This document shows, one piece after another, positions 1 to 64,000 of a stretch of DNA of 64,000 nt (the stretch's first letter is position 1; each line of letters begins with the position of its first letter). The position numbers and the translations under genes are program-made. The DNA comes from Gemmatimonadota bacterium (lineage in GTDB: Bacteria > Latescibacterota > UBA2968 > GCA-2709665). The stretch lies in assembly GCA_028873695.1 (NCBI GenBank), contig JAPPNU010000062.1, positions 257,057 to 321,056 on the forward strand, read 5' to 3'. Below the pieces are notes generated by a model, which did not search any database, had not been told where the DNA came from, and was given only the letters and a program-made list of their open reading frames with translations.

Positions 1-951
1 GGCCAGCGCAAGGGAGAGCCGGATAGCGTGCCGTTCTTCGTTTCCTTCAGAAAAAAAAGAACGCAGCAGTTCGGCGCTGGCTGTAGCAGCATCGCCGTGC
101 AATCCACCGGCAAGTGAAATCAGATCGGAAACACGATCGCCCGAGACGAATTCGTAACTTCCGGGCTTATAGACCGCGCCCGAAATACGCACGGAATCCT
201 TAAGCGCCGGCACGAAGATCTGGTCTCCATCCAGCAGAAACGGGTTGTGAGCGATATCGCCCGAAAGCCGCCACAGGGCGAGGTCCGCCCCGCGCCCGCC
301 ATCCGTCGGCGCGCCGCTTTCTGACAGCCGCTGGATCCGGATATTTCGTTGGGAAGCCCTGCCGTCCGGAGGTTTCAGCAATCCGCCCGCCTGACTGATG
401 AGTTCCGAAACCTGCTCGGTTCCCTCCACCATGTAGGTGCCCGGATGGACCACCTGTCCAACGACATTAACGGGAAAACTGCGCAGCCGGGCGAGAGAGA
501 TCTGGACGTCGAGACTTCGCAGATTGTCGCTGACGGCGTCCTGAATCCGCTTCCGGCTTTGCCCAAGATTGAGTCCTGCCAGCTGGATGGCGCCGACGTA
601 CGGAATGACCAGTTTGCCTTCCGCATTGACAAGAACGGGAAGGGTTACGGGTTCTTCCCCGGCTTCGATGTGGATGCTGAAGGTATCGCCGGGACCGACA
701 ATGTAGCGCTCGGAGCGGATAATGGCGTCGTAAGCGATCTTTCCGATCCATTTGACGTCCAGGCCCTGCATTTCGTCCGGCTGAAGCGTTGCGCCGGTCG
801 ATTTGCGATCGGACCTCCTCCGGCCGAGTTCCCGCCCCGGTCCAGATTGCGCGAACAGCATGACGGGTTCGGAAACGAGACCGAAGGAGAGCGCGATTGC
901 AATCAGACGCAAGACAAGGGTCGGTTTGCGGCAGGAGAAAAACCCGGTCAT
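1..951 (-). CDS. Polysaccharide export protein (Wza/SLBB type); 3' end runs off the window
   Basis: My own translation of a minus frame absent from the ORF track, open to position 1. ATG at 951-949. Signal-like MTGFFSCRKPTLVLRLIAIALSFGLVSEP, then RYIVGPGDTFSIHI...VNAEGKLVIPYVGAIQLAGLNLGQSRKRIQDAV...FPVNVVGQVVHPGTYMVEG...ISGAVYKPGSYEF, a poly_export plus SLBB pattern. ATGA start/stop overlap with thrB. Confidence 0.7.
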   Translation of the reverse strand, partial: MTGFFSCRKPTLVLRLIAIALSFGLVSEPVMLFAQSGPGRELGRRRSDRKSTGATLQPDEMQGLDVKWIGKIAYDAIIRSERYIVGPGDTFSIHIEAGEEPVTLPVLVNAEGKLVIPYVGAIQLAGLNLGQSRKRIQDAVSDNLRSLDVQISLARLRSFPVNVVGQVVHPGTYMVEGTEQVSELISQAGGLLKPPDGRASQRNIRIQRLSESGAPTDGGRGADLALWRLSGDIAHNPFLLDGDQIFVPALKDSVRISGAVYKPGSYEFVSGDRVSDLISLAGGLHGDAATASAELLRSFFSEGNEERHAIRLSLALA

Positions 952-1850
952 TCCGTGGTTACCCCGTCATGATCGACACGAAGGACGGCGGTGTCGACGT
1001 GCATGTTCAGTCGCGCCCAGGCGTTCTTCATGGCGTCCGCGATATTCGTGGCGTCATCGGTCGCAAAGGCGAGCAACGTCGGTCCGGCGCCGCTGAGGCA
1101 GGCGCCCATGGCTCCGGCTTCTTCCGCGGCTTCCAGTACCTCTTCGATTCCGGGTACGAGCGATGCCCGGTAGGGTTGATGGAGGCGGTCGCGCATCGCG
1201 GATTTCAAAGCGCACAGTTTGCCGCTCATCAGCGCCGCCGTCACCAGGCAGGCGCGGCCCACGTTGAACACCGCGTCCCTGTGCGGCACCCGCTCCGGAA
1301 GGGCCGCTCGCGCGGCTTCCGTTTGGAGTTCAAAGCGGGGAACCGCGACCACGGCGCGAAGTTCCCGAGGCGGCAGGGCCCGGATCGTTTCGACATGACC
1401 GTTTTCAAAGGAGCAGATGACGAGGCCGCCCAGGAGGCACGGCGCGACGTTATCGGGATGGCCTTCGAGTTCCGTGGCGAGGTTGAGAAGGGCGGGCTCG
1501 GAAAAGGGTTCGTCCATGAGCAGGTTGGCCGCGTACACGCCTGTCACGATAGCGGTGGAACTGCTGCCCAGCCCCCGTGAAAGCGGAATGCCGTTGTGCA
1601 TTTCCACGTCCAGCCCGGGCAGTGACCGGCCGGCGCGCTGAGCGGCCGCTTCGGCGGACCTGAAGAAAAGATTGGATTCGTCCGGCGGGAGTTTCCCGGC
1701 GCCTTTCCCCGTAATGTGCATCCGCCGGCGCCCGTCATTGGAAAGGGTTCGAATGACAACCCAGTTGTATAGGGTCAGTGCAAGGCCGAGTGCGTCGAAT
1801 CCGGGACCCAGGTTGGACGTTGAGCCGGGCGCTCTCAGGCGGATTTCCAT
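948..1850 (-). CDS. thrB: Homoserine kinase
   Basis: 300 aa. N-terminal APGSTSNLGPGFDALGLAL and GHMP-kinase motif PLSRGLGSSSTAIV. Confidence 0.9.
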   Translation of the reverse strand: MEIRLRAPGSTSNLGPGFDALGLALTLYNWVVIRTLSNDGRRRMHITGKGAGKLPPDESNLFFRSAEAAAQRAGRSLPGLDVEMHNGIPLSRGLGSSSTAIVTGVYAANLLMDEPFSEPALLNLATELEGHPDNVAPCLLGGLVICSFENGHVETIRALPPRELRAVVAVPRFELQTEAARAALPERVPHRDAVFNVGRACLVTAALMSGKLCALKSAMRDRLHQPYRASLVPGIEEVLEAAEEAGAMGACLSGAGPTLLAFATDDATNIADAMKNAWARLNMHVDTAVLRVDHDGVTTE

Positions 1851-2953
1851 TCCATCTCCGTGAGAAGTTTCGCACAGACGAGATCCGCCAGCAGGAGTCC
1901 GCGGCGGGTGAGCCGCACACGCCCGTCATCACGTTCGAAGAGGTGATCGGGAATGAGAGAGGTCCATCCGGGGCTCGCCCCCAACAACCTTTCGGGTATG
2001 CCGTTGGCGCGGCGGAGGCCGAGCATCACCTGTTCCACGCGCCGCTCGCGTGAGGAGATCGCCTCTTCCCCTGCAATCGCGACGCCCGAGGATTCCACAC
2101 TCCCTATATACGCCATGAGCGGGCGGATGTTCCAGGTCCGGCGGTCATTGAAGAAGGAGTGGGCGGAAAGCCCGACGCCAAGGTAAGCCTGCCTTTCCCA
2201 GCAGGCGATATTGTGACGGCAGGCAAAACCGGGTTGCGCGAAGTTCGAAACTTCGTAATGGACGTAACCGGCCTCGCACAGCTTTTCCTGAGCGGCCTCG
2301 TACATTTCCGCCTGGGTGTCTTCGGGAGGCAGCGGCAGGCGGCCCTTCTTCATTCTGCGGCCGAACGCGGTGCCGGGCTCGACGGTCAGCCCGTAAACGG
2401 AGACGTGTTCGGGAAAAAGGTCTATGGCGCGGTCCAGGGTTTCACGCCAGACTGAAACCGTCTGTCGGGGCGCGGAGAAAATCAGGTCGATATTGAGATT
2501 GCTCAAGCCGGCCCGGCGCGCAGCGTCCACGGCGGCCCCGGCCTCGGCGGGCGTGTGCCGCCTGCCCAGGGCCCGGAGCGTGGCGCTGTCCATGGCCTGT
2601 ACGCCCAGGCTGAGGCGGCTGATGCCGATGGCCGCCATCTGAGCAAACCGCGAACGGTCCTCGGGATTGGCTTCGGCGGAAATCTCCGCACCGGGCGTGA
2701 TTCGCGACATCGATCGGGCGGCGTCAAGGATTCGACGCAGCGAGTCCGGCGGAACCTCCGACGGCGTACCGCCGCCGAAATAGACCGTGTCGAACTCCAT
2801 GCGGCCGCCCATCTCCGACAGCCGGGTCCGCATCTCGCGGATGACCGCCGCAGCGTACCGGCCCGCCAGGTGCGTCTTGCCCACGTCGAATGCGAAGTCG
2901 CAATAGGGGCACCTGGATTTGCAGAACGGGACGTGGACGTAGAGACTGAACAT
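1835..2953 (-). CDS. hemW: Radical SAM heme chaperone HemW (HemN-like, oxygen-independent coproporphyrinogen oxidase family)
   Basis: MFSLYVHVPFCKSRCPYCDFA CxxxCxxC radical-SAM motif. I chose the internal ATG at 2953 because the ORF-track extension to 3052 runs into an intergenic repeat. Confidence 0.85.
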   Translation of the reverse strand: MFSLYVHVPFCKSRCPYCDFAFDVGKTHLAGRYAAAVIREMRTRLSEMGGRMEFDTVYFGGGTPSEVPPDSLRRILDAARSMSRITPGAEISAEANPEDRSRFAQMAAIGISRLSLGVQAMDSATLRALGRRHTPAEAGAAVDAARRAGLSNLNIDLIFSAPRQTVSVWRETLDRAIDLFPEHVSVYGLTVEPGTAFGRRMKKGRLPLPPEDTQAEMYEAAQEKLCEAGYVHYEVSNFAQPGFACRHNIACWERQAYLGVGLSAHSFFNDRRTWNIRPLMAYIGSVESSGVAIAGEEAISSRERRVEQVMLGLRRANGIPERLLGASPGWTSLIPDHLFERDDGRVRLTRRGLLLADLVCAKLLTEMEWKSA

Positions 2954-3042
2954 GAGGGTACGTGTTCTGTCACGGAGTCGGTTTGGTTGAATTACGTCGT
3001 TGAGTCGTTGGGCCGGCATCTCTTTGACAGGCTTAGGATCCA

Positions 3043-3190
3043 GCGCCTGCAACCTGAGCCGCTCCCTGAGCCTGTCGAAGGGTCGGCTAAGGGCGTATTG
3101 GAATGCCTAACAGATTACGAAACTCGGGCATTTCGACATTTCGACAAGCTCAATGCAGGCATGCTCAATGACCACGATTCGATAGGACGC
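3043..3190 (+). repeat. Dispersed intergenic repeat family R1, copy A
   Basis: GCGCCTGCAACCTGAGCCGCTCCCTGAGCC...GTCGAAGGGTCGGC...CGGGCATTTCGACAAGCTCAATGA shared with 5947-6082. The core is shared with 10540-10580. Confidence 0.6.
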
Positions 3191-3307
3191 TTCGGATTGT
3201 TCAGCACAAGGCGTGCAGACGACGCAGCGAGACTGGTTGAATCCGTGAATGAATGGTACCCCGTCTCCGGAACGGAACGCCGGAGTGAACGGAAACGCGG
3301 AATGCCA

Positions 3308-4069
3308 TCATCTGACAATTCGTCCGACACGACTCCATCGCGCGCGGCCGAATCCATGAATCAGGTTATAGACCGCCATTCTTGGAATTGAAAGGACGTC
3401 TTCGAAGGCCGGCGCCTCGGGGTCCGGCGCCCACGACCAGTAGATGATATTCGCCTGCGCCCGTATACGCCTCTCATCCAGAAAGCTCCAGTAGCGGCTG
3501 TCCTCGCTGTTGTCCCGGTTATCACCCATGACGAAATAGTGGCCGTCGGGAACCCTCGCGAGGCGCATGTTGTCGCGAATCCCGCCGGGAGTCGAAGCGG
3601 GCAGGATGACTGGATCCGAGTATTTGGAGAGCGGCGGATCCACGGAGCGCTTACCGTCGACATAGAGTATCTTGTCGCGGATTTCAACCTCCTGACCGGG
3701 CCCCGCCACCACGCGTTTGATAAAGTCCCGGGCGGGATTCCTCGGATACTCGAAAATGACGATATCCCCCGGTTCGGGACTCCTGAAACCTGGAAGCCGT
3801 ACGTCCGTAAATGGAATCCTGGCGCCGTAGACAATCTTGTTCGCCAGCAGAAAGTCGCCTGCCAGCAGCGTGTTCTCCATTGAGCCCGAGGGAATGCTGA
3901 AGGCCTGAACGACAAAGGTCCGCAGAAAAAGCGCCAGGGCAACGGCTACCAGTATGGCTTCGAGGTATTCTCTGGCCACTGACTTTTTCCCTCTGCGGGA
4001 TCGTCCCTTCCGGGCCTTTCGGGTCGGGGCCTTTTTACCGGCCCTCGTGCGTCGAGCGGGCTTGACCAT
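3308..4069 (-). CDS. lepB: Signal peptidase I
   Basis: SIPSGSMENTLLAGDFLL (catalytic Ser box) and GDNRDNSEDSRYW box. Lies immediately downstream of lepA. Confidence 0.9.
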   Translation of the reverse strand: MVKPARRTRAGKKAPTRKARKGRSRRGKKSVAREYLEAILVAVALALFLRTFVVQAFSIPSGSMENTLLAGDFLLANKIVYGARIPFTDVRLPGFRSPEPGDIVIFEYPRNPARDFIKRVVAGPGQEVEIRDKILYVDGKRSVDPPLSKYSDPVILPASTPGGIRDNMRLARVPDGHYFVMGDNRDNSEDSRYWSFLDERRIRAQANIIYWSWAPDPEAPAFEDVLSIPRMAVYNLIHGFGRARWSRVGRIVR

Positions 4070-4105
4070 AGTCTTGTGAACCGGCTCCGGGTCCGCGCGT
4101 TTCCT

Positions 4106-5905
4106 CTACATCTCCATCCGAAGGACGGCCAGGAACGCCTCCTGCGGGATTTCGATATTTCCCACCTGCTTCATCCTTCGTTTCCCCTCCCGCTGTCTTT
4201 CGAGAAGCTTCCGCTTTCTCGTCACGTCCCCACCGTAACATTTCGCGGTGACGTTCTTGCGGAAGGGACGTACGGATGTTCTGGAGATGATCTTCCTGCC
4301 GATGGCGGCCTGGATGACAACCTCGAACATCTGTCGCGGAATGAGTTCCTTGAGTTTGGAACAGATCGCCCGACCCCATTCGTAGGCCTTGTCGCGATGG
4401 ACGACGGCGGACAACGCGTCAACCGGGTCTTCGTTGATGAGCAGGTCGAGTTTGACGAGGTCGGCGTCCCGGTGTTCCTTGTATTCGTAGTCGAACGAGG
4501 CGTACCCTCGACTGACGGATTTCAGGCGGTCGTAAAAGTCGAGTACGATTTCGGAAAGGGGCAGTTCGTATCGCAGAAGCGCGCGCGTGGGATCCACGAA
4601 CTCGGTGGTAATATAGATTCCCCGTCGGTCCTGGGCAACCTGCATGGCCGCGCCGATGTATTCCGCCGGAACCAGAATCTGCGCGTTGAGTACGGGCTCC
4701 GAGATTTCTTCGATCTGTACGGCAGGCGGCATCTCGGCGGGATTGTGCACGACTTCGACTTCCCCGTTGGTAAGCAGGACTTCGTACGCCACGTTGGGTA
4801 CCGTGGTGATGATGTCCATGTCGAATTCCCGTGCGAGGCGCTCCTGAACGATCTCCATGTGAAGCAGGCCCAGGAAGCCGCAGCGGAAGCCGAACCCCAG
4901 GGCCGTGGACGTTTCCGGCTCAAAACGGAGTGACGCGTCGTTCAGGCGCAATTTCTCCAACGCCGTTCGGAGGTTGGTGTAGTCCTCGGCGTCGACCGGA
5001 TAGACGCCGGAAAAGACCATGGGCTTCACTTCCTGGTACCCGGGCAGCGGTTCCCCGGCGGGACGGTCGCGACCTGTAACGGTGTCGCCCATATGGAGTT
5101 CTTCAAGGTCCTTCACGCCTGCGATAAGATAACCGACTTCACCGGCCTGCAGCGCGCCGGTTTTGACCCGCTTGAGTTTGAGTACGCCGATTTCCTCGGC
5201 TTCGAACTGCCGCCCCGTGGAGAAGAAACGGATGGGCATACCTGTCCGCAGGCTGCCCTGGAAAACACGGACCGAGGCGACCGCTCCGCGGTACTGGTCG
5301 AAGATCGAGTCGAAGATAAGGGCCTGGAGTTCCGCGTCCGGATCGCCCTCCGGCGGCGGAATCCGTTCGATGATCGCCTGCAGCACGCCGTCGACGCCAA
5401 CGCCCTCTTTGGCGCTGATCTTGTGGATCTCGGACTCTTCGACACCCAGAAGGTCGTGAATCTGCAGAACCACCCTGTCCACGTCCACGTTGGGCAGATC
5501 GATCTTGTTGATAACCGGGATGATCTCGAGGTCCTGTTCCAGCGCAAGCAGCACGTTGCTGATCGTCTGCGCCTCCACGCCCTGCGCCGCATCGACGAGG
5601 AGGAGCGCGCCTTCGCAGGCGGCCAGGCTCCGGGAGACCTCGTATGAAAAGTCGACGTGCCCCGGCGTGTCGATGAGGTTGAGGATATATCCCCGACCGT
5701 CGGCGCGCGCGTATTCCATCCGGACGGCGTGCGACTTGATCGTGATGCCGCGTTCCCGTTCCAGGTCCATATCGTCCAGGACCTGGTCCACCATCTCATT
5801 CTGAGACAGGGTCGAGGTCACTTCCAGGAGGCGGTCCGCCAGGGTGGATTTGCCGTGGTCGATATGGGCGATGATGCAGAAGTTTCTGATATTTCGGGTA
5901 TTCAT
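4106..5905 (-). CDS. lepA: Translation elongation factor 4
   Basis: [28 protein letters not shown]1 motif and DTPGHVDF. Full-length LepA-like sequence ending ...[24 protein letters not shown]. Start moved to ATG 5905; the 56-aa ORF-track extension is translated R1 repeat. Confidence 0.95.
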
Positions 5906-5946
5906 ACACGGGAAACGCTGTAACTGACGTCCCATCCCTGGAGCCG

Positions 5947-6082
5947 GCGCCTGCGACCTGAGCCGCTCCCTGAGCCGTTGCCCTGAGCCAGCCGAAGGGT
6001 TGTCGAAGGGTCGGCGAAGGTTGTTGAAGAGGGCCTCACAGGTTACGAAACGCGGGCATTTCGACAAGCTCAATGAACGCGT
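5947..6082 (+). repeat. Dispersed intergenic repeat family R1, copy B
   Basis: Same blocks as copy A (GCGCCTGCGACCTGAGCCGCTCCCTGAGCC, GTCGAAGGGTCGGC, CGGGCATTTCGACAAGCTCAATGA). Lies directly upstream of the lepA start. Confidence 0.6.
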
Positions 6083-6343
6083 TTCTGCGAGGTCTGCCCA
6101 ATGCGGCGAGGCGGGACGAAACGGCGGAAGTGGGCGGTATATTTCTGTGTCGTGACATTATTTACAACTTCAAAAAATTCAACCGTCTACACACACCTCT
6201 TATAGAAGGTTAGAATATACTCTGTTAGGGGATTGAAGTCAACCGCGGAAGGGTAAAATGCCACGGTCCCGACGTACCGGTAGAAAGCACTTCGACAATT
6301 GGACGGAAGATCGGACCGGGACCGTCTATAGGGCGCAAAGGGG

Positions 6344-6373
6344 TTGACACCCCGTGAAACCGGTGGGTATATT
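6344..6373 (+). promoter_or_regulatory. Candidate sigma70-type promoter (TTGACA-N18-TATATT)
   Basis: TTGACA at 6344-6349 and TATATT at 6368-6373, about 200 nt upstream of the 6580 ATG. Confidence 0.3.
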
Positions 6374-6389
6374 GAAAGGGACCGACAAC

Positions 6390-6425
6390 GGCTTAGAAGC
6401 TGTTTTAAGATTACCGGCGAGTTCC
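6390..6425 (-). repeat. Repeat family R2, inverted partial copy
   Basis: The reverse complement reads ...CTCGCCGGTAATCTTAAAACAGCTTCTAAGCC, versus GACCGCTGGGAATTTTAAGACAGCTTCTTACGG at 6532-6564. Confidence 0.4.
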
Positions 6426-6501
6426 CGAGCACGAGCGAAAAAGTGGCGGTCAAGGCGGGCAACACCCGCCCATATTTGTCTATACGGGTGGATTTGACCA
6501 A

Positions 6502-6555
6502 CGCCGACCGGCGCTTTTGCAGCCGTGCGAAGACCGCTGGGAATTTTAAGACAGC
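6502..6555 (+). promoter_or_regulatory. Repeat/upstream motif family R2, copy 1 (core GCGAAGACCGCTGGGAATTTTAAGACAGC)
   Basis: The core ends 24 nt before the 6580 ATG. The same core sits 21 and 23 nt before the ATGs at 49086 and 63758. Confidence 0.45.
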
Positions 6556-6579
6556 TTCTTACGGAAGGAAACGGCACTT

Positions 6580-7791
6580 ATGCAAAGGCTCAGGATAGCG
6601 GTGATCGGTGTGGGCGCGGATCCGGGTTCCAGGGCGCGCCAGTACCTCAGTACAATCGCCCGCTTGACGGATCACTATGAATTGGTCGCAATCTGCGACC
6701 GGGACGAACGCGCGTTGGCCGAAGCGTCAGCGGGCGCTTCTACGGCCTGTTTTCAGGATATCAGGTCTCTCTTCGCTTCGGCCGCACCGGAAGTGGCGCT
6801 GAGCATGACGCCCAAGGACTCCCACGGCGTGATTGCGGCAACGGCCGCGCGTCACGGCGCGCATGTCATCACCGAAATTCCCGTTGGGCTCACACGGCGC
6901 TACGCGAGAGCGGTTGCGCAAACGTGCGAAGAACACGGTGTGCTGTGGGAGGTGGCGGAGCAGGTGTGGCTGTGGCCGCGGGAGCGATTGAAGAGAAAAA
7001 TCATCGAGGCCGGCCTGCTGGGCGAGTTGACGCATTCGCGCCTGTGGTACCTGACCGGTCAATATCACGGATTCAACGGAGTCCGCACGTTGCTTGGCAG
7101 AGAGGCGAAGCGGGTGCTGGGCTATTGCGGAGAAGCGCCGGCGCTGCCGTACGAGGCCTACGGCGGGGAGCGGGAGACCACGGTGATGTGGGACCACGCG
7201 GTGGTCGAGTTCGAGGGCGGTATCGTCTGCCTGTTTGAAAAGCCGCCGCGCGTCTTCCCTTCTCCGGCGCAGGGATTTGCAACCGGTTGGCACATTGAGG
7301 GGACCCGTGGATACCTGGACCAGAGCCAACTCGTGCTGTACAGCGAGAAGACTTCGCAGGCATTCGACCTTCAGGAACGTTTCGTGGATGTCGACGGGGA
7401 CGACGTGCTGGACGTCGCGCGCGTGGATACGAATCCTCCCGTCACGTGGGAGAATCCATACAGGAAGTGGCGCATCGGGTCGGCCGACGACGTCGCCAAG
7501 GCAAGCATTCTCGTCAGCTTTCACGGTGCGATAACCAGCGGGAGCCGGCCGCAGTACGGGCATGAGAACGCGCTGAAGGACTGGGAAATCTGCCTTGCCG
7601 TGCGGGAAAGCGCAAGGAGGGGGAATACCTGGGTCGACCTGCCCCTGGGCGAACCGACGGAGCTCGAGAGGAAAATCGAGGCAGAGTTCGTGCGGCGTTA
7701 CGGCCACGACCCCACCGAAGAGCCCGAAAAGCTGCTGGACGCGAACTTTACCCGGGCGGCGACTCTGTGGCCCTTCGCGCACTGGCTGTGA
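6580..7791 (+). CDS. Gfo/Idh/MocA family oxidoreductase
   Basis: 403 aa. N-terminal Rossmann segment LRIAVIGVGADPGS... with typical family length and layout. Confidence 0.75.
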   Translation: MQRLRIAVIGVGADPGSRARQYLSTIARLTDHYELVAICDRDERALAEASAGASTACFQDIRSLFASAAPEVALSMTPKDSHGVIAATAARHGAHVITEIPVGLTRRYARAVAQTCEEHGVLWEVAEQVWLWPRERLKRKIIEAGLLGELTHSRLWYLTGQYHGFNGVRTLLGREAKRVLGYCGEAPALPYEAYGGERETTVMWDHAVVEFEGGIVCLFEKPPRVFPSPAQGFATGWHIEGTRGYLDQSQLVLYSEKTSQAFDLQERFVDVDGDDVLDVARVDTNPPVTWENPYRKWRIGSADDVAKASILVSFHGAITSGSRPQYGHENALKDWEICLAVRESARRGNTWVDLPLGEPTELERKIEAEFVRRYGHDPTEEPEKLLDANFTRAATLWPFAHWL

Positions 7792-8112
7792 GAGAGGAGT
7801 CGAAGCCGGAAGCTGTATTTCAGCTAAATTTCGACAATCCACGCTTTCCGCTGGACACTTTGCCGTTGAATGGCCGAACCTATCGACAAGCTTCCGCCGC
7901 GTGAGTGGTTACAGACGGGAAATAAGGGAGGTTCAGGTGAAAAAAGCCTCCCGGAATTGTGAAATTGGTTATCTTGTGTACGTAATACCATCTGCACGGC
8001 GACAGAGTCGGTCTGCAAATAGAAAGAGGACGTTTAGGAGCCGGAATACCGGATTGAATTGGCAATAGGGGCCTATGGGCATTTTTTCGTGATTGACAGG
8101 GGAGGTAATGTT

Positions 8113-8331
8113 ATGGGTCTTGTCGATGGGACAATGAGGCTGATCGAACGTGTTGTAAAGGCCGGACGCGCAGAAGATTCTGTCCAAGATGCGACGGAAG
8201 ACCAAGCTTGGGACGAGGCTCAGGCGGCAGATATAGACGAAGGACTTCGCAGCGGAAGGATCAAGATGCTGTCTGCAGAGGAGTCCCAGGAAGCGATTGA
8301 TGCTCTGAAGAAAAAGTGGGACATGCCGTGA
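8113..8331 (+). CDS. Putative type II antitoxin (small acidic protein upstream of a RelE/ParE-like toxin)
   Basis: GGAGG at 8101-8105, 7 nt before the in-frame ATG at 8113. The stop overlaps the downstream toxin ORF. No family recognised from the sequence alone. Confidence 0.4.
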   Translation: MGLVDGTMRLIERVVKAGRAEDSVQDATEDQAWDEAQAADIDEGLRSGRIKMLSAEESQEAIDALKKKWDMP

Positions 8332-8645
8332 GTAGGCGGCGACGGAGAAAACGTGCCAGTGTTCGGACCGAGCCGGGGGCGAAGGAAGATCCCAGGGTTA
8401 TTCTTTCGAACACGGCTCTCAAGATGTTGGAGACGTTTCAGGCCAATGCAGGCCGTTTGGCCCTGGAGCGGATCGAGGCCCTGAAGAATCCTCGGAATCA
8501 AAGGGGGTCAGTCAAAATTCAGGGACGGCCCGCCAACGATGCTATGTTTAGAATCGAGTCCGGGAATTACAGGATCTTTTATAAGAGAGCCGGTTCAGAC
8601 GTTTACGTTGTGGATATTCGCCACCGACAAGGGGCTTATAAATAA
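8316..8645 (+). CDS. RelE/ParE family toxin
   Basis: C-terminal FRIESGNYRIFYKRAGSDVYVVDIRHRQGAYK matches the RelE/ParE pattern (R-[IV]-G-D-Y-R-[IV]-I-Y ... I-x-H-R). The start is uncertain: ATG 8316 or GTG 8328 (GTGA overlap). Confidence 0.6.
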   Translation: MGHAVSRRRRRKRASVRTEPGAKEDPRVILSNTALKMLETFQANAGRLALERIEALKNPRNQRGSVKIQGRPANDAMFRIESGNYRIFYKRAGSDVYVVDIRHRQGAYK

Positions 8646-8649
8646 ACAG

Positions 8650-8952
8650 TTATATCCTGAAACCGCCTTCGGCCCATTCTGAAGCCTCAAAGAAGCGATG
8701 CTTGACTGAAATGACATTGCCGCTCTCGTCGTTAATGCGGACGACTTTATAGGAGCGTGTCAGACGTACTTCACCCATTGCCGGCGTGACAGATTTTCGG
8801 TCCCACGGTCGAGAGAAGCCGATCGTGATTTTCCATTCGTTCGACGCCTCATCAAAATCGACCTCCTCAAGGCCAACGTGTGCGATTTCTTCACCCTCGA
8901 AGAGATCGGCTATAAACGCCCTGGCCGTTCCTGCGGCTTGTCTAACGTCCAT
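8650..8952 (-). CDS. Hypothetical small protein
   Basis: 100-aa ORF with plausible composition. No family recognised. Confidence 0.45.
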   Translation of the reverse strand: MDVRQAAGTARAFIADLFEGEEIAHVGLEEVDFDEASNEWKITIGFSRPWDRKSVTPAMGEVRLTRSYKVVRINDESGNVISVKHRFFEASEWAEGGFRI

Positions 8953-9235
8953 CCGTGCCCTCGCACGATTGTCTCAGGTTGTATTCCTGAAAACGCCAAT
9001 TCATCCATCGATCAATCCGTGGTACCGGTCGCCGGACCGCGAAATCGCCCTAATGTGCACAATGACGCTGAAGCTGAAGGCAATCTCGGTTGAGATTAAG
9101 CAAAGATTGTTCACACCAGTTCTTTTTCATTGATGAATTGACCAATATATGTAGTATCGCTTCCTCGAGCAATCCAGTCCCTACGTTGCTCGTATCAACG
9201 TATGATCAGATATTCAATATTGAAGGGTCCGCTCC

Positions 9236-10345
9236 GTGAAAATCGATTCCGCAGAAATACGATACGTCGAGCTTCCGCTGATATCGCCGTGGCGGACCGC
9301 GTACGGCGAGGATGCGTCGATACATTCCGTGATGGTCAAACTGTCAGGCGAAGGGGCGGAGGCATGGGGCGAGGCGGCGCCGTTCTACGCCCCCACATAT
9401 TCACCCGAGTCCGCGCGGTCCGTCTATGAAACGGCCCGGGAGTTTTTCCTGCCGCGAATTGTGGGCCATACGCTGGATACCGCCGAGGAAGTGGTTGAGC
9501 GGCTGTCCATCTTCAAGGGGAATCCGTTTTCCAAAGCCGCGGTGGAAACGGCCTGGTGGGCGCTCGACAGCAGGCTCAACGGCGTCCCGCTCTGGCGCGC
9601 GCTGGGGGCGGACAAGCCGGTGGTGCGATGCGGCGCGGATTTCGGGGTCCAGGACACGATCGACGTGCTTCTCGCGCTGATCCAGGGCGCCGTGGACGCG
9701 GGTTTTCCACGGATCAAGCTGAAGGTGAAGCACGGATGGGATATCGAGATGCTGGACGCCGTGCGGTCGGCCTTTCCCGGTCCCGTGATTCACGTGGACT
9801 GCAACTCCGGCTACGACCTGGAGGCGGATATCGATACGCTGGTGGGGTTCGACCGGTTCAACCTGGCGATGATCGAACAGCCTCTTGACCATACCGATCT
9901 CATCGACCACGCCGAGTTGCAGCGTCGGATCGGGACGCCCGTGTGCCTGGACGAATCGGTCACGCGCCCCCGCGACTTCGAGATGGCGCTGAAAATCGAC
10001 GCCTGCCGCGTCATCAACGTCAAGCCGGGACGCGTGGGCGGGTTGTACAACGCGGTGCGGATTCACGATATGGCGCGGGACGCGGGGATGCCTGCGTGGG
10101 TGGGCGGCATGCTGGAAAGCGGGGTAGGCGCGGGGATCTGCGCCGCGCTGGGAACGCTGCCCGGATTCACCTATCCGGCGGACGTGTTTCCCTCTTCGAA
10201 ATTCTACGCTGAGGATATTACGGATCGATGGGTCGAACAGGACGAAAACTGCGATGTTGTGCTGGACGAAACGCCCGGCGTGGGATTCGATCCGGTGCAG
10301 GAGCGTCTGGAAGGGGTAACAACAATGCGGGAGGTGATTGAATAA
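9236..10345 (+). CDS. Enolase-superfamily enzyme, o-succinylbenzoate synthase / N-acylamino-acid racemase-like
   Basis: 369 aa. MR_MLE layout: N-terminal capping domain, then KLKV...D.N..Y...IEQP...D...L... with metal ligands (DCNSGY, MIEQPL, LDES). Confidence 0.75.
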   Translation: MKIDSAEIRYVELPLISPWRTAYGEDASIHSVMVKLSGEGAEAWGEAAPFYAPTYSPESARSVYETAREFFLPRIVGHTLDTAEEVVERLSIFKGNPFSKAAVETAWWALDSRLNGVPLWRALGADKPVVRCGADFGVQDTIDVLLALIQGAVDAGFPRIKLKVKHGWDIEMLDAVRSAFPGPVIHVDCNSGYDLEADIDTLVGFDRFNLAMIEQPLDHTDLIDHAELQRRIGTPVCLDESVTRPRDFEMALKIDACRVINVKPGRVGGLYNAVRIHDMARDAGMPAWVGGMLESGVGAGICAALGTLPGFTYPADVFPSSKFYAEDITDRWVEQDENCDVVLDETPGVGFDPVQERLEGVTTMREVIE

Positions 10346-10410
10346 GGGGACGTCTCGACCGCGCACATAAGAACAGGTTCGCCGGAAATCGTACCCGTCA
10401 ATAACCTTCG

Positions 10411-10450
10411 AAAAAACCCCGTCGCAGGCAGAGTATGCGACGGGGTTTTA
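10411..10450 (+). terminator. Rho-independent terminator hairpin (A-tract/stem/T-tract, possibly bidirectional)
   Basis: AAAAAA CCCCGTCGC aggcagagtat GCGACGGGG TTTTA. Confidence 0.6.
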
Positions 10451-10539
10451 GTGTGTGAAGGTGGGGCGGACATTCCTGTCTGCCCGGTCTTCGGTTGGAC
10501 CCCGATGCTCACGAGAGATGTCCAGGGGACGCCGCAATA

Positions 10540-10580
10540 CGGGCATTTCGACAAGCTCAATGACCACGTTTTGATTAGGA
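10540..10580 (+). repeat. Dispersed repeat family R1, partial copy C
   Basis: CGGGCATTTCGACAAGCTCAATGACCACGTTTTGATTAGGA versus copy A ...CTCAATGACCACGATTCGATAGGA. Confidence 0.5.
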
Positions 10581-10674
10581 ATTTTCGATCTCGCTCAGAA
10601 TGACATGTATTGCGATAGCCATTGTCAAAACGCTGAGCCCACCTCTTCGCTGACACCTCGACGCGGCGGCATTT

Positions 10675-12024
10675 TTATCCGAACAGTTGCGCCAGCAGGT
10701 CGTCGGCGAGGGTCTCCATGGCTGGGGCCGTGCCCACGCCACCCAGAGAGGAGTTGGCCGCCCAGGTTTCGTATCCGCCCTCCTCGGTAAGGGCTCCGTC
10801 GGTACAGATATATCCGATGTAACCGTTGGCGAGGCTGACGACAAAGGCAGGACTGGCGGTCGTCCGTGACTTGATACCCAGGCCCGATTCAACGAACACC
10901 TCGCCGGGAAGGGCCACGATGGCGGCGTCGCCGAGTCTGAAGACCTGCACCTGGGCGCTCATTCTGGATGGGAGCTTCGCCAGGCGCTGACATTCCATGG
11001 CGTAGATGTCCACGATGGACCGCGGGATGGGCTGTCCCACGACCCAGCTGAAGGGGCCGTCATCGTATTCCGGCGGATCGTCGGGCGACGCCAGGATTCG
11101 TTCGGCCGTTTCCAGGTCTTCGGGCGTGATGGTCCTGGGCGAGAAATCGAACGAACCGGTAGCGGCCGCGAGATCCAGGCTATCCTGTATATCCATCAGC
11201 TGGATTTCGGTGAGCATGTGACCGGCCAGGACGTTGGCCATTTTCTTCGCGTGTACGTGGCCCCGGTCCTTCCATGTGCGGCGCCCGCTGAAGTCGATAT
11301 TGTTGATCTGGCCGGACGCGGCATTCCACAGCAGGGGGATGCATTCGCCGCCCAGATATCGGCGCATCAACCTGAAGAAGTGCCCGAAATAGTCGGCCGA
11401 TATGCCGCCGCCGGCGCCTATGTAGTGGAGTGAGTAGCAGGCGACGGCGGCGAGCGGATCGCCGTTCAGATCCTCGACGTAGGCCATCGCGAGTTCCGGG
11501 TCGGTGGGGCCCGAGGGTTCGATCAGGTCTGGGTCGGCCACCCCCGGGTTCATCCGCACGGTCCCGTCCTTCATCCGCCAGCGGCGGTTGAAGGCGATAC
11601 GGTCTTCCTCCACGCTTGCGAAGCCGATTCGGGCGGGTCGCATGCGGCGGCACGCGAGTTCTGCCGCGTCAGCGATCTTGAGGTGGAGCCATTCGATATA
11701 GTCCGAATCACCGTCCGTACCCAGCAGATCGGCGATGCCGCCCCCGCTGTGCGTGTGTGTCGCATTGATCATCGTGTTTTCGATCGGGATTTCGCACCGC
11801 TGCGCCACGCGCTGCCTTGCGCGGTCCGCGATATTCCGCGGCATCGCGATGAGATCGCAGGTGATGAAGGCGACGCGGGTATGGCCGTTGTCCAGGACGA
11901 GGGCCTTGGCCAGGAGTTCGTCATGGACGTCGTCCGCGTATCCCGGCCGATGCCCTCCGGGAATGGTCACGCCCAGCCAGGGGGTGATGTTGGCCGTGGC
12001 GGCGCCTGCCTGTAGAGCGCCCAT
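10675..12024 (-). CDS. Neutral/alkaline ceramidase-like hydrolase (N-terminal domain family)
   Basis: GAATANITPWLGVTIPGGHRPGYADDVHDELLAKALVLDNGHTRVAFITCDLIAM resembles the N-terminal signature of the neutral ceramidase family. Assigned from memory of that pattern only. Confidence 0.5.
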   Translation of the reverse strand: MGALQAGAATANITPWLGVTIPGGHRPGYADDVHDELLAKALVLDNGHTRVAFITCDLIAMPRNIADRARQRVAQRCEIPIENTMINATHTHSGGGIADLLGTDGDSDYIEWLHLKIADAAELACRRMRPARIGFASVEEDRIAFNRRWRMKDGTVRMNPGVADPDLIEPSGPTDPELAMAYVEDLNGDPLAAVACYSLHYIGAGGGISADYFGHFFRLMRRYLGGECIPLLWNAASGQINNIDFSGRRTWKDRGHVHAKKMANVLAGHMLTEIQLMDIQDSLDLAAATGSFDFSPRTITPEDLETAERILASPDDPPEYDDGPFSWVVGQPIPRSIVDIYAMECQRLAKLPSRMSAQVQVFRLGDAAIVALPGEVFVESGLGIKSRTTASPAFVVSLANGYIGYICTDGALTEEGGYETWAANSSLGGVGTAPAMETLADDLLAQLFG

Positions 12025-12048
12025 TGGAGTTCTCCTGTTGTGGCGGGT

Positions 12049-13050
12049 TTACTCGATACTCAGAAACTCGCCGCCCCGTCTGGCGGATTCTTCCGCTTTG
12101 ATGCATGCTCTGGCAACAGCCAGCACGTCGGAGGTGGAGATGAAGTTCTCCTCGCCGCCGGAGAACGCGTTCACCATGGTTTCCACAAAGCTGCTGTTGC
12201 GCTCAGGTGGGAATTCGGGCTCGTACGCGCCCTTGCGGTCGGCAACGATGAGCAGGCTGTCTGACGCATACGCCCGGAGGTGGGCAGATCCCTTCGTACC
12301 CATGATGATGAAGCGGGTGTCGCCGAATGACGGAGAGTCTTCAGGAGTCAGCCAATCCGCGGTGAGAAGTGCGCAGGCTCCGGTACTCAACTGAAACGAT
12401 GCCTGAATGTGGTCCATCTCAAGCTTTTGCGGGCCGTGCGTATGCCTCTTGCACGTGCCGAGCGCATGCACGCCCACGCATTCGGCGCCCGTGAGCCAGC
12501 GGACCTGGTCCACGCCGTGGCACGCGACGTCGCTGAAGGTGCCCGTATAGATCTGCGGATCGAAATACCAGTCGGGAGCCCAGGGGCCGAGTTTGTGGGG
12601 ATGGGTGGAGATGAGGCTGACGATATCGCCGAGTTCTCCTGCCAGAATGGCTTCCCTCAGTGCGATGAAGGGCGGATAACTGCGTGAGGTGTAGAACATG
12701 GTCAGGCGGATATTGTGCTCCCGGACGGCGGTATGGATGCGATTCCAATCGTCCAGAGACCGGCAGAGCGGTTTGTCCAGGAAGACATGGGCGCCCGCCG
12801 CGGCGCAGGTTTCGATCATTTCCACCTTCTCGTGGTGGCCCACGCCTTCCATGACCACGTCGGCGCGGGTCCCGTCCAGCATCTCCGTCAGCGTGGGAAA
12901 GCGAGGTACGTCGACGTCGCGCACGTACTGCTCGTACAGGGCGTCGTCCGGTTCCACGATGCCAACCAGTTCCGCGTTGGGGGCCTTGACGGCGGACCGG
13001 AACATGCTGCCGATGTGTCCGTAGTGGACGCCCATTACTCCAATTCTCAT
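12049..13050 (-). CDS. Gfo/Idh/MocA family oxidoreductase
   Basis: MRIGVMGVHYGHIG... Rossmann N-terminus. 333 aa. Confidence 0.75.
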   Translation of the reverse strand: MRIGVMGVHYGHIGSMFRSAVKAPNAELVGIVEPDDALYEQYVRDVDVPRFPTLTEMLDGTRADVVMEGVGHHEKVEMIETCAAAGAHVFLDKPLCRSLDDWNRIHTAVREHNIRLTMFYTSRSYPPFIALREAILAGELGDIVSLISTHPHKLGPWAPDWYFDPQIYTGTFSDVACHGVDQVRWLTGAECVGVHALGTCKRHTHGPQKLEMDHIQASFQLSTGACALLTADWLTPEDSPSFGDTRFIIMGTKGSAHLRAYASDSLLIVADRKGAYEPEFPPERNSSFVETMVNAFSGGEENFISTSDVLAVARACIKAEESARRGGEFLSIE

Positions 13051-13054
13051 CGTA

Positions 13055-14179
13055 TCACTCCTGTCCGGAATAGCGTCTCACCCTTTCCCGATCCAGCTCG
13101 ATACCCAGTCCCGGCGTCGTGGGTATGGTCAACAGCCCGTTCTCGTCGAGCTGGAAAGGTTCGGTCAGGATGTCTTCGATGTACGGCGACGGGGTGATGT
13201 ATTCCACCCAGCGGGCCGTGGGATGGGCGGCGGCCAGGTGGAGGTCCGCCGCCAGGCCAACGGCGGTGTTCCATCCGTGGGTGACCAGCAGCACGTTGTG
13301 ATTGCAGGCGTGCCAGAGGATGCGGCGTGTCTCCGAAAGGCCGCCGACCTTTGTGGCGTCCGGCTGAACGATATCGAAGGCGCCGCGCGCGATCCAGGAC
13401 ATGAAGCTTTGCCGCCTGGTGAGGACCTCACCGCCTGCAATGGGGACCGGGGCGTTTCGACGGAGTGCGATGAACCCTTCCAGATCGTCGGGGGGAAGGG
13501 CTTCCTCGAACCAGACCACGTCGTAGTCCGCCAGCATCCGTGCGGTTTCCAGCGCCCACTTGTACCCGTGCGGCCAGAACTGATCGCTCCCGCCGGCATC
13601 GACCATCAGCTCGACGTCCGGTCCCACGGTATCGCGGGCGAGTTTGACGAGCCGCTCGTCGGTATGCTTATCCACACGGCCGAACGGTCCCCACCCGAGC
13701 TTGAGCGCGCGGAATCCCCGGGAAACGGCCGACGCCAACGTCTGCTTGAATGTCGCGTCGTCCGCCTCGAAGAGGAGGGAGCCGTAGGGCTTGATCTTCT
13801 GCCGGTAGTATCCGCCCAGGAGGCGCCCCACGGGTTGCCCGCTGGCTTTGCCCAGAAGGTCCCACAGCGCGATGTCGATTCCGGAAATGGCGTGCGTGAC
13901 CGTGCCCCCCCGTCCCTGCCAGAAGGTCGACTGGTGGAGTTTTTCGGACACGCGCTCGGGTTCGATGGCCGACTCGCCGATAAAATGGGGTCTCAGAAGG
14001 TCCAGAGCGGCGTCGACCAGGGCCTTGCTGGTGGCCACGCTTCCAATTCCCGTCAGGCCGGTGTCCGTATGTACTTCCACGAGCGTGTGCAGGTTCTCCG
14101 ACGGCGGCGTTTCGGCCGTCCAGCCGGATTTCGGTGTTTCGCCCCTCAGGGCGATTGTATGGATGCCGGTAATCTTCAT
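13055..14179 (-). CDS. Enolase-superfamily mandelate racemase/muconate lactonizing enzyme-like (sugar-acid dehydratase-like)
   Basis: MKITGIHTIALRG... N-terminus, then ALKLGWGPFG, VDAGG, WFEEALPPDD, VQPD. Start moved to the internal ATG at 14179. Confidence 0.8.
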   Translation of the reverse strand: MKITGIHTIALRGETPKSGWTAETPPSENLHTLVEVHTDTGLTGIGSVATSKALVDAALDLLRPHFIGESAIEPERVSEKLHQSTFWQGRGGTVTHAISGIDIALWDLLGKASGQPVGRLLGGYYRQKIKPYGSLLFEADDATFKQTLASAVSRGFRALKLGWGPFGRVDKHTDERLVKLARDTVGPDVELMVDAGGSDQFWPHGYKWALETARMLADYDVVWFEEALPPDDLEGFIALRRNAPVPIAGGEVLTRRQSFMSWIARGAFDIVQPDATKVGGLSETRRILWHACNHNVLLVTHGWNTAVGLAADLHLAAAHPTARWVEYITPSPYIEDILTEPFQLDENGLLTIPTTPGLGIELDRERVRRYSGQE

Positions 14180-14795
14180 CGGTTCGATGCCGTATTGAAA
14201 GGAGCCGACCGGGTCGGCCCGGGGGTTCGGTCCGCGAGGAAGGGAACCGGAGAGATATAGGCGACACGACGACTCCGGCGCCTGTTGCGACACGGCCTGG
14301 TGTTCGAGCGCCAATATATGTATTGGGGGTCTTCGCTTCAACAGGAAATCGTGGCTGGCTGAAGTAAAGTGATCTGCCAAAATGGCAGAACTCGCGTTAT
14401 CACGTGCTCCAGTCGAGATCGAGACCTGTTGTCGGCGGACGTGTTATCTCATAACGTGATAGATATCAATATGATAGCCAGCTTGTACGCCTTAAGGCAT
14501 AGATGTTGCATGCTTTAATGGCCTATGACCGATTCACGATCATGGCAGCGGCGACCTCTCCCCCCGATCCCGAAAAAGCCAAAAGGCGGGGAGACGGGAG
14601 AGATTACCTGCCTTGTGAGGTTTCTTCTCGAGCCGGAAGCAAGGAGTGATAAATTAACGGGCAGGGATTTCTTCCACTGCTTAATCGCCCTTTGGCGCCC
14701 TCTCCACCTTAAAGGAAATGGGAAGGAACACCCGGGGTTGACCGATCGCGTATTTCGCTGGTAGGAATTTCTGAAACCTGGAAGGAGTGGAACGG

Positions 14796-17309
14796 ATGTC
14801 GAACGAGAAGATCTCAGAAAGCATAGAAGTAATGGACCGGACGCACGTCCCCGGCGAAGCGCCCGTGTTGAGAAGCAGGGACGTGGTGATCTTTCCCCAT
14901 ATGCTGTCGCCGCTATTTGTCGAAAGCGAGCAGGCGATCCGTGCCGTGGATACCGCTGTAAACGGAGGCCATCGCGTCGTTGCGTTGTTCGGTCAGAAGC
15001 CTGGCGCGAAGCAACGCAAAGCCGGACCTGACGACGCGGCCGGCGACGCGGAAAACGTAGTTCAGGCCGAAGACCTGTACCAGGTGGGCACGGCCGTACA
15101 GGTGGTCAGGATGCAGCGAACGCCGGACAACAGGCTGCAGGTCCTGGTAAATGGAATTGCCCGCGTGGGACTGGAGGAGCTCGTTCAGACCGCGCCCTAT
15201 CCTCTGGCACGGGTCAAGGTGCTGGAGAGTTGGGCGGAAAAGACGAACGAACTGGAAGCGCTCTCCCAGAACGTGCTGAGTCTGTTCAAGAGGGCGATGG
15301 ATCTGGTGCCCAACGTGCCCAAAGAATTGATGGCGGCGCTGGATTCTCTGAGCGAACAGGAACAGAAGGCGGACTTTATCGCTTCACAGTTCAACCTCAG
15401 GTTCGAGGAACGCCAGGAAGTCCTGTCCGAACTCAACCTGCGTCTCAGGTTCGAGTTGATTCACAAGTTCCTGACGAGGGAAGTGGAAATCCTGGAGTTG
15501 CGGCAGAAGATCGAAAGCAATGCGGCCGGGTCCTTGGATGAGGCGCAGCGCGAGTATTTCCTCCGGCAGCAACTCAAGGCCATTCGCGAGGAACTGGGGG
15601 AAGGCGGAGACGAAGTCGAAGAAATCGAGGAGTTATCCGCAAAGATCGAAGCGGCGGGCATGCCGGACGAGGCGCGAAAGGCCGCTGTTCGAGAGCTGTC
15701 GCGGATGGAGAAGATGCCGGGCGAGTCCGCCGAATATACCGTGTCTCGAACGTATCTCGACTGGCTGGTGGAACTGCCCTGGAGCAAGGCGAGCGAAGAC
15801 CGTATCGACGTGGACCGGGCGCAGAAGATTCTGGACGACGACCACTTCGGGATCGAGAAGCCGAAGGACCGGATCCTGGAATACCTGGCCGTGCGCGGGT
15901 TGAAGAACGATATGCGGGGGCCCATTCTGTGCCTGGTGGGTCCACCGGGCACGGGAAAGACGTCGCTGGGTCGTTCCGTCGCGCGTGCGCTGGACCGCAC
16001 CTTTGTCCGGATTTCACTGGGCGGCGTGCGTGACGAATCGGAAGTCAGGGGCCACAGGCGGACCTACGTCGGCGCGCTTCCCGGGCGGATCGTCCAGGGA
16101 TTGCGCCGCGCGGGCACGAACAACCCCGTCTTTATGCTGGACGAGATCGACAAACTGGGCGCCGATTTCCGGGGCGATCCGTCGGCGGCGCTGCTGGAGG
16201 TTCTGGATCCCGAGCAGAACTGCAGATTCGAGGACCACTATCTGGACGTGCCGTTCGATCTTTCACAGGTTTTGTTCATCGCTACCGCAAACACGCTGCA
16301 CACGATACCGCCGGCACTGCTGGACCGGATGGAAGTCCTTGAACTGCCGGGCTACACCGAGCAGGAAAAGCTGGAGATCGCCCGCAGCTACCTCGTGCCC
16401 AGGCAGCTCGAGGAGCACGGGCTGACGGCCGGGCGGCTGGAGATCGACACCGAAGCGATAACGGGCCTGATCCGGTACTATACCAGCGAGGCGGGACTGC
16501 GTAACCTGGAGCGGGCCGTGGGAACGCTCTGCCGCAAGGTGGCGCGCCGGTTCGCTCAGGGCCGGAAGCGAAAGGTGAGGGTGAAGACCGGACATTTGCA
16601 GGAATACCTCGGGCCCAGGCAGTTCCTGCACGAAATCGCCGAGGAGAACGATGAAGTGGGCGTTGCGGCGGGTCTGGCGGTGACGTCCTCGGGAGGCGAC
16701 GTGATGTTCGTGGAGGCCACTGTGATGCCCGGCGGCGGAAACCTGAAGCTGACCGGACAGGTTGGCGACGTGATGCAGGAGTCGGTCCAGGCCGCGATGA
16801 CGTACGTTCGCTCCCGATGGGAGAGCCTTGGATTGCTTGAAAAATTCAACGAGGAAAGGGACGTGCACGTTCATGCGCCGGCCGGAGCAGTGCCCAAGGA
16901 CGGCCCGTCAGCGGGAATCACGATGGCGACCGTGCTGGCGTCGGTCTTCACGGGCCGGCCCGTCCGGAATGACGTGGCGATGACCGGGGAGATCACGTTG
17001 CGAGGCAAGGTGTTGCCCGTTGGCGGCATACGAGACAAGGTGCTGGCGGCCCACCGGGCGGGCATCCGGACGGTGATTCTTCCCGGGAAAAACCGAAAGG
17101 ACCTGGAGGAAGTGCCGGATGCCATTCGCAAGGGCGTGAAGCTCGTGTTCGCGGACCACATGGACAAGGTGCTTGAAACGGCTCTCGTCAAAAAGCGACG
17201 GGCATCACGCAAGCGCCGCTCGCCTGCCGCCGGAAGCACGGCGAACAGGCCGTCCGCCAGAACGGGCAACCGCCGCCGTCCGGCCGTAACGGCGGCGCCG
17301 GGAGAGTGA
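14796..17309 (+). CDS. lon: ATP-dependent Lon protease
   Basis: Lon N-terminal domain, Walker A LVGPPGTGKTSLG, and protease motif PKDGPSAGITMATVL. GGAAGGAG precedes ATG 14796; the ORF-track GTG at 14787 lies inside the SD. Confidence 0.95.
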   Translation: MSNEKISESIEVMDRTHVPGEAPVLRSRDVVIFPHMLSPLFVESEQAIRAVDTAVNGGHRVVALFGQKPGAKQRKAGPDDAAGDAENVVQAEDLYQVGTAVQVVRMQRTPDNRLQVLVNGIARVGLEELVQTAPYPLARVKVLESWAEKTNELEALSQNVLSLFKRAMDLVPNVPKELMAALDSLSEQEQKADFIASQFNLRFEERQEVLSELNLRLRFELIHKFLTREVEILELRQKIESNAAGSLDEAQREYFLRQQLKAIREELGEGGDEVEEIEELSAKIEAAGMPDEARKAAVRELSRMEKMPGESAEYTVSRTYLDWLVELPWSKASEDRIDVDRAQKILDDDHFGIEKPKDRILEYLAVRGLKNDMRGPILCLVGPPGTGKTSLGRSVARALDRTFVRISLGGVRDESEVRGHRRTYVGALPGRIVQGLRRAGTNNPVFMLDEIDKLGADFRGDPSAALLEVLDPEQNCRFEDHYLDVPFDLSQVLFIATANTLHTIPPALLDRMEVLELPGYTEQEKLEIARSYLVPRQLEEHGLTAGRLEIDTEAITGLIRYYTSEAGLRNLERAVGTLCRKVARRFAQGRKRKVRVKTGHLQEYLGPRQFLHEIAEENDEVGVAAGLAVTSSGGDVMFVEATVMPGGGNLKLTGQVGDVMQESVQAAMTYVRSRWESLGLLEKFNEERDVHVHAPAGAVPKDGPSAGITMATVLASVFTGRPVRNDVAMTGEITLRGKVLPVGGIRDKVLAAHRAGIRTVILPGKNRKDLEEVPDAIRKGVKLVFADHMDKVLETALVKKRRASRKRRSPAAGSTANRPSARTGNRRRPAVTAAPGE

Positions 17310-17353
17310 GAGCAGCCGGGAAAGACTGAAAGCGAAGAACCGAAAACAGAAAA

Positions 17354-17394
17354 GGGTCGAAGCGTGAGTGGCTTCGACCCTTGTTTTTGTTGTT
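17354..17394. terminator. Terminator hairpin between convergent lon and the NTase-HEPN gene; also the left edge of direct repeat copy 1
   Basis: GGGTCGAAGC gtgagtg GCTTCGACCC TTGTTTTTGTTGTT. Confidence 0.6.
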
Positions 17395-17434
17395 CAAATG
17401 CAACCGTACGTTTAGCCTGGATCTGCGGTCGTCC

Positions 17435-18259
17435 CTATTTGAAGCCGGTCTCCTCAGTCGTCTCTTCGTTCAACCCGCGTATGCGGTCGATGATTATCTC
17501 GACGGTTTCGGTCACGTCCGATAGCAGCGCATCGGGGTCTTCGATGACCACCTGCGAGTTCGAATAGCGATATCGCACAGCGTACCCGGTCAGCCACGCC
17601 AGCTTCTCGCCGGCCGGGGTGTGGTTTTCACCGGGATGCCGCCGCACGATAGCGCCGAGGGTCGCCAGATCGTGGGTATTGCCGTAGTCTGCGTCGAGCG
17701 CGGATATCCAGCCCTTAAGTGCGTTTTCGAGAGCCTGCTGCGCGTGAAACCCGATGGCTTCCTGAGCGGAATCAGCCTCTACGAGAACCTTTAGAACGCC
17801 GAGTTCGCGCTCAGCATTGGCAATGCGCTGCCGTATGTCGGGCCAGTTGGACGGCTCCGGGTTATCGTAGTCTACTTTGTCGCCATTTCCGTCAAATCCG
17901 TCGCGGACGGCCTGGCCTGCCACGTGGTTGCGCGCCCGGCGACCGACGTGGCAGGTCCGCTCGCTCATCTGGACCAGATCGACGCCGATCAGGTCGCCAT
18001 ACAGTTCCTCGACCTTGCGGTGGGCCGCCGCGCTCGTGTTCTGGTACTTCTGCCGGTCCGTGGAGTCGGAGTCGGAGATGATGAGCAGGTCGATGTCCGA
18101 TTTTGCGCGGTAGTCGCCCCGGGCTCGAGAGCCGAACAGAATGATCCGGTCCGGGCGAACCGCTTCGCCAACAGCCTTGGCGACGGCGAAGGCCTTTGGG
18201 TCGGGTGCGTTGCGTGTCCGAAGTTTTGCCAAAAAAGACGTAGACCTTCTGTACCGCAC
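17435..18259 (-). CDS. Fused nucleotidyltransferase (MNT-like) - HEPN domain protein, copy 1
   Basis: ILFGSRARGDYRAKSDIDLLIISD (GS...D.D polbeta-NTase motif), followed by the HEPN-like AIGFHAQQALENALKGWISAL...THDL. About 80% aa-identical (by eye) to 46833..47633. Confidence 0.75.
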   Translation of the reverse strand: MRYRRSTSFLAKLRTRNAPDPKAFAVAKAVGEAVRPDRIILFGSRARGDYRAKSDIDLLIISDSDSTDRQKYQNTSAAAHRKVEELYGDLIGVDLVQMSERTCHVGRRARNHVAGQAVRDGFDGNGDKVDYDNPEPSNWPDIRQRIANAERELGVLKVLVEADSAQEAIGFHAQQALENALKGWISALDADYGNTHDLATLGAIVRRHPGENHTPAGEKLAWLTGYAVRYRYSNSQVVIEDPDALLSDVTETVEIIIDRIRGLNEETTEETGFK

Positions 18260-18382
18260 GGTTGTTTACGGTTTTCCCGTTCGTCGCGGCCGTAACGGCG
18301 GATCCGGGAGGGTGAGGCCAATGACTGCGTTGCGCTGCCTCGCCTGCGGAGCGACATTATCGACCAACTGCCAGACCACAGG

Positions 18383-18925
18383 TCACGGCAGTTCCGCTTC
18401 CAAAACTTCCGGGTCCAATTGGTACCAGAACACCTCGCCGGATTCAACGAGATCCCTTATCCGATCGTCTCGTCGCAACCCAACGACAGCCGAAAATGCC
18501 TGGCTACCTGTAAGCCTGGTCAGGAACTCGGCATTTCGGAGGGTGCGGCGGGTGTCCCGACCATTGACGGTGAAGGAGATTTCCACGGCAATGTAACAGT
18601 GAGCGCCACTCTGGTCGGTGGCCTCTATAATCAGGTCGGCGCGGCGGAAGCTTCTCAACTCATTTGCCGGAACGTCAGACGTGTCGGTAGCGTTAATCAA
18701 CTCCCACAGATCAAATTCGGTGAGGTCTTTGACCCACCGAAAGCCCATCTCACCGGCTATGAAGGGTGTCTCCCGAAGCGCGGCACTCCGGGCGTGGGCG
18801 CCATTGAGTATACCAGGGTCATTCCGGATAGACGCCACGCTGTTATCGAGCGCGGCAGAGCGCCGGTTGGTGGCCTCGACGAACCTCTGCACCTCTGCTG
18901 CAAACTGTGTGAACATTTCAGGCAA
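18383..18925 (-). CDS. Hypothetical protein with a possible PD-(D/E)xK-like motif
   Basis: RRADLIIEATDQSGAHCYIAVEISFTV could be a D...E-x-S/K nuclease core. Co-oriented with, and directly upstream of, the NTase-HEPN gene. Confidence 0.45.
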   Translation of the reverse strand: MPEMFTQFAAEVQRFVEATNRRSAALDNSVASIRNDPGILNGAHARSAALRETPFIAGEMGFRWVKDLTEFDLWELINATDTSDVPANELRSFRRADLIIEATDQSGAHCYIAVEISFTVNGRDTRRTLRNAEFLTRLTGSQAFSAVVGLRRDDRIRDLVESGEVFWYQLDPEVLEAELP

Positions 18926-19349
18926 TTCAATCGGTTCCTACGTAAACAACCGGGCACGCAACGCATCGGACCACTCTGGATTGTCGTCCAGGATGCGTAA
19001 AAGGTCATCTATCGTATGAATCGTGGTGTTCACGGAGTTTCCTCAATGGCTGTTTTATCCATCGCCCAATCAACCGGCCGGGAAGATAACTCACCTGCAT
19101 TCATTGCAAGTGAAATCAATATACGGAAATCGGACACACAGGGCAATATAGCGGCTGAAAATCATGTACTGGATGGTTATTCAAACAGGACAATCACGGA
19201 TGGAAAAGATCCCTCGTCACGCGAGATACGCGGACTTGCACGGGCGACATCGCTCACCGCCGGTTCGAATAGGGGCCTGGGACGAAAATGGGCGTCGAAC
19301 GGTCCGCCGGCATGAGTTTCAACGCCATTCAGCTCTGGAAAGGGAAATA

Positions 19350-21479
19350 TTAGCGGCTGATGGTACGAACGATGCGCCCCTGCTGATCAACGACGTAGAC
19401 GGGATCATTCATCAGCCCGGCGCCGCAGGTTAGCTCGGGCGCGAGGAGAGAGGGCAGACCCAATGGCGGCATCTGCCTTTCGCCAGTAAGATTGAAGTTC
19501 GCTGTGGCATCCCACGACTGTTCTGCGCCCGATTGCGTGAGGATGTCCGGCCCTAAGGTGTTTGCGTCGAAGCCTAGACCTGCCGACGCTGACATGGCGA
19601 TCTTCGCTCCCGCGTTGGCTCCGGGCAGGGTATACGGATCGGCCTGCGTGACATCGATCCCATAGCCCAGATCGGCCAGAGACTGGATCGTGATCGCGCT
19701 CAGCGCCCCCCCAATCGCAGAAGGCGCCATCAGTTCGCCCGCGAGCACCGAGTAACTCCAGTGCCCCGGATCAGCCAACGGCACCTTCGCACCAGGGTAG
19801 TTTCGTCCGCCAGCTTCATCGAAGGCCGCAATTGCATGTGGACCGTTGAAGTGCTCGTCCCCGTCTGGCGGGTTCTGATAGAAGCCGAGATCGTCCCAGA
19901 CCAGACCGAACCCAAGGACGTGCCCTATTTCGTGAAGCGCTACGTTCAGCAGATCAGGGGATTGCATGTTGAAGGACATGCATCCGACGACTGACTGATG
20001 GGTCTCTCGCAACACTGATGAACCAGCCCACCCCAGTGGACCCTCTTCGTGGCTGACCGCATAGATTCGCAGGTCGTCTATCCGCTCCCCGGAGGCGATA
20101 TCGAACGACTGATCGCCGCATCCGTCCGACCAACCTTCAGAAAATTCATAATCCGGCAGGTCCTCTGTAATGATCGACATCCAGCGCCGAGTCGCATATC
20201 GGATTACGTTCTTCTGACCTTCAGTGAATCCGTCGAGAAAAACGAGTTCGATGTCGAAGTCGCCTTTTCGGAAAGAGTCAAAGTGCACCGTCGCTCCGTT
20301 GCGCTTGTGCGAGGGGATTTGTTGGTTGATGGATGATGCGTTCAGAGGATTGCCCCTGAGATCCAGCTCAGTCAGCCGCGTCAAGCCGCTCAGTGTCGCA
20401 ACGTCCGTGATGTTGTTGAACGCAAGATTCAGGTCTGTCAGGCGGGTGAGGACTCCCAGCGCAGACACATCCACGAGGTTGTTAGCTCTGAGGTCCAGCT
20501 CTGTCAGGTCAGGCAGGTCTCCCAGTGCCGATACGTCCGTGATCCTGTTGAACCCAATCCTCAAGGTTTCCAGTTTGTTCAAGCGTCCGAGAGCCGACAC
20601 GTCCGTAAGATCGTTGTCGTCAAGCCGCATGATTCTCAGGTTGGTCAAGCCGGAAAGTGCGGATATATCCGCGAGGTTGTTATGATCAAGTTCCAATTCT
20701 GTCAGGCTGGCTAAGTTTCCCAGCGCCGATACGTCCGTGAGGTTGTTGATCCCAAGCCAGAGGATTTCCAGCCTGGCCAATCCGGAACCGGCTAGAGTCG
20801 ACAGGTCCACGCGCCTGTTACCTCTAAGGTACAACTTCTTCAGGTCAGCCAGGTTTCTCAGTGCCGACAGATCCCTGATCCTGTTGAATCCAAGATGCAG
20901 CTCTGTCAGTTTCGTCAAGCCGGATAGCGCCGACACGTCCGTTAGCTGTTGATGGCTGAGGTGCAGGAACGTCAGGTTGGTCGCCGACTCCAGCCCGGTC
21001 AAATCGCTGATGCCGGGCCACTCCCAACCAGGCGCGGTCAGAGCGTCCAAAGAGTTCAATTCAGCCCTTGTGATCGGTGCGCCTGTATTCTTGCCCAGAG
21101 CCGCCTCAATCGCAGCCCGCAGGTTCGAATCGGGGATTGAGACCAGTGAAGACACCTCTCTGCCGAAGTTCTGTGCAAAGATCACAAAATCACCAAAGCC
21201 GATCTCGTCGTTGCCGTTCAGATCGTACTGCGCGTCATATCCGTCATCGCCCTGTACCAGGCCGAATTTCGCCGCGAACTTCACGAAATCGCCGAATCCA
21301 ATTGTACCGTCGCCGTCGAAATCGGGAATAGATGCAGTGTCGTCGCCTCGGGCGTCGACCGAGATCACATGAGACGTCGCGCGTTCGTCATCTAAACTAG
21401 CGCCAATGGCCGCGTGGCACACGAACGCCAACAGCGGGAGGGCGGCAATGGACAACAACAATCCTCGTGTAAATGACAT
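19350..21479 (-). CDS. Secreted dockerin-like / LRR / HExxH metalloprotease-like protein
   Basis: GGAGG then ATG at 21479. Signal peptide MSFTRGLLLSIAALPLLAFVCHAAIGA. Paired Ca-loops DFDGDGTIGFGDFVKFAAKFG and DLNGNDEIGFGDFVIFAQNFG. About 11 22-aa LRRs (LTDVSALSGLTKLTELHLGFNRI...). C-terminal domain with ALHEIGHVLGFG. Confidence 0.75.
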   Translation of the reverse strand: MSFTRGLLLSIAALPLLAFVCHAAIGASLDDERATSHVISVDARGDDTASIPDFDGDGTIGFGDFVKFAAKFGLVQGDDGYDAQYDLNGNDEIGFGDFVIFAQNFGREVSSLVSIPDSNLRAAIEAALGKNTGAPITRAELNSLDALTAPGWEWPGISDLTGLESATNLTFLHLSHQQLTDVSALSGLTKLTELHLGFNRIRDLSALRNLADLKKLYLRGNRRVDLSTLAGSGLARLEILWLGINNLTDVSALGNLASLTELELDHNNLADISALSGLTNLRIMRLDDNDLTDVSALGRLNKLETLRIGFNRITDVSALGDLPDLTELDLRANNLVDVSALGVLTRLTDLNLAFNNITDVATLSGLTRLTELDLRGNPLNASSINQQIPSHKRNGATVHFDSFRKGDFDIELVFLDGFTEGQKNVIRYATRRWMSIITEDLPDYEFSEGWSDGCGDQSFDIASGERIDDLRIYAVSHEEGPLGWAGSSVLRETHQSVVGCMSFNMQSPDLLNVALHEIGHVLGFGLVWDDLGFYQNPPDGDEHFNGPHAIAAFDEAGGRNYPGAKVPLADPGHWSYSVLAGELMAPSAIGGALSAITIQSLADLGYGIDVTQADPYTLPGANAGAKIAMSASAGLGFDANTLGPDILTQSGAEQSWDATANFNLTGERQMPPLGLPSLLAPELTCGAGLMNDPVYVVDQQGRIVRTISR

Positions 21480-21739
21480 GACCTGTCCTCCTCTCTTCGA
21501 AATCGTCCAGACGCGATGTCTTGCGTCAGGCCATTTGACAAAACTGACATTCAACGCTCGCGTTGTCCGTATCAAGCAAGAATCCACCGATGATATGGAG
21601 TCCAGCAGAGTCGTGTCGATCCTTAATATAACGCATAGTTGCTGAATTCGTTTTGATATTCCGGAAGTTTGCGTTTGATTATCGATGAAATTCAGGCCCC
21701 GGGGCGGACTCAGCCGTTTCGTGACCAACACCTACTGGT

Positions 21740-24325
21740 TCATGGGGCCTTTCCGAAGCTTTCTGCGAAGATCAGAAAATCAATGAACCCGATCTCTCCG
21801 TTGCCGTTCAGATCGTACTGCGCGTAATATCCGTCATCGCCCTGAACCAGGCCGAACTTCGCAGCAAACTTCAGGAAATCGCCGAATCCGATCGTCCCGT
21901 CGCCATCAAAGTCTGGATTGCGGGATTTCGAGATCGCATACGGCGACACATCCCACATCTTTATCGTGTGGTCATGACTCCCACTGACAAGCGTGTTTCC
22001 GTCTGGGGAGAACGCTACAGATCCGACTGTCCCAGTATGCCCGATGAAGATTTTCAGATGGTCTCCCGTACCGACATCCCACAACCGAATTTCGCTATCA
22101 GAACTGCCGGTTGCGAGGGTGACTCCATCAGGGCTGAAAGCAACCGGGTAGACACCGGTCTTATGGCCTTGAAGTATTCTCAACGTCTGTCCTGTAACTG
22201 CATCCCACAACCGAATTGTAAGGTCCCAGGCGCCAGTACTTGCAAGGATGCGACTGCCAATGGGGTGGAAGGCTGTTTCGACCCAATCTCCAGAAATCCT
22301 TTTACTATGCTCACTTAAGGTTCTCAACGGCTGTCCCGTGCCAGCGACCCAGAGCCGGATAATTCTGTCCGTACCTCCACTTGCAAGCGTGCGACTATCC
22401 GCACTGAAAGCAAGGCTGGTAACATTGTTATCCGGATGTCCTGGCAGTGTGGCGTTGTATTGCCCTGTAACAGCATCCCACAACCGGATTTCGCCTATCA
22501 GATCTCCAGTCGCCAGCCTGCGGCCATCAGGGGAATACGCGAGCGCCGAAACGCCGGACGTATGCCCAAAAGCAGTATGAGGACGCTGTGCACTCATTCC
22601 TTCAAGCGTCTGCTTGTGCTGTCCGGTTTCCGCATCCCATAACTGAATTTCACCCCAACTGCCATTCGTCGTGAGCGTGCGACCATCGGGTGAAAAGGTG
22701 ACCGCAGAAACAGTATGTGTAAACCCGGTGATTCTGGCTTTCTGTTCTCCCGTGACCGCGTCCCACAGACGCACCGTCTTGTCGTCACTCCCCGTTGCGA
22801 GTGTACCACCGTCCGGTGAATATGCAACACGAAAGACTTTACCGGTATGTCCGGTAAAGGTTTTCATAGCCGTCACCGGGATATCCGTCGTATTCACCGT
22901 AGCACTAAAAGTCACTTGACGGGAAACGCCGGAGACGCTCACCACAACGCGGTATTCATCCGTAAATCTCCCAAGGGTGAGAAAACTTCGGGCACGCCCT
23001 TCAGAATCGGTCCACGGATTAGTAACCGATAGGTTGCCATCGCCGGCAATCACATCAAATGTCACCTGAATTCCTGAAACAGGCTCCTCATCCGCGTCTC
23101 GCACTGTAACCACAAAGGGTTCTATAAGGCGGCTGTTCACATAACCGACCTGGTTATCCCCCGAGACTTTTCGGAGCGTCGTCGGGCTAAGGTTGCCAAC
23201 GTCAATCACACCATCTACGCGCTCCAGTGCGTCATCCACATAGATGGAATAGCCCTTCCATCTGAAATTTCCATGCACGTCAATAATTCCGAGTTCCACG
23301 TCATTACTGTCTCTGGATGTCAATTCGGTGGTGATGAATTCAACTGTGTTGTCTGTTTCGCCATTCAAGGATTTGCATCCGAGCAAACTGAAACCGGGTT
23401 CTCTTGGAATCATTAACTGTGCTTGATGGAGTCCATTGTGGTCGGTTACCTCAAAGCGAAGACTGTAGGCATTCGGTCGAACTACGCGTGGCGATAGCAG
23501 ACGAATCGTTGCCGGTTCGTCATTGGGAGGGGTTTCTCTGTCATTGAAGTAAGGATGGACATTCAACCACCCGGCAGCACACTTCGACAATCGCCTGTTG
23601 TGGAAGTCTACCCCTATGGTGTAAGACATGATGTCTGCTTCAGCTTGAACGGTACGGTCGCGGAAGTCGTGTTGTAATCCAAAGGAGTGTCCGAGTTCGT
23701 GGCCCGCGATGTATCTACGTAGAATGTACGGCTCGTCTCCGTGCGTATCGAAGGGGATATAGCAGATCGTAGCCCCGCCACGATAGGCTTGGCCGCCTCC
23801 GCGCCAATTGGATCCTGGATAGGTGATGTCTGCCGCGATGAAATAGATGTTCCGAGATGTGTCAAACCGATTATCGATTTCTTTCAGGACTCTGTCGAAG
23901 GCACCCTCGCTTCCATTATAATATGATGCGGTGAACTGCCCGTTCACACGATGTACATGAATTTCTCCGCTGGCGTCGGTCTCGACAGCAAAGGCTCTTC
24001 TGCCAAACCCGTTGCGTTCCATCTCGTCGGAGTAGAACCGTCGAACGGCTCGTATTAAAGTGTCCAGCTTTGCGTCGATGTCTGGATGAACCGCACGGTC
24101 GTTTGGCAGAAAATAAATCACTCGTAGTGTGCCCGGTTCGCCCACGTTGAGATTCGCCGATTGCTTGGCCGCAGGAAGGGGACGTTCGCTGCGCCACTGT
24201 TCGTAATCGGACGGTAAACAGAATTGTACGCTGTCGGGCGGTGCAGGCGAAGCTGAACCGCCGGAATGAAGGCAGACCGATGCTAATAGGCACGTCGCCA
24301 GATGAATTACCGTTTTGTTGTTCAT
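21740..24325 (-). CDS. Secreted HExxH metalloprotease / Ig-like (Big_1-like) / 7x WD40 / C-terminal dockerin-like protein
   Basis: Signal MNNKTVIHLATCLLASVCLHSGGSA. Protease motif HELGHSFGLQHDF. Ig-like VSGDNQVGYVNSRLIEPFVVTVRDADEEPVSGIQVTFDV. Seven repeats of the form SPDG.TLA.GS.D.T[IV]RLWD. C-terminal DFDGDGTIGFGDFLKFAAKFG...YDLNGNGEIGFIDFLIFAESFG. Confidence 0.8.
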   Translation of the reverse strand: MNNKTVIHLATCLLASVCLHSGGSASPAPPDSVQFCLPSDYEQWRSERPLPAAKQSANLNVGEPGTLRVIYFLPNDRAVHPDIDAKLDTLIRAVRRFYSDEMERNGFGRRAFAVETDASGEIHVHRVNGQFTASYYNGSEGAFDRVLKEIDNRFDTSRNIYFIAADITYPGSNWRGGGQAYRGGATICYIPFDTHGDEPYILRRYIAGHELGHSFGLQHDFRDRTVQAEADIMSYTIGVDFHNRRLSKCAAGWLNVHPYFNDRETPPNDEPATIRLLSPRVVRPNAYSLRFEVTDHNGLHQAQLMIPREPGFSLLGCKSLNGETDNTVEFITTELTSRDSNDVELGIIDVHGNFRWKGYSIYVDDALERVDGVIDVGNLSPTTLRKVSGDNQVGYVNSRLIEPFVVTVRDADEEPVSGIQVTFDVIAGDGNLSVTNPWTDSEGRARSFLTLGRFTDEYRVVVSVSGVSRQVTFSATVNTTDIPVTAMKTFTGHTGKVFRVAYSPDGGTLATGSDDKTVRLWDAVTGEQKARITGFTHTVSAVTFSPDGRTLTTNGSWGEIQLWDAETGQHKQTLEGMSAQRPHTAFGHTSGVSALAYSPDGRRLATGDLIGEIRLWDAVTGQYNATLPGHPDNNVTSLAFSADSRTLASGGTDRIIRLWVAGTGQPLRTLSEHSKRISGDWVETAFHPIGSRILASTGAWDLTIRLWDAVTGQTLRILQGHKTGVYPVAFSPDGVTLATGSSDSEIRLWDVGTGDHLKIFIGHTGTVGSVAFSPDGNTLVSGSHDHTIKMWDVSPYAISKSRNPDFDGDGTIGFGDFLKFAAKFGLVQGDDGYYAQYDLNGNGEIGFIDFLIFAESFGKAP

Positions 24326-24344
24326 TCGCAACGCCGTCCTTGAA

Positions 24345-26450
24345 TCAGGGGTCAATGGTGCGGATGATATTCCCCTGCTCATCGCCTATGTGGATCGTGC
24401 CGACGGGTCCCGGGTCGGAGTTGTGAACGGCGACGGGCTTCGATCCTGCCGTGGGGGGCTGAGCAGTGCTTACAGAGGCGGGAAGCCTGTACGGATCGGC
24501 CCGACTGACGTCGACAATGTAGCCGAGATCGGCTAGGGACTGGATCGTGATTGCACTCAGCGCGTGTTCTCTCTGAATCGTCGGTTCCATTATCTCGGCG
24601 CCGATTTCGCGGTTCAGGCCCCGAAACACGTGCGCTCGCCAATGGGCGGGTGACCCACATGCCGCCCCGCCACCACGACCAAACTCCACGGAGACCTTGT
24701 TCCCAATGTAGCTCTCGCCGCCCGCGGCGTTGAAGGCCGCGATGGCCCGCTCACCGCTGAAGTATGTATCTCCCTCCAGGTCATGGAGCAGATCCAAATC
24801 CGCCCAGATAGGCCCAAAACCAAGAACGTGGGCTATCTCGTGGAGCATCAGGTCCCGCACAAGGCGCTCCTCTATCCACACCGGCTCCGACTGTTGCTTT
24901 CGGGCAAGGAAGGACTCATCAATCCAGACCTGCCCCAGGGCCGGCAGGCCGATCGGGTCGCCCGAACGCATATAGGCCGGTCCGGCTCGTCCTGCGGGTC
25001 CCCCAAGGGCAGTCTTGTGGATGAAGATCCGCAGGTCGTCCACAGTATCTTCAACGGAAGCACTGACGCTACCGTCATCGTCGACAAAGACAAAGTGATT
25101 TGTCGAAAAATCCACGTCCGGCAGACCCTCTGTAATGATGGTCTCCCAGCGTCTGGCTGCCTGCTGCATCACGTCCCGGCGCGCATCGGTGAAGTCGCCA
25201 TCGAAGACCAGTTCGATATTGAAGGGGTCCCCCCCGGAAGGGACGACTCGAACGTAGGCGCCGGCGGAGCAGTTGTTGTCGGTATTGGTTTCACCGGGGA
25301 TGCCATCGACGCACGCGCCGTAGTAGTACGTGCCGGGGCTGGAAGGCGCAGTTACACTGATTTCCTGTCGGCTTGTTCCGGAGGCGGCAAGTCGGGTTCC
25401 GGGTCCGCTGACGCGGCCGTCGAAACCCGCGAGGCTGCCGACGGTGCCGGCGCCGGCTGGCGCGTCGGCGGCGTCGATGACCGCGTCGTCCGAGCGATAG
25501 TAGCGCAGCGTGGTCGAACCGGCTGCTTCAGGGCCCTGGTTTCTTACCGTCGCATGAAGCGTGAACGATTGCCCCGCCAGGGGAACGCTCGTGCTGGCCC
25601 AGGTCAATCCGACGGCCAGGTCCGGAACCCCGACGTTCATCGGCACCGACTCCGAGCAGTTGTTGTTCGTATCGCTCTCGCCGGGGACGGGTTCGACGCA
25701 GGCGCCGTAATAGTATGTGCCCGGACTCGAGGGAGCCTTCATGGGATAAGAAACGTAAGAGCGGGGAAAATCAATATCGACGGAGTATATCGGATACCCG
25801 CCGTGTTCCGCGTCGGAGACGTCGATGGTGGCATCGTCCGAGCGGTAGAAGACCATCCGGGGATTGGCGGCCAGGTCCGTTCCTATGTTTCGCACCCACA
25901 CCTTCACCGTGAACTCACCCGGCCTCGATCTCGAATCGAGGATTGAAGGGTTTATGACAATCAAGTCCGGGCTGCCGCCCTCGACGGCCTTCACAGTCAC
26001 GGGTACGCCGACCGAGCAGTTGTTCTCCAAATTGGTCTCGCCAATCGTTGGATCGACGCACGTTCCGTAGTAGTACGTGCCTGCCACGACTGGAACCTGG
26101 AAATGAATCGTCGATATCAACCTTTTCCCGGCAGGCAAGTTGGAAGTGAAACCGGGGCTCATGTCGTCGTTGGCGTCGATGGTTGCGTCACGGGAAACGT
26201 AGTCACGCGCCGTCGTTGGGGCCGCTGGACCGGATCCTATGTTCTCAATCACTGTTTCCATAGTAGTCCCGCCCCCACGGGTCACGATCGGATGGGTGAT
26301 CCTTGGAGGATGAACGGTCAGATCCGGAGTCCCCCCATGCTGCCCTCCACGGTGACGCGTACACCGGCGGAGCAATTGCCGAAAGAATTGTGCCAGGGAA
26401 AGACGCAGACCCCATAGTAGTATGTGCCGCCATACGGCGGCGCGAGCCAA
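24345..26450 (-). CDS. 3' segment of a frameshifted dockerin-CARDB-metalloprotease gene (3 CARDB-like repeats plus a HEIAHVLGFG protease-like domain)
   Basis: Repeats end in TYYYG[AT]CV[DE]P..GE.[DN]..NNCS. The C-terminal domain is paralogous to that of 19350..21479. Homologous coding starts near 26337 (GGTPDLTVHPP). The ORF-track N-terminus MARAAVW... overlaps the upstream segment out of frame and is probably not real. Confidence 0.7.
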   Translation of the reverse strand: MARAAVWRHILLWGLRLSLAQFFRQLLRRCTRHRGGQHGGTPDLTVHPPRITHPIVTRGGGTTMETVIENIGSGPAAPTTARDYVSRDATIDANDDMSPGFTSNLPAGKRLISTIHFQVPVVAGTYYYGTCVDPTIGETNLENNCSVGVPVTVKAVEGGSPDLIVINPSILDSRSRPGEFTVKVWVRNIGTDLAANPRMVFYRSDDATIDVSDAEHGGYPIYSVDIDFPRSYVSYPMKAPSSPGTYYYGACVEPVPGESDTNNNCSESVPMNVGVPDLAVGLTWASTSVPLAGQSFTLHATVRNQGPEAAGSTTLRYYRSDDAVIDAADAPAGAGTVGSLAGFDGRVSGPGTRLAASGTSRQEISVTAPSSPGTYYYGACVDGIPGETNTDNNCSAGAYVRVVPSGGDPFNIELVFDGDFTDARRDVMQQAARRWETIITEGLPDVDFSTNHFVFVDDDGSVSASVEDTVDDLRIFIHKTALGGPAGRAGPAYMRSGDPIGLPALGQVWIDESFLARKQQSEPVWIEERLVRDLMLHEIAHVLGFGPIWADLDLLHDLEGDTYFSGERAIAAFNAAGGESYIGNKVSVEFGRGGGAACGSPAHWRAHVFRGLNREIGAEIMEPTIQREHALSAITIQSLADLGYIVDVSRADPYRLPASVSTAQPPTAGSKPVAVHNSDPGPVGTIHIGDEQGNIIRTIDP

Positions 26451-27061
26451 TCCAGCGACACCGTTTGAGTGGCCGAGGCTTCTAATTGCCCCACGGCGAA
26501 TGCCTCGTTGTAGATAAACGCGTCGGTGCTGTCGATCGTGGCGTCGGTCGATCGGAAGAAGTCCAGACTCGCACCCCTTGCATCACTCCCTGGGTTGCGC
26601 ACCGTCGTCACCAGAGTGAAGGTTTGCCCCACCGTCAGGCTATTGTCGCTGACTTCAAACGACTGAATCGTCAGCCAACGGTCTGTTCCTCCTGTTCCGC
26701 CGTCCCCTTGTGAGCCACCGGTTCCGGAAGAAGCCGCCGCTTTCCCGAAGTTCTCCGCCAGGATCAAAAAGTCAGTAAACCCGATCGCCCCGTCGCCGTT
26801 CAGATCGAATAGCGGGTCATATCCGTCATCGCTCTGACCCAGGCCGAACTTCGCCGCGAATTTCAGGAAATCGCCGAAGCCGATCGTTCCGTCGCCGTCG
26901 AAGTCGGGGATGGACACGGTATCGTCTACGTTGGCGTCGACGGAGATCGCATGGGACGTCGCTCCTCCGTCGTTTGCGCTGGCGCCGACTGTGGCGTGGA
27001 ACAGGAATGCCGTCAACGTAAATGCGGCGATCCCGACGATGCCTCTCAAGGGATTAATCAT
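26318..27061 (-). CDS. 5' segment of the same gene: signal peptide, dockerin-like pair, first CARDB-like repeat
   Basis: AAGGAGG then ATG at 27061. Signal MINPLRGIVGIAAFTLTAFLFHATVGA. Dockerin-like DFDGDGTIGFGDFLKFAAKFG...FDLNGDGAIGFTDFLILAENFG. Ends ...CSAGVRVTVEGSMGGLRI* exactly where paralogues continue with PDL.V. Confidence 0.7.
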   Translation of the reverse strand: MINPLRGIVGIAAFTLTAFLFHATVGASANDGGATSHAISVDANVDDTVSIPDFDGDGTIGFGDFLKFAAKFGLGQSDDGYDPLFDLNGDGAIGFTDFLILAENFGKAAASSGTGGSQGDGGTGGTDRWLTIQSFEVSDNSLTVGQTFTLVTTVRNPGSDARGASLDFFRSTDATIDSTDAFIYNEAFAVGQLEASATQTVSLDWLAPPYGGTYYYGVCVFPWHNSFGNCSAGVRVTVEGSMGGLRI

Positions 27062-27216
27062 CTGTGACCTCCTTCTTCGTCCATCCGGTTTCTACTGTCG
27101 ATTGAAACGTCGAAGCTAATTCGACGATGAGCCCGAGCAGCGCTGAGACCTTTCCACTGTAGCGTTTTGCGACACCAGGCGCACACGGCTACGGCAATGC
27201 CGACTGCGGCCGTCGC
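27062..27216 (-). repeat. Island upstream module R3, copy a
   Basis: ...GACGATGAGCCCGAGCAGCGCTGAGACCTTTCCACTGTAGCGTTTTGCGACACCAGGCGCACACGGCT... shared with 38630-38945 and in part with 42001-42246, 38451-38520 and 41305-41333. Confidence 0.6.
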
Positions 27217-27339
27217 TCGCAACTGATGTGTAGTCTTCCCGAAAAGCAAGGGCTCGTCGAATAGCGGGTGGAGTGTGCCGTAGCCAGACGACATTGATCA
27301 TCGATCGGCCTGCCGAGAGCGATCAGGTCCCGATATTGT

Positions 27340-34876: not shown

Positions 34877-37417
34877 TTATGCGCCCTGGCCGTAGCTTTC
34901 GGCAAAGATCAGAAAATCGCTGAACCCGACGGCTCCGTCGTCGTCCAGGTCGAAGCGTGCGTCATAACCCGCGTCGCCGCGGCTCAGACCGTAAGCGCCC
35001 ACAAACAGCAGAAAATCCGGAAAGCTCACCGTCCCATCGCCGTCGAAGTCGGCGATGCGGGATGAAGGTTCGACGTATCGCGTCAAGTCCCATAGCAGCA
35101 TCGTGCCGTCATGTGACGCAGAGCCGAGCATCCTGCCGTCGGGAGAGTACGAAACGGAGCCAACGCCCAGCGTGTGCCCGTAGAGGGTAGCGATCTCCTC
35201 CAGAGTTTCCATATTCCACAGCACGACTGGACCTTGCGACCCGGCAGCGAGGATCCGCCCGTCAGGGGAAAACGCCCCGGAAAACAGCTGGCCGCCGTCC
35301 GATTTCTCCATGGTGGCGATTCTCTCACCTGTCGCCACGTCGTAAAGCAGGATCACGGAGTCGATCCGAGGGCCCTTCTCTGTTCCGGAGGCGATCGTCT
35401 TCCCGTCTGGGGAGAACGCGAGAAAGCCGAGGTTGCCACCGACTCCGTGAAAGCCCTGGTACACGGTAGTTGGGTTCTCCAGCGTTGCCGCATCCCACAG
35501 CTGAATGAATCCATCGGCAGATTTCGTGGCCAGCACAGAACCATCCGGTGAATACGACAGCAGCGGCGCATTTACGGAGATCGCGGACTGCGCTCCGGTC
35601 GCCACGTCCCACAGGACCAACTCGTATTTTCCCCCTGAAGCGACCGTCGCGCCATCGGGCGAAACCACGATCGTGTTGATTATGCACGCGTTTCTGAAGT
35701 ATTCCGCGATAGGTGTTCCCGTGGCCAGATCCCACACCTTGATTTCTTCGAAAGCCCCGGAGACGAGCGTCCCATCACGGAGGAACGCAAGGGACGTCAC
35801 ACCGCTCGCATGACCTTCCAGCGTAGCCACTTTTTCATGAGTCGCCACATCCCACAGCGTAATTTTCCTGTCGTCCGACCCTGAGGCGAAGATCCCGCCG
35901 TTGGGAGAAAATGCTACGGAGGTGGTGGCACTCTCTTTTTCAATCCTGTCGACAATCCCTCTTGCCTGCACGTCCCACAGGTCGATTCTACCATCGGAGG
36001 ACGCCGATACGAGGGTGTTGCCATCGGAGGAAAAGGAAACGGATCGGACGCCGCCCGTATGCCCGTAAAGTGTGGCGACGCTCTCACGGGCGCCCGCGTC
36101 CCAGAGTCGGATCGTGCCATCGGACGATCCCGACGCAACGGTATTTCCATCGGTCGAATAGGAAACGGATCGTACGTCGTCCGTATGCCCGTAGAGTGTG
36201 GCCAGATTCGTATGTGTCGCCGCGTCCCACAGGCGGACCGTCCTGTCGAAGGATCCCGAAGCAATTGTGCGCCCGTCGGGTGAAAAGGAAATGGAGCGGA
36301 TTATGAACTTGTGCCCTGTCAGAACACCGACTTTCTCATGCGTCACCACGTCCCACAGGTTGATTGAATGCTGGTTTTTGTCTGCCGCAGCGAGGAGCCT
36401 TCCATCCGGGGAAAACGCCAGGGGATTGTAATCGAGGGTGGTAGTGTTGGGCTTCCCCTCATAGGTTGTAACCCTTTGCCACGTACCCGTATCCCAGATC
36501 ACAAGCGAATTACCCGAGGAAACGCAGGCAAGCAGTCCGCCGTCGGGTGAAAACGCCACGCCCTGGGGCCAGCGTCCCCAGCCTCCCCTGTCTCCCAAAA
36601 AGTTAAGCTCGGCGACTGGCGTGTTCGTCGTCGTATCCCATACCCTGAGGTTGGATTCGGAGTAAACCTGCTCGGACCATGCGATCATGGCGCCGTCCGG
36701 GGAAAACGCCATGGATACGATCGTGTGTTCGGCCGGTATCAGCCCGTGAGGCTGCAACATCGCCAGGTCGTACATCCATATGCCGATATTTCGTGCTACA
36801 GCAAGCCGATGGCCGTCCGGCGAAAAAGAAACCGCTCTGTCGCCGCGACTGAGGCGGCCCTTCCCCAGCCGCACGATTGCGTCATCGGGCAGGTGCCACG
36901 TCCGAAAATCGCCTTTCAAGGCTGGAAGCGAAATACCGGTCCCCACCCCCATGGCTTGAAACGCTACTGACTCCAGCCCGTTGACGGATACTGAGACCGC
37001 ATTTGTCCCGGGACGCGGACCAAGCGTCAGCCTTTTCCCGGCATGCCCATTGATGTCGGTCACTGCTTGCTCGAGCATGAATCTGCCGCTGAGTCTCCCC
37101 CCGCCCATGGTAACCGCAAAGGCAACCGGCACGTCGGGGAGGGGATTGTCGTTCCGGTCTCTCACCTCGACAGTGAAGCGTCTTTCCAGTGGCGCGCCGG
37201 GCGTACCCTGCTGGTTGGCGCCGTCGATTATTTCCAACCTGCCAGGCGCCGCCCTGACGACGTCGTCCGGAATTTCCGAAATCACGAAGCGTGTCCTTTC
37301 TCCGTTCCCGTCGCGGTCGACTGCCTCGATACCGAGAGGATGTGAGGAAGGTTCGGAGAGGCTTGAAAAATCACCCCAGTCACTGGGAATGACGCCGTCA
37401 TAATCGAACGTGACCAC
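34877..37417 (-). CDS. Ig-like (Big_1-like) / multi-WD40 beta-propeller / C-terminal dockerin-like protein; 3' part of a gene split by an in-frame TAA
   Basis: Ig-like IIDGANQQGTPGAPLERRFTVEVRDRNDNPLPDVPVAFAV. About 14 WD40-like repeats (FSPDG..[IL]ASGS.D.T[IV]RLWD). C-terminal DFDGDGTVSFPDFLLFVGAYG...FDLDDDGAVGFSDFLIFAESYG. No signal peptide of its own. Same frame as 37427..38356. Confidence 0.75.
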   Translation of the reverse strand: MVTFDYDGVIPSDWGDFSSLSEPSSHPLGIEAVDRDGNGERTRFVISEIPDDVVRAAPGRLEIIDGANQQGTPGAPLERRFTVEVRDRNDNPLPDVPVAFAVTMGGGRLSGRFMLEQAVTDINGHAGKRLTLGPRPGTNAVSVSVNGLESVAFQAMGVGTGISLPALKGDFRTWHLPDDAIVRLGKGRLSRGDRAVSFSPDGHRLAVARNIGIWMYDLAMLQPHGLIPAEHTIVSMAFSPDGAMIAWSEQVYSESNLRVWDTTTNTPVAELNFLGDRGGWGRWPQGVAFSPDGGLLACVSSGNSLVIWDTGTWQRVTTYEGKPNTTTLDYNPLAFSPDGRLLAAADKNQHSINLWDVVTHEKVGVLTGHKFIIRSISFSPDGRTIASGSFDRTVRLWDAATHTNLATLYGHTDDVRSVSYSTDGNTVASGSSDGTIRLWDAGARESVATLYGHTGGVRSVSFSSDGNTLVSASSDGRIDLWDVQARGIVDRIEKESATTSVAFSPNGGIFASGSDDRKITLWDVATHEKVATLEGHASGVTSLAFLRDGTLVSGAFEEIKVWDLATGTPIAEYFRNACIINTIVVSPDGATVASGGKYELVLWDVATGAQSAISVNAPLLSYSPDGSVLATKSADGFIQLWDAATLENPTTVYQGFHGVGGNLGFLAFSPDGKTIASGTEKGPRIDSVILLYDVATGERIATMEKSDGGQLFSGAFSPDGRILAAGSQGPVVLWNMETLEEIATLYGHTLGVGSVSYSPDGRMLGSASHDGTMLLWDLTRYVEPSSRIADFDGDGTVSFPDFLLFVGAYGLSRGDAGYDARFDLDDDGAVGFSDFLIFAESYGQGA

Positions 37418-37426
37418 GGCGTCTCT

Positions 37427-38356
37427 TTAACCGGCCAACACGCTGCACGCCTTGACGCTGTTTGGTACGTGCAGGATTACCTGATGAAGGCCATCCGGGT
37501 CGTTCACTTCGAGTTGAACCGCTACCTCCTTTGCGCCGGCCGGATAGGTGAGGGGTGAAATGAGTTCGATCGACGGCGGTTGTCCGCTCTCCGACGGGCT
37601 GTTTGCATCGAAGTACGGATGGGCGGCCAGAAATCCGGCGTTACACATGGACAACCGCGAGTCGGGTAGATTGCCATACGACATGACGTACTCGCTGTGA
37701 CGGAAGTCATGCCTCAAGCCGAAGGTATGCCCCAGTTCATGGCTGACGACGTTGTGATAGTTCCACGGGTCCATTTCGTCGCTGGTGACAAGGGCAAAAC
37801 CGCCGATTTTTCCGATTCGAGTACCTTTTCCAGCCGCTCCGCGTTCGATCAAATTCGTGCTGATATCGATGACGACGATATATACGTTCTGCTCGGTGTC
37901 GAATGCCTGTTCGATTTCGCTCAGGACCTTTACGAATGTTTCGTCGAGATAGTGACTGTCCAGGTACTGAGCATTCACGCGGTGTACAAGGGGCTCGCCC
38001 GCCCCGTCGGTTTCAAATTGAAAGGTTGTGTCGTCGTAGCCTCGCTCCCCCATCGAAACGGCATAGAAGGCTTGAACCTCACGGATTCGGTCTTTCATAT
38101 CCTTGACCACTTCTGCGCGATAGGGCCGATCATTCGGCAGAAAGTAGATCAGCCGCACCGTGCGCGGTTCGCCCACGTTCAGGTCCGCGGGACGCTTGGC
38201 CGCAGGGAGGGGGTGGTCACGGCGCCACGCCTCGTAGTCAAAAGGCTGGCAGAAGTGCACGCTGTCGGCCTCGGGCGTCGAAGCGGTACTGACGGAATGG
38301 AGGCAGACCGATGCAAAAAAGCACGTCGCCAGATGGATTACCGTTTTGTTGTTCAT
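37427..38356 (-). CDS. Signal peptide plus HExxH metalloprotease domain; 5' part of the split gene
   Basis: MNNKTVIHLATCFFASVCLHSVSTA and HELGHTFGLRHDF. Collinear with the N-terminal third of 21740..24325 up to ...DPDGLHQVILHVP. Ends at TAA 37427-37429. Confidence 0.75.
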   Translation of the reverse strand: MNNKTVIHLATCFFASVCLHSVSTASTPEADSVHFCQPFDYEAWRRDHPLPAAKRPADLNVGEPRTVRLIYFLPNDRPYRAEVVKDMKDRIREVQAFYAVSMGERGYDDTTFQFETDGAGEPLVHRVNAQYLDSHYLDETFVKVLSEIEQAFDTEQNVYIVVIDISTNLIERGAAGKGTRIGKIGGFALVTSDEMDPWNYHNVVSHELGHTFGLRHDFRHSEYVMSYGNLPDSRLSMCNAGFLAAHPYFDANSPSESGQPPSIELISPLTYPAGAKEVAVQLEVNDPDGLHQVILHVPNSVKACSVLAG

Positions 38357-38450
38357 TTGCATAACTCTCCTTCAGGCGCCAGTTGTTCGGATCGAGTGAA
38401 TCGAACTGTAACATTTCGCGACAGTTGGCACATCAGACAGCGGATGGGCA

Positions 38451-38520
38451 TGTCGCAGATTACGTCATCACTGTGGTGTCTTGCGAAACAAACGAGCACA
38501 CGGCTGTGCTAATGCCGACG
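38451..38520 (-). repeat. Island upstream module R3, degenerate copy d
   Basis: TGTCGCAGATTACGTCATCACTGTGGTGTCTTGCGAAACAAACGAGCACACGGCTGTGCTAATGCCGACG versus 42001-42075 TGTCGCAGATTGCAACATAACTGTAGCGTTTTGCGACACCAGGCGCACACGGCTGCGCCGAAGCCGACTG. Confidence 0.45.
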
Positions 38521-38584
38521 GGCCGCTGGCATTATTTGACCACGACGGCGCGAAATGGACCGGGCCGCGGGCGCGTGAACTGGC

Positions 38585-38629
38585 GCCAATAGCGGCGATC
38601 CACATGATGCCTCTCAAGAAAGTAATCAT
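38585..38629 (-). pseudogene. 5' relic (first ~15 codons) of a paralogue of the 27061 gene
   Basis: AAGGAGGTCACGG ATG ITFLRGIMWIAAIGA versus MINPLRGIVGIAAFTL. The nucleotide match with 27020-27120 continues through the SD and leader. Confidence 0.5.
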
Positions 38630-38945
38630 CCGTGACCTCCTTCTTCGTCCATCCGGTTTCTGCCGTTGATTGAAGCGTCCCTGCGAATTCGACGATAAGC
38701 CCGAGCAGCGATGAGACCTTTCCACTGTAGCGTTTTGCGACACCAGGCGCACGCGACTGCGCCAATGCTGACTGCGGTAGCGGTCATTATCCGACAGAGG
38801 CTGCACGAACGGTCGGAGCCGCGGGGGCGGGCGACGCCATCGCTAAGGAGCGAGCAGTTGGCGCCGTATCCGGCAACCCCGCGACCGTTTACGGTACAGC
38901 TCGGGCTGATACGTGAAACGTGTGGGCGCTGTCTGACATCCTCAG
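38630..38945 (-). repeat. Island upstream module R3, copy b (longest)
   Basis: Collinear with copy a over ~155 nt and with copy c (42021-42246) over ~230 nt. Confidence 0.6.
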
Positions 38946-39367
38946 TCGTGAACCTTCGATTCGTAATTCTTCGCGAACGTCAATTCAAATAAGTGCCAGT
39001 TAATGAAGGCGACGAGACGGCGGATTACCAGAATACACCAGGTCATTGGCGTTGAAGGGAAAAAACGTCCTTCTATACGTCGATAACGCCCAGTTTCGGA
39101 GGGTTTTATCGCGTCGCCGCGTTGCTGGTTTTTTCGGATTGAGGTTAAATTGGCCACAAAACGCACAAAGGATACAGAAGGCATTGACACGAAACGGCAT
39201 GTACAGCAACGACTCGATCCTGTGAACGTTTTGGTCGCACTCCTCGGACGGGTCGGGTTGTACGTACAGGATGACATCCGCCGAAGGGTGTACCGCCCGT
39301 TGCGCCATGCCCTTGAATCATCCCAACGGATCCGCCAACCGTGAGACTCGACGAATCTCTTCCGCGC

Positions 39368-41116
39368 CTACCGTAGAGCGTCAGCCAGATCACTCTTCCC
39401 GAGTCGCTCCGCGAGCTGCAGCGGCGTCTCGTTCGCCGCAGAACGCAGGTTCGGATCGGCGCCTGCGGCAATCAGCGTGTTGATGGTCTCGACCGTTCCT
39501 AACATTACAGCCATGTGCAGAGGTGTAATCTGGTTCTTGTCCTGCGCGTTCGGGTCGGCGCCAGCCGCGAGCAGCGAGACCACCACCTCGACATGACCAA
39601 TCCCCAACCTCATCAGGAGCATTGCGTTATGCAACGGAGTGAGCTGGTGTTCGTCGCGAGCATTGGGATCGGCCCCTGCTTCAAGCAGGCTCGCAACTTT
39701 CTTCAGGTCTCCGCCTAACGCGGCCGAGTGCAGGGCACCCGTTCGAGGAGCGTCGGGATCGATATCTTGCAGGAGTTTCTTCGTTTCCGCATGGCCGCGG
39801 ATATTTGCCATGATCTCGGCCGTTCTCCCAAGTTTGTCACGCGCCCTCGTATCTGCGCCGGCTTCGACCAGAGCGGCGACAGCATCAACGTGACCGGACC
39901 AAGCAGCCTCGTGCAGCGGCGTGGTGCCGTCGCTGGTGGTCGCATTGGGATCGACGCCGAACTCGAGCAACGCCGAAATGACCCCAATGTGCCCTTCTGC
40001 GCTGGCCGCACGCAGAGCCGCTTGTCCGTTGTCCGGAAGGTTTACATCCGCGCCAGCGTCAACAAGGACTCGGATGGCTGCAACATGACCATTGCGGGCG
40101 GCGCTGTAAATCGGTGTTACCTGGCCAGGTAGGCCGTTCGGATCGGCGCCCGCCTCAATCAACGCCGAAATGGCCGCGATTTGCCCTTCTCCGCTGGCCA
40201 CATGCAGGGGGGTCTTCTTGTCACGGTCCTGAGCATTCACGTCCGCACCCGCGTCAACGAGAACGTCGATGGTGGGAACTTGACCGGTGGAAGCTGCATA
40301 GTGCAACGGCGAGGACTGTGGCATTGGTGCAAGCGGTGAATCGGCCGGCACATTCGGATTCGCACCGTCTTGAAGAAGATCTGTCAACTGCTTGACGTCT
40401 CCTCGTGCGGCCGCCTGATGGGTTTCCGGTGCAAATCTCATCATGAACGGAATGGTATCTCGAGCGGCAGCCTCAGATCTCGCCCGCAGCTCTTCGTCTA
40501 CCGCATCGAACGCTTTCGTGATTCTGCGACGAAGTTCATTCTCGTCGAAGCGTTCTGTCATTGGAGCCCACAGGCCGGTTGTATCGCGAACACCCATAAG
40601 TTTGAAGTCATGGCTCACCTCAGTGAAGGCGTGCCTCTCAGCATCCGCACGCAAATTGGAGGAATTATCGGGACTCTTTTGCGCGTAGTACCTATACCTG
40701 GAGACAGCATAGGTTGTCTTTATCCAGTCGTCATAAGAGAGTCCGTCTTCCCAGTACTTATCGAACGCAGGCTCCAGCAAGGCAACGATCTCCGCATCCT
40801 CTCTATCCTTAGCGGTCTTAAGCGCGCGCAGCCCGTTCAGGCTACCGGGTGCGTACGCGCCCGATTCAACCAGTTTCAGCACCTCCGCCACGTCACCCCG
40901 TTCGACCGCGGCCAGTAGCTGAACGCCGGACGACTGTTCCGGAGGTTGCGGTCCTCCACTCCCGATCGCCGCCGTCTCGCCGGCGGCGGCATCGACGGAG
41001 TCCGTGTGAGACATTGTGCGGTCTTCGTCAGAACCGGCGCCGATCGAGGCGCGGAACGCCATAGGCAGCAGCGCTATGGCGGCAATGCAAATCATGGCTT
41101 TCCGGAAAGCCAACAT
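39368..41116 (-). CDS. Secreted ankyrin-repeat protein
   Basis: Signal MLAFRKAMICIAAIALLPMAFRASIGA. At least 8 ANK repeats (SPLHYAASTGQVPTIDVLVDAGADVNAQD, KTPLHVASGEGQIAAISALIEAGADPN, etc.). Confidence 0.85.
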   Translation of the reverse strand: MLAFRKAMICIAAIALLPMAFRASIGAGSDEDRTMSHTDSVDAAAGETAAIGSGGPQPPEQSSGVQLLAAVERGDVAEVLKLVESGAYAPGSLNGLRALKTAKDREDAEIVALLEPAFDKYWEDGLSYDDWIKTTYAVSRYRYYAQKSPDNSSNLRADAERHAFTEVSHDFKLMGVRDTTGLWAPMTERFDENELRRRITKAFDAVDEELRARSEAAARDTIPFMMRFAPETHQAAARGDVKQLTDLLQDGANPNVPADSPLAPMPQSSPLHYAASTGQVPTIDVLVDAGADVNAQDRDKKTPLHVASGEGQIAAISALIEAGADPNGLPGQVTPIYSAARNGHVAAIRVLVDAGADVNLPDNGQAALRAASAEGHIGVISALLEFGVDPNATTSDGTTPLHEAAWSGHVDAVAALVEAGADTRARDKLGRTAEIMANIRGHAETKKLLQDIDPDAPRTGALHSAALGGDLKKVASLLEAGADPNARDEHQLTPLHNAMLLMRLGIGHVEVVVSLLAAGADPNAQDKNQITPLHMAVMLGTVETINTLIAAGADPNLRSAANETPLQLAERLGKSDLADALR

Positions 41117-41295
41117 TCGAACCTCTCTTTGTTGTCTCTACGTTTCTCACCGTGCGCCTCGATCTCAATTCGCAAAAAGAAAACGGCTGTATTGGCCACA
41201 ACAAGCACAGGAGCCACAGAGGGCATCGGTGCCAAGAAACGTGTGTGGTATCGCACTGATTCTGCTTGTGTCACCCGGGAAACGACGAATCAAGG

Positions 41296-41703
41296 TTAAA
41301 AAGACGATGAGCCCGAGCAGCGTTGAGACCGGTTCACCGCACTGACGAGCGTCACTCCGTTGGAAGTGACCGCGACCCCGAAGTCCTGACCCGTCTCGCA
41401 CCTGCTCCTCACGTCGCTGCTTAGATTGAGTTGTGAACATGCGGACTTGTAGGCCGCCGTAAGCGCTTCCTGTTGCGTCCCACCCTCGCCCGTTCCCTGC
41501 CCGGTACCCGATGGAGAACTGAGATTACCTATCCTCGACGGCACCAGCGTCAACGTTACCTCACATTGATATGAACCCGATCCGGCGCCGTTATCCTTGC
41601 CGCAGGCGTACGCGAAGTGCATAACCAACAGGCTGATTCCCACCACAAACGGCAATCGGGACTCTACCGTCAGGCTCTTGGCCATCTTGTATAGACGTTG
41701 CAT
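41296..41703 (-). CDS. Small Cys-containing lipoprotein-like protein
   Basis: Lipobox-like LLVMHFAYAC. The C-terminal ...VTLVSAVNRSQRCSGSSSF is echoed by translated R3 copies (RVRLVSQNATVERSQRCSGSSSN). Confidence 0.5.
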   Translation of the reverse strand: MQRLYKMAKSLTVESRLPFVVGISLLVMHFAYACGKDNGAGSGSYQCEVTLTLVPSRIGNLSSPSGTGQGTGEGGTQQEALTAAYKSACSQLNLSSDVRSRCETGQDFGVAVTSNGVTLVSAVNRSQRCSGSSSF

Positions 41704-42000
41704 CGAATTCTCCTATGCTTGTGCAGTCGGTTCAATGCGCGTCGACGACAGCGCGTGTCCTGATATACGACGTTGACGTCATAACCGGAAGCGCGTCATC
41801 ATTCTTGACACCATCCACGAATTCCCCCGCGTCGAGGCAGTCTCCACGGTGACGGGCCCCGCGGACTTCGCCTCGCTGCCGGTTCGTCGACGGGCACGGG
41901 GGTCGCCAGTTTCGGGACAACCGGCGCCGTTCCTTTAACGCAAGTTGAACGAAGTGTCGCAATTCGCGACGGTCAGGTGGCCAAGGAGGCCGGATCAGTA

Positions 42001-42246
42001 TGTCGCAGATTGCAACATAACTGTAGCGTTTTGCGACACCAGGCGCACACGGCTGCGCCGAAGCCGACTGTGGCAGCGGTCACTGTCCGACAGGGGCTGC
42101 CGTAACGGTCGGAGGCCGCGGGGCCGGGCGACGCCATCGTTCCGGAGCGAGCAGCCGGCGCCGAACCCGGCCGAACCCGCGGCCGCTGACGGTACAGCTC
42201 TGGTTAAGACGTGAAGCTGGTGGACGCCGTCTGACGGCAGCGGTCA
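42001..42246 (-). repeat. Island upstream module R3, copy c
   Basis: See copies b and d. Lies between the stop of 42247..44685 and the small lipoprotein gene. Confidence 0.6.
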
Positions 42247-44685
42247 TCAATCCGCTACGTGAATCGTCCAACTGTTGCTGCCGCTGTTTTTCGTGGCATG
42301 AAAGTTCCACCGCACACCGTTTATGGTGGACCCTCTGGCGTCTATACCGGTACCGGCGCTGAAGAACGCGATGGAACCCCTTCCGGAACTGGATACAGAG
42401 AAGGTATTGCCCTTGTAGGTACAGGTTCCGCCAGGATTCACGACCAGCCCGGCCCTGCAGGCGCCGCCACTTCCTCCGCCACTCCCGCTGACGGTGACCT
42501 CCACGGCGTCAGAGCAGTTGTTGCCGGTATCGCTCTCGTCGCTGACGTCGTCAACGCATGCGCCGTAGTAGTAGGTCCCGGCGTCCGACGGCGCGTTCAG
42601 GCTGATCGATTCGGCGCTTGTGCCCCCCGGAGACAGGCCGCTCACGGCGTCCGTGCCCACTTCCGTGTCATTTGTCGAGATTGTCGAGTTGGACGAGCGA
42701 TAGTACCGCAACGTCGTGGATCCTGCAGCCCCATTGCCCTGATTGCGCACCGTGGCGCTAAGCGTAAACGACTGTCCGGTCGTCAGCGTGTTGTCGTCCA
42801 CCGAGGGTGACTCGACGATCAGGTCGGGGTTATCCGACCCTCCGCCACCCGTGCCGCTGACGGTAAGGGTATTCTCACTGGCGTACTTGCCCCTGACCCC
42901 ATTAATGGTGATTTCGGCAACCAGTCGGTATTCTCCTGCGACCGTGGGTGAATAGGAACACAAACCGTTACGCTCCGTGCCCGGAACGTCGACCCAGGCG
43001 GATCCTTGTTTCCGCTGCCATTTAGACGTGTGAGCCATATACGATACGCCGTTGACGGTCGAGTTGTTCAGGATGATGCAGTTGCCTGCCGAGAAGAACA
43101 GGTATTGCACGCGTCCAGACGAAACGCGAAGACCGTCCAGCGGTTTGTAATCTCCGGAGGGCGGCGTTGTCCCGCCCCCACCTCCGCCACCGCCGGTTCC
43201 ACTTGGCGCCGTAGTGCCCTCGGCGATGGGCGACCAGGGATCTGCAGAGCCGGTTTCGCAGGAAGACGAGTTTCTATACCGGTAGCGCATTTCGTAGGTC
43301 GTATTCGACTTCAGCGCCCCGTAGAACCACGTGGTAGCATAGCCAATAAAGACATTGTTGCCCCGGTTCGTGAACGTCGTACAAAACGCTTCCCATTCTC
43401 CCTGCGGCGCCTTGGTCCGTAGTTCGAGATCATAGGCTCTCGTTTCTCCGGCACGCCACGTATCGAGAAATCTGAAGTAGAGCGTATCGGGTGTCGCTCG
43501 CGTAAAAACCGGAGTGGAGAGATCATTCGCCCGCCAGGCTTCTGCGTCCCCCGAGGTCCCATCGTCGCACGTGTAACCTATCGTGCCCGTGGCCTCTGTC
43601 GTAAACGTCATTTCAAGTGTGCACTTGCCCCCAAACAGCTCCGAATCGTCGTAGATCTGCGTGAGATTGCCCGTCATCGGACCCGTGTTCGTGTAGGTAT
43701 AGCGTCCCTCGCGCCTGCCGAAGCCTTCAGCAAACCGGCCGGCAGACACGATGTCCAGAAAGTAGGACTCCGCCAGAATCCGCTTGCCAACGGCCAGGCG
43801 GTCGAAGGCATTCTGGTCTGCGGGAGCAGAGCCGGCAGGCGTCCCGCCGCCGCCGGAGGGCGGGACCTCACTGCCGAATGCGCCGGCGAAAACCAGAAAA
43901 TCCGAGAAGGCGACGGATCCATCGCCATCCAGATCGAAGCGGGCTTCATACCGCGCATCGCCCCGGCTTGCCCCGAAACCGCCCGCGAACGCCAGGAAAT
44001 CCGGAAACCCGACGGTCCCGTCACCGTCGAAGTCCGGCGACCCGGAGCCCGCGGCGTTGAACGTGATGACGCTGCCGGTCGTGAGTTCATCGGACGACGT
44101 GGAACTCTCTGCAATCGAGACCTTCTCGACGCCGATGGTAAACTCCCTGCCCGTGACGTCTGCAGCCGTCTCAAACTCCGCGCGCACCAGGAACCCCGAT
44201 GACGCCAGCGTGACGGGCGAGGTCGAGGCGAGGTTGACCCCGACCGACCCCTCCGGTATCGAAAGGTCGAAGGCGCTTTTTTCAGATTTGACGTAGGTCA
44301 CTAGAGAGGCGTCAAAGTCGAACCTGATGATCGCGCCGCGCAGGGAGGTCGTGACCCCCGTGGCGAATACCTCGATGGCAATTATCGTGCCGCGTCCTTG
44401 CACGGCGCCCGTTGTCACGCCGTCGTCCCTCTGGTTGCCTGCGCCGCCGTCGGCGATCAGGTCCAGCGACAGAACTGCGTTTGCGTTGTTGCCCAGGGCG
44501 ATTTTCGCGCCGTGTTCCGACAGCGTGCCCTTGACGGAGTCACCGTCCCCGCCGGCAACCAACTCACCGCCGGCAATCACGTCGAGAGACGAAAACCCGT
44601 CTTCGCTGTACGCGACGAGAACTGCACCTGTTAACACGAAGAGGCCGACAACCACAATCACGGACAGGCGAAATACAGAATTCAT
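42247..44685 (-). CDS. Secreted cohesin-like / dockerin-like / unknown central region / CARDB / conserved C-terminal module protein
   Basis: GGGAGG then ATG at 44685. N-terminal hydrophobic segment. Cohesin-like and dockerin-like modules about 85-90% nt-identical (by eye) to those of 31416..34169. The last ~590 nt are about 95% identical. The central ~330 aa (YRYRNSSSCETGSADPW..., Gly-rich linkers) is unrelated to LRR. Confidence 0.8.
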   Translation of the reverse strand: MNSVFRLSVIVVVGLFVLTGAVLVAYSEDGFSSLDVIAGGELVAGGDGDSVKGTLSEHGAKIALGNNANAVLSLDLIADGGAGNQRDDGVTTGAVQGRGTIIAIEVFATGVTTSLRGAIIRFDFDASLVTYVKSEKSAFDLSIPEGSVGVNLASTSPVTLASSGFLVRAEFETAADVTGREFTIGVEKVSIAESSTSSDELTTGSVITFNAAGSGSPDFDGDGTVGFPDFLAFAGGFGASRGDARYEARFDLDGDGSVAFSDFLVFAGAFGSEVPPSGGGGTPAGSAPADQNAFDRLAVGKRILAESYFLDIVSAGRFAEGFGRREGRYTYTNTGPMTGNLTQIYDDSELFGGKCTLEMTFTTEATGTIGYTCDDGTSGDAEAWRANDLSTPVFTRATPDTLYFRFLDTWRAGETRAYDLELRTKAPQGEWEAFCTTFTNRGNNVFIGYATTWFYGALKSNTTYEMRYRYRNSSSCETGSADPWSPIAEGTTAPSGTGGGGGGGGTTPPSGDYKPLDGLRVSSGRVQYLFFSAGNCIILNNSTVNGVSYMAHTSKWQRKQGSAWVDVPGTERNGLCSYSPTVAGEYRLVAEITINGVRGKYASENTLTVSGTGGGGSDNPDLIVESPSVDDNTLTTGQSFTLSATVRNQGNGAAGSTTLRYYRSSNSTISTNDTEVGTDAVSGLSPGGTSAESISLNAPSDAGTYYYGACVDDVSDESDTGNNCSDAVEVTVSGSGGGSGGACRAGLVVNPGGTCTYKGNTFSVSSSGRGSIAFFSAGTGIDARGSTINGVRWNFHATKNSGSNSWTIHVAD

Positions 44686-44838
44686 AACAGATCCTCCCTT
44701 GTATTCATACCTTCCAACAAGCCGGCTGCGTGGTCAGCCACCGAAACAAGCCCCTCTTGTACGGCTGACGCACCGCCGATGCCTTTCACAATGCTTCATT
44801 CCTGCGCAACCGCCAGTTGGCAGCATTCGCCGCGTGAT

Positions 44839-45648
44839 CTACTTCAACAACAGCATCCTCCTGGTCGCTGAGAAACTGCCCGCCAGTATCCGATACAGAT
44901 AGACGCCGCTGGCGACGCGTCGGCCCAGCGCGTCCGTTCCGTCCCACGTCGCTGTAAACGTCCCGGGGTTCATGCGTTCGTTCACCAGTACGCGCACCTC
45001 CTGGCCGATCAGATTGTAAATCGCCAGCCGGACCATTCCCGCCTCCGGCAGGTGGTATTCGATTGCGGTGGAAGGGTTGAACGGGTTGGGCGTATTTTGC
45101 TCCAGATTGAAGCGATCCGGCAGCGGCTTGAGGTCGCCTATTTCGGCGTGATGCAACATGTCAACAGCGCCATTCATGCCGACAAGCACGCTTTCGGATA
45201 CCTGAAAGTCGGACGACAACGGCATTCCGTCCGTCCTGAACAAAAGCTCGGCGAGTTTCCCGTCGCCGTTGGCGCCCCCGCCGTCGATCTTAACGGCGCC
45301 GATATCCACCTGCCCCGGCGTCCGGTTCGATGAAAGAAACAACGTCTCCTGACCGGAACCGGATTTCAGCAGATTGCCGTCGAGTTCGGTGGCACTCACG
45401 AACTCATACTTGACCGGATCGTATAGCAGGGAAAATCCGTATCCCTTCAGATCCTGGGTCCGCGCCACCGACACGAGCATTTTCAGAACGCCGCTGTCGG
45501 CGCCTGGGTCGTTCACACGCTCCAGCTTCAGCGTCGCATCGGCATTCCGACCCCCGGTAATGGTCAAGCCGCGGGTAATGTCGCCTGCGAGCGCCGGTCC
45601 GCATAAAACGAACGTCGCACAGACGGATGTAAGGACGCGAGTCCACAT
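44839..45648 (-). CDS. Cohesin-like protein with a T9SS (Por) C-terminal sorting domain
   Basis: AAGGAGG then ATG at 45648. Signal MWTRVLTSVCATFVLCGPALAG. Cohesin-like VLKMLVSVARTQDLKGYGFSLLYDPVKYEFVSA...GDGKLAELLFRT. C-terminal FNLEQNTPNPFNPSTAIEYHLPEAGMVRLAIYNLIGQEVRVL...WDGTDALGRRVASGVYLYRILAGSFSATRRMLLLK matches the type A T9SS CTD pattern. Confidence 0.8.
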   Translation of the reverse strand: MWTRVLTSVCATFVLCGPALAGDITRGLTITGGRNADATLKLERVNDPGADSGVLKMLVSVARTQDLKGYGFSLLYDPVKYEFVSATELDGNLLKSGSGQETLFLSSNRTPGQVDIGAVKIDGGGANGDGKLAELLFRTDGMPLSSDFQVSESVLVGMNGAVDMLHHAEIGDLKPLPDRFNLEQNTPNPFNPSTAIEYHLPEAGMVRLAIYNLIGQEVRVLVNERMNPGTFTATWDGTDALGRRVASGVYLYRILAGSFSATRRMLLLK

Positions 45649-46021
45649 ACCAGCCTCCTTGCATTGCGTCACCATTGCGGTGACAGGGTGTATGATGCCA
45701 AATTCGTTGAGGACGATCGTACGAGATATACCCGTGATCTTGCCTCCGATCACTCGGCGCTACTTCGTCATGGCGCGGCTCCTTCCCGTGCACGCTCGGT
45801 ACACAAAAAAAAGCCTCTCGAAAACACGAGTGGGCCGTTTCCAAAATTCCGCAACTTTCCATCAGCATTTCTACTGTCACCAATTAGAATTGGGGGGGGA
45901 TGAACATCTACGGCATGAATCATGCCGCGGTCCAGAAGCTCCGTGCCAGTCATCGGGCGACCTGCCACTTCAAATTGAGCAACAAACATCGTCGTTCAAC
46001 CTATATAGAATGGTACCCGCG

Positions 46022-46204
46022 TCAATTCCTCCCTTTGCCGTCGCAATCGGGAGGAAACACAGCCTCGTTGTTGCCTTTGACAGTGATCGCATGTGTCGTT
46101 GCACCGTCGTCAACTGTATTGGAATTGATCATCGCGTGGCAAACAAACCCGAGCAACGCAATGGTGGCGTTTGACAACAACAACTCTCGTATTAGCGAAA
46201 TAAC
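46022..46204 (-). pseudogene. 5' relic of an island secreted-protein gene (signal peptide to first dockerin loop; start codon lost, premature stop)
   Basis: My translation: VISLIRELLLSNATIALLGFVCHAMINSNTVDDGATTHAITVKGNNEAVFPPDCDGKGRN*. Compare MSFTRGLLLSIAALPLLAFVCHAAIGA...ATSHVISVDARGDDTASIPDFDGDGTIGF. Confidence 0.5.
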
Positions 46205-46751
46205 CTATTCTTCGTATGACTTATGTCGTCTAGGCGCCACGTCTCGGATCCTGCAGACCTATTGACAATATTGCCCTATAAGCTCGGCGGATTTCGTTTC
46301 AATCGGGAATCCGCCACCGATCAAGTGTTGGGCAGAATCTCAACTAACACAAATATAACACTTCGTTGGCGAATTTGCTTTGAAATATCGCGCTTTTTTT
46401 ATGATTTTTTGCTGAAATTTCCTGGAAATGCTCGAAATCCAGGCCAATTGACCCCGATAATCCATCGGACGTTGCAGAATGACGGGACGTGGAGTTTCGT
46501 TCAGAGTGAACCAGGATTACTGCCGGGGAAGGAATTGGACGAGATCGACCCAACATTCGAGGTCTTCACGTCAGTCGCCGTGGCACACGATTCAATCCGG
46601 ATATTCGCGGGAGACATTGACGCGGCGGAGGGCGCCGGTTGGACGGCGGCGTTGGGTATGAGGGAAGGTGGATCTGCGCGGGTGATAGCGGACGTGAGGG
46701 AAGGAAGAGGGACAAGGAGGGTAGTTTCGGAACGATTATAACAAAAAACAA

Positions 46752-46792
46752 GGGTCCAAGCGTGAGCGGCTTCGACCCTCGTTTTTGTTGTT
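46752..46792. terminator. Terminator-like hairpin, left edge of direct repeat copy 2
   Basis: GGGTCCAAGC gtgagc GGCTTCGACCC TCGTTTTTGTTGTT. Homologous to 17354-17394. Confidence 0.5.
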
Positions 46793-46832
46793 CAAATGCA
46801 GCCGTGCGTTAAACCTGGATCTGCGGTCGTCC

Positions 46833-47633
46833 CTATTCGGAGCCGGGCTCCTCGGTTGCCGTTTCGTTCAGCGCCCGGATGCGGGCGACGATCGCTTCAA
46901 CAGTCGCGGTCACCGCCGAAAGCAGCGCATCGCGGTCTTCGATGACCACCTGCGGGTCTGAATAGCGGTATCGGACGGCATACCCGGTCAGCCACACCAG
47001 CTTTTCGCCGGCCGGTGTGTGGTTTTCACCGGGATGCCGCCGCACGATGGCGGCAAGCTTCGCCAGATCATGCGTGTTACGATAGTCGGCGTCGAGCGCG
47101 GAAATCCACCCTTTCAGCGCGTTTTCCATTGCCTGCTGAGCGTGAAACCCAATGGCCTCCTGAGAAGATCGGGAGTCTTCCACAAGGACTTCCAGATCGT
47201 TGAGACACCGCCTGGCATTGGCAATGCGCTGCCGTATGTCGGGCCAGTTGGACGGCTCCGGGTTATCGTAGTCTACTTTGTCGCCATTTCCGTCAAAACC
47301 GTCGCGGACGGCCTGGCCTGCCACGTGGTTGCGCGCCCGGCGACCGTCGTGGAAGGCTTTTTCGTTCAGGTGGACCAGATCGACGCCGATCAGGTCGCCA
47401 TACAGGTCCTCGACCTTGCGGTGGGCCGCCGCGCTCGTGTCCTGATATTTCTGCTCGTTCGTGGAATCGGCGTCGGTGATGATGAGCAGGTCGATATCCG
47501 ATTTTGCGTGGTAGTCGCCCCTGGCTCGAGAGCCGAACAGGATGACCCTGTCAGGGCGGGCTTCTTCGCCAACGGCCTTGGCGACGGCGCAGGCCTTCGG
47601 GTCGGGGGCGTCGCATGTCGGGAGCGTTGTCAT
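46833..47633 (-). CDS. Fused nucleotidyltransferase (MNT-like) - HEPN domain protein, copy 2
   Basis: MTTLPTCDAPDPKACAVAKAV...ILFGSRARGDYHAKSDIDLLIITD...AIGFHAQQAMENALKGWISAL. Start moved to ATG 47633 because the ORF-track extension overlaps the phoX-like gene. Confidence 0.75.
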   Translation of the reverse strand: MTTLPTCDAPDPKACAVAKAVGEEARPDRVILFGSRARGDYHAKSDIDLLIITDADSTNEQKYQDTSAAAHRKVEDLYGDLIGVDLVHLNEKAFHDGRRARNHVAGQAVRDGFDGNGDKVDYDNPEPSNWPDIRQRIANARRCLNDLEVLVEDSRSSQEAIGFHAQQAMENALKGWISALDADYRNTHDLAKLAAIVRRHPGENHTPAGEKLVWLTGYAVRYRYSDPQVVIEDRDALLSAVTATVEAIVARIRALNETATEEPGSE

Positions 47634-47718
47634 CAATGTTCGTAGGCTTTCTGATTTATACGGCCATTTTTCGTTCTTCCGGTTGCCGCGGCGCCGGGAA
47701 TTCGACCGGGTCCCCGGC

Positions 47719-49086
47719 TCAGCCCGTCCAGGGCCCGGTGATGGCCAGGGTGATCCCGGGCGACTGGATATTGGCGTACAGGGTGCGGCCGTCGGGCGAG
47801 AACGTGGCGCCCGCGAACTCTGAGTCGTTGAAGGCGTTGCGGCCGAGCTTGTAGATCCGCCCCTCCGGGGTGACCCCCACAAGGTGGTTGTCCCCTCCGC
47901 CGTCCTCGCAGAGCACGAGGTCGCCCCAGGGCGCCACCGTCAGATTGTCGCAGTTCTCCACCAGATTGCCGTCGTTGGGCTCGATGAACAGTTCCAGGGT
48001 TCCGGGCGAGGCGGTCTCTTCGGGCGTTCCCTCTCCGGGGCCCGGTTCGTAGCGCCACACCTGACCCTTCTTCTTCTTGCCGCCGCTGGTGCATGCGAAG
48101 TAGATGGCTTCCCGCCCGTACCACATGCCCTCGCCGCGGGCGAAGCGGGCGGCGCCCTTGTCGAAGCCCTGGTCGCGCAGGTCATTGTCCGGGGACTCCA
48201 CGTCCTCCACGTCGACCCAGGCCGCGGCCAGGCGGTCGCCGGGAGCGACGGTCTGCGACTGGTGGTTGGTCGTGTCCAGGCTCGGCCGGTCGAGGGCCAT
48301 GAGCGCCTGCAGCCGGCCCCCGGCCGCGAGACGTCCGGGCTCGTCGGGCAGGTAGCGGTAGATGAGACCGTCGCCGGCATCCTCGGTCTGATAGACGATG
48401 CCCGTTGCCGGATGGACGGCCACGGCCTCGTGATTGAAGCGGCCCATCGCCTTCAGGGCCACCGGCTTCACCGGCCCCGTGGCCGGGCCCACCGGAACCT
48501 CGAAGTTGTACCCGTGGTCCTGTTCGTGGTCCTCATCGGCGCGCTGGGTCGTCTCCTCGCAGGTGATCCAGCTCCCCCACGGGGTGAGGCCCCCGGCGCA
48601 GTTGCGTACGGTGCCGGCGAGGCTGAGATAATGTTTCTCCAGTTCGCCGGCGGGGCCGAGCACGAAGGTCGTCGTCCCTCCCTGCGGCGGATCGCCGCGA
48701 CCCCAGTCGTAGAACCGGTCGCGCGGCAGCCTGTCGAGACGCTCGTTCTCATCGCCGAAGGCGCCGATCTTTCGGGCCCCCGCGGTGAGCTCGTGGTTGC
48801 AGATCAGCAAAGTCCGTCCCTCGGCTCCGGGAAAGGCGGCCATGGCGTCGGGCAGCCCCGGCACCCGGAGGCCATCGTCCATCTCCTCGCCGGTGCGGGA
48901 GATCACCCGGTAGGTGAATCCCGCAGGCAGGTCGATGATCCCGCCCGGGTCCGGTAGCATGGGTCCGTAGCCGGCAGCGATCTCCTTCGCGGTGGCTTCC
49001 CCCCAGACCACGAGGTGCTGCAGCCCCTGGAATCCCACGGTGACGGCGGTCGCCGACTTCAGAAACTGCCTTCTGGTGACGGGCAT
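47719..49086 (-). CDS. phoX: PhoX-family (DUF839) phosphatase with a Tat signal
   Basis: Twin-arginine MPVTRRQFLKSATAVTVGFQG. Motif GTVRNCAGGLTPWGSWITCEE, typical of PhoX/DUF839. Confidence 0.75.
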   Translation of the reverse strand: MPVTRRQFLKSATAVTVGFQGLQHLVVWGEATAKEIAAGYGPMLPDPGGIIDLPAGFTYRVISRTGEEMDDGLRVPGLPDAMAAFPGAEGRTLLICNHELTAGARKIGAFGDENERLDRLPRDRFYDWGRGDPPQGGTTTFVLGPAGELEKHYLSLAGTVRNCAGGLTPWGSWITCEETTQRADEDHEQDHGYNFEVPVGPATGPVKPVALKAMGRFNHEAVAVHPATGIVYQTEDAGDGLIYRYLPDEPGRLAAGGRLQALMALDRPSLDTTNHQSQTVAPGDRLAAAWVDVEDVESPDNDLRDQGFDKGAARFARGEGMWYGREAIYFACTSGGKKKKGQVWRYEPGPGEGTPEETASPGTLELFIEPNDGNLVENCDNLTVAPWGDLVLCEDGGGDNHLVGVTPEGRIYKLGRNAFNDSEFAGATFSPDGRTLYANIQSPGITLAITGPWTG

Positions 49087-49107
49087 ATTCTCGATCCTCC
49101 CTTAGAT

Positions 49108-49160
49108 GCTGTCTTAAAATCCCCAGCGGTCTTCGCGGACGCGTTTGCGGGCCGGCGCTT
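49108..49160 (-). promoter_or_regulatory. Repeat/upstream motif family R2, copy 2
   Basis: Reverse complement: AAGCGCCGGCCCGCAAACGCGTCCGCGAAGACCGCTGGGGATTTTAAGACAGC. The core ends 21 nt before the phoX ATG and fills most of the 72-nt intergenic gap. Confidence 0.45.
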
Positions 49161-50214
49161 ATTGATCCTCGACGGTTTCCGCGTCGTCCTCACCGGTCCC
49201 TCGATCGGTCCTCGTCTGCTCATCGAGCCGGCGTTTTTCTTCCATGCGTCTGTCCAGTTCCAGGATGGCATTCCGGTATATTCCGCTGGATTTCCTGGCA
49301 TTGGCTTGCTGCAAAGCGGTTCGCGCCCGATCGAACTGATCCGTATACATGCAGCTCAGGCCAAGATTGTAATAAGCCTTATGGACTTCGGGCAAATCGG
49401 AATAGGTCTCCACGGCCGCCAGAAAGACGTCCACCGCGGAATCCCAGTTGCCCGCTTGAACCAGTCTGAAGCCGTGTTCCAGTTCCGGCATTTCCTTGGC
49501 GGTTTCAAAGGAGACGTTCACCCGCTCGGAATACGGCACGATCATCCGTTCGATGGCCCGTACGATATCGGCCCGGCATTCCGCGAACAGACGCCTGCGG
49601 GCGGCATTGTCGATGCTTGCCTTCTCCGGCGTCTTACCCGAGGTCCTTATCGTCTCACGTCTGGAAAAATTCCGGCTGGCCAATATCTCTGACGTGCGCC
49701 AATCCACAACTCGCAGCTGGACCTCCACGCGCGCGGTACCCTTGCGTTTGTATTCCCGCGCGGTGTTTCCCTTGTCCGTCTTTCTGTTTTTCTTCTTAAC
49801 GTCTTCGTTGATTTCCTCCTCATCGTAGTCGTAGGCAAGGAGCCCGCCCGAAATGAGGATTACGTTGGCGTTATCGTCTTCCCGGCTGCGTCCGGCCTTC
49901 AGGCGCTCATAGTCGAGAAGTCTGAATCGATCGGTCCGTGCGAGGGCCTGCGACGTCTCGGCGGCGAATCGTCGAATCCAGGCGTCTCCGGATTCCACAC
50001 CTTGCAGGAATTTACCCAAATCGTCCAGTTTGGATACGAATCCGCTGCCCGCTCCCTTGATTTCACCAATCGTGATAAGGTCGTACTCACTCAGATTGAT
50101 TTCAGCGGGGCGGGTGACGAGTATGGAGACGTTCCTGCCCGCACAACCGGTAATCCAACCCGTGGCGGCAAGGACTGACAGGAGGATGAGATTGCGAATG
50201 CACATTCTGTTCAT
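49159..50214 (-). CDS. Lipoprotein with a C-terminal TPR-like region
   Basis: Lipobox LAATGWITGCAG. C-terminal helical repeats (AVDVFLAAVETYSDLPEVHKAYYNLGLSCMYTDQFDRARTALQQA). Confidence 0.6.
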   Translation of the reverse strand: MNRMCIRNLILLSVLAATGWITGCAGRNVSILVTRPAEINLSEYDLITIGEIKGAGSGFVSKLDDLGKFLQGVESGDAWIRRFAAETSQALARTDRFRLLDYERLKAGRSREDDNANVILISGGLLAYDYDEEEINEDVKKKNRKTDKGNTAREYKRKGTARVEVQLRVVDWRTSEILASRNFSRRETIRTSGKTPEKASIDNAARRRLFAECRADIVRAIERMIVPYSERVNVSFETAKEMPELEHGFRLVQAGNWDSAVDVFLAAVETYSDLPEVHKAYYNLGLSCMYTDQFDRARTALQQANARKSSGIYRNAILELDRRMEEKRRLDEQTRTDRGTGEDDAETVEDQ

Positions 50215-50283
50215 CCGGTTCTGCTCCGGTTGAAATGACGAGATCCGTTGAACCGGCTTTCGGCGCCGATTATGGATTCCAAC

Positions 50284-50320
50284 ACAAAAAAGGTCGAGGC
50301 GCCCTTCAGCATCCCCGACC
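50284..50320 (-). terminator. Candidate terminator of the selenoprotein gene
   Basis: Minus strand: GGTCGGGG ...loop... CCTCGACC followed by TTTTTTGTGTT (one mismatch in the stem). Confidence 0.4.
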
Positions 50321-50339
50321 CTCGCATTCTGACGATGCG

Positions 50340-50576
50340 TCAGATGCGTTTCGCTATTTCGGGCTGGATCTCTTCGTACTCGGGAAAGCGGCCCTCTTTC
50401 AGCTTGGAGAAGGCGAGTTCGCCGTCGATCGTAACTTCAAAACGCCCGCCGCCGGAGGGTATGAGGGTGAAGCCTTCGATATCCTGCTTGAACTCTCTCA
50501 GAAGCCTGTCCGTCAAACTGACGGTCTGATCCTCGTAGCCTCAAGCCGCGCAGTATTCGATGTCGATTCTGGGCAT
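50340..50576 (-). CDS. SelW/SelT/Rdx-family selenoprotein (CxxU), in-frame TGA at 50541-50543
   Basis: My translation: AAAGGAGG(cgccgg)ATG PRIDIEYCAA-U-GYEDQTVSLTDRLLREFKQDIEGFTLIPSGGGRFEVTIDGELAFSKLKEGRFPEYEEIQPEIAKRI*. This matches the Rdx pattern IEYC-x-x-[CU]...L.P...G.FEV..DG.L.[FW]SK...GRFPE. A hairpin CCGUCA-guu-UGACGG lies 16 nt after the UGA. Missed by the ORF track. Confidence 0.7.
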
Positions 50577-50611
50577 CCGGCGCCTCCTTTACGTGTGTGG
50601 TTGAAACAGGA

Positions 50612-50702
50612 GAAAGTCGAGGAGAGAGCGGAGAGTAGTGAGAAAAGAGAAAAGGCGAAAGTCGAGGAGAGAGTGGAGAGAAGTGAGAAAAGAGAGAAAA
50701 CG
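50612..50702. repeat. Purine-rich 45-bp tandem repeat (2 units), followed by pyrimidine-rich inverted partial copies up to ~50790
   Basis: GAAAGTCGAGGAGAGAGCGGAGAGTAGTGAGAAAAGAGAAAAGGC / GAAAGTCGAGGAGAGAGTGGAGAGAAGTGAGAAAAGAGAGAAAACG. Then CTCTCACTCCTCTTTC and CTTTTTCTCGCTCCTCACTCCTCTTTCCTCACTCCTC. Confidence 0.7.
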
Positions 50703-50864
50703 AATCAAAGGCCTCTCACTCCTCTTTCATTTCGCGTTTCCCGATTTGCTTTTTCTCGCTCCTCACTCCTCTTTCCTCACTCCTCGCATTCTGATAATAT
50801 ATCTCGTCCGGCCAGGATTGTCAACGTCATGCCTTTGGGTCGCGGCTGTATATCGGGAATCCGC

Positions 50865-50893
50865 TTGACCGTCGACCCGGCGGGGGTTAGATT
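50865..50893 (+). promoter_or_regulatory. Candidate sigma70-type promoter (TTGACC-N17-TAGATT) for the M32 carboxypeptidase operon
   Basis: Hexamers at 50865-50870 and 50888-50893. ATG at 50944. Confidence 0.3.
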
Positions 50894-50943
50894 GCGGCGG
50901 CATACGGAACGGTTATCGGCACGCCACGATAGGAATAAGAACG

Positions 50944-52455
50944 ATGTCCACACAGCGGGCTTACGAAGACCTCATCGGCCGGTGGAAGGAGCTTCAGTTG
51001 CTGGAATCCTGCGGGGCCGTGCTGGGGTGGGACGAACGTACCTATATGCCCCGCGGCGGCGCCGCGCACCGCGCCGAACAGCATGCTCTGCTCGCCGGCC
51101 TTGCGCACGAGCGGGCCACGGCGACCGAGGTTGGTGAATTGCTGTCGCGCATCGAAGAAGGCGATCGGCATTTCACGCCGGATTCGGCGCCCGCCGTAAA
51201 CGTCAGGGAAATCCGGCGTGAGTACGACCGGAGGACGAAGTTGCCGCGGTCTCTGGTGGAGGCGCATGCGAAGGCGACGACGCTGGCGGAGCAGGCCTGG
51301 CAGGAGGCTCGTGAGAAATCTGCGTTCGGGCTGTTCCGGCCGCACTTCGAGGAGGTGTTGCGGCTCACCCGGGAAGTAGCGGAGGCGCTGAAGACCGGAG
51401 GTTCGGCATACGACGCGCTCCTGGACCGGTTTGAACCCGGAGAGACCTCACGGAATCTCAAGAGGGTATTCGGGGCGCTCCGTGACGAACTGGCCCCGCT
51501 GGTCGCGGCGATCGTGGATACCGGCAGGGAGCCGGACGCATCGATCCTGACGCGGGACTATCCCGTGGCCAAACAGACGGCGTTCGGCGTCGCCGCGGCA
51601 GCGGCCATCGGGTTCGACTTCGAGCGCGGGCGGCTGGACGAGACCGTGCATCCGTTCTGTACCGGGATCGGCCCTGGAGACACGAGAATAACCACGCGGT
51701 ACGACCGCAACCGGTTCGCGCAGGCGTTCTTCGGGACGCTGCACGAGGCGGGTCACGGCCTGTATGACCAGGGGCTGGACTCAGCGCATTCCGGAACGCC
51801 GATGGCAGACGCCGTATCTCTGGGAATTCACGAGTCCCAGTCCCGGATGTGGGAGAATTTCGTGGGGCGCGGCCGGGCGTTCTGGACGCATTTCTTCCCG
51901 AAAGCGCGGGATGAGTTTCCGGCGGCGCTGGCGGATGTTTCGCCGGATGCGTTCCATTTCGCGATCAACCACGTGAGGCCGTCGTTCATCCGGGTGGAAG
52001 CGGACGAAGCCACGTACAATTTGCACATTCTGCTGCGGTTCGCGTTGGAGGAGGCGCTGGTGGAGGGCGATCTGGCGGTAGCGGACGTTCCCGGCGCGTG
52101 GAACGAGCGGTTCGAGAAGGATTTCAGCCTGAAGCCGCCGGACGATGCGCACGGGTGTCTTCAGGACGTGCACTGGAGCGCCGGGTTGATCGGATATTTC
52201 CCGACCTATACGCTGGGAAACCTGTATGCCGCCCAGTTTTTCGAATCTGCCCGCGGCGACCTGGGCGATCTCGACGGACAATTCGCCAAAGGAGAATTCG
52301 GTCCGCTGCTGGGTTGGCTGAGGGACAGGATCCATCTGCAGGGAAAGCGCTATCCGGCACCGGAACTCGTGGAGGCGGTTACAGGGAAGCCCCTGGGCCA
52401 CAGGGCATTGATGACGCACCTGAAGGCCAGATTCGGACCGCTGTATGGGGTTTGA
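50944..52455 (+). CDS. M32 family carboxypeptidase (Taq-like)
   Basis: HEAGHGLYDQG (HExxH), DETVHPFCTG (HPF), IHESQSRMWEN, GYFPTYTLGN. Confidence 0.9.
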   Translation: MSTQRAYEDLIGRWKELQLLESCGAVLGWDERTYMPRGGAAHRAEQHALLAGLAHERATATEVGELLSRIEEGDRHFTPDSAPAVNVREIRREYDRRTKLPRSLVEAHAKATTLAEQAWQEAREKSAFGLFRPHFEEVLRLTREVAEALKTGGSAYDALLDRFEPGETSRNLKRVFGALRDELAPLVAAIVDTGREPDASILTRDYPVAKQTAFGVAAAAAIGFDFERGRLDETVHPFCTGIGPGDTRITTRYDRNRFAQAFFGTLHEAGHGLYDQGLDSAHSGTPMADAVSLGIHESQSRMWENFVGRGRAFWTHFFPKARDEFPAALADVSPDAFHFAINHVRPSFIRVEADEATYNLHILLRFALEEALVEGDLAVADVPGAWNERFEKDFSLKPPDDAHGCLQDVHWSAGLIGYFPTYTLGNLYAAQFFESARGDLGDLDGQFAKGEFGPLLGWLRDRIHLQGKRYPAPELVEAVTGKPLGHRALMTHLKARFGPLYGV

Positions 52456-53404
52456 GCCGTCCGGCAGTCGGCCGGTGATTCTGGATTCGGACCCGGGCGT
52501 CGACGACGCGCTGGCCATCATGCTGGCGCTGGGATCCCCGGAACTGGAGGTGCTTGGCATCTGCACCGTGAGCGGCAACGTGCCGCTGGATACCGGAACC
52601 GGGAACGCGTTGAAGGTGCTGGCGTTGCTGGGTCGCAACGAGATCCCGGTTTACCCCGGCGCCGGCGGTCCGATCCGGAAGGAAGCCGTTTACGCCACCG
52701 AGGTGCACGGGCCGGAGGGACTGGGGGATTCCGCACTGCCGATGCCGTGCCGCTCGACGTCGGGCGACGCGGTTTCGTTTATCGTCGAAACCCTTAGGGC
52801 GCGGCCGGGGGAGGTGACCCTGATTGCCGTCGGGCCCTTGACCAACCTGGCCCTGGCGGAAGCGCGGGCGCCCGGGGTGTTGAAGAAAGCCCGGGAGGTG
52901 TGTGCGATGGGCGGCGCCGTCGATGAGCCCGGTAACGTTACGCCCGTGGCGGAATTTAACTTCTTCGCGGATCCCGACGCCGCGAGGCGGGTCGTTCGTT
53001 CCGGCGCAAAGATCACGCTGGCGCCGCTGGACGTGACCCATCGGGTGGCGCTGGAGGGATCGCAACTTGCGCGGATGCCGGCTACGCACGCGGGTCGATT
53101 TGTGAAGGAGGCGGTTCGGCCGGCCATGGAACTTGCCATGCGGCTTCAGGCGGGTCCCCGGTTCTTTCTGCACGATCCGTTGGCGGTGGGGCTGGCGATC
53201 GATCCGTCCTTCTTCCGGATCGAGACGGTTTTCGCGGATGTGGAGACAGAGGGCGATCTCACCGCGGGGCAGGTGGTGGCGGACCGGCGGGCGTTCAGGG
53301 CGGACGGGGACCGGACGGGATTGCCCGTGAGATGCGCGCTGGACGTGGACGCCGGTCGTTTTATGGCGTTATTTCTATCCCGGGTTTTTTCTGAAGCCGT
53401 TTAA
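52445..53404 (+). CDS. Nucleoside hydrolase (IUNH family)
   Basis: VILDSDPGVDDALAIMLAL N-terminal Asp cluster and LTNLALA. Confidence 0.85.
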   Translation: MGFEPSGSRPVILDSDPGVDDALAIMLALGSPELEVLGICTVSGNVPLDTGTGNALKVLALLGRNEIPVYPGAGGPIRKEAVYATEVHGPEGLGDSALPMPCRSTSGDAVSFIVETLRARPGEVTLIAVGPLTNLALAEARAPGVLKKAREVCAMGGAVDEPGNVTPVAEFNFFADPDAARRVVRSGAKITLAPLDVTHRVALEGSQLARMPATHAGRFVKEAVRPAMELAMRLQAGPRFFLHDPLAVGLAIDPSFFRIETVFADVETEGDLTAGQVVADRRAFRADGDRTGLPVRCALDVDAGRFMALFLSRVFSEAV

Positions 53405-54168
53405 TGGAGGGATTCGCGAAGTTGAAAGCGATCATCATCGGTGCGGGGCGAGGCATGCGATTGATGCCGCACACGAAGAACGCGCCGAAATGCCTTGCCG
53501 AAGTAAAGGGCAGGCGCATTCTGGATTGGGGCCTGGACGCCTTGCGTTCGGCCGGCCTGTGCGATATCGTATTCGTCAGCGGTTACCGCATCGAGCAGGT
53601 TCAGAACGGTTTTCCCGGTCTTACCTACTGTCACAATGCGGACTGGCCCAATAACAACATCCTGGTTTCGCTGATGCACGCGGAATTCCATATGGACGAC
53701 GGCTTCGTCTGCGCCTATTCGGATATTCTATACAGACCGGAGATTGTCTCGAACCTGATGCGCAGTTTGCACGAGATCACGCTGGTCTGCGACACGGACT
53801 GGCGCGCGAGGTACCGGCAGCGGACCGAGCATCCCGAAACCGACGCCGAAAAAGTGGCCAGCGTGGGCAACAGGGTCGTAGCAATCGGAAGGAACGTGCC
53901 CGCCGAAATCGCCCACGGCGAGTATACGGGCATCGCCCGTTTCGGACGGGACGGAACCATGCAGTTGCGGGATGCGTATCACCGGGCAAAGTCGTTGTAC
54001 AACGGTCGACCGTTTCAATCGGCCGCCACCTTTCAAAAAGCGTTCCTGATCGACCTGTACCAGGAGATGCTGGACGCCGAAATCCCGATCCATCTGATGG
54101 ATACGGACGGAGGGTACATGGAGATCGATACGAATCAGGATTTCCGAATCGCGCGGGAGGGATGGTAG
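53404..54168 (+). CDS. NTP-transferase domain protein (sugar/phosphocholine nucleotidyltransferase-like)
   Basis: KAIIIGAGRGMRLMPHTKNAPKCLAEVKGRRILDW G-x-G-x-R-L motif. One-nt overlap with the upstream gene. Confidence 0.7.
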   Translation: MEGFAKLKAIIIGAGRGMRLMPHTKNAPKCLAEVKGRRILDWGLDALRSAGLCDIVFVSGYRIEQVQNGFPGLTYCHNADWPNNNILVSLMHAEFHMDDGFVCAYSDILYRPEIVSNLMRSLHEITLVCDTDWRARYRQRTEHPETDAEKVASVGNRVVAIGRNVPAEIAHGEYTGIARFGRDGTMQLRDAYHRAKSLYNGRPFQSAATFQKAFLIDLYQEMLDAEIPIHLMDTDGGYMEIDTNQDFRIAREGW

Positions 54169-54169
54169 T

Positions 54170-55231
54170 TTGGGGAGCAACCGGGTTCTCTTCCCCGCAG
54201 GCGTCGTCGGAAGCATGCCGCGGTCGCAGTTTGTGCGAGACCTGCTGGACCCCGGCAGAGCGCCGGATGATCCGGACGAGTTTTCCGTCCGGATGGATGC
54301 CGCCGTGGACTACGTTCTGGCGTTGCAGGAAGCAGCCGGGCTGGACGTCGTCTCCGACGGGGAGTACCGCCGCCGGTCCTACATCGGCATTATAGCTGAC
54401 GTCGCGGACGGGTTCGTGCGCGAACGGAAGGAAGGACTCTGGTGGCACACGGTGGTGGAACCGGTTGAAGCGAAACGGACGGGTCTTGCAGCGGCCGAGG
54501 CGAAATATCTGAAGGCGCGGACCGGTAGAGCGGTCAAGGTGTGCCTGCCCTCACCCTATCTGCTGGGCCAGCGGATGTGGCATCCGCAACGTTCAATTGC
54601 CGCGTATCCCACGCGAGAGGCGTTTATGCGCGCGCTGGTGCCGATCCTGCGGGCCGAACTGCTGCTGCTGCGGGACGCGGGTGCCGACGTGATCCAGTTC
54701 GACGATCCGCATCTCTGTCTGTTTGTGGATCCCGACGTTCGCGGAAGATACGAGAACCCGGGCCGGGAGTTGGACCTCTGCGTGGATCTGCTGAACCAGA
54801 TTGTGGACGGCGTTGACGGGCCGGCCGTGGCCGTACATCTGTGCCGGAGAAACAAGGGACGGGCCGGCTGGGTCGGTCAGGGAGGATACGGGCCGATTCT
54901 GCCGGCCCTCCTGCGTTTGAACGTGGATCAATATGTAATGGAATTTACCGTCCCCGCAGCGGGCGATATGGACGCACTGGAGCAGATCCCGCAAGACCGC
55001 CAGGTGGGATTGGGTTGTGTGGACTGCAGGTCTCCTCGCATCGATCCCGTTGCCGAGATCGTGCATCGGGTGGAACAGGCTCTGGAATTCCTGCGTCCTG
55101 AACAGATAGTCCTGAATCCCGACTGCGGCTTCGCCCCGGGCAATGCCGCGGAGATCCCCGTTGAAGAGGCTTTCGCCAAACTGCGCAATGAGGCGGACGC
55201 CGCGCGACTGCTGAGAAAGAAATACGGGTAG
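54170..55231 (+). CDS. Cobalamin-independent methionine synthase (MetE C-terminal, Meth_synt_2) family protein
   Basis: 353 aa. GSMPRS...VVSDGEYRR.SY...DDP...HLC...DC.SP layout typical of short MetE-like proteins. Confidence 0.65.
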   Translation: MGSNRVLFPAGVVGSMPRSQFVRDLLDPGRAPDDPDEFSVRMDAAVDYVLALQEAAGLDVVSDGEYRRRSYIGIIADVADGFVRERKEGLWWHTVVEPVEAKRTGLAAAEAKYLKARTGRAVKVCLPSPYLLGQRMWHPQRSIAAYPTREAFMRALVPILRAELLLLRDAGADVIQFDDPHLCLFVDPDVRGRYENPGRELDLCVDLLNQIVDGVDGPAVAVHLCRRNKGRAGWVGQGGYGPILPALLRLNVDQYVMEFTVPAAGDMDALEQIPQDRQVGLGCVDCRSPRIDPVAEIVHRVEQALEFLRPEQIVLNPDCGFAPGNAAEIPVEEAFAKLRNEADAARLLRKKYG

Positions 55232-55257
55232 GCGCGAACCGCGGTTTCGCGGTCGCG

Positions 55258-56217
55258 TCAAGGATTTCTTCGGAGCTGGAGATACGATTCGTATCGCCGG
55301 CGGGATACGTCCTCGCGGTCCACGGCATCCCTGACGATGCAACCCGGCTCGCCGACGTGGGCGCAGTCTCGAAAACGGCAGTGTCCGGAAAGGTCCCGAA
55401 ACTCGGGAAAAAGCCCGGGGATTTCCTCCGTATCGATCTCCCAGAGGTGGAATTCCCTCATGCCCGGCAGATCCCCGACCATGCCGCCGGCTTCGAGTTC
55501 GACGAGTTCCGTGTGGGTGGTCGTGTGACGGCCTTCCCCGGTGGTTTCGCTGACCTCGCTCGTGCGAAGTTCGAGTCCGGGCTGAAGCCAGTTGAGCAGG
55601 CTGGATTTTCCCACCCCCGACGGCCCCATGAAGAGCGAAATCCGGTTCCTGAGGAGGTCCAGGAACGCTTCCTCGCCCCGGTCTGAAATGATGCTCGTGA
55701 ACACAACCGGGTAGCCGATGTCTTCGTAAATCGAAGCCGTCGTCTCGAACGCTGTGGGGCAGGGCAGGTCCAGTTTGTTGAAACAGATGGCGGCCGGGAT
55801 CTCACACCATTCCGCAACGGCCAGCATACGGTCGAGCATACTCCAGTCCGGAGGCGGTTCTGCCACCGAAAAGACCGGAATGAGCTGGTCGACGTTGGCG
55901 GCCAGGATCTGTTCTCTCCGTGAACTGCCGGACGCCCGTCTGGATATCTTGTTCCGCCTCGGGAGAATTTCGCGGATCAGGCCGGTATTCCCTTCGCCTG
56001 TATCGATCCGTACCCGGTCTCCTATGGCGACGGGATCCACGACGCGCGTGCGGCGAACGGCCTGTACCCGCTTTCTCCGCGAACCGGGCGCCGCCTCGGG
56101 ATATTGAAGCTGTTTTCTCAATTTGCTCGAGACGGCACAGTCCACCACCCGGCTTCCGGCGGCCACGTAATAGTGCCTTCGGTGTTCCCGGATGACAATG
56201 CCTTCGGCGTGCTCCAT
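55258..56217 (-). CDS. rsgA: Ribosome small subunit-dependent GTPase A
   Basis: FNKLDL, GPSGVGKSSLLN, and zinc knuckle CRFRDCAHVGEPGC. Confidence 0.9.
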   Translation of the reverse strand: MEHAEGIVIREHRRHYYVAAGSRVVDCAVSSKLRKQLQYPEAAPGSRRKRVQAVRRTRVVDPVAIGDRVRIDTGEGNTGLIREILPRRNKISRRASGSSRREQILAANVDQLIPVFSVAEPPPDWSMLDRMLAVAEWCEIPAAICFNKLDLPCPTAFETTASIYEDIGYPVVFTSIISDRGEEAFLDLLRNRISLFMGPSGVGKSSLLNWLQPGLELRTSEVSETTGEGRHTTTHTELVELEAGGMVGDLPGMREFHLWEIDTEEIPGLFPEFRDLSGHCRFRDCAHVGEPGCIVRDAVDREDVSRRRYESYLQLRRNP

Positions 56218-56557
56218 AACGGGTCCGGACGGTTGAAGACGTTCCGATTCACTTTTTGCGCCGTGGGTTTCTGACTTTCCAACATGCTGAAAAAAGAAGA
56301 TTTATGATTGATGCCGGCCATCGAGTTCTGGCTCGGCGGGCACGGAAAATACGCAGTTGGAAATTCTTTGTCAAGAAAAACGACTTCACAGCGCATTTTC
56401 CGGATCGCGTCCGGGGAGAGCCCGGCGAATCGGGTTGACTTCAGACGCCCATTTGTATATTCTTCAAAAAGCGGTAAGACATGAGTCGGTAGACGGAAGA
56501 GGACAACACCGCGCCGGTCTATCCGATCTCATCGGGCCGTTTTTTCAGGTACCTCCT

Positions 56558-57307
56558 ATGGAACAGGATCTATCACCGATTTTCAAGCGCTGGCTCTTCG
56601 ATCCTCAGAAGACCTGTGCCAGAAAGATCGTGGGAATCGACGGAAGGGAAAAGCTTCAGGTCCGTTTCGAACTGGGCCTTCTTCAGATGGAAATGACCGG
56701 TCGCCCGGACGGCAGGTCGCCCAGGGGATATGAGTCCGCCCTCGATGCGTACCTCGATCGCCTGGAAGCCCACCGCCGGCAACACGGTTCAGACGAAGGA
56801 TTCCGGCTGGATGAACAGGCATGCAACGTGTTGTGGACGGAGGGCGTACAATTCTATCAGCGGTACGTCTGTCTGATGCACCTGGGCGACTATGAAGGCG
56901 TCCTGAGGGATACCACGCACAATCTGGCACTGCTGGATCTGGTGAGGACATTCGCAGGTGATGAAGAAATCAAGTGTGAATTCGAGCGTTCAAGAACATG
57001 CGTGCTTATGGTACATACCAGGTCGAAGGGGGAAATCTGTCTGCAGAATGGAAATTCCGAGGGTGCGTTGGAGGTGGTGCGGGAGGGTATCGAAGAGATT
57101 CGGAGCTTCCTGATCGGGTCGGGAGAACCGGAGTCGCTCGAATCCAGCGATGAGCTTCGTGCGCTGGAAGACTGGGAGGAAGAGATTCGGCGGCAATATC
57201 CCGCCCCCGCCAGGGAGGACCTTTTGGCGCAGATCCAGACGGCGGTTGCGAGGGAGCGTTACGAACAGGCCGCGATTTTGAGAAACCGGCTTCGCGGATT
57301 GAACTGA
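56558..57307 (+). CDS. Hypothetical protein with a C-terminal UVR (UvrB/UvrC-type) motif
   Basis: C-terminal LLAQIQTAVARERYEQAAILRNRLRGL. Start set at the internal ATG 56558; the upstream part of the ORF looks non-coding. Confidence 0.5.
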   Translation: MEQDLSPIFKRWLFDPQKTCARKIVGIDGREKLQVRFELGLLQMEMTGRPDGRSPRGYESALDAYLDRLEAHRRQHGSDEGFRLDEQACNVLWTEGVQFYQRYVCLMHLGDYEGVLRDTTHNLALLDLVRTFAGDEEIKCEFERSRTCVLMVHTRSKGEICLQNGNSEGALEVVREGIEEIRSFLIGSGEPESLESSDELRALEDWEEEIRRQYPAPAREDLLAQIQTAVARERYEQAAILRNRLRGLN

Positions 57308-57487
57308 ATTCGCTTGTAACAGTTGAACAGGACGTCCTCGCGGGGCGCCGGCGCCGGGTGGACGGCAGCACCGCATATTCCGAATCTGAACGGCAGTTCG
57401 TTTTCAGATCCGGTTTTTTTGTGTGTGGAGGCACAGCGGTGCGCCCCTTCCGGGCCCGGGCGTCGGCCGACTCTAACGGAGTAGTGG

Positions 57488-58747
57488 ATGAACCCGGAGT
57501 TCATGATCGCGCGCAGGCATTTCCGGTCTTTGCGCGCCAGGAGACGAATCTCCTTTACGATAAGTATCGCGGCGGTCGGCGTGGCGCTGGGAGTGTCTTC
57601 GCTGGTGATCGTAATGTCAGTCATGAACGGTTATACCAATATGATCCGCGAACGCCTGCTGGGGGTGAACGCGCACGTGACGGTGCGCAGGTCCTATCGC
57701 AAGCCCATTGCGGACTACAAGCCTGTGATCCGCGCCCTGGAAGACCGGCCCGAAGTGCTTGCCGCGTCTCCATTTATTCACGCGGAGGGTTTTGTCTTCC
57801 GGAAATCCGGCAGGGCGGGCGTGGTGAAATCGGGTGTTTTGGTGCGAGGGGTGGACCCGTCGTCCTTCGTGCGCACCAGCGACATTGGCGCGTATATCCG
57901 GGACGGAGCCATTGATCTCGGTCCTCGTGAGAAAAAGGGCTCCCGGGCGGTACACGGCATCCTGTTGGGCCAGGTTCTGGCGCAGAGGCTGGATGCGGGT
58001 CCGGGGGACGACCTGTACCTGGGCCTGGTGCCCGAAGACGTCTTTGGCGGCAGCGGACGCCGCTGGCAGCGCTATCGGGTGACCGGGATTTTCAACACGG
58101 GTTATTTCGAGTTCGATTCCCGGCTCGTCTATATTTCGCTTGCCGCCGCAAGACGGGATCTGGGCTGGCAGGACGCCGTTACCGGTATTCGACTGCGATT
58201 GCGGGATCCGATGGCGGCCGAACGGCTGGACGCGACCTTCAGGCAGCGGCTCAGTGAGGCGCATCCCGGTCTCTTTACGTCGTCGTGGACCCGGAACTTC
58301 GGGAATTTCTACGTATTGATCCAGTTGCAGAAGTGGACGTTTTTCCTGATTCTAAGCCTGATCGTGGTTGTGGCGGGGTTCAACATAATCAGCATCCTGA
58401 CGATGAACGTCACGGACCGTCGCCGGGAAATCGGCATTCTGAAGGCAATGGGAATGATCCCGGGTCGAATCGGTCGGATCTTTACCCTGGAGGGCGTCGT
58501 CGTCGGCCTGGCCGGGATCGCAATCGGGAATATGCTTGGGTTCTCCCTTTGCTGGATTCAGAAGCGGTTCGAAGTGATTCGGGTGCCGGGAGAGGTCTAT
58601 TACGTCAGTTCGCTGCCGGTGGAGATGCGCCCCGAGGATTTCGGTCTCGTGTCCCTGTGCGCCCTCCTGATCTGTTACCTCTTCAGCCTCTTTCCCTCCC
58701 GTGATGCGGCGGCCCTGGATCCGGTGGATGCCATCCGCTATGAGTGA
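57488..58747 (+). CDS. LolC/LolE-family (FtsX-like) ABC transporter permease
   Basis: MIARRHFRSLRARRRISFTISIAAVGVALGV N-terminus, MacB-like periplasmic domain, C-terminal FtsX domain ending PSRDAAALDPVDAIRYE. Confidence 0.8.
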   Translation: MNPEFMIARRHFRSLRARRRISFTISIAAVGVALGVSSLVIVMSVMNGYTNMIRERLLGVNAHVTVRRSYRKPIADYKPVIRALEDRPEVLAASPFIHAEGFVFRKSGRAGVVKSGVLVRGVDPSSFVRTSDIGAYIRDGAIDLGPREKKGSRAVHGILLGQVLAQRLDAGPGDDLYLGLVPEDVFGGSGRRWQRYRVTGIFNTGYFEFDSRLVYISLAAARRDLGWQDAVTGIRLRLRDPMAAERLDATFRQRLSEAHPGLFTSSWTRNFGNFYVLIQLQKWTFFLILSLIVVVAGFNIISILTMNVTDRRREIGILKAMGMIPGRIGRIFTLEGVVVGLAGIAIGNMLGFSLCWIQKRFEVIRVPGEVYYVSSLPVEMRPEDFGLVSLCALLICYLFSLFPSRDAAALDPVDAIRYE

Positions 58748-58839
58748 TCGCCGGCGCGTGGCGGCCGGGCGCCGGGTACGCGGGGGCGCTCGCGTCGTGC
58801 CTGAAGACGTCGTCTGCCGGGCCGGGCGGAGGATGGGTG

Positions 58840-64000: not shown

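Follow-up and report, generated by a model that had tools for sequence, protein, structure and literature searches.

The phoX–lon interval

Between the core genes lon and phoX, the window (the whole 64-kb stretch of DNA analysed here) carries two copies of an NTase-HEPN gene (NH), the lon-proximal NH_L and the phoX-proximal NH_R, which frame a 28.5-kb cluster of cargo genes (Table 1). NH_L is convergent with lon. For comparison, related contigs and genomes labelled L001 to L058 were used. At this locus, lon orthologs with 89–92% amino acid identity are found in L002–L005, L051–L054, and L056–L058, and phoX orthologs with 90–93% amino acid identity adjoin an NH copy in every close relative. The flanking gene order, IUNH-M32-TPR-PhoX on one side and Lon-MR_MLE-GFO on the other, is kept in L002–L005, L051, L052, L054, L056, and L058. 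Related phoX–lon intervals were found in a lineage of sponge-associated Latescibacterota; several of these MAGs carry the NCBI label Gemmatimonadota.

Table 1 Features of the phoX–lon interval in window coordinates
Feature	Position	Strand	Description
lon	14787–17309	+	ATP-dependent protease La; Pfam Lon_C, LON_substr_bdg, AAA; conserved left anchor
Left direct repeat	17352–18232		Hairpin, 3'UTR, and NH_L
Left terminator hairpin	17352–17382	.	12-bp stem, 7-nt loop, T-runs on both strands
NH_L 3'UTR	17383–17434	-	Conserved; 89% identical to 46783–46832
NH_L	17435–18232	-	NTP_transf_2 + HEPN (Pfam); 265 aa, TTG start; identical to P0019; intact
Gene-conversion tract, left copy	17814–17945	-	132 nt, one mismatch to 47215–47346
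o180	18383–18925	-	ORF just upstream of NH_L; part of variable region
Cargo as a whole	19350–45753	-	Co-oriented genes; Pfam, NCBIfam
LRR	19350–21731	-
Zincin + WD40	21740–24382	-
CARDB	24345–26450	-
Leader/dockerin-like/CARDB	26318–27061	-
Ankyrin + FGE-sulfatase	27340–29970	-
Small ORFs	30278–31397	-
LRR + CARDB	31416–34199	-
CARDB fragment	34268–34807	-
WD40	34877–37417	-
Zincin	37427–38362	-
Ankyrin	39368–41116	-
o135	41296–41703	-
CARDB	42247–44685	-
FlgD_ig/T9SS-tail	44839–45753	-
Decayed 5' fragment of LRR793-type gene	46022–46204	-	Signal peptide and start of dockerin-like module, ended by stop codons
o172	46223–46741	+	Antisense to spacer and pseudo-leader
Right direct repeat	46752–47633		Hairpin, 3'UTR, and NH_R
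Right terminator hairpin	46752–46782	.	Stem as in left hairpin except for one C-C mismatch; left end of right repeat
NH_R 3'UTR	46783–46832	-	Conserved (alignment of repeats)
NH_R	46833–47633	-	NTP_transf_2 + HEPN (Pfam); 266 aa, ATG start; identical to P0001; intact
Gene-conversion tract, right copy	47215–47346	-	132 nt, one mismatch to 17814–17945
phoX	47719–49086	-	Alkaline phosphatase PhoX; Pfam PhoX, E = 2e-80; conserved right anchor

A sequence-only reading of the window had described collinear direct repeats with lon and phoX outside them, and both the alignment and the Pfam assignments agree. MAFFT and a global alignment of the two copies gave 746 identical columns out of 884 (84.4%) with five gap columns, while the 100 nt beyond the repeat ends are only 48% and 53% identical. 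As had also been read, each repeat begins with the same hairpin, the quoted string being exact, and takes in a whole NH gene. A conserved 3'UTR lies between the two. The ends had been placed at 18225 and 47625, which is 7–8 nt short of the true end at the start codon. The hairpin and 3'UTR together (17352–17434 versus 46752–46832) are 89% identical and the coding sequences 83.9%, and the protein identity, put at about 80% by eye, was computed as 80.5%.

The hairpin has the features of an intrinsic terminator, its perfectly paired G+C stem leading into T-runs. On either strand the left hairpin is scored as a terminator; it is predicted to be a bidirectional terminator common to lon and NH_L and forms the left end of the repeat. 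The right hairpin was missed by a simple scan because of a C-C mismatch in its stem, yet it still folds. Sister genomes retain this stem 3' of their NH copies, with a compensatory change from GAAGC/GCTTC to GGAGC/GCTCC. The 3'UTR of NH_L is of the phoX-proximal type, whereas its lon-proximal orthologs from L004 and L005 have an insertion of ~90 nt there.

Cargo between the repeats

The cargo genes encode secreted LRR, WD40, ankyrin, and CARDB proteins of the eukaryote-like or adhesin type, whose modules have been shuffled. The accessory-looking content noted in the sequence-only reading is thus borne out by ELP-type repeat proteins, a GC content of 57.7% between the repeats versus 60.4–61.6% in the flanks, and a lower GC3. 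Leader, dockerin-like, and CARDB modules are common to several cargo genes, and the cargo is a mosaic with breakpoints at shared modules. At the phoX-proximal edge, a decayed leader fragment marks an old rearrangement breakpoint; in L001, the homologous leader continues directly into an LRR793 ortholog. A spacer of ~1 kb accompanies the phoX-proximal NH copy in the window, L001, L003, L005, and L019. The ORF antisense to it, o172, is probably spurious, being weakly conserved and having a GC3 of 0.53 versus 0.65–0.88 for real genes. At the other edge, o180 had no match in Pfam, NCBIfam, or PADLOC; it has a 58% homolog in L016 and is missing at this position in L005.

The cargo and its surroundings differ in their relation to related contigs. 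While the cargo is 93.5–94.8% identical to L019 at the nucleotide level, NH and spacer on the same L019 contig are 86% identical, and the core flanks are 87–89% identical to L015. The sole link between L015 and L019 is an assembly-graph overlap of 141 nt. Along the L019 contig, identity thus jumps from 86% to 94.8%, with the boundary at ~45800, between spacer and cargo and not within the NH gene. In addition, one genome with an empty phoX–lon locus carries the homologous FlgD_ig-CARDB cluster ~600 kb from that site. No integrase, transposase, or recombinase was found among ORFs of at least 60 aa between 17.4 and 47.6 kb (Pfam, with NCBIfam and PADLOC on small ORFs), no integrase, transposase, or tRNA at the sister loci examined, and no tRNA or tmRNA in the window using ARAGORN.

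The NTase-HEPN protein

The NTase motif GSx10DxD (G34-S35-x10-D46-x-D48) shows no variation among 43 family members. In the HEPN half, the window copies keep R-x5/6-H, where the sole R...H spacing is R198/R199...H205, and position 205 is D in the family consensus. The HepT-type RphixxxHxY motif, including the acceptor Tyr, is absent from the NH family. Pfam assigns PF05168 HEPN, not DUF86, to the C-terminal half, and structural comparison of the predicted model likewise scores this half as a true HEPN (2hsb, TMt 0.72). The N-terminal half matches MntA weakly (NCBIfam, 36 bits against a cut-off of 60). For the whole chain, the best Foldseek matches were ANT(4'), AAD(9), and LinB with E about 1e-3 and TM 0.28–0.36 (model pLDDT 73.8). 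Aminoglycoside and lincosamide nucleotidyltransferases share the combination of an NTase with a HEPN-derived helical domain in the same order and size, but with these very weak matches, a true HEPN in the C-terminal half, and an NCBIfam ANT_9 score of 21.9 bits against a cut-off of 340, membership of the ANT family was rejected.

Fused MNT-HEPN toxin–antitoxin modules are known, e.g., FhepTA in Shewanella (PMC13000451), and HEPN domains fused to MNT are mostly inactive (PMC3710099). The NH proteins resemble FhepTA and type VII HepT/MntA in the weak MntA match of the N-terminal half, yet differ in their classical PF05168 domain and in lacking RphixxxHxY and an acceptor Tyr in that context. Furthermore, NH genes are chromosomal and conserved phylum-wide, with amino acid conservation of 68–88% as in housekeeping genes. 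A plasmid search gave no match to the NH family, and a search of IMG/VR gave just matches of 20–33 aa to the NTase motif and no NH family member on viral contigs. Given these searches and the conserved chromosomal position, carriage by prophages or mobile islands was rejected. Most likely, the protein would be a domesticated nucleotidyltransferase of MNT-HEPN type whose gene serves here as a passive recombination substrate, not an actor.

Old paralogs that exchange sequence

Phylogenetic analysis of NH separates a phoX-proximal and a lon-proximal clade across the window, L003, L004, L005, and L051, with NH_L in the lon-proximal and NH_R in the phoX-proximal clade. The window copies are thus old paralogs, grouped for the most part by their position in the locus when species-level relatives are compared, and an origin as recent duplicates or att sites was rejected on these grounds. 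Their positional orthology also speaks against their having been acquired along with the cargo. Likewise, the repeats were not created by an insertion, as the tandem pair also occurs with nothing between the copies (L004, L054, L056), nor are they an assembly duplication, the outcome that the sequence-only reading had named as fatal to its proposal, as the two copies are 16% divergent and several independent assemblies, some of them at chromosome level, show the pair again. In L054, the two copies stand in the reverse clade order, and this requires a further step, e.g., duplication and subsequent loss. NH_L has a dN/dS of 0.2–0.3, and comparison of the coding sequences indicates purifying selection on the NH copies.

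Within the two genes, a near-identical stretch previously estimated at ~110 nt is present and extends over 132 nt with one mismatch. Here, the window copies are 99–100% identical to each other but 84–92% identical to their orthologs (permutation P = 0.0014), and tracts were also detected in L004 (P = 0.002) and L054 (P = 0.0036). As judged from these tracts, the copies exchange sequence by gene conversion and therefore do recombine. In the distant lineages L012–L014 and L018, NH copies cluster within each genome.

States of the locus in relatives

At least eight distinct states of the locus were found. The number of NH copies varies from one to four, and cargo from none to ~20 kb in relatives versus 28.5 kb in the window; the invariance among relatives that would have spoken against an expandable region was thus not seen. 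A single NH copy without cargo is found in L052 and L053, and an empty tandem pair in the three genomes mentioned above. Two copies with 1–3 kb of unrelated cargo are present in L005, L051, L003, and L058, while L002 has one copy followed by LRR cargo. L001+L057 has an alternating series of four NH copies and LRR genes, ~20 kb long, and in L001 an extra unit of phoX-type NH, spacer, and LRR gene is duplicated. The variation agrees with the repeats delimiting an expandable region, but they are not strict boundaries, as cargo also separates the lon-proximal copy from lon in L003, L051, and L058 and follows the lone copy in L002.

The predicted island-less junction, in which lon, a single NTase-HEPN gene, and phoX adjoin, is the arrangement seen in L052 and L053. 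The species tree places the single-copy genomes L052 and L002 amid genomes with two copies; the single copy of L052 and L053 is therefore a derived loss, and the tree indicates at least two losses of the lon-proximal copy. The remaining gene is of the phoX-proximal type over its whole coding length, i.e., not a chimera of the phoX-proximal and lon-proximal types (P/Q), and meets the lon flank at the hairpin. The junction is therefore at the terminator, outside the gene. It could stem from another deletion route or from allelic replacement and is not proof of a crossover within the 0.8-kb repeat. The states were all seen in separate species-level genomes (core 86–96% nucleotide identity), with neither recombination intermediates nor variants within a population observed, so recombination events are deduced from end states.

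A probable recombination hotspot bounded by core genes

With a probability of about 0.7, we consider the phoX–lon interval a plasticity hotspot of the chromosome that expands, contracts, and exchanges cargo through homologous recombination, rather than a mobile element. This supports the sequence-only reading, with the refinements given above. Its scaffold would consist of two old, tandemly arranged NTase-HEPN paralogs that share the same terminator hairpin at their ends. Downstream of these copies, genes encoding secreted repeat proteins of eukaryote-like type (LRR, WD40, ankyrin, CARDB) would accumulate. The 0.8-kb NH copies, the terminator stems of ~30 nt, and the leader, dockerin-like, and CARDB modules of the cargo could all act as recombination substrates. 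Unequal crossing-over between copies could add units of NH and cargo, as in the four-copy array of L001, or remove them to leave an empty pair or a single copy, while non-reciprocal exchange would homogenise patches of the NH copies. Cargo segments would also be copied in from other ELP clusters or swapped between lineages. We infer RecA-type unequal recombination as the mechanism, and the selective driver may be diversification of host-interaction proteins.

Among known systems, core-gene-bounded plasticity hotspots, e.g., O-antigen and capsule loci exchanged via flanking homology, offer the best reading of the locus. As in homologous-recombination hotspots, the same core genes flank differing content, and recombination is directly evident from conversion tracts, the identity jump in L019, and the decayed leader at a breakpoint. 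Shared features are the fixed site between phoX and lon, content ranging from nothing to tens of kilobases among related genomes, the lack of self-mobility genes, and a mosaic cargo of slightly atypical composition with identity discordant to the flanks. However, one to four copies of a paralogous gene with its terminator frame and punctuate this locus as internal direct repeats, and the cargo is module-shuffled secreted eukaryote-like repeat proteins rather than a biosynthetic operon. Tandem arrays under concerted evolution are similar in their direct repeats of whole gene and terminator, their one to four copies, the conversion tracts, and the within-genome clustering seen in distant lineages, but differ in that up to 28.5 kb of unrelated cargo is interleaved here and two NH paralog types persist across species without being fully homogenised.

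Alternative explanations

Alternatively, NH may be tied functionally to the cargo, with NH, hairpin, spacer, and ELP gene forming a selected cassette in which NH, e.g., as a fused MNT-HEPN gene of toxin–antitoxin-like or regulatory nature, stabilises or controls neighbouring host-interaction genes, and arrays grow as the unit is duplicated and selected. The L051 genome does have a second chromosomal site with the unit of NH, hairpin, spacer, and LRR gene, at a distance of 4.9 Mb (L055), NH alternates with LRR genes in L001/L057, and an LRR793-type gene lies just upstream of NH in L006–L008, L011, and L012; the invariant GSx10DxD, the retained R-x5/6-H, and the known fused modules (PMC13000451) would fit such a function. 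Yet pairs (L004, L054, L056) and a lone copy (L052) exist without cargo, and in distant Latescibacterota the neighbours of NH arrays are PhyH, sulfatase, and aldo-keto-reductase genes, ELP genes being absent there. Together with the housekeeping-like conservation, the absence from mobile elements, the missing RphixxxHxY, the consensus D at H205, and the usual inactivity of HEPN fused to MNT (PMC3710099), this makes a functional cassette doubtful. It could further be speculated, though this is unlikely, that NTase-HEPN and terminator are the dedicated scaffold of a recombinase-free cassette-array system, and that the protein might also be a single-chain addiction or regulatory module. If so, NH and hairpin units interleaved with ELP genes would let arrays expand, contract, and exchange cassettes, giving sponge-symbiont Latescibacterota a recombinase-free functional analogue of the integron for symbiosis factors.

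The old tandem pair may also flank a local ELP expansion by coincidence, with no role in gain or loss. Recombination among the cargo's own modules can explain much of its diversity, cargo occurs outside the pair in L003, L051, and L058, and the identity boundary between the window and L019 lies outside NH. However, NH copy number varies together with cargo, the duplicated unit in L001 includes NH, conversion tracts demonstrate physical exchange between copies in three genomes, and the lon-proximal copy was lost repeatedly, all of which makes coincidence quite improbable.

Finally, the locus resembles a genomic island in its variable presence among relatives and atypical composition, and an integron cassette array in its co-oriented accessory genes, some followed by a similar hairpin, and variable array length. 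A classical integrative island was rejected, as there is no integrase or recombinase among the scanned ORFs, no tRNA or tmRNA site, and the repeats are not short near-identical att sites; an integron was rejected in the absence of IntI and with a hairpin family of terminator features, not attC, at just three places in the window; moreover, each gene comes with a leader and upstream region of its own. A site-specific element whose att- or attC-like site is the hairpin and whose recombinase is encoded elsewhere would account for the stem family GGGTCGARGC...GCYTCGACCC that brackets cargo in several genomes (after NH, some cargo genes, and the lon end), for the single-copy junction at the hairpin, and for the co-orientation of cargo genes, but it is highly improbable, as mobility genes and tRNAs are lacking in the window and sister loci, most cargo genes in the window have no hairpin, the compensatory change is that expected of an RNA structure, and rearrangement breakpoints fall within coding modules and not at hairpins.

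Organization of the NTase-HEPN repeats and of the cargo between them

The interval between phoX and lon contains two copies of a gene encoding fused nucleotidyltransferase and HEPN domains (NTase-HEPN, NH), NH_L next to lon and NH_R next to phoX. The sequence-only reading had placed direct repeats of ~0.87 kb around an inserted or expandable island at this site, and its observation was accurate as a whole: the two collinear copies align end to end with 746 of 884 columns identical (84.4%; 5 gap columns), and the hairpin sequence that it quoted is matched exactly in both. Identity is 48% and 53% in the 100 nt beyond either repeat end. Each copy comprises a G+C-rich hairpin with T-runs, a 50-nt 3'UTR (89% identical across copies together with the hairpin), and a full-length ORF encoding NTP_transf_2 and HEPN domains. 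Similarity stops at the NH start codons, and the promoters thus lie outside the repeat. The two proteins are 80.5% identical, and their genes share a near-identical stretch of 132 nt with 1 mismatch.

Coordinates of features in the window
Feature	Position (strand)	Description
Lon	14787-17309	left of the repeats
Left repeat	17352-18232	
NH_L	17435-18232	265 aa; identical to database protein P0019
132-nt tract	17814-17945 / 47215-47346	NH_L / NH_R
o180	18383-18925 (-)	directly upstream of NH_L
Ankyrin-FGE-sulfatase fusion	27340-29970 (-)	876 aa
Shared 3' ends	31416-31715; 42247-42546	LRR+CARDB gene; CARDB gene
Decayed LRR793-type fragment	46022-46204	5' fragment (ELP leader)
Right repeat	46752-47633	
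NH_R	46833-47633	266 aa; identical to database protein P0001
PhoX	47719-49086	right of the repeats
GCGAAGACCGCTGGGAATTTTAAGACAGCTTCT element	6487-6565 (+); 49098-49136 (-); 63778-63877 (-)	ends 15-25 nt upstream of ATG
Degenerate hairpin copy	50291	
Tandem repeat	50605-50703	45-nt unit, purine-rich

The cargo is a 28.5-kb cluster of genes for secreted eukaryote-like repeat proteins (ELPs), and every large gene between 19.3 and 45.8 kb lies on the minus strand. The products include LRR, WD40, ankyrin, CARDB, FGE-sulfatase, zincin-like, and T9SS-tail proteins, among whose genes a signal-peptide leader, a dockerin/EF-hand-like module (six copies), and CARDB units recur. The GC content of the cargo region is 57.7%, compared with 60.4-61.6% in the flanks, and GC3 is 0.54-0.73 in the cargo genes versus 0.75-0.88 in lon, phoX, the M32 gene, and both NH copies. 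The LRR+CARDB and CARDB genes are 95% identical at their 3' ends (C-terminal 193 aa) and ~74% identical elsewhere, and these 300-nt ends suggest recent conversion within the island. Over 241 nt, the shared end is also 95% identical to a remote cluster of another species (L064). One cargo gene encodes an unusual fusion of ankyrin repeats with two domains resembling the formylglycine-generating enzyme. No family match was found for o180, which has a 58% homolog in the related locus L016 and is missing from this position in L005. The ORF o172, convergent with NH_R, was rejected as a conserved gene, as it has no coding GC3 signature and is weakly conserved; it runs antisense to the decayed LRR793-type fragment.

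Age of the NTase-HEPN copies and exchange between them

In a codon-alignment tree of the close group, the NH genes form two clades, a phoX-proximal one (NH_R, its positional counterparts, and an extra copy from L001) and a lon-proximal one (NH_L and its positional counterparts). The sole exception is an empty tandem pair in L054 (9099-10777), where the paralog order is swapped, the phoX-proximal copy grouping with the lon-proximal clade and vice versa. Taken with the core-gene tree of PhoX, M32, and IUNH, (L054,((W,(L004,L015)),((L001,L005),(L052,(L051,(L002,L003)))))), with W denoting the window, these clades show that the NH pair is older than these species. The dN/dS values of 0.18-0.31 across paralog and ortholog comparisons indicate that both copies have been maintained. 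The repeats are thus old paralogs and not insertion scars, and the single-copy states of L052 and L002 are independent derived losses.

Within the 132-nt tract, the window copies match each other at 99-100% and their own orthologs at 84-92%. In a Sawyer-type permutation (389 polymorphic sites), the P values were 0.0014 (window pair), 0.002 (L004), and 0.0036 (L054). In addition, NH_L of the window carries a phoX-type 3'UTR as far as the hairpin, a stretch into which ~90 nt are inserted in the L004 and L005 orthologs. Together, the tract, the permutation result, and the 3'UTR show that the NH copies exchange sequence, which is also why the repeat starts exactly at the hairpin. In the distant Latescibacterota loci L012, L013, L014, and L018, two to four NH genes form head-to-tail arrays and the tree clusters copies by genome, which suggests either concerted evolution or independent duplication.

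Variation of the phoX-lon interval among relatives

Both NH_R and NH_L are on record in a MAG with the label Gemmatimonadota, on a single contig of 363 kb, and the closest genomes belong to sponge-type Candidatus Latescibacterota, several of them at chromosome level. The flanking order IUNH-M32-TPR-PhoX ... Lon-MR_MLE-GFO is kept in these relatives, and the PhoX-Lon interval is variable. The expandable region that had been proposed is supported, and the predicted island-less junction, with a single NH gene between lon and phoX, exists in two genomes.

Content of the phoX-lon interval in related genomes
Locus or contig	NH copies	Other content
L052, L053	1	none
L004, L054, L056	2, adjacent	none
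L005	2	unrelated ORFs between copies, 2.3 kb
L051	2	125-aa ORF between copies; two ORFs ahead of lon
L003, L058	2	~3 kb between copies; ~2 kb ahead of lon (L058: PIN-domain pair there)
L002	1	LRR gene and dockerin-like protein gene
L001+L057	4, one frameshifted	alternating with four LRR genes and others, ~20 kb
L015/L019	at least 1	cargo akin to that of the window, rearranged

L001 and L057 are pieces of one closed chromosome, overlapping by 646 nt at 100%. The genome of L051 has a third NH copy 4.9 Mb away, followed by the hairpin, the spacer (the ~1 kb accompanying phoX-proximal NH), and a large LRR/M66 gene. The VapBC-like pair in L058 (12797-13506), made up of a PIN-domain protein and a small partner, lies between the lon-proximal NH gene and lon. 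L056 was rejected as the closest relative despite a 94% partial Lon match, as its core DNA is 87-90% identical, the same as in the others.

The NH gene of the single-copy locus L052 is of the phoX-proximal type, and lon-flank sequence begins right behind its hairpin. Such a junction fits a deletion joined at the shared terminator, although it may instead have arisen by allelic replacement. A chimera of the two NH types produced by mid-gene crossover was rejected, as both halves are of the phoX-proximal type.

History of the cargo

Contig L019 is 86% identical to the window over an NH fragment and the spacer, and then 94.8%, 94.3%, 93.8%, and 93.5% identical in cargo segments, compared with 87-89% for the core flanks on L015. 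Both contigs stem from one short-read MAG; L015 ends and L019 starts inside the NH gene with an overlap of exactly 141 nt at 100% identity, equal to the assembler's k, so that their join represents graph adjacency only. The step from 86% to 94.8% sits inside a single contig, L019. Cargo order differs between L019 and the window, with breakpoints at shared modules. In L001, the spacer continues directly into an ortholog of LRR793 (88% nt), which identifies the ~24.6 kb between ~46134 and ~21523 of the window as an indel with the decayed leader at its edge. The genome of L004, empty at this locus, carries a collinear FlgD_ig-CARDB-CARDB cluster (81% nt) ~600 kb off, in an ELP cluster without NH. 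Cargo thus moves between ELP clusters, and probably between lineages too.

The terminator hairpin

The left hairpin scores as a terminator on both strands, and the right one contains one C-C mismatch, hence it was missed by a simple scan, but folds nonetheless. The stem GGGTCGARGC...GCYTCGACCC is found 3' of NH copies in every close relative; L001 and L003 have it with a compensatory change from A-T to G-C. Further occurrences in sister loci are at the lon end, behind some of the cargo genes, and ahead of the TPR gene. This behaviour is that of a small intrinsic-terminator family whose members can also serve as short substrates for recombination. The window holds only the two NH terminators and one degenerate copy, so that a pervasive REP-like element was rejected there, and Rfam gave no family match anywhere in the window.

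The NTase-HEPN family

All 43 homologs share an invariant NTase motif, GSx10DxD, and the HEPN half is of the classical PF05168 type. The R-x5/6-H of the window copies was rejected as a conserved HEPN motif, since position 205 is D in the family consensus, and it is not taken as a sign of RNase activity. The HepT-type RphixxxHxY motif, which defines FhepTA (PMC13000451), is absent from NH. Matches to MntA, HalB, and ANT(9) in NCBIfam were all far under the cut-offs, PADLOC and NCBIfam together gave only sub-threshold matches in the NTase motif region, and a PDB sequence search matched the NTase motif only. The AlphaFold model (pLDDT 73.8) gave weak Foldseek matches only, to AAD(9), ANT(4'), LinB, and DrrA for the whole chain and to MNT (8xeo) and HEPN (2hsb) per domain.

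Across Latescibacterota, the family is 68-88% identical and tandem arrays of two to four genes are frequent. In distant lineages, NH lies among metabolic genes, which weakens a general functional link between NH and ELPs. No relatives were found on plasmids, viral contigs gave motif-length matches only, and a JGI metagenome scan yielded only two distant partial relatives. Exact-sequence look-ups returned no record for PhoX and Lon of the window, nor for P0245. HEPN domains fused to MNT are viewed as mostly domesticated (PMC3710099), and the family pattern fits this view. At the phoX-lon locus, NH is treated as a passive repeat.

Recombination at the locus and its significance

The inference of an expandable region is supported with refinements: the repeats are old paralogs and were not made by an insertion, and homologous recombination at a hotspot bounded by core genes describes the mechanism best. 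The NH copies, the terminators behind them, and the modules of the cargo itself would all act as substrates. No tRNA was found in the window, and no integrase or transposase was detected between the repeats with Pfam, NCBIfam, or PADLOC; nothing indicates a self-mobile element. The locus is a new example of an already known type of genome plasticity.

Eukaryote-like repeat proteins are signature symbiosis factors of sponge bacteria. According to surveys, sponge-associated Latescibacterota are enriched in them (PMC8163846, PMC12993501). The diversification of these repertoires is poorly understood, and this locus offers a concrete case comparable across genomes: its chromosomal position is fixed and can be recognised by phoX, lon, and the repeated NH gene, and closely related species differ there by ELP gene gain, loss, duplication, and shuffling. 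Its interest is that it shows both where and how symbiosis-factor genes diversify. The lon-to-phoX interval also provides a PCR-sized assay of structural variation in symbiont populations. As a practical warning, short-read (de Bruijn) assemblies can break inside the NH repeat, as in L015/L019, and islands behind it can be lost, so that the ELP content of MAGs at such loci is likely under-reported.

Other elements in the window

The GCGAAGACCGCTGGGAATTTTAAGACAGCTTCT element precedes three genes, those of a GFO/MocA oxidoreductase and phoX and the ORF ending at 63812. Two of its copies also have an upstream TTGACC...GCGCTTTTGCAGCC part in common, and the element recurs in L001, L002, L005, L015, and L054. 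It has the look of a promoter or 5'UTR motif shared across a regulon. Finally, the ORF of 300 aa that contains the 45-nt tandem repeat, between the genes for the TPR protein and the M32 carboxypeptidase, is doubtful.

Follow-up and report, generated by a model that had tools for sequence, protein, structure and literature searches.

Does the ~28-kb gene array of this Gram-negative (diderm) Gemmatimonadota bacterium encode a cohesin-dockerin surface assembly that is not cellulolytic, as a sequence-only reading had proposed? We analyzed the window, the whole 64-kb stretch of DNA that holds the array. All family-supported genes at 18.2-46.8 kb lie on the minus strand, as had been claimed, while ten plus-strand and other ORFs in the same interval have no credible Pfam match. 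Every intact gene begins with a putative Sec signal peptide, judged from its N terminus; this includes the intact large genes for which it was first suggested. The edges of the array match two direct repeats of 900 nt, at 17352-18251 and 46750-47653, which self-blastn aligns with 84% identity over 905 nt. Both correspond to minus-strand HEPN plus nucleotidyltransferase genes: a distal copy at 17352..18251 (Pfam NTP_transf_2 and HEPN) and a proximal copy at 46750..47653, directly upstream of the gene for the cohesin-bearing protein CohI. The related locus L082 has such a gene at the position equivalent to the proximal copy.

A six-frame regex search found a paired Ca-loop and helix motif in exactly six ORFs, those named before and at the same positions, plus a half-remnant at 33951-34016; the rest of the 64-kb window gave no further match. 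There were 13 loops in the window, compared with 0 in 100 shuffles. The pair lies at the N terminus in 19350-21479 and 26318-27061, at the C terminus in 21740-24325 and 34877-37417, and internally in 31416-34169 and 42247-44685, where it adjoins the end of a cohesin-like module. The halves of these dockerin-like modules show two-fold internal symmetry, with 12-17 of 22 residues identical. Class A dockerins occur in the 19350, 21740, and 24345..27061 genes, and class B dockerins in the 31416, 34877..38362, and 42247 genes.

The top solved-structure match in a profile search was dockerin 2y3n_B (E 7e-6), with calmodulins ranking below (E ~2e-3), and a single-sequence search found dockerin 4u3s_B at E 6e-7. 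The Dockerin_1 gathering score of 22.9 bits was passed by one isolated module, that of the 31416..34169 gene (26.4 bits); the module of the 24345..27061 gene was borderline (22.7 bits), three were sub-threshold, and that of 19350..21479 had no Pfam Dockerin_1 match. Dockerin_1 was present in 12 of 39 homologues. With solved dockerins outranking calmodulins and Dockerin_1 passed once, the suggested check for merely generic EF-hands came out on the side of dockerins.

The three cohesin-like modules anticipated in the 31416, 42247, and 44839 genes are present and divide into two families, CohI and CohII, whose sequences have no significant likeness to each other (hhalign probability 3-7%). Their AlphaFold models match almost only cohesins in Foldseek, so this comparison, which the sequence-only reading had suggested, also favours that reading. 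The CohI gene (44839..45648, minus strand) encodes 269 aa, with a signal peptide at aa 1-21 and a cohesin module at 45130-45570. Nearly all PDB matches of its AF2 model are cohesins, many of them type I/II, including 2w1n (E 2e-10) and 2jh2 (TM 0.71). Pfam Cohesin PF00963 is found in 39 of 51 family members, and the window's own copy reaches just 15 bits. By sequence, the CohI profile finds only weak matches, all to the non-cellulosomal cohesins of C. perfringens and A. fulgidus (2xdh).

CohII occurs in two adaptor-like genes on the minus strand. The first, 42247..44685 (812 aa), encodes a signal peptide, a CohII module (44044-44508), a class B dockerin (43870-44034; regex motif and PDB dockerin matches), ~330 aa of unassigned domains, CARDB, and a 75-aa Cys-containing C-terminal domain. 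The second, 31416..34169 (917 aa), encodes a signal peptide, CohII (33375-33839), a class B dockerin (33201-33365), the half-dockerin remnant, LRRs (Pfam LRR_4, 1e-48 range), CARDB, and the same C-terminal domain. The two genes are 88% nt-identical over the CohII-Doc segment and 94% at the 3' end (self-blastn). The AF2 model of the 42247 module (pLDDT 87-96 in the core) has cohesins as its top Foldseek matches (2vo8, TMt 0.66; 5aoz, 0.64) and also matches the CipA CohI9-X-DocII chain 4fl4_I (E 2e-6). Nothing in its sequence links CohII to cohesins, Pfam Cohesin does not recognize it, and beta-sandwich folds can arise by convergence. A CohII search returned 229 representative proteins, some with 2 to 8 tandem matched stretches, an arrangement like that of scaffoldins; P0186 and P0187 have a 2xCohII-Doc-CARDB-M8-like peptidase architecture.

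The order HEPN-NTase, CohI-T9SS, CohII(x1-2)-Doc, Doc-LRR-protease recurs in related closed genomes. At least two dockerin-pair genes lie within 10 kb at each of five close-relative loci (L001, L082, L083, L087, and L088), whose assemblies are closed or long, compared with just 2 of 72 loci with unrelated T9SS-CTD genes. CohI and CohII are under purifying selection, with dN/dS of 0.16-0.25 for CohI and, between genomes, 0.14-0.30 for CohII. The array is a conserved chromosomal locus and not a foreign island; given this synteny and the housekeeping genes around the locus, the earlier label "island" was misleading. In L001 and L082, the region upstream of the CohI gene encodes gingipain-like C25 peptidases with a type A CTD.

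These data bear on whether the modules are real but unpaired, that is, generic EF-hand-like Ca modules and Ig-like spacer or adhesion domains of independent secreted proteins. The profiles EF-hand_1, _6, _7, and _8 score 20-29 bits on the dockerin-like segments, comparable to Dockerin_1, NCBI names some relatives "EF-hand domain-containing protein," and CohII lacks a cohesin sequence signature. We nevertheless consider this explanation unlikely: besides the ranking of solved dockerins above calmodulins, the loops have Asp at position 12 and no entering helix, with helices only after each loop in the AF2 model. Both module types also co-occur gene by gene in at least five related loci and rarely near other T9SS cargo, and the tandem CohII arrays are scaffoldin-like.

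The surface anchor that had been suspected is supplied by a T9SS type A C-terminal sorting domain in the CohI protein (44842-45111, minus strand). TIGR04183 scores 26.2 bits there (cut-off 23) and is above cut-off in this protein only; Por_Secre_tail is found in 42 of 51 family members. The protein is 100% identical to P0063, [quoted passage not shown] The window holds no T9SS machinery genes. By Pfam and NCBIfam, the T9SS CTD is absent from all dockerin cargo proteins, which also have no recognizable outer membrane export signal. Thus, surface display of the cargo requires a separate outer membrane crossing step, and the label "self-contained" given to the system earlier is unproven. It is also improbable that a complex forms without a surface coat, either released (CTD cleaved, shed, or in outer membrane vesicles) or periplasmic. 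Such an outcome would accord with a T9SS signal confined to CohI and cargo with Sec signals only, and some type A CTD cargo of Bacteroidota is released instead of anchored. Against it, the sole function-bearing module of the CohI protein is a cohesin, which fits an anchor role, and the homologues P0292 and P0282, with CohII, long Big-like stalks, and a T9SS CTD, resemble surface fibrils.

Pfam and NCBIfam bore out the cargo domains: the LRR, WD40, CARDB, and two HExxH protease types described earlier, as well as ankyrin and FGE-sulfatase domains. All cargo genes are on the minus strand and encode putative signal peptides. The leishmanolysin-like metallopeptidase gene 19350..21479 has a class A dockerin (21159-21323), LRRs (LRR_4, 2e-38), and the motif HEIGHVLGF, with Peptidase_M8 at 25.3 bits (cut-off 21) and leishmanolysin 1lml at E 2.7e-4. 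A second gene of this type, 24345..27061, carries a class A dockerin (26741-26905), about four CARDB domains, and an M8-like region 39% identical to the 19350 peptidase. The gene 21740..24325 combines an OgpA-like (O-glycoprotease) metzincin with the motif HELGHSFGLQHD, a Big-like domain, a WD40 propeller, and a class A dockerin (21749-21913); PDB phmmer matched it to the Akkermansia O-glycan protease 6z2o (E 6e-10) and to Akkermansia NPCBM/NEW2 domain-containing proteins 8dek/8df2 (~3e-5). Collinear with it in architecture is 34877..38362, with an OgpA-like metzincin, a Big-like part, WD40 propellers, and a class B dockerin (34886-35050), identified by Reprolysin_5/M66 and WD40 Pfam matches and by tblastn with an OgpA-like query. 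Two further genes lack a dockerin: 27340..29955, with ankyrin repeats (Ank_2, 2e-25) and two FGE-sulfatase (SUMF1-like) domains (PF03781, 1e-122), and 39368..41116, an ankyrin-repeat protein (Ank_2, 3e-62).

Could these genes be the visible part of a true polysaccharide-degrading, cellulosome-like system, with dockerin-bearing glycoside hydrolases elsewhere in the genome? The window covers 64 kb of that genome, and two known systems offer precedents. In "Ca. Stygibacter" (Cloacimonadota), a scaffoldin-like protein with a T9SS C-terminal domain comes with dockerin-bearing GH18/GH57 proteins and peptidases (Williams et al. 2021; PMC8542988). This system and ours share the FCB group, cohesins and a T9SS CTD on one protein, dockerins on secreted peptidases, and their deduction from MAGs only; however, in "Ca. 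Stygibacter" a single scaffoldin of 3,755 aa combines tandem cohesins with CBM2/CBM3 (PMC8542988), whereas here there are a minimal single-cohesin anchor and separate Coh-Doc adaptors, without a carbohydrate-active module. The cellulosome of Ruminococcus flavefaciens FD-1 includes SIGN-LRR-Doc and peptidase-Doc architectures like those here; its 222 dockerin proteins contain 28 LRR and 16 peptidase modules (PMC2930009). There, they are minor passengers of a fibre-degrading complex, whereas here they are the entire visible cargo. The absence of glycoside hydrolases and CBMs from the locus, as first described, was confirmed by Pfam and NCBIfam. Neither the array nor the 20-kb surroundings of five related loci yielded any GH, CBM, PL, or CE; at the related loci, LRR, WD40, cadherin, LDL-receptor YWTD, and CARDB modules and peptidases make up the cargo. 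We consider a polysaccharide-degrading system very unlikely.

Two of the six dockerin genes, both cargo, are disrupted. Inspection of the reading frames rejected 26318-27061 and 24345-26450 as separate genes in favour of a single gene, 24345..27061, frameshifted near 26330-26440. Reading of the junction likewise joined 37427-38362 and 34877-37417 into one gene with an in-frame TAA at 37427-37429. Gene remnants lie at 34268-34807, 30783-31397, and 38468-38806. The first, on the minus strand, is what is left of the C-terminal region of a leishmanolysin-like peptidase gene; it shares 79% nt identity with 24343-24704 and lacks both a start context and an upstream continuation. These remnants and the two disrupted genes may point to decay in part of the array or to errors in the assembly. 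That the array as a whole is a largely decaying or misassembled paralogue graveyard, functionless now, is scarcely credible despite the stop, the frameshift, at least three remnants, and the many truncated or frameshifted database homologues, as disruption has spared CohI, both CohII genes, and two dockerin-protease genes, selection across genomes is purifying, and synteny is conserved.

The cohesin fold and paired-loop dockerin are common to the locus and to clostridial cellulosomes (for example, Acetivibrio thermocellus CipA with the anchors SdbA/OlpB, and the adaptor scaffoldins ScaA/ScaB of A. cellulolyticus), as are a dedicated anchoring protein and Coh plus Doc on one protein, which suggests hierarchy. 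By sequence, the dockerins best match A. cellulolyticus ScaA XDoc (4u3s, 4wi0) and B. cellulosolvens dockerin 2y3n. In contrast to clostridial systems, the host is diderm, a T9SS sorting domain takes the place of SLH or sortase as the anchor, cohesin-bearing proteins of this locus have one or two cohesins each, CBMs and glycoside hydrolases are absent, metalloproteases plus LRR/WD40/CARDB form the cargo, and CohII escapes the Pfam cohesin model. Clostridium perfringens glycosidase/toxin complexes (2ozn, 2jh2, 2w1n, 2vo8) and the Archaeoglobus fulgidus cohesin (2xdh) also use these modules outside cellulose degradation, and their cohesins are among the best structural matches of the CohI and CohII models, but their hosts are Gram-positive or archaeal, with glycosidase cargo and no T9SS anchor or adaptor layer. 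Like T9SS type A cargo of Bacteroidota, CohI has an N-terminal Sec signal and a C-terminal TIGR04183 domain. Porphyromonas gingivalis gingipains are such cargo, anchored via anionic LPS; here, what carries the CTD is a putative docking socket rather than an enzyme.

We consider it fairly probable that the locus encodes a T9SS-anchored, non-cellulolytic cohesin-dockerin display system, with putative pairing. The CohI protein would pass through the type IX system to the outer face of the outer membrane and stay attached there, like T9SS type A cargo in Bacteroidota. Dockerins would bind cohesins in a Ca2+-dependent manner, by analogy with known families. The CohII-Doc proteins may act as adaptors, with their own dockerin plugged into one cohesin and a further cohesin left free to receive dockerin-tagged proteases and repeat proteins. 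The outcome would be a coat built in layers from proteases and adhesive repeat modules, directed at extracellular or host glycoproteins. Such a coat would amount to a cellulosome-style "plug and socket" kit, but one whose cargo is host-matrix-type proteases and eukaryote-like repeat proteins.

The region from 18.2 to 46.8 kb is a run of long minus-strand ORFs, for which the sequence-only reading had proposed a non-cellulolytic cohesin-dockerin surface display system. A regular-expression search of the 64 kb in six frames showed that six ORFs each hold two copies of the loop-and-helix motif D-x-[DN]-G-[DN]-[GD]-x-[IV]-x-[FL]-x-D-F, with one extra half-copy at 33951-34016 and no occurrence elsewhere. 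These 13 loops, where 100 shuffles gave none, bear out the paired motif claimed in that reading. The two loops of each pair are spaced 33 residues apart, and each module consists of two segments of about 22 residues, a 12-residue calcium-binding loop and then a helix, identical to each other at 12 to 17 of 22 residues. Loop positions 1, 3, 5, and 12 are D/N/D/D. The modules form two sequence classes, class A in the genes starting at 19350, 21740, and 26318 (mutual identity 75-85%) and class B in those starting at 31416, 34877, and 42247 (69-84%), with 51-60% identity between the classes.

Such modules could be dockerins or plain EF-hand pairs, and Pfam alone is ambiguous between the two. Dockerin_1 (PF00404, gathering score 22.9) scored 26.4, 22.7, 19.8, 18.7, and 18.5 bits on the isolated modules and did not match the sixth, so one module passes the gathering score; EF-hand models scored about the same. 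At the family level, Dockerin_1 was matched by 12 of 39 homologues of the protein that joins a CohII cohesin module to a dockerin (CohII-Doc; E ≤ 0.01). Other lines favor a dockerin. A PDB profile search with the dockerin family returned a Bacteroides cellulosolvens dockerin (2y3n_B, 6.9e-06) and the Acetivibrio cellulolyticus ScaA X-dockerin (4u3s_B, 1.2e-04) ahead of the best calmodulin (2.1e-03), and a single-sequence search also matched 4u3s_B (E 6.3e-07). The alignment to solved dockerins runs on through the inter-loop linker, and by these comparisons the paired loops resemble dockerins of known structure more closely than they do EF-hand proteins. In the AF2 model, the helices are confined to 187-196 and 220-229, each following a loop, and there is no entering helix. 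The Asp at loop position 12, together with a predicted helix only after the loop, is the "F-hand" arrangement of dockerins and not a helix-loop-helix. Searching a sequence database with the dockerin profile gave only fragments of 51-105 aa.

The array encodes two cohesin families, each with modules of about 150 aa. The first, CohI (45130-45570), lies in a 269-aa protein (44839-45648) whose true start is an internal Met and which is 100% identical to an NCBI protein bearing the name "T9SS type A sorting domain-containing protein". The window copy falls short of the cut-off for Pfam Cohesin (PF00963; 15.1 bits, cut-off 24.1), and a single-sequence PDB search with CohI gave no match; 39 of 51 CohI family members do match PF00963 (E ≤ 0.01; best 1.8e-07). 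In the AlphaFold model, the cohesin core has a pLDDT of 80-91 and best matches the Clostridium perfringens cohesin-FN3 structure 2w1n (E 2e-10), followed by dozens of cohesins of types I and II, including 2jh2 (TM 0.71) and 2b59_A, and also the non-cellulosomal cohesin of Archaeoglobus fulgidus, 2xdh.

The second family, CohII (44044-44508 and 33375-33839), has no Pfam match and no PDB sequence match, and its profile similarity to CohI is not significant (hhalign probability 3-7%). Its model, with a core pLDDT of 87-96, matches 2vo8 (TMt 0.66) and 5aoz (0.64), with cohesins making up about 40 of the top 50 matches. It also matches the Coh-X-Doc chain of CipA, 4fl4_I, with coverage of the cohesin as well as the dockerin after it. 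Thus, of the cohesin calls made from the sequence, Pfam recovered CohI through its relatives and did not recover CohII, while Foldseek returned almost exclusively cohesins for both models. Based on these models, both CohI and CohII are predicted to have the nine-stranded beta-sandwich (jelly-roll) cohesin fold; by sequence, only CohI is recognizable as a cohesin, at the family level. Comparisons between genomes gave a dN/dS of 0.16-0.25 for CohI and of 0.14-0.30 for CohII, and by this measure both are maintained coding modules.

The CohI protein carries the only T9SS C-terminal sorting domain (CTD) that Pfam and NCBIfam found among the array proteins. It has both features of T9SS type A cargo, an N-terminal signal peptide reading MWTRVLTSVCATFVLCGPALA|GD and a C-terminal type A sorting domain above the cut-off (TIGR04183; 26.2 bits, cut-off 23), and Por_Secre_tail is present in 42 of 51 CohI relatives. 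The protein is otherwise just a signal peptide and a cohesin, as expected of an anchoring socket. None of the T9SS machinery proteins SprA, PorV, PorU, and PorK-N is encoded in the 64-kb window.

Both CohII modules are followed by a dockerin in the same protein, in the adaptor-like genes 42247-44685 and 31416-34169. The C-terminal regions of these two genes (42247-42470 and 31416-31640) share a cysteine-containing stretch of about 75 aa at 94% nucleotide identity, which also occurs in the database relative P0031. A middle region of about 330 aa in the 42247 protein (aa ~285-610) has no Pfam or NCBIfam match and is also found at the related locus L082. A CohII profile search identified 229 representative proteins among 1.84 billion, some with 2-8 tandem matched stretches; proteins in the window have one cohesin each, compared with 2-8 in relatives. 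In some relatives (P0292 and P0282), CohII is joined to long Big-like stalks and to a T9SS CTD, and others read 2xCohII-Doc-CARDB-leishmanolysin-like peptidase (P0186 and P0187).

Pfam and NCBIfam confirmed the cargo that had been read from the sequence: LRR, WD40, CARDB, and ankyrin modules, a pair of FGE-sulfatase domains, and HExxH peptidases of two kinds. Family searches gave no credible support to the plus-strand ORFs in the region. The C-terminal peptidase of genes 19350 and 24345 matches leishmanolysin (M8) in Pfam (25.3 bits, cut-off 21) and 1lml (E 3e-4). The N-terminal metzincin of about 300 aa in 21740-24325 and 37427-38362 matches OgpA, the O-glycan protease of Akkermansia muciniphila (6z2o, E 6e-10), together with two NPCBM/NEW2 domain-containing proteins of Akkermansia, 8dek and 8df2, which we take to be mucin-directed proteases. 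These matches hint at O-glycoprotein substrates. No GH, CBM, PL, or CE was found in any array gene or in the neighbors of related loci, in keeping with the non-cellulolytic character first proposed. The array is not a cellulosome in the strict sense, that is, a set of dockerin-bearing GHs with a CBM-bearing multi-cohesin scaffoldin. Its visible cargo, proteases together with LRR, WD40, and CARDB modules, suggests instead that extracellular proteins or glycoproteins, not polysaccharide, are bound and cut.

Two pairs of ORFs that had been taken as separate are each one disrupted gene. A dockerin-CARDB-M8 gene (26318-27061 and 24345-26450) is interrupted by a frameshift at ~26330-26440, and an OgpA-like-WD40-dockerin gene (37427-38362 and 34877-37417) by an in-frame TAA at 37427-37429. 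The frameshift and stop could reflect real pseudogenization or assembly error. Many database homologues of both disrupted cargo families are also truncated. Gene remnants lie at 34268-34807, 30783-31397, and 38468-38806. One secreted protein within the array (27340-29955), in which two FGE-sulfatase (SUMF1-like) domains come after ankyrin repeats, has no dockerin. Between the adaptor-like and ankyrin genes, a 135-aa ORF (41296-41703) with a hydrophobic N terminus ending ...FAYAC has no family match and is possibly a lipoprotein. The sequence GCGCCTGGTGTCGCAAAACGCTACAGT occurs in three exact copies on the minus strand (27156-27182, 38724-38750, and 42020-42046; 0 expected by chance), each within a conserved intergenic element of 190-215 nt. 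Two of the copies precede a GAAGGAGG ribosome-binding site and the start of a signal peptide. The sequence is not present in any of 88 related loci, and the element is possibly a duplicated promoter/leader cassette.

The array is flanked by genes for LepA, signal peptidase I, Lon, PhoX, an M32 carboxypeptidase, RsgA, MutY, and LolCE-like permeases, an ordinary housekeeping setting on the chromosome. A 42-nt near-perfect palindrome at 60346-60387, in the gap that separates the second FtsX-type permease gene from the next ORF, is probably a terminator. GC content is mildly lower inside the array (52-61%) than outside it (58-64%). There were no tRNA or Rfam matches in the window and no integrase or transposase match among its ORFs. 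We rejected a horizontally acquired island as a reading of the array, given the only mildly lower GC content, the lack of a tRNA or mobility gene, the housekeeping flanks, and the same gene order at L001 and L082, two loci in related genomes. Direct repeats of 900 nt with 84% identity (17352-18251 and 46750-47653, minus strand) bracket the array, and each is a HEPN + nucleotidyltransferase (HEPN-NTase) gene. A HEPN-NTase gene also adjoins the cluster in L082 (8176-9051) and L083 (13333-16411). These repeats may be a recombination substrate for array expansion or a linked toxin-antitoxin/defense gene.

The same components are clustered in related genomes. L082, in a 5.75-Mb genome, has HEPN-NTase, CohI-T9SS, two tandem CohII with dockerin and CARDBs, and a signal-Doc-LRR-metalloprotease. 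L001, in a 5.6-Mb genome, runs from CohI-T9SS to CohII-Doc-CARDB-YWTD to a dockerin-bearing LRR protein, and L083, L087, and L088 share this design and add WD40, cadherin, and OgpA-like proteases. All five of these close-relative loci have two or more dockerin-pair genes within 10 kb, compared with 2 of 72 loci with unrelated T9SS-CTD genes; this background came from the CohI-family contig search, which was driven by T9SS-CTD peptides and yielded, for the most part, unrelated CTD proteins from across the FCB phyla. In a Rhodothermaceae MAG (L002, 10001-11230), a distant CohI-CTD homologue (37% identity) is directly followed by a CohII-like module (39%), so the CohI/CohII gene pair extends beyond Gemmatimonadota. 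Named relatives belong to Gemmatimonadota, Latescibacteria (Latescibacterota), and Poribacteria, at least some of them from sponge metagenomes. The link to sponges comes solely through relatives, by way of one Poribacteria CohII-Doc gene on a sponge metagenome scaffold labeled ROBB21.

The support for reading the array as a display system lies in module identity, architecture, and linkage, as judged from sequence families and structural models. From knowledge of these families, we infer how the observed modules, with their arrangement, single CTD, synteny, and signs of selection, might work together. The type IX system would take the CohI protein across the outer membrane and fix it on the surface, where dockerins would plug into cohesins with Ca2+. 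The CohII-Doc proteins would act as adaptors or self-linking units that multiply docking sites. A rule pairing class A dockerins with CohII and class B dockerins with CohI is not supported, as the adaptor and cargo of L082 carry nearly the same dockerin. Cargo proteins that have no CTD might cross the outer membrane by T2SS, in vesicles, or by piggy-backing on the CTD-bearing cohesin. A specific form of the last route, which we consider unlikely, would make the dockerin a hitch-hiking export tag: Sec-only proteases and repeat proteins would bind the CTD-cohesin in the periplasm, cross the wide T9SS translocon folded, and be displayed. Eukaryote-like repeat proteins of sponge MAGs have been described without a conventional secretion system (Robbins et al. 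2021, PMC8163846), and hitch-hiking, if true, could be their missing route from sponge symbiont to host.

To our knowledge, non-cellulosomal cohesin and dockerin modules have appeared in surveys for years and almost none has an assigned role. The array shares the principle of cellulosomes, and the C. perfringens and A. fulgidus cohesins matched in the PDB are non-cellulosomal precedents. For a Cloacimonadota MAG, a scaffoldin with a T9SS CTD has been inferred together with peptidases and glycosidases that bear dockerins (PMC8542988), and the Ruminococcus flavefaciens cellulosome is known to carry LRR-Doc and peptidase-Doc proteins as passengers (PMC2930009). In the literature searched, we found no description of cohesin-dockerin systems in Gemmatimonadota or sponge symbionts, and Robbins et al. 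(PMC8163846) do not mention cohesin or dockerin modules. New here are the minimal single-cohesin T9SS anchor, the purely protease and repeat-protein cargo, the lineage-wide synteny, and, as predicted by modeling, a cohesin family (CohII) invisible to Pfam.

The locus offers a compact, conserved test case with three parts: a T9SS-anchored cohesin, CohII, and a dockerin-bearing cargo in which GP63-like and O-glycoprotease-like enzymes are joined to LRR, WD40, and CARDB modules. Should the pairing prove real, it would provide new orthogonal cohesin-dockerin pairs for protein engineering, and it would extend the cellulosome principle to the targeting of proteins and glycoproteins by diderm bacteria of the FCB group. 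Host-associated lineages have many eukaryote-like repeat proteins, which would then gain a concrete mechanism of surface display.

Follow-up and report, generated by a model that had tools for sequence, protein, structure and literature searches.

In the DNA analysed here (64 kb in full length, referred to as the window), a short minus-strand gene very probably encodes a genuine SelW-like selenoprotein of the Rdx family, with selenocysteine (Sec) inserted at an in-frame UGA. The predicted product is a thiol/selenol oxidoreductase of 78 residues carrying the motif Cys9-Ala-Ala-Sec12, its redox role being proposed on the basis of family membership. This interpretation is built on an open frame interrupted by a single TGA, a family match that extends across this codon, the conservation of both the TGA and the upstream peptide among orthologues, and a constraint acting at the RNA level on a hairpin located directly downstream.

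Results

Reading frame and family membership

Direct reading of the minus strand gave a single frame of 78 codons (50576 to 50340), which is open except for one TGA. Its translation, MPRIDIEYCAA*GYEDQTVSLTDRLLREFKQDIEGFTLIPSGGGRFEVTIDGELAFSKLKEGRFPEYEEIQPEIAKRI*, contains this TGA as internal stop and ends with …AKRI (Table 1). In the codon-usage scan of the whole window, the Rdx gene was the only case of an in-frame TGA that lies in the context of a redox motif and is flanked on either side by coding signal. Coordinates and sequence agree with the initial annotation, which had described a one-frame minus-strand gene behind the Shine-Dalgarno sequence AAAGGAGG and had assigned the UGA to the second redox position of a CxxU motif, where it aligns with the Cys of the Cys forms. 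Its statement that the gene is invisible to the track of open reading frames was correct for the full length, but not for the last 58 codons, which the mechanical list shows from TTG 50516 onwards and which are called as 'Rdx family protein'.

Table 1. Features of the Rdx locus and of the repeat-protein genes in the window.
Feature	Position	Strand	Basis and remarks
Probable promoter, TTGACA-17 nt-TATATT	50796..50824	(-)	11/12 consensus matches; putative use as promoter
Two 45-nt CT-rich tandem units in the 5' leader	50603..50695	(-)	TRF: period 45, 2.0 copies, 91% matches
Shine-Dalgarno sequence AAAGGAGG	50583..50590	(-)	Direct reading; 6-nt spacer to ATG
SelW-like/Rdx selenoprotein CDS (predicted)	50340..50576	(-)	78 residues including Sec12, plus stop TGA 50340-50342
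Start codon ATG	50576-50574	(-)	Direct reading
TGC codon of the first Cys in the CxxU redox motif	50550..50552	(-)	Invariant Cys in orthologues
In-frame UGA, probable Sec codon, second position of the C-A-A-U motif	50541..50543	(-)	Orthologues and alignment
Bacterial SECIS core, CCGUCA-GUU-UGACGG, 6-bp stem, GUU apical loop	50510..50524	(-)	Folding and comparative
Final stop TGA	50342-50340	(-)	Direct reading
Probable intrinsic terminator, G+C-rich hairpin followed by UUUUUU	50286..50322	(-)	Folding
LRR genes	19350-21731, 31416-34199	(-)	
WD40 genes	21740-24382, 34877-37417	(-)	
Ankyrin genes	27340-29970 (fused to FGE-sulfatase domains), 39368-41116	(-)	
CARDB genes	24345-26450, 42247-44685	(-)	

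For profile searches, Cys was put in place of the UGA. The resulting protein matched the Pfam family Rdx (PF10262) with 75.5 bits (cut-off 22.6) over residues 3-75 of 78 and the NCBIfam model TIGR02174 (CXXU_selWTH) with 68.5 bits against a cut-off of 34.2, and the Rdx match to the read-through translation, which the initial annotation had named as a check, hence spans the TGA. The 58-residue fragment alone reached 49.5 bits on PF10262; accordingly, about 26 bits of genuine Rdx signal derive from the stretch around and before the TGA. The top NCBIfam model was NF041051 (SelTWH_Campy; 77.6 bits, residues 4-73), but as this score lies below the cut-off of 88, the gene does not belong to that equivalog and is placed in the broader subfamily only. 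The CxxC/CxxU motif typical of the N-terminal region is present as C9-A-A-U12 and aligns with the CxxC of the solved structures 2fa8 and 2p0g as well as with the CTQC of Halomonas. A thioredoxin-like Rdx fold is further suggested by sequence homology to Rdx proteins of solved structure.

Conservation of the UGA codon among orthologues

An orthologue scan with one genome per species resulted in 35 loci. Most of them belong to Candidatus Latescibacterota MAGs, several being complete chromosomes, and the complete chromosomes carrying the gene include OZ220733.1, OZ244744.1, and OZ242358.1. The gene is also present on the Latescibacterota chromosomes OZ250150.1, OZ242180.1, and OZ241917.1. The remaining loci were found in Dehalococcoidia, Anaerolineae, Chloroflexia, Herpetosiphonaceae, Acidimicrobiia, and bins labelled as Gemmatimonadota. 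In-frame translation revealed a TGA at exactly the CxxU codon in 34 of the 35 loci, which carry at least four taxonomic labels and share protein identities of 41-96%. The sole Cys form is that of Halomonas cupida, which reads C-T-Q-C with the codon TGT. In the alignment, this Cys and those of the Cys forms from the PDB fall at the TGA, as expected from the initial annotation.

The peptide preceding the TGA is kept as [I/L]-E-[Y/F]-C-x-x, and its codons vary synonymously (ATC/ATT, TAC/TAT, GCG/GCA, GCT/GCC), as expected for translated sequence. Moreover, the first Cys of the motif is invariant in all 28 distinct orthologues (TGC in 27, TGT in one), and in 17 relatives an AGGAGG core or a one-base variant of it is located at the same distance before the ATG or GTG. 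The scenario that had been formulated as an argument against the gene, i.e., orthologues ending at this position, was consequently not observed: TGA and upstream peptide are conserved together.

Two of the MAG contigs with the gene, JAPPFJ010000016.1 (L002) and JAPPJY010000082.1 (L011), carry a Gemmatimonadota label. Both share gene order with the window, with 74-93% protein identity for all eight neighbouring genes tested, and the Latescibacterota chromosomes match the window likewise. The Gemmatimonadota label of these two bins is probably wrong.

A SECIS-type hairpin under constraint at the RNA level

The SECIS core is encoded by codons +6 to +11 after the UGA (T-V-S-L-T-D); the hairpin begins 16 nt and its loop 22 nt past the TGA. 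The consensus model of bacterial SECIS elements (bSECIS) describes a loop of 3-9 nt, a stem of 4-16 bp, and a G at loop position 1 or 2 (PMC13188914), together with a distance of 16-37 nt between UGA and loop and a minimum free energy (MFE) of -7.5 kcal/mol or lower (PMC13188914). The hairpin of the window agrees with this model, featuring a 3-nt loop, 6 bp, G-U at loop positions 1-2, and a distance of 22 nt. Folded alone it reaches -7.6 kcal/mol, and the 60 nt from the UGA, whose free MFE structure includes the hairpin, reach -14.0 kcal/mol. The element CCGUCA-GUU-UGACGG, which the initial annotation had placed 16 nt after the UGA, is thus present, and the folding of the 60 nt recommended there recovers a SECIS-type hairpin at a fitting distance.

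For the window sequence alone, the fold is unexceptional (z = -0.41 for 49 nt, z = -1.71 for 67 nt); the support for the hairpin comes from comparison. Across 29 distinct sequences aligned without gaps, RNAalifold predicted exactly the 6-bp helix (columns 20-25/29-34) and no other. Of the cells of this helix, 98.9% are paired; with the 3' partner shifted by 1-3 columns, the value drops to 19-47%. A compensatory series is seen at pair 23/31 (U-A in 20, U-G in five, and C-G in four sequences), and at pair 25/29, A-U occurs in 24 sequences and G-U in four. As three of the six pairs are invariant and just one double change occurs, the support from covariation is modest.

A stronger argument for the hairpin than covariation is the freeze of its synonymous sites. 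Within the hairpin, Val+7 is always encoded by GTC (28/28), Ser+8 by AGT (26/26), and Thr+10 by ACG (24/24), and Leu+9 by TTG or CTG only. These four 4- or 6-fold degenerate codons therefore use one or two synonyms each across 24-28 sequences, in comparison to three or four synonyms at every one of the 11 codons outside the hairpin that are likewise 4- or 6-fold degenerate and comparably conserved (G+1, L+13, L+14, T+25, L+26, P+28, S+29, G+31, G+32, R+33, and V+36). By chance, the hairpin sites would be exactly the four least variable among the fifteen in 1 of 1365 cases. The sequence CCGUCA-GUN-UGACGG is almost invariant among Sec forms of this Rdx subgroup, be they from Latescibacterota, Chloroflexota, Acidimicrobiia, or genomes labelled as Gemmatimonadota. 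The Cys form of Halomonas (L032) has no hairpin at the corresponding place.

Two loci from Dehalococcoidia/Chloroflexota (L029 and L031) were found to be without the common CCGUCA-GUN-UGACGG hairpin. About 17-40 nt past the TGA, they carry GGCC-A-CC-UGGAC-GG-C-GGCC instead, with a G in loop position 2; the SECIS was apparently replaced at these loci, with the UGA retained. A long lower stem including the UGA itself (GCUUGAG/UUCAAGC), predicted for the window only, was rejected, as it is broken in relatives with GCC before the TGA.

Transcription unit and variable leader repeat

The block with GTTGACAATC…GATATATTA that contains the probable promoter (TTGACA-17 nt-TATATT) was found in the intergenic regions of all seven relatives inspected (L001, L002, L003, L006, L011, L012, and L013) and is kept there despite differing leader lengths. 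Downstream of the gene, the 70 nt from the stop codon fold with -28.1 kcal/mol, and the stem ends directly before the U6 tract. The consensus terminator scan missed this hairpin, as its upper part is apparently outside the stem and loop limits of the scan. With a probable promoter that is conserved among relatives and a probable terminator of its own, the gene looks monocistronic.

The leader (50603-50790) folds as a long hairpin (-75.6 kcal/mol, z = -2.86), in which the CT-rich units pair with a degenerate GA-rich arm at about 50700-50786. The 45-nt repeats would be transcribed only if transcription starts from the conserved promoter. Among the relatives, these GA-/CT-rich units appear as a variable insertion between the conserved promoter and the Shine-Dalgarno sequence of the Rdx gene: L001 (9568-9852) contains seven tandem units with exact core in the orientation opposite to that of the window, L006 (9912-9947) contains two, L011 and L012 one each, and L002, L003, and others none. 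The length of the Rdx intergenic region ranges from 209 to 603 nt among relatives, and the 45-nt repeat has no other occurrence in the window. The repeat could modulate the structure of the leader or could simply represent an unstable minisatellite. In the lineage of the window, its variable copy number could also act as a length-variable switch on selenoprotein expression.

UGA as stop codon and search for the Sec machinery

Stop codons of the 30 family-supported genes in the window are TGA (15), TAA (8), and TAG (7). TGA is thus the commonest ordinary stop and terminates the Rdx gene as well, which indicates that decoding of the UGA at codon 12 is context-dependent.

The search for genes of Sec incorporation covered the 64 kb of the window, less than 2% of a genome of some 5 Mb, and roughly 700 kb of flanks of the orthologous loci, with about 20 kb for each relative; this coverage is too small for negative results to be informative. 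Rfam and ARAGORN detected no tRNA gene, no tRNA-Sec, and no RNA family match in the window, and in the flanks of the 35 loci ARAGORN detected no tRNA-Sec and two tRNA-Leu genes only. No selA, selB, or selD was found among the approximately 50 open reading frames of the window in the Pfam/NCBIfam survey. When SelA, SelB, and SelD of E. coli were compared by tblastn with the window and the 35 loci, the sole match was that of the LepA GTPase of the window to SelB; the SelA query proved accurate, with 99-100% identity to E. coli proteins. Among the 120 matches listed for the SelA query in the protein collection, all were from Enterobacteriaceae. From the purifying selection on UGA and SECIS in 34 genomes, we infer that the Sec machinery is present in these organisms.

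The codon-usage scan for in-frame TGA codons revealed no second selenoprotein gene in the window or the flanks, the other candidates being antisense artefacts or adjacent genes in the same frame. On the minus strand, the gene of a MutY-like glycosylase (61280-62368) and that of a DUF1232 protein (62387-62848) share one frame and are split by a single TGA (62387-62389); as they represent distinct families and lack a redox motif, they are not a selenoprotein candidate. Antisense to the Rdx gene, a plus-strand open reading frame of 300 aa (50235-51137) has no family match, spans the intergenic region, and was regarded as spurious.

Genomic surroundings

In the Latescibacterota loci L001-L018, the Rdx gene is divergent from a gene for an M32 carboxypeptidase (50944-52455 in the window). 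Beyond it, upstream of the Rdx gene, follow a nucleoside hydrolase, a nucleotidyltransferase, a MetE-like protein, and RsgA, and downstream of the Rdx gene are located a hypothetical protein of 351 aa and PhoX. No neighbour points to a specific redox partner.

Between 19350 and 44685, the window contains a run of large minus-strand genes for 'eukaryote-like' repeat proteins (Table 1). Such a repertoire is typical of host-associated symbionts, and the bins of the close relatives L002 and L011 are named RHO1 and RHO2. Two minus-strand genes of the nucleotidyltransferase type may represent toxin-antitoxin or defence modules. One of them (17435-18259) encodes NTP_transf_2 and HEPN domains; the other (46833-47882) gave weak matches below cut-off to the NCBIfam models of MntA and HalB; for the copy of this second gene on the source scaffold, the domains NTP_transf_2, Polbeta, and HEPN are on record.

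Discussion

According to the proposed mechanism, translation would start at the ATG behind a strong Shine-Dalgarno sequence. At the UGA (50543-50541), SelB·GTP·Sec-tRNA(Sec) would be bound by the hairpin that follows after 16 nt and whose loop opens with G-U, and Sec would be delivered in competition with RF2, so that translation would proceed to the TGA at 50342-50340 rather than terminate. The product would be a small protein of thioredoxin fold, whose Cys9/Sec12 pair may cycle between the selenolate/thiol and the selenenylsulfide state. SelB-dependent insertion, fold, and redox chemistry are expected here by analogy to established knowledge of the family.

Several other readings of the TGA have to be weighed against Sec insertion. 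It appears highly improbable that the gene callers are right and that a C-terminal Rdx product of 58 residues is made from TTG 50516, the TGA merely ending a meaningless upstream open reading frame of 11 codons. This is how all close homologues appear in the protein collection, including the one designated 'Rdx family protein' at NCBI, but such uniform calls are a known artefact of stop-codon-based gene calling (PMC13326102). Moreover, the fragment would be devoid of the CxxC/U motif, the catalytic centre of the family, and the 11 upstream codons, which add 26 bits to the family match, show protein-level conservation across phyla alongside synonymous changes. The TTG (50516-50514) lies inside the hairpin and is not preceded by a Shine-Dalgarno sequence, whereas the ATG has the conserved AGGAGG. 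An even slighter probability, close to nil, is left for a pseudogene, i.e., a Cys-form Rdx inactivated by nonsense mutation. A single base change would be sufficient to convert TGC or TGT to TGA, but the same TGA occurs in 34 genomes at 41-96% identity with the frame intact and the rest of the protein evolving conservatively, and conserved Shine-Dalgarno sequence, promoter, and hairpin are not expected of a decaying gene. Taken together, the orthologue data on TGA, upstream peptide, and Shine-Dalgarno sequence rule out the pseudogene as well as a start after the TGA.

As improbable as the 58-residue product is a read-through in which a near-cognate or dedicated tRNA places Trp, Cys, or Gly at the UGA, which would lead to a CxxW or CxxC protein. 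Such decoding would be in line with the lack of Sec machinery in the 64-kb window and the flanks and with the distant homologue P0032, recorded with a W at the UGA position. Among the homologues, this protein (80 aa, encoded on a 573-nt ENA contig) is the sole one called in full length; it reads IEYCGSWGY, with Trp in place of Sec. However, its W is most simply explained by a translation table with TGA as Trp, and P0032 most likely represents another hidden Sec form. A general reassignment is contradicted by TGA being the commonest stop in the window and the terminator codon of the gene itself. In addition, the alignment pairs the UGA with the redox Cys found in Cys forms, a classic Sec/Cys pair, and the conserved hairpin matches SelB-dependent SECIS elements in its G-U loop signature and in its spacing. 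Sec insertion at the UGA hence remains by far the best explanation.

The near-invariance of the 15-nt element CCGUCA-GUN-UGACGG invites further speculation. The gene might be spread between phyla as a cassette of UGA plus minimal SECIS, or the element might be a near-universal minimal ligand of SelB; separately, the 45-nt repeat might serve as an expression switch. Jointly, we consider these ideas unlikely.

The in-frame UGA causes gene callers to cut the gene to a fragment of 58 residues. Close relatives in the protein collection are calls of 58-59 residues beginning just past the position of the TGA, one of them named 'Rdx family protein [Candidatus Latescibacteria bacterium]' (NCBI), and the fragment of the window itself (P0001, on a 219-kb ENA metagenome scaffold) was likewise called with 58 residues. 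Public annotation thereby drops the catalytic CxxU centre, and these genomes are under-counted as selenium users. The SelW-like family and the truncated annotation of its members have long been known (PMC1088965, PMC13326102), and selenoprotein biology is unchanged by our analysis. The gene is a SelW-like member from a phylum without prior mention of selenoproteins in the searchable literature, which contained nothing relevant on Latescibacterota in connection with selenoproteins, selenocysteine, or selenium use. A corrected annotation would add Candidatus Latescibacterota, and with it a host lineage apparently rich in eukaryote-like repeat proteins, to the inferred users of selenocysteine. 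The chief value is practical and lies in this correction. Apart from that, the locus provides a very clean example of a SECIS dictating codon choice and amino-acid sequence (…A/T-V-S-L-T/A…) of its host protein.

Comparison with known systems

Among solved structures, bacterial Rdx proteins were matched with E-values of 7.8e-12 to 2.7e-6, namely 2fa8 (Atu0228), 2p0g (SelW-related), 2obk, 2oka, 3dex, and 2ojl; the alignments cover residues 2-74, with 2fa8 as the best by sequence (E = 7.8e-12). Their CxxC aligns with the CxxU, and the motifs G-G-x-F-E-[VI] and G-x-F-P are common to both. The solved proteins differ in carrying Cys at the Sec position, followed by C-N-W-[LM]-L-R-[AS]-[AG]-W-[ML], compared with U-G-Y-E-D-Q-T-V-S-L in the window gene; the V-S-L-T stretch of the Sec forms is the translation of the SECIS hairpin.

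Mouse SelW (2npb, E = 3.4e-4) and human MIEN1/C17orf37 (2ljk, E = 1.2e-8) are homologous as well and have their CxxU/CxxC at the same position. Eukaryotic SelW relies on a SECIS in the 3'-UTR together with SBP2/eEFSec, and not on a SelB-bound hairpin inside the coding sequence. The two SECIS types are contrasted in the literature (PMC13188914), and the SECIS of E. coli fdhF fits the same consensus bSECIS model as the hairpin described here (PMC13188914). Like the latter, the fdhF element is located immediately 3' of the UGA, with G-U opening a small apical loop; there is, however, no sequence similarity, and the element of the window is a minimal one with a 6-bp stem and a triloop. The fdhF SECIS represents the paradigm of a SelB-binding element.

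The closest counterparts are the bacterial SelW-like selenoproteins, with which the gene shares scores above cut-off for PF10262 and TIGR02174 (the latter being named after the CXXU motif), the N-terminal CxxU, and a length of about 75-100 residues. Likewise shared are the SECIS hairpin within the coding sequence just past the UGA and the coexistence of Sec and Cys forms. In the Sargasso Sea metagenome, SelW-like proteins represent the most abundant selenoprotein family, with 48 Sec and seven Cys forms (PMC1088965), and truncated annotation of bacterial selenoprotein genes has been characterised as systematic (PMC13326102). Compared with the SelW-like proteins of the Sargasso Sea and GOS data, nothing essential differs; what sets the present gene apart is its host lineage and the near-invariant 15-nt hairpin of this subgroup.
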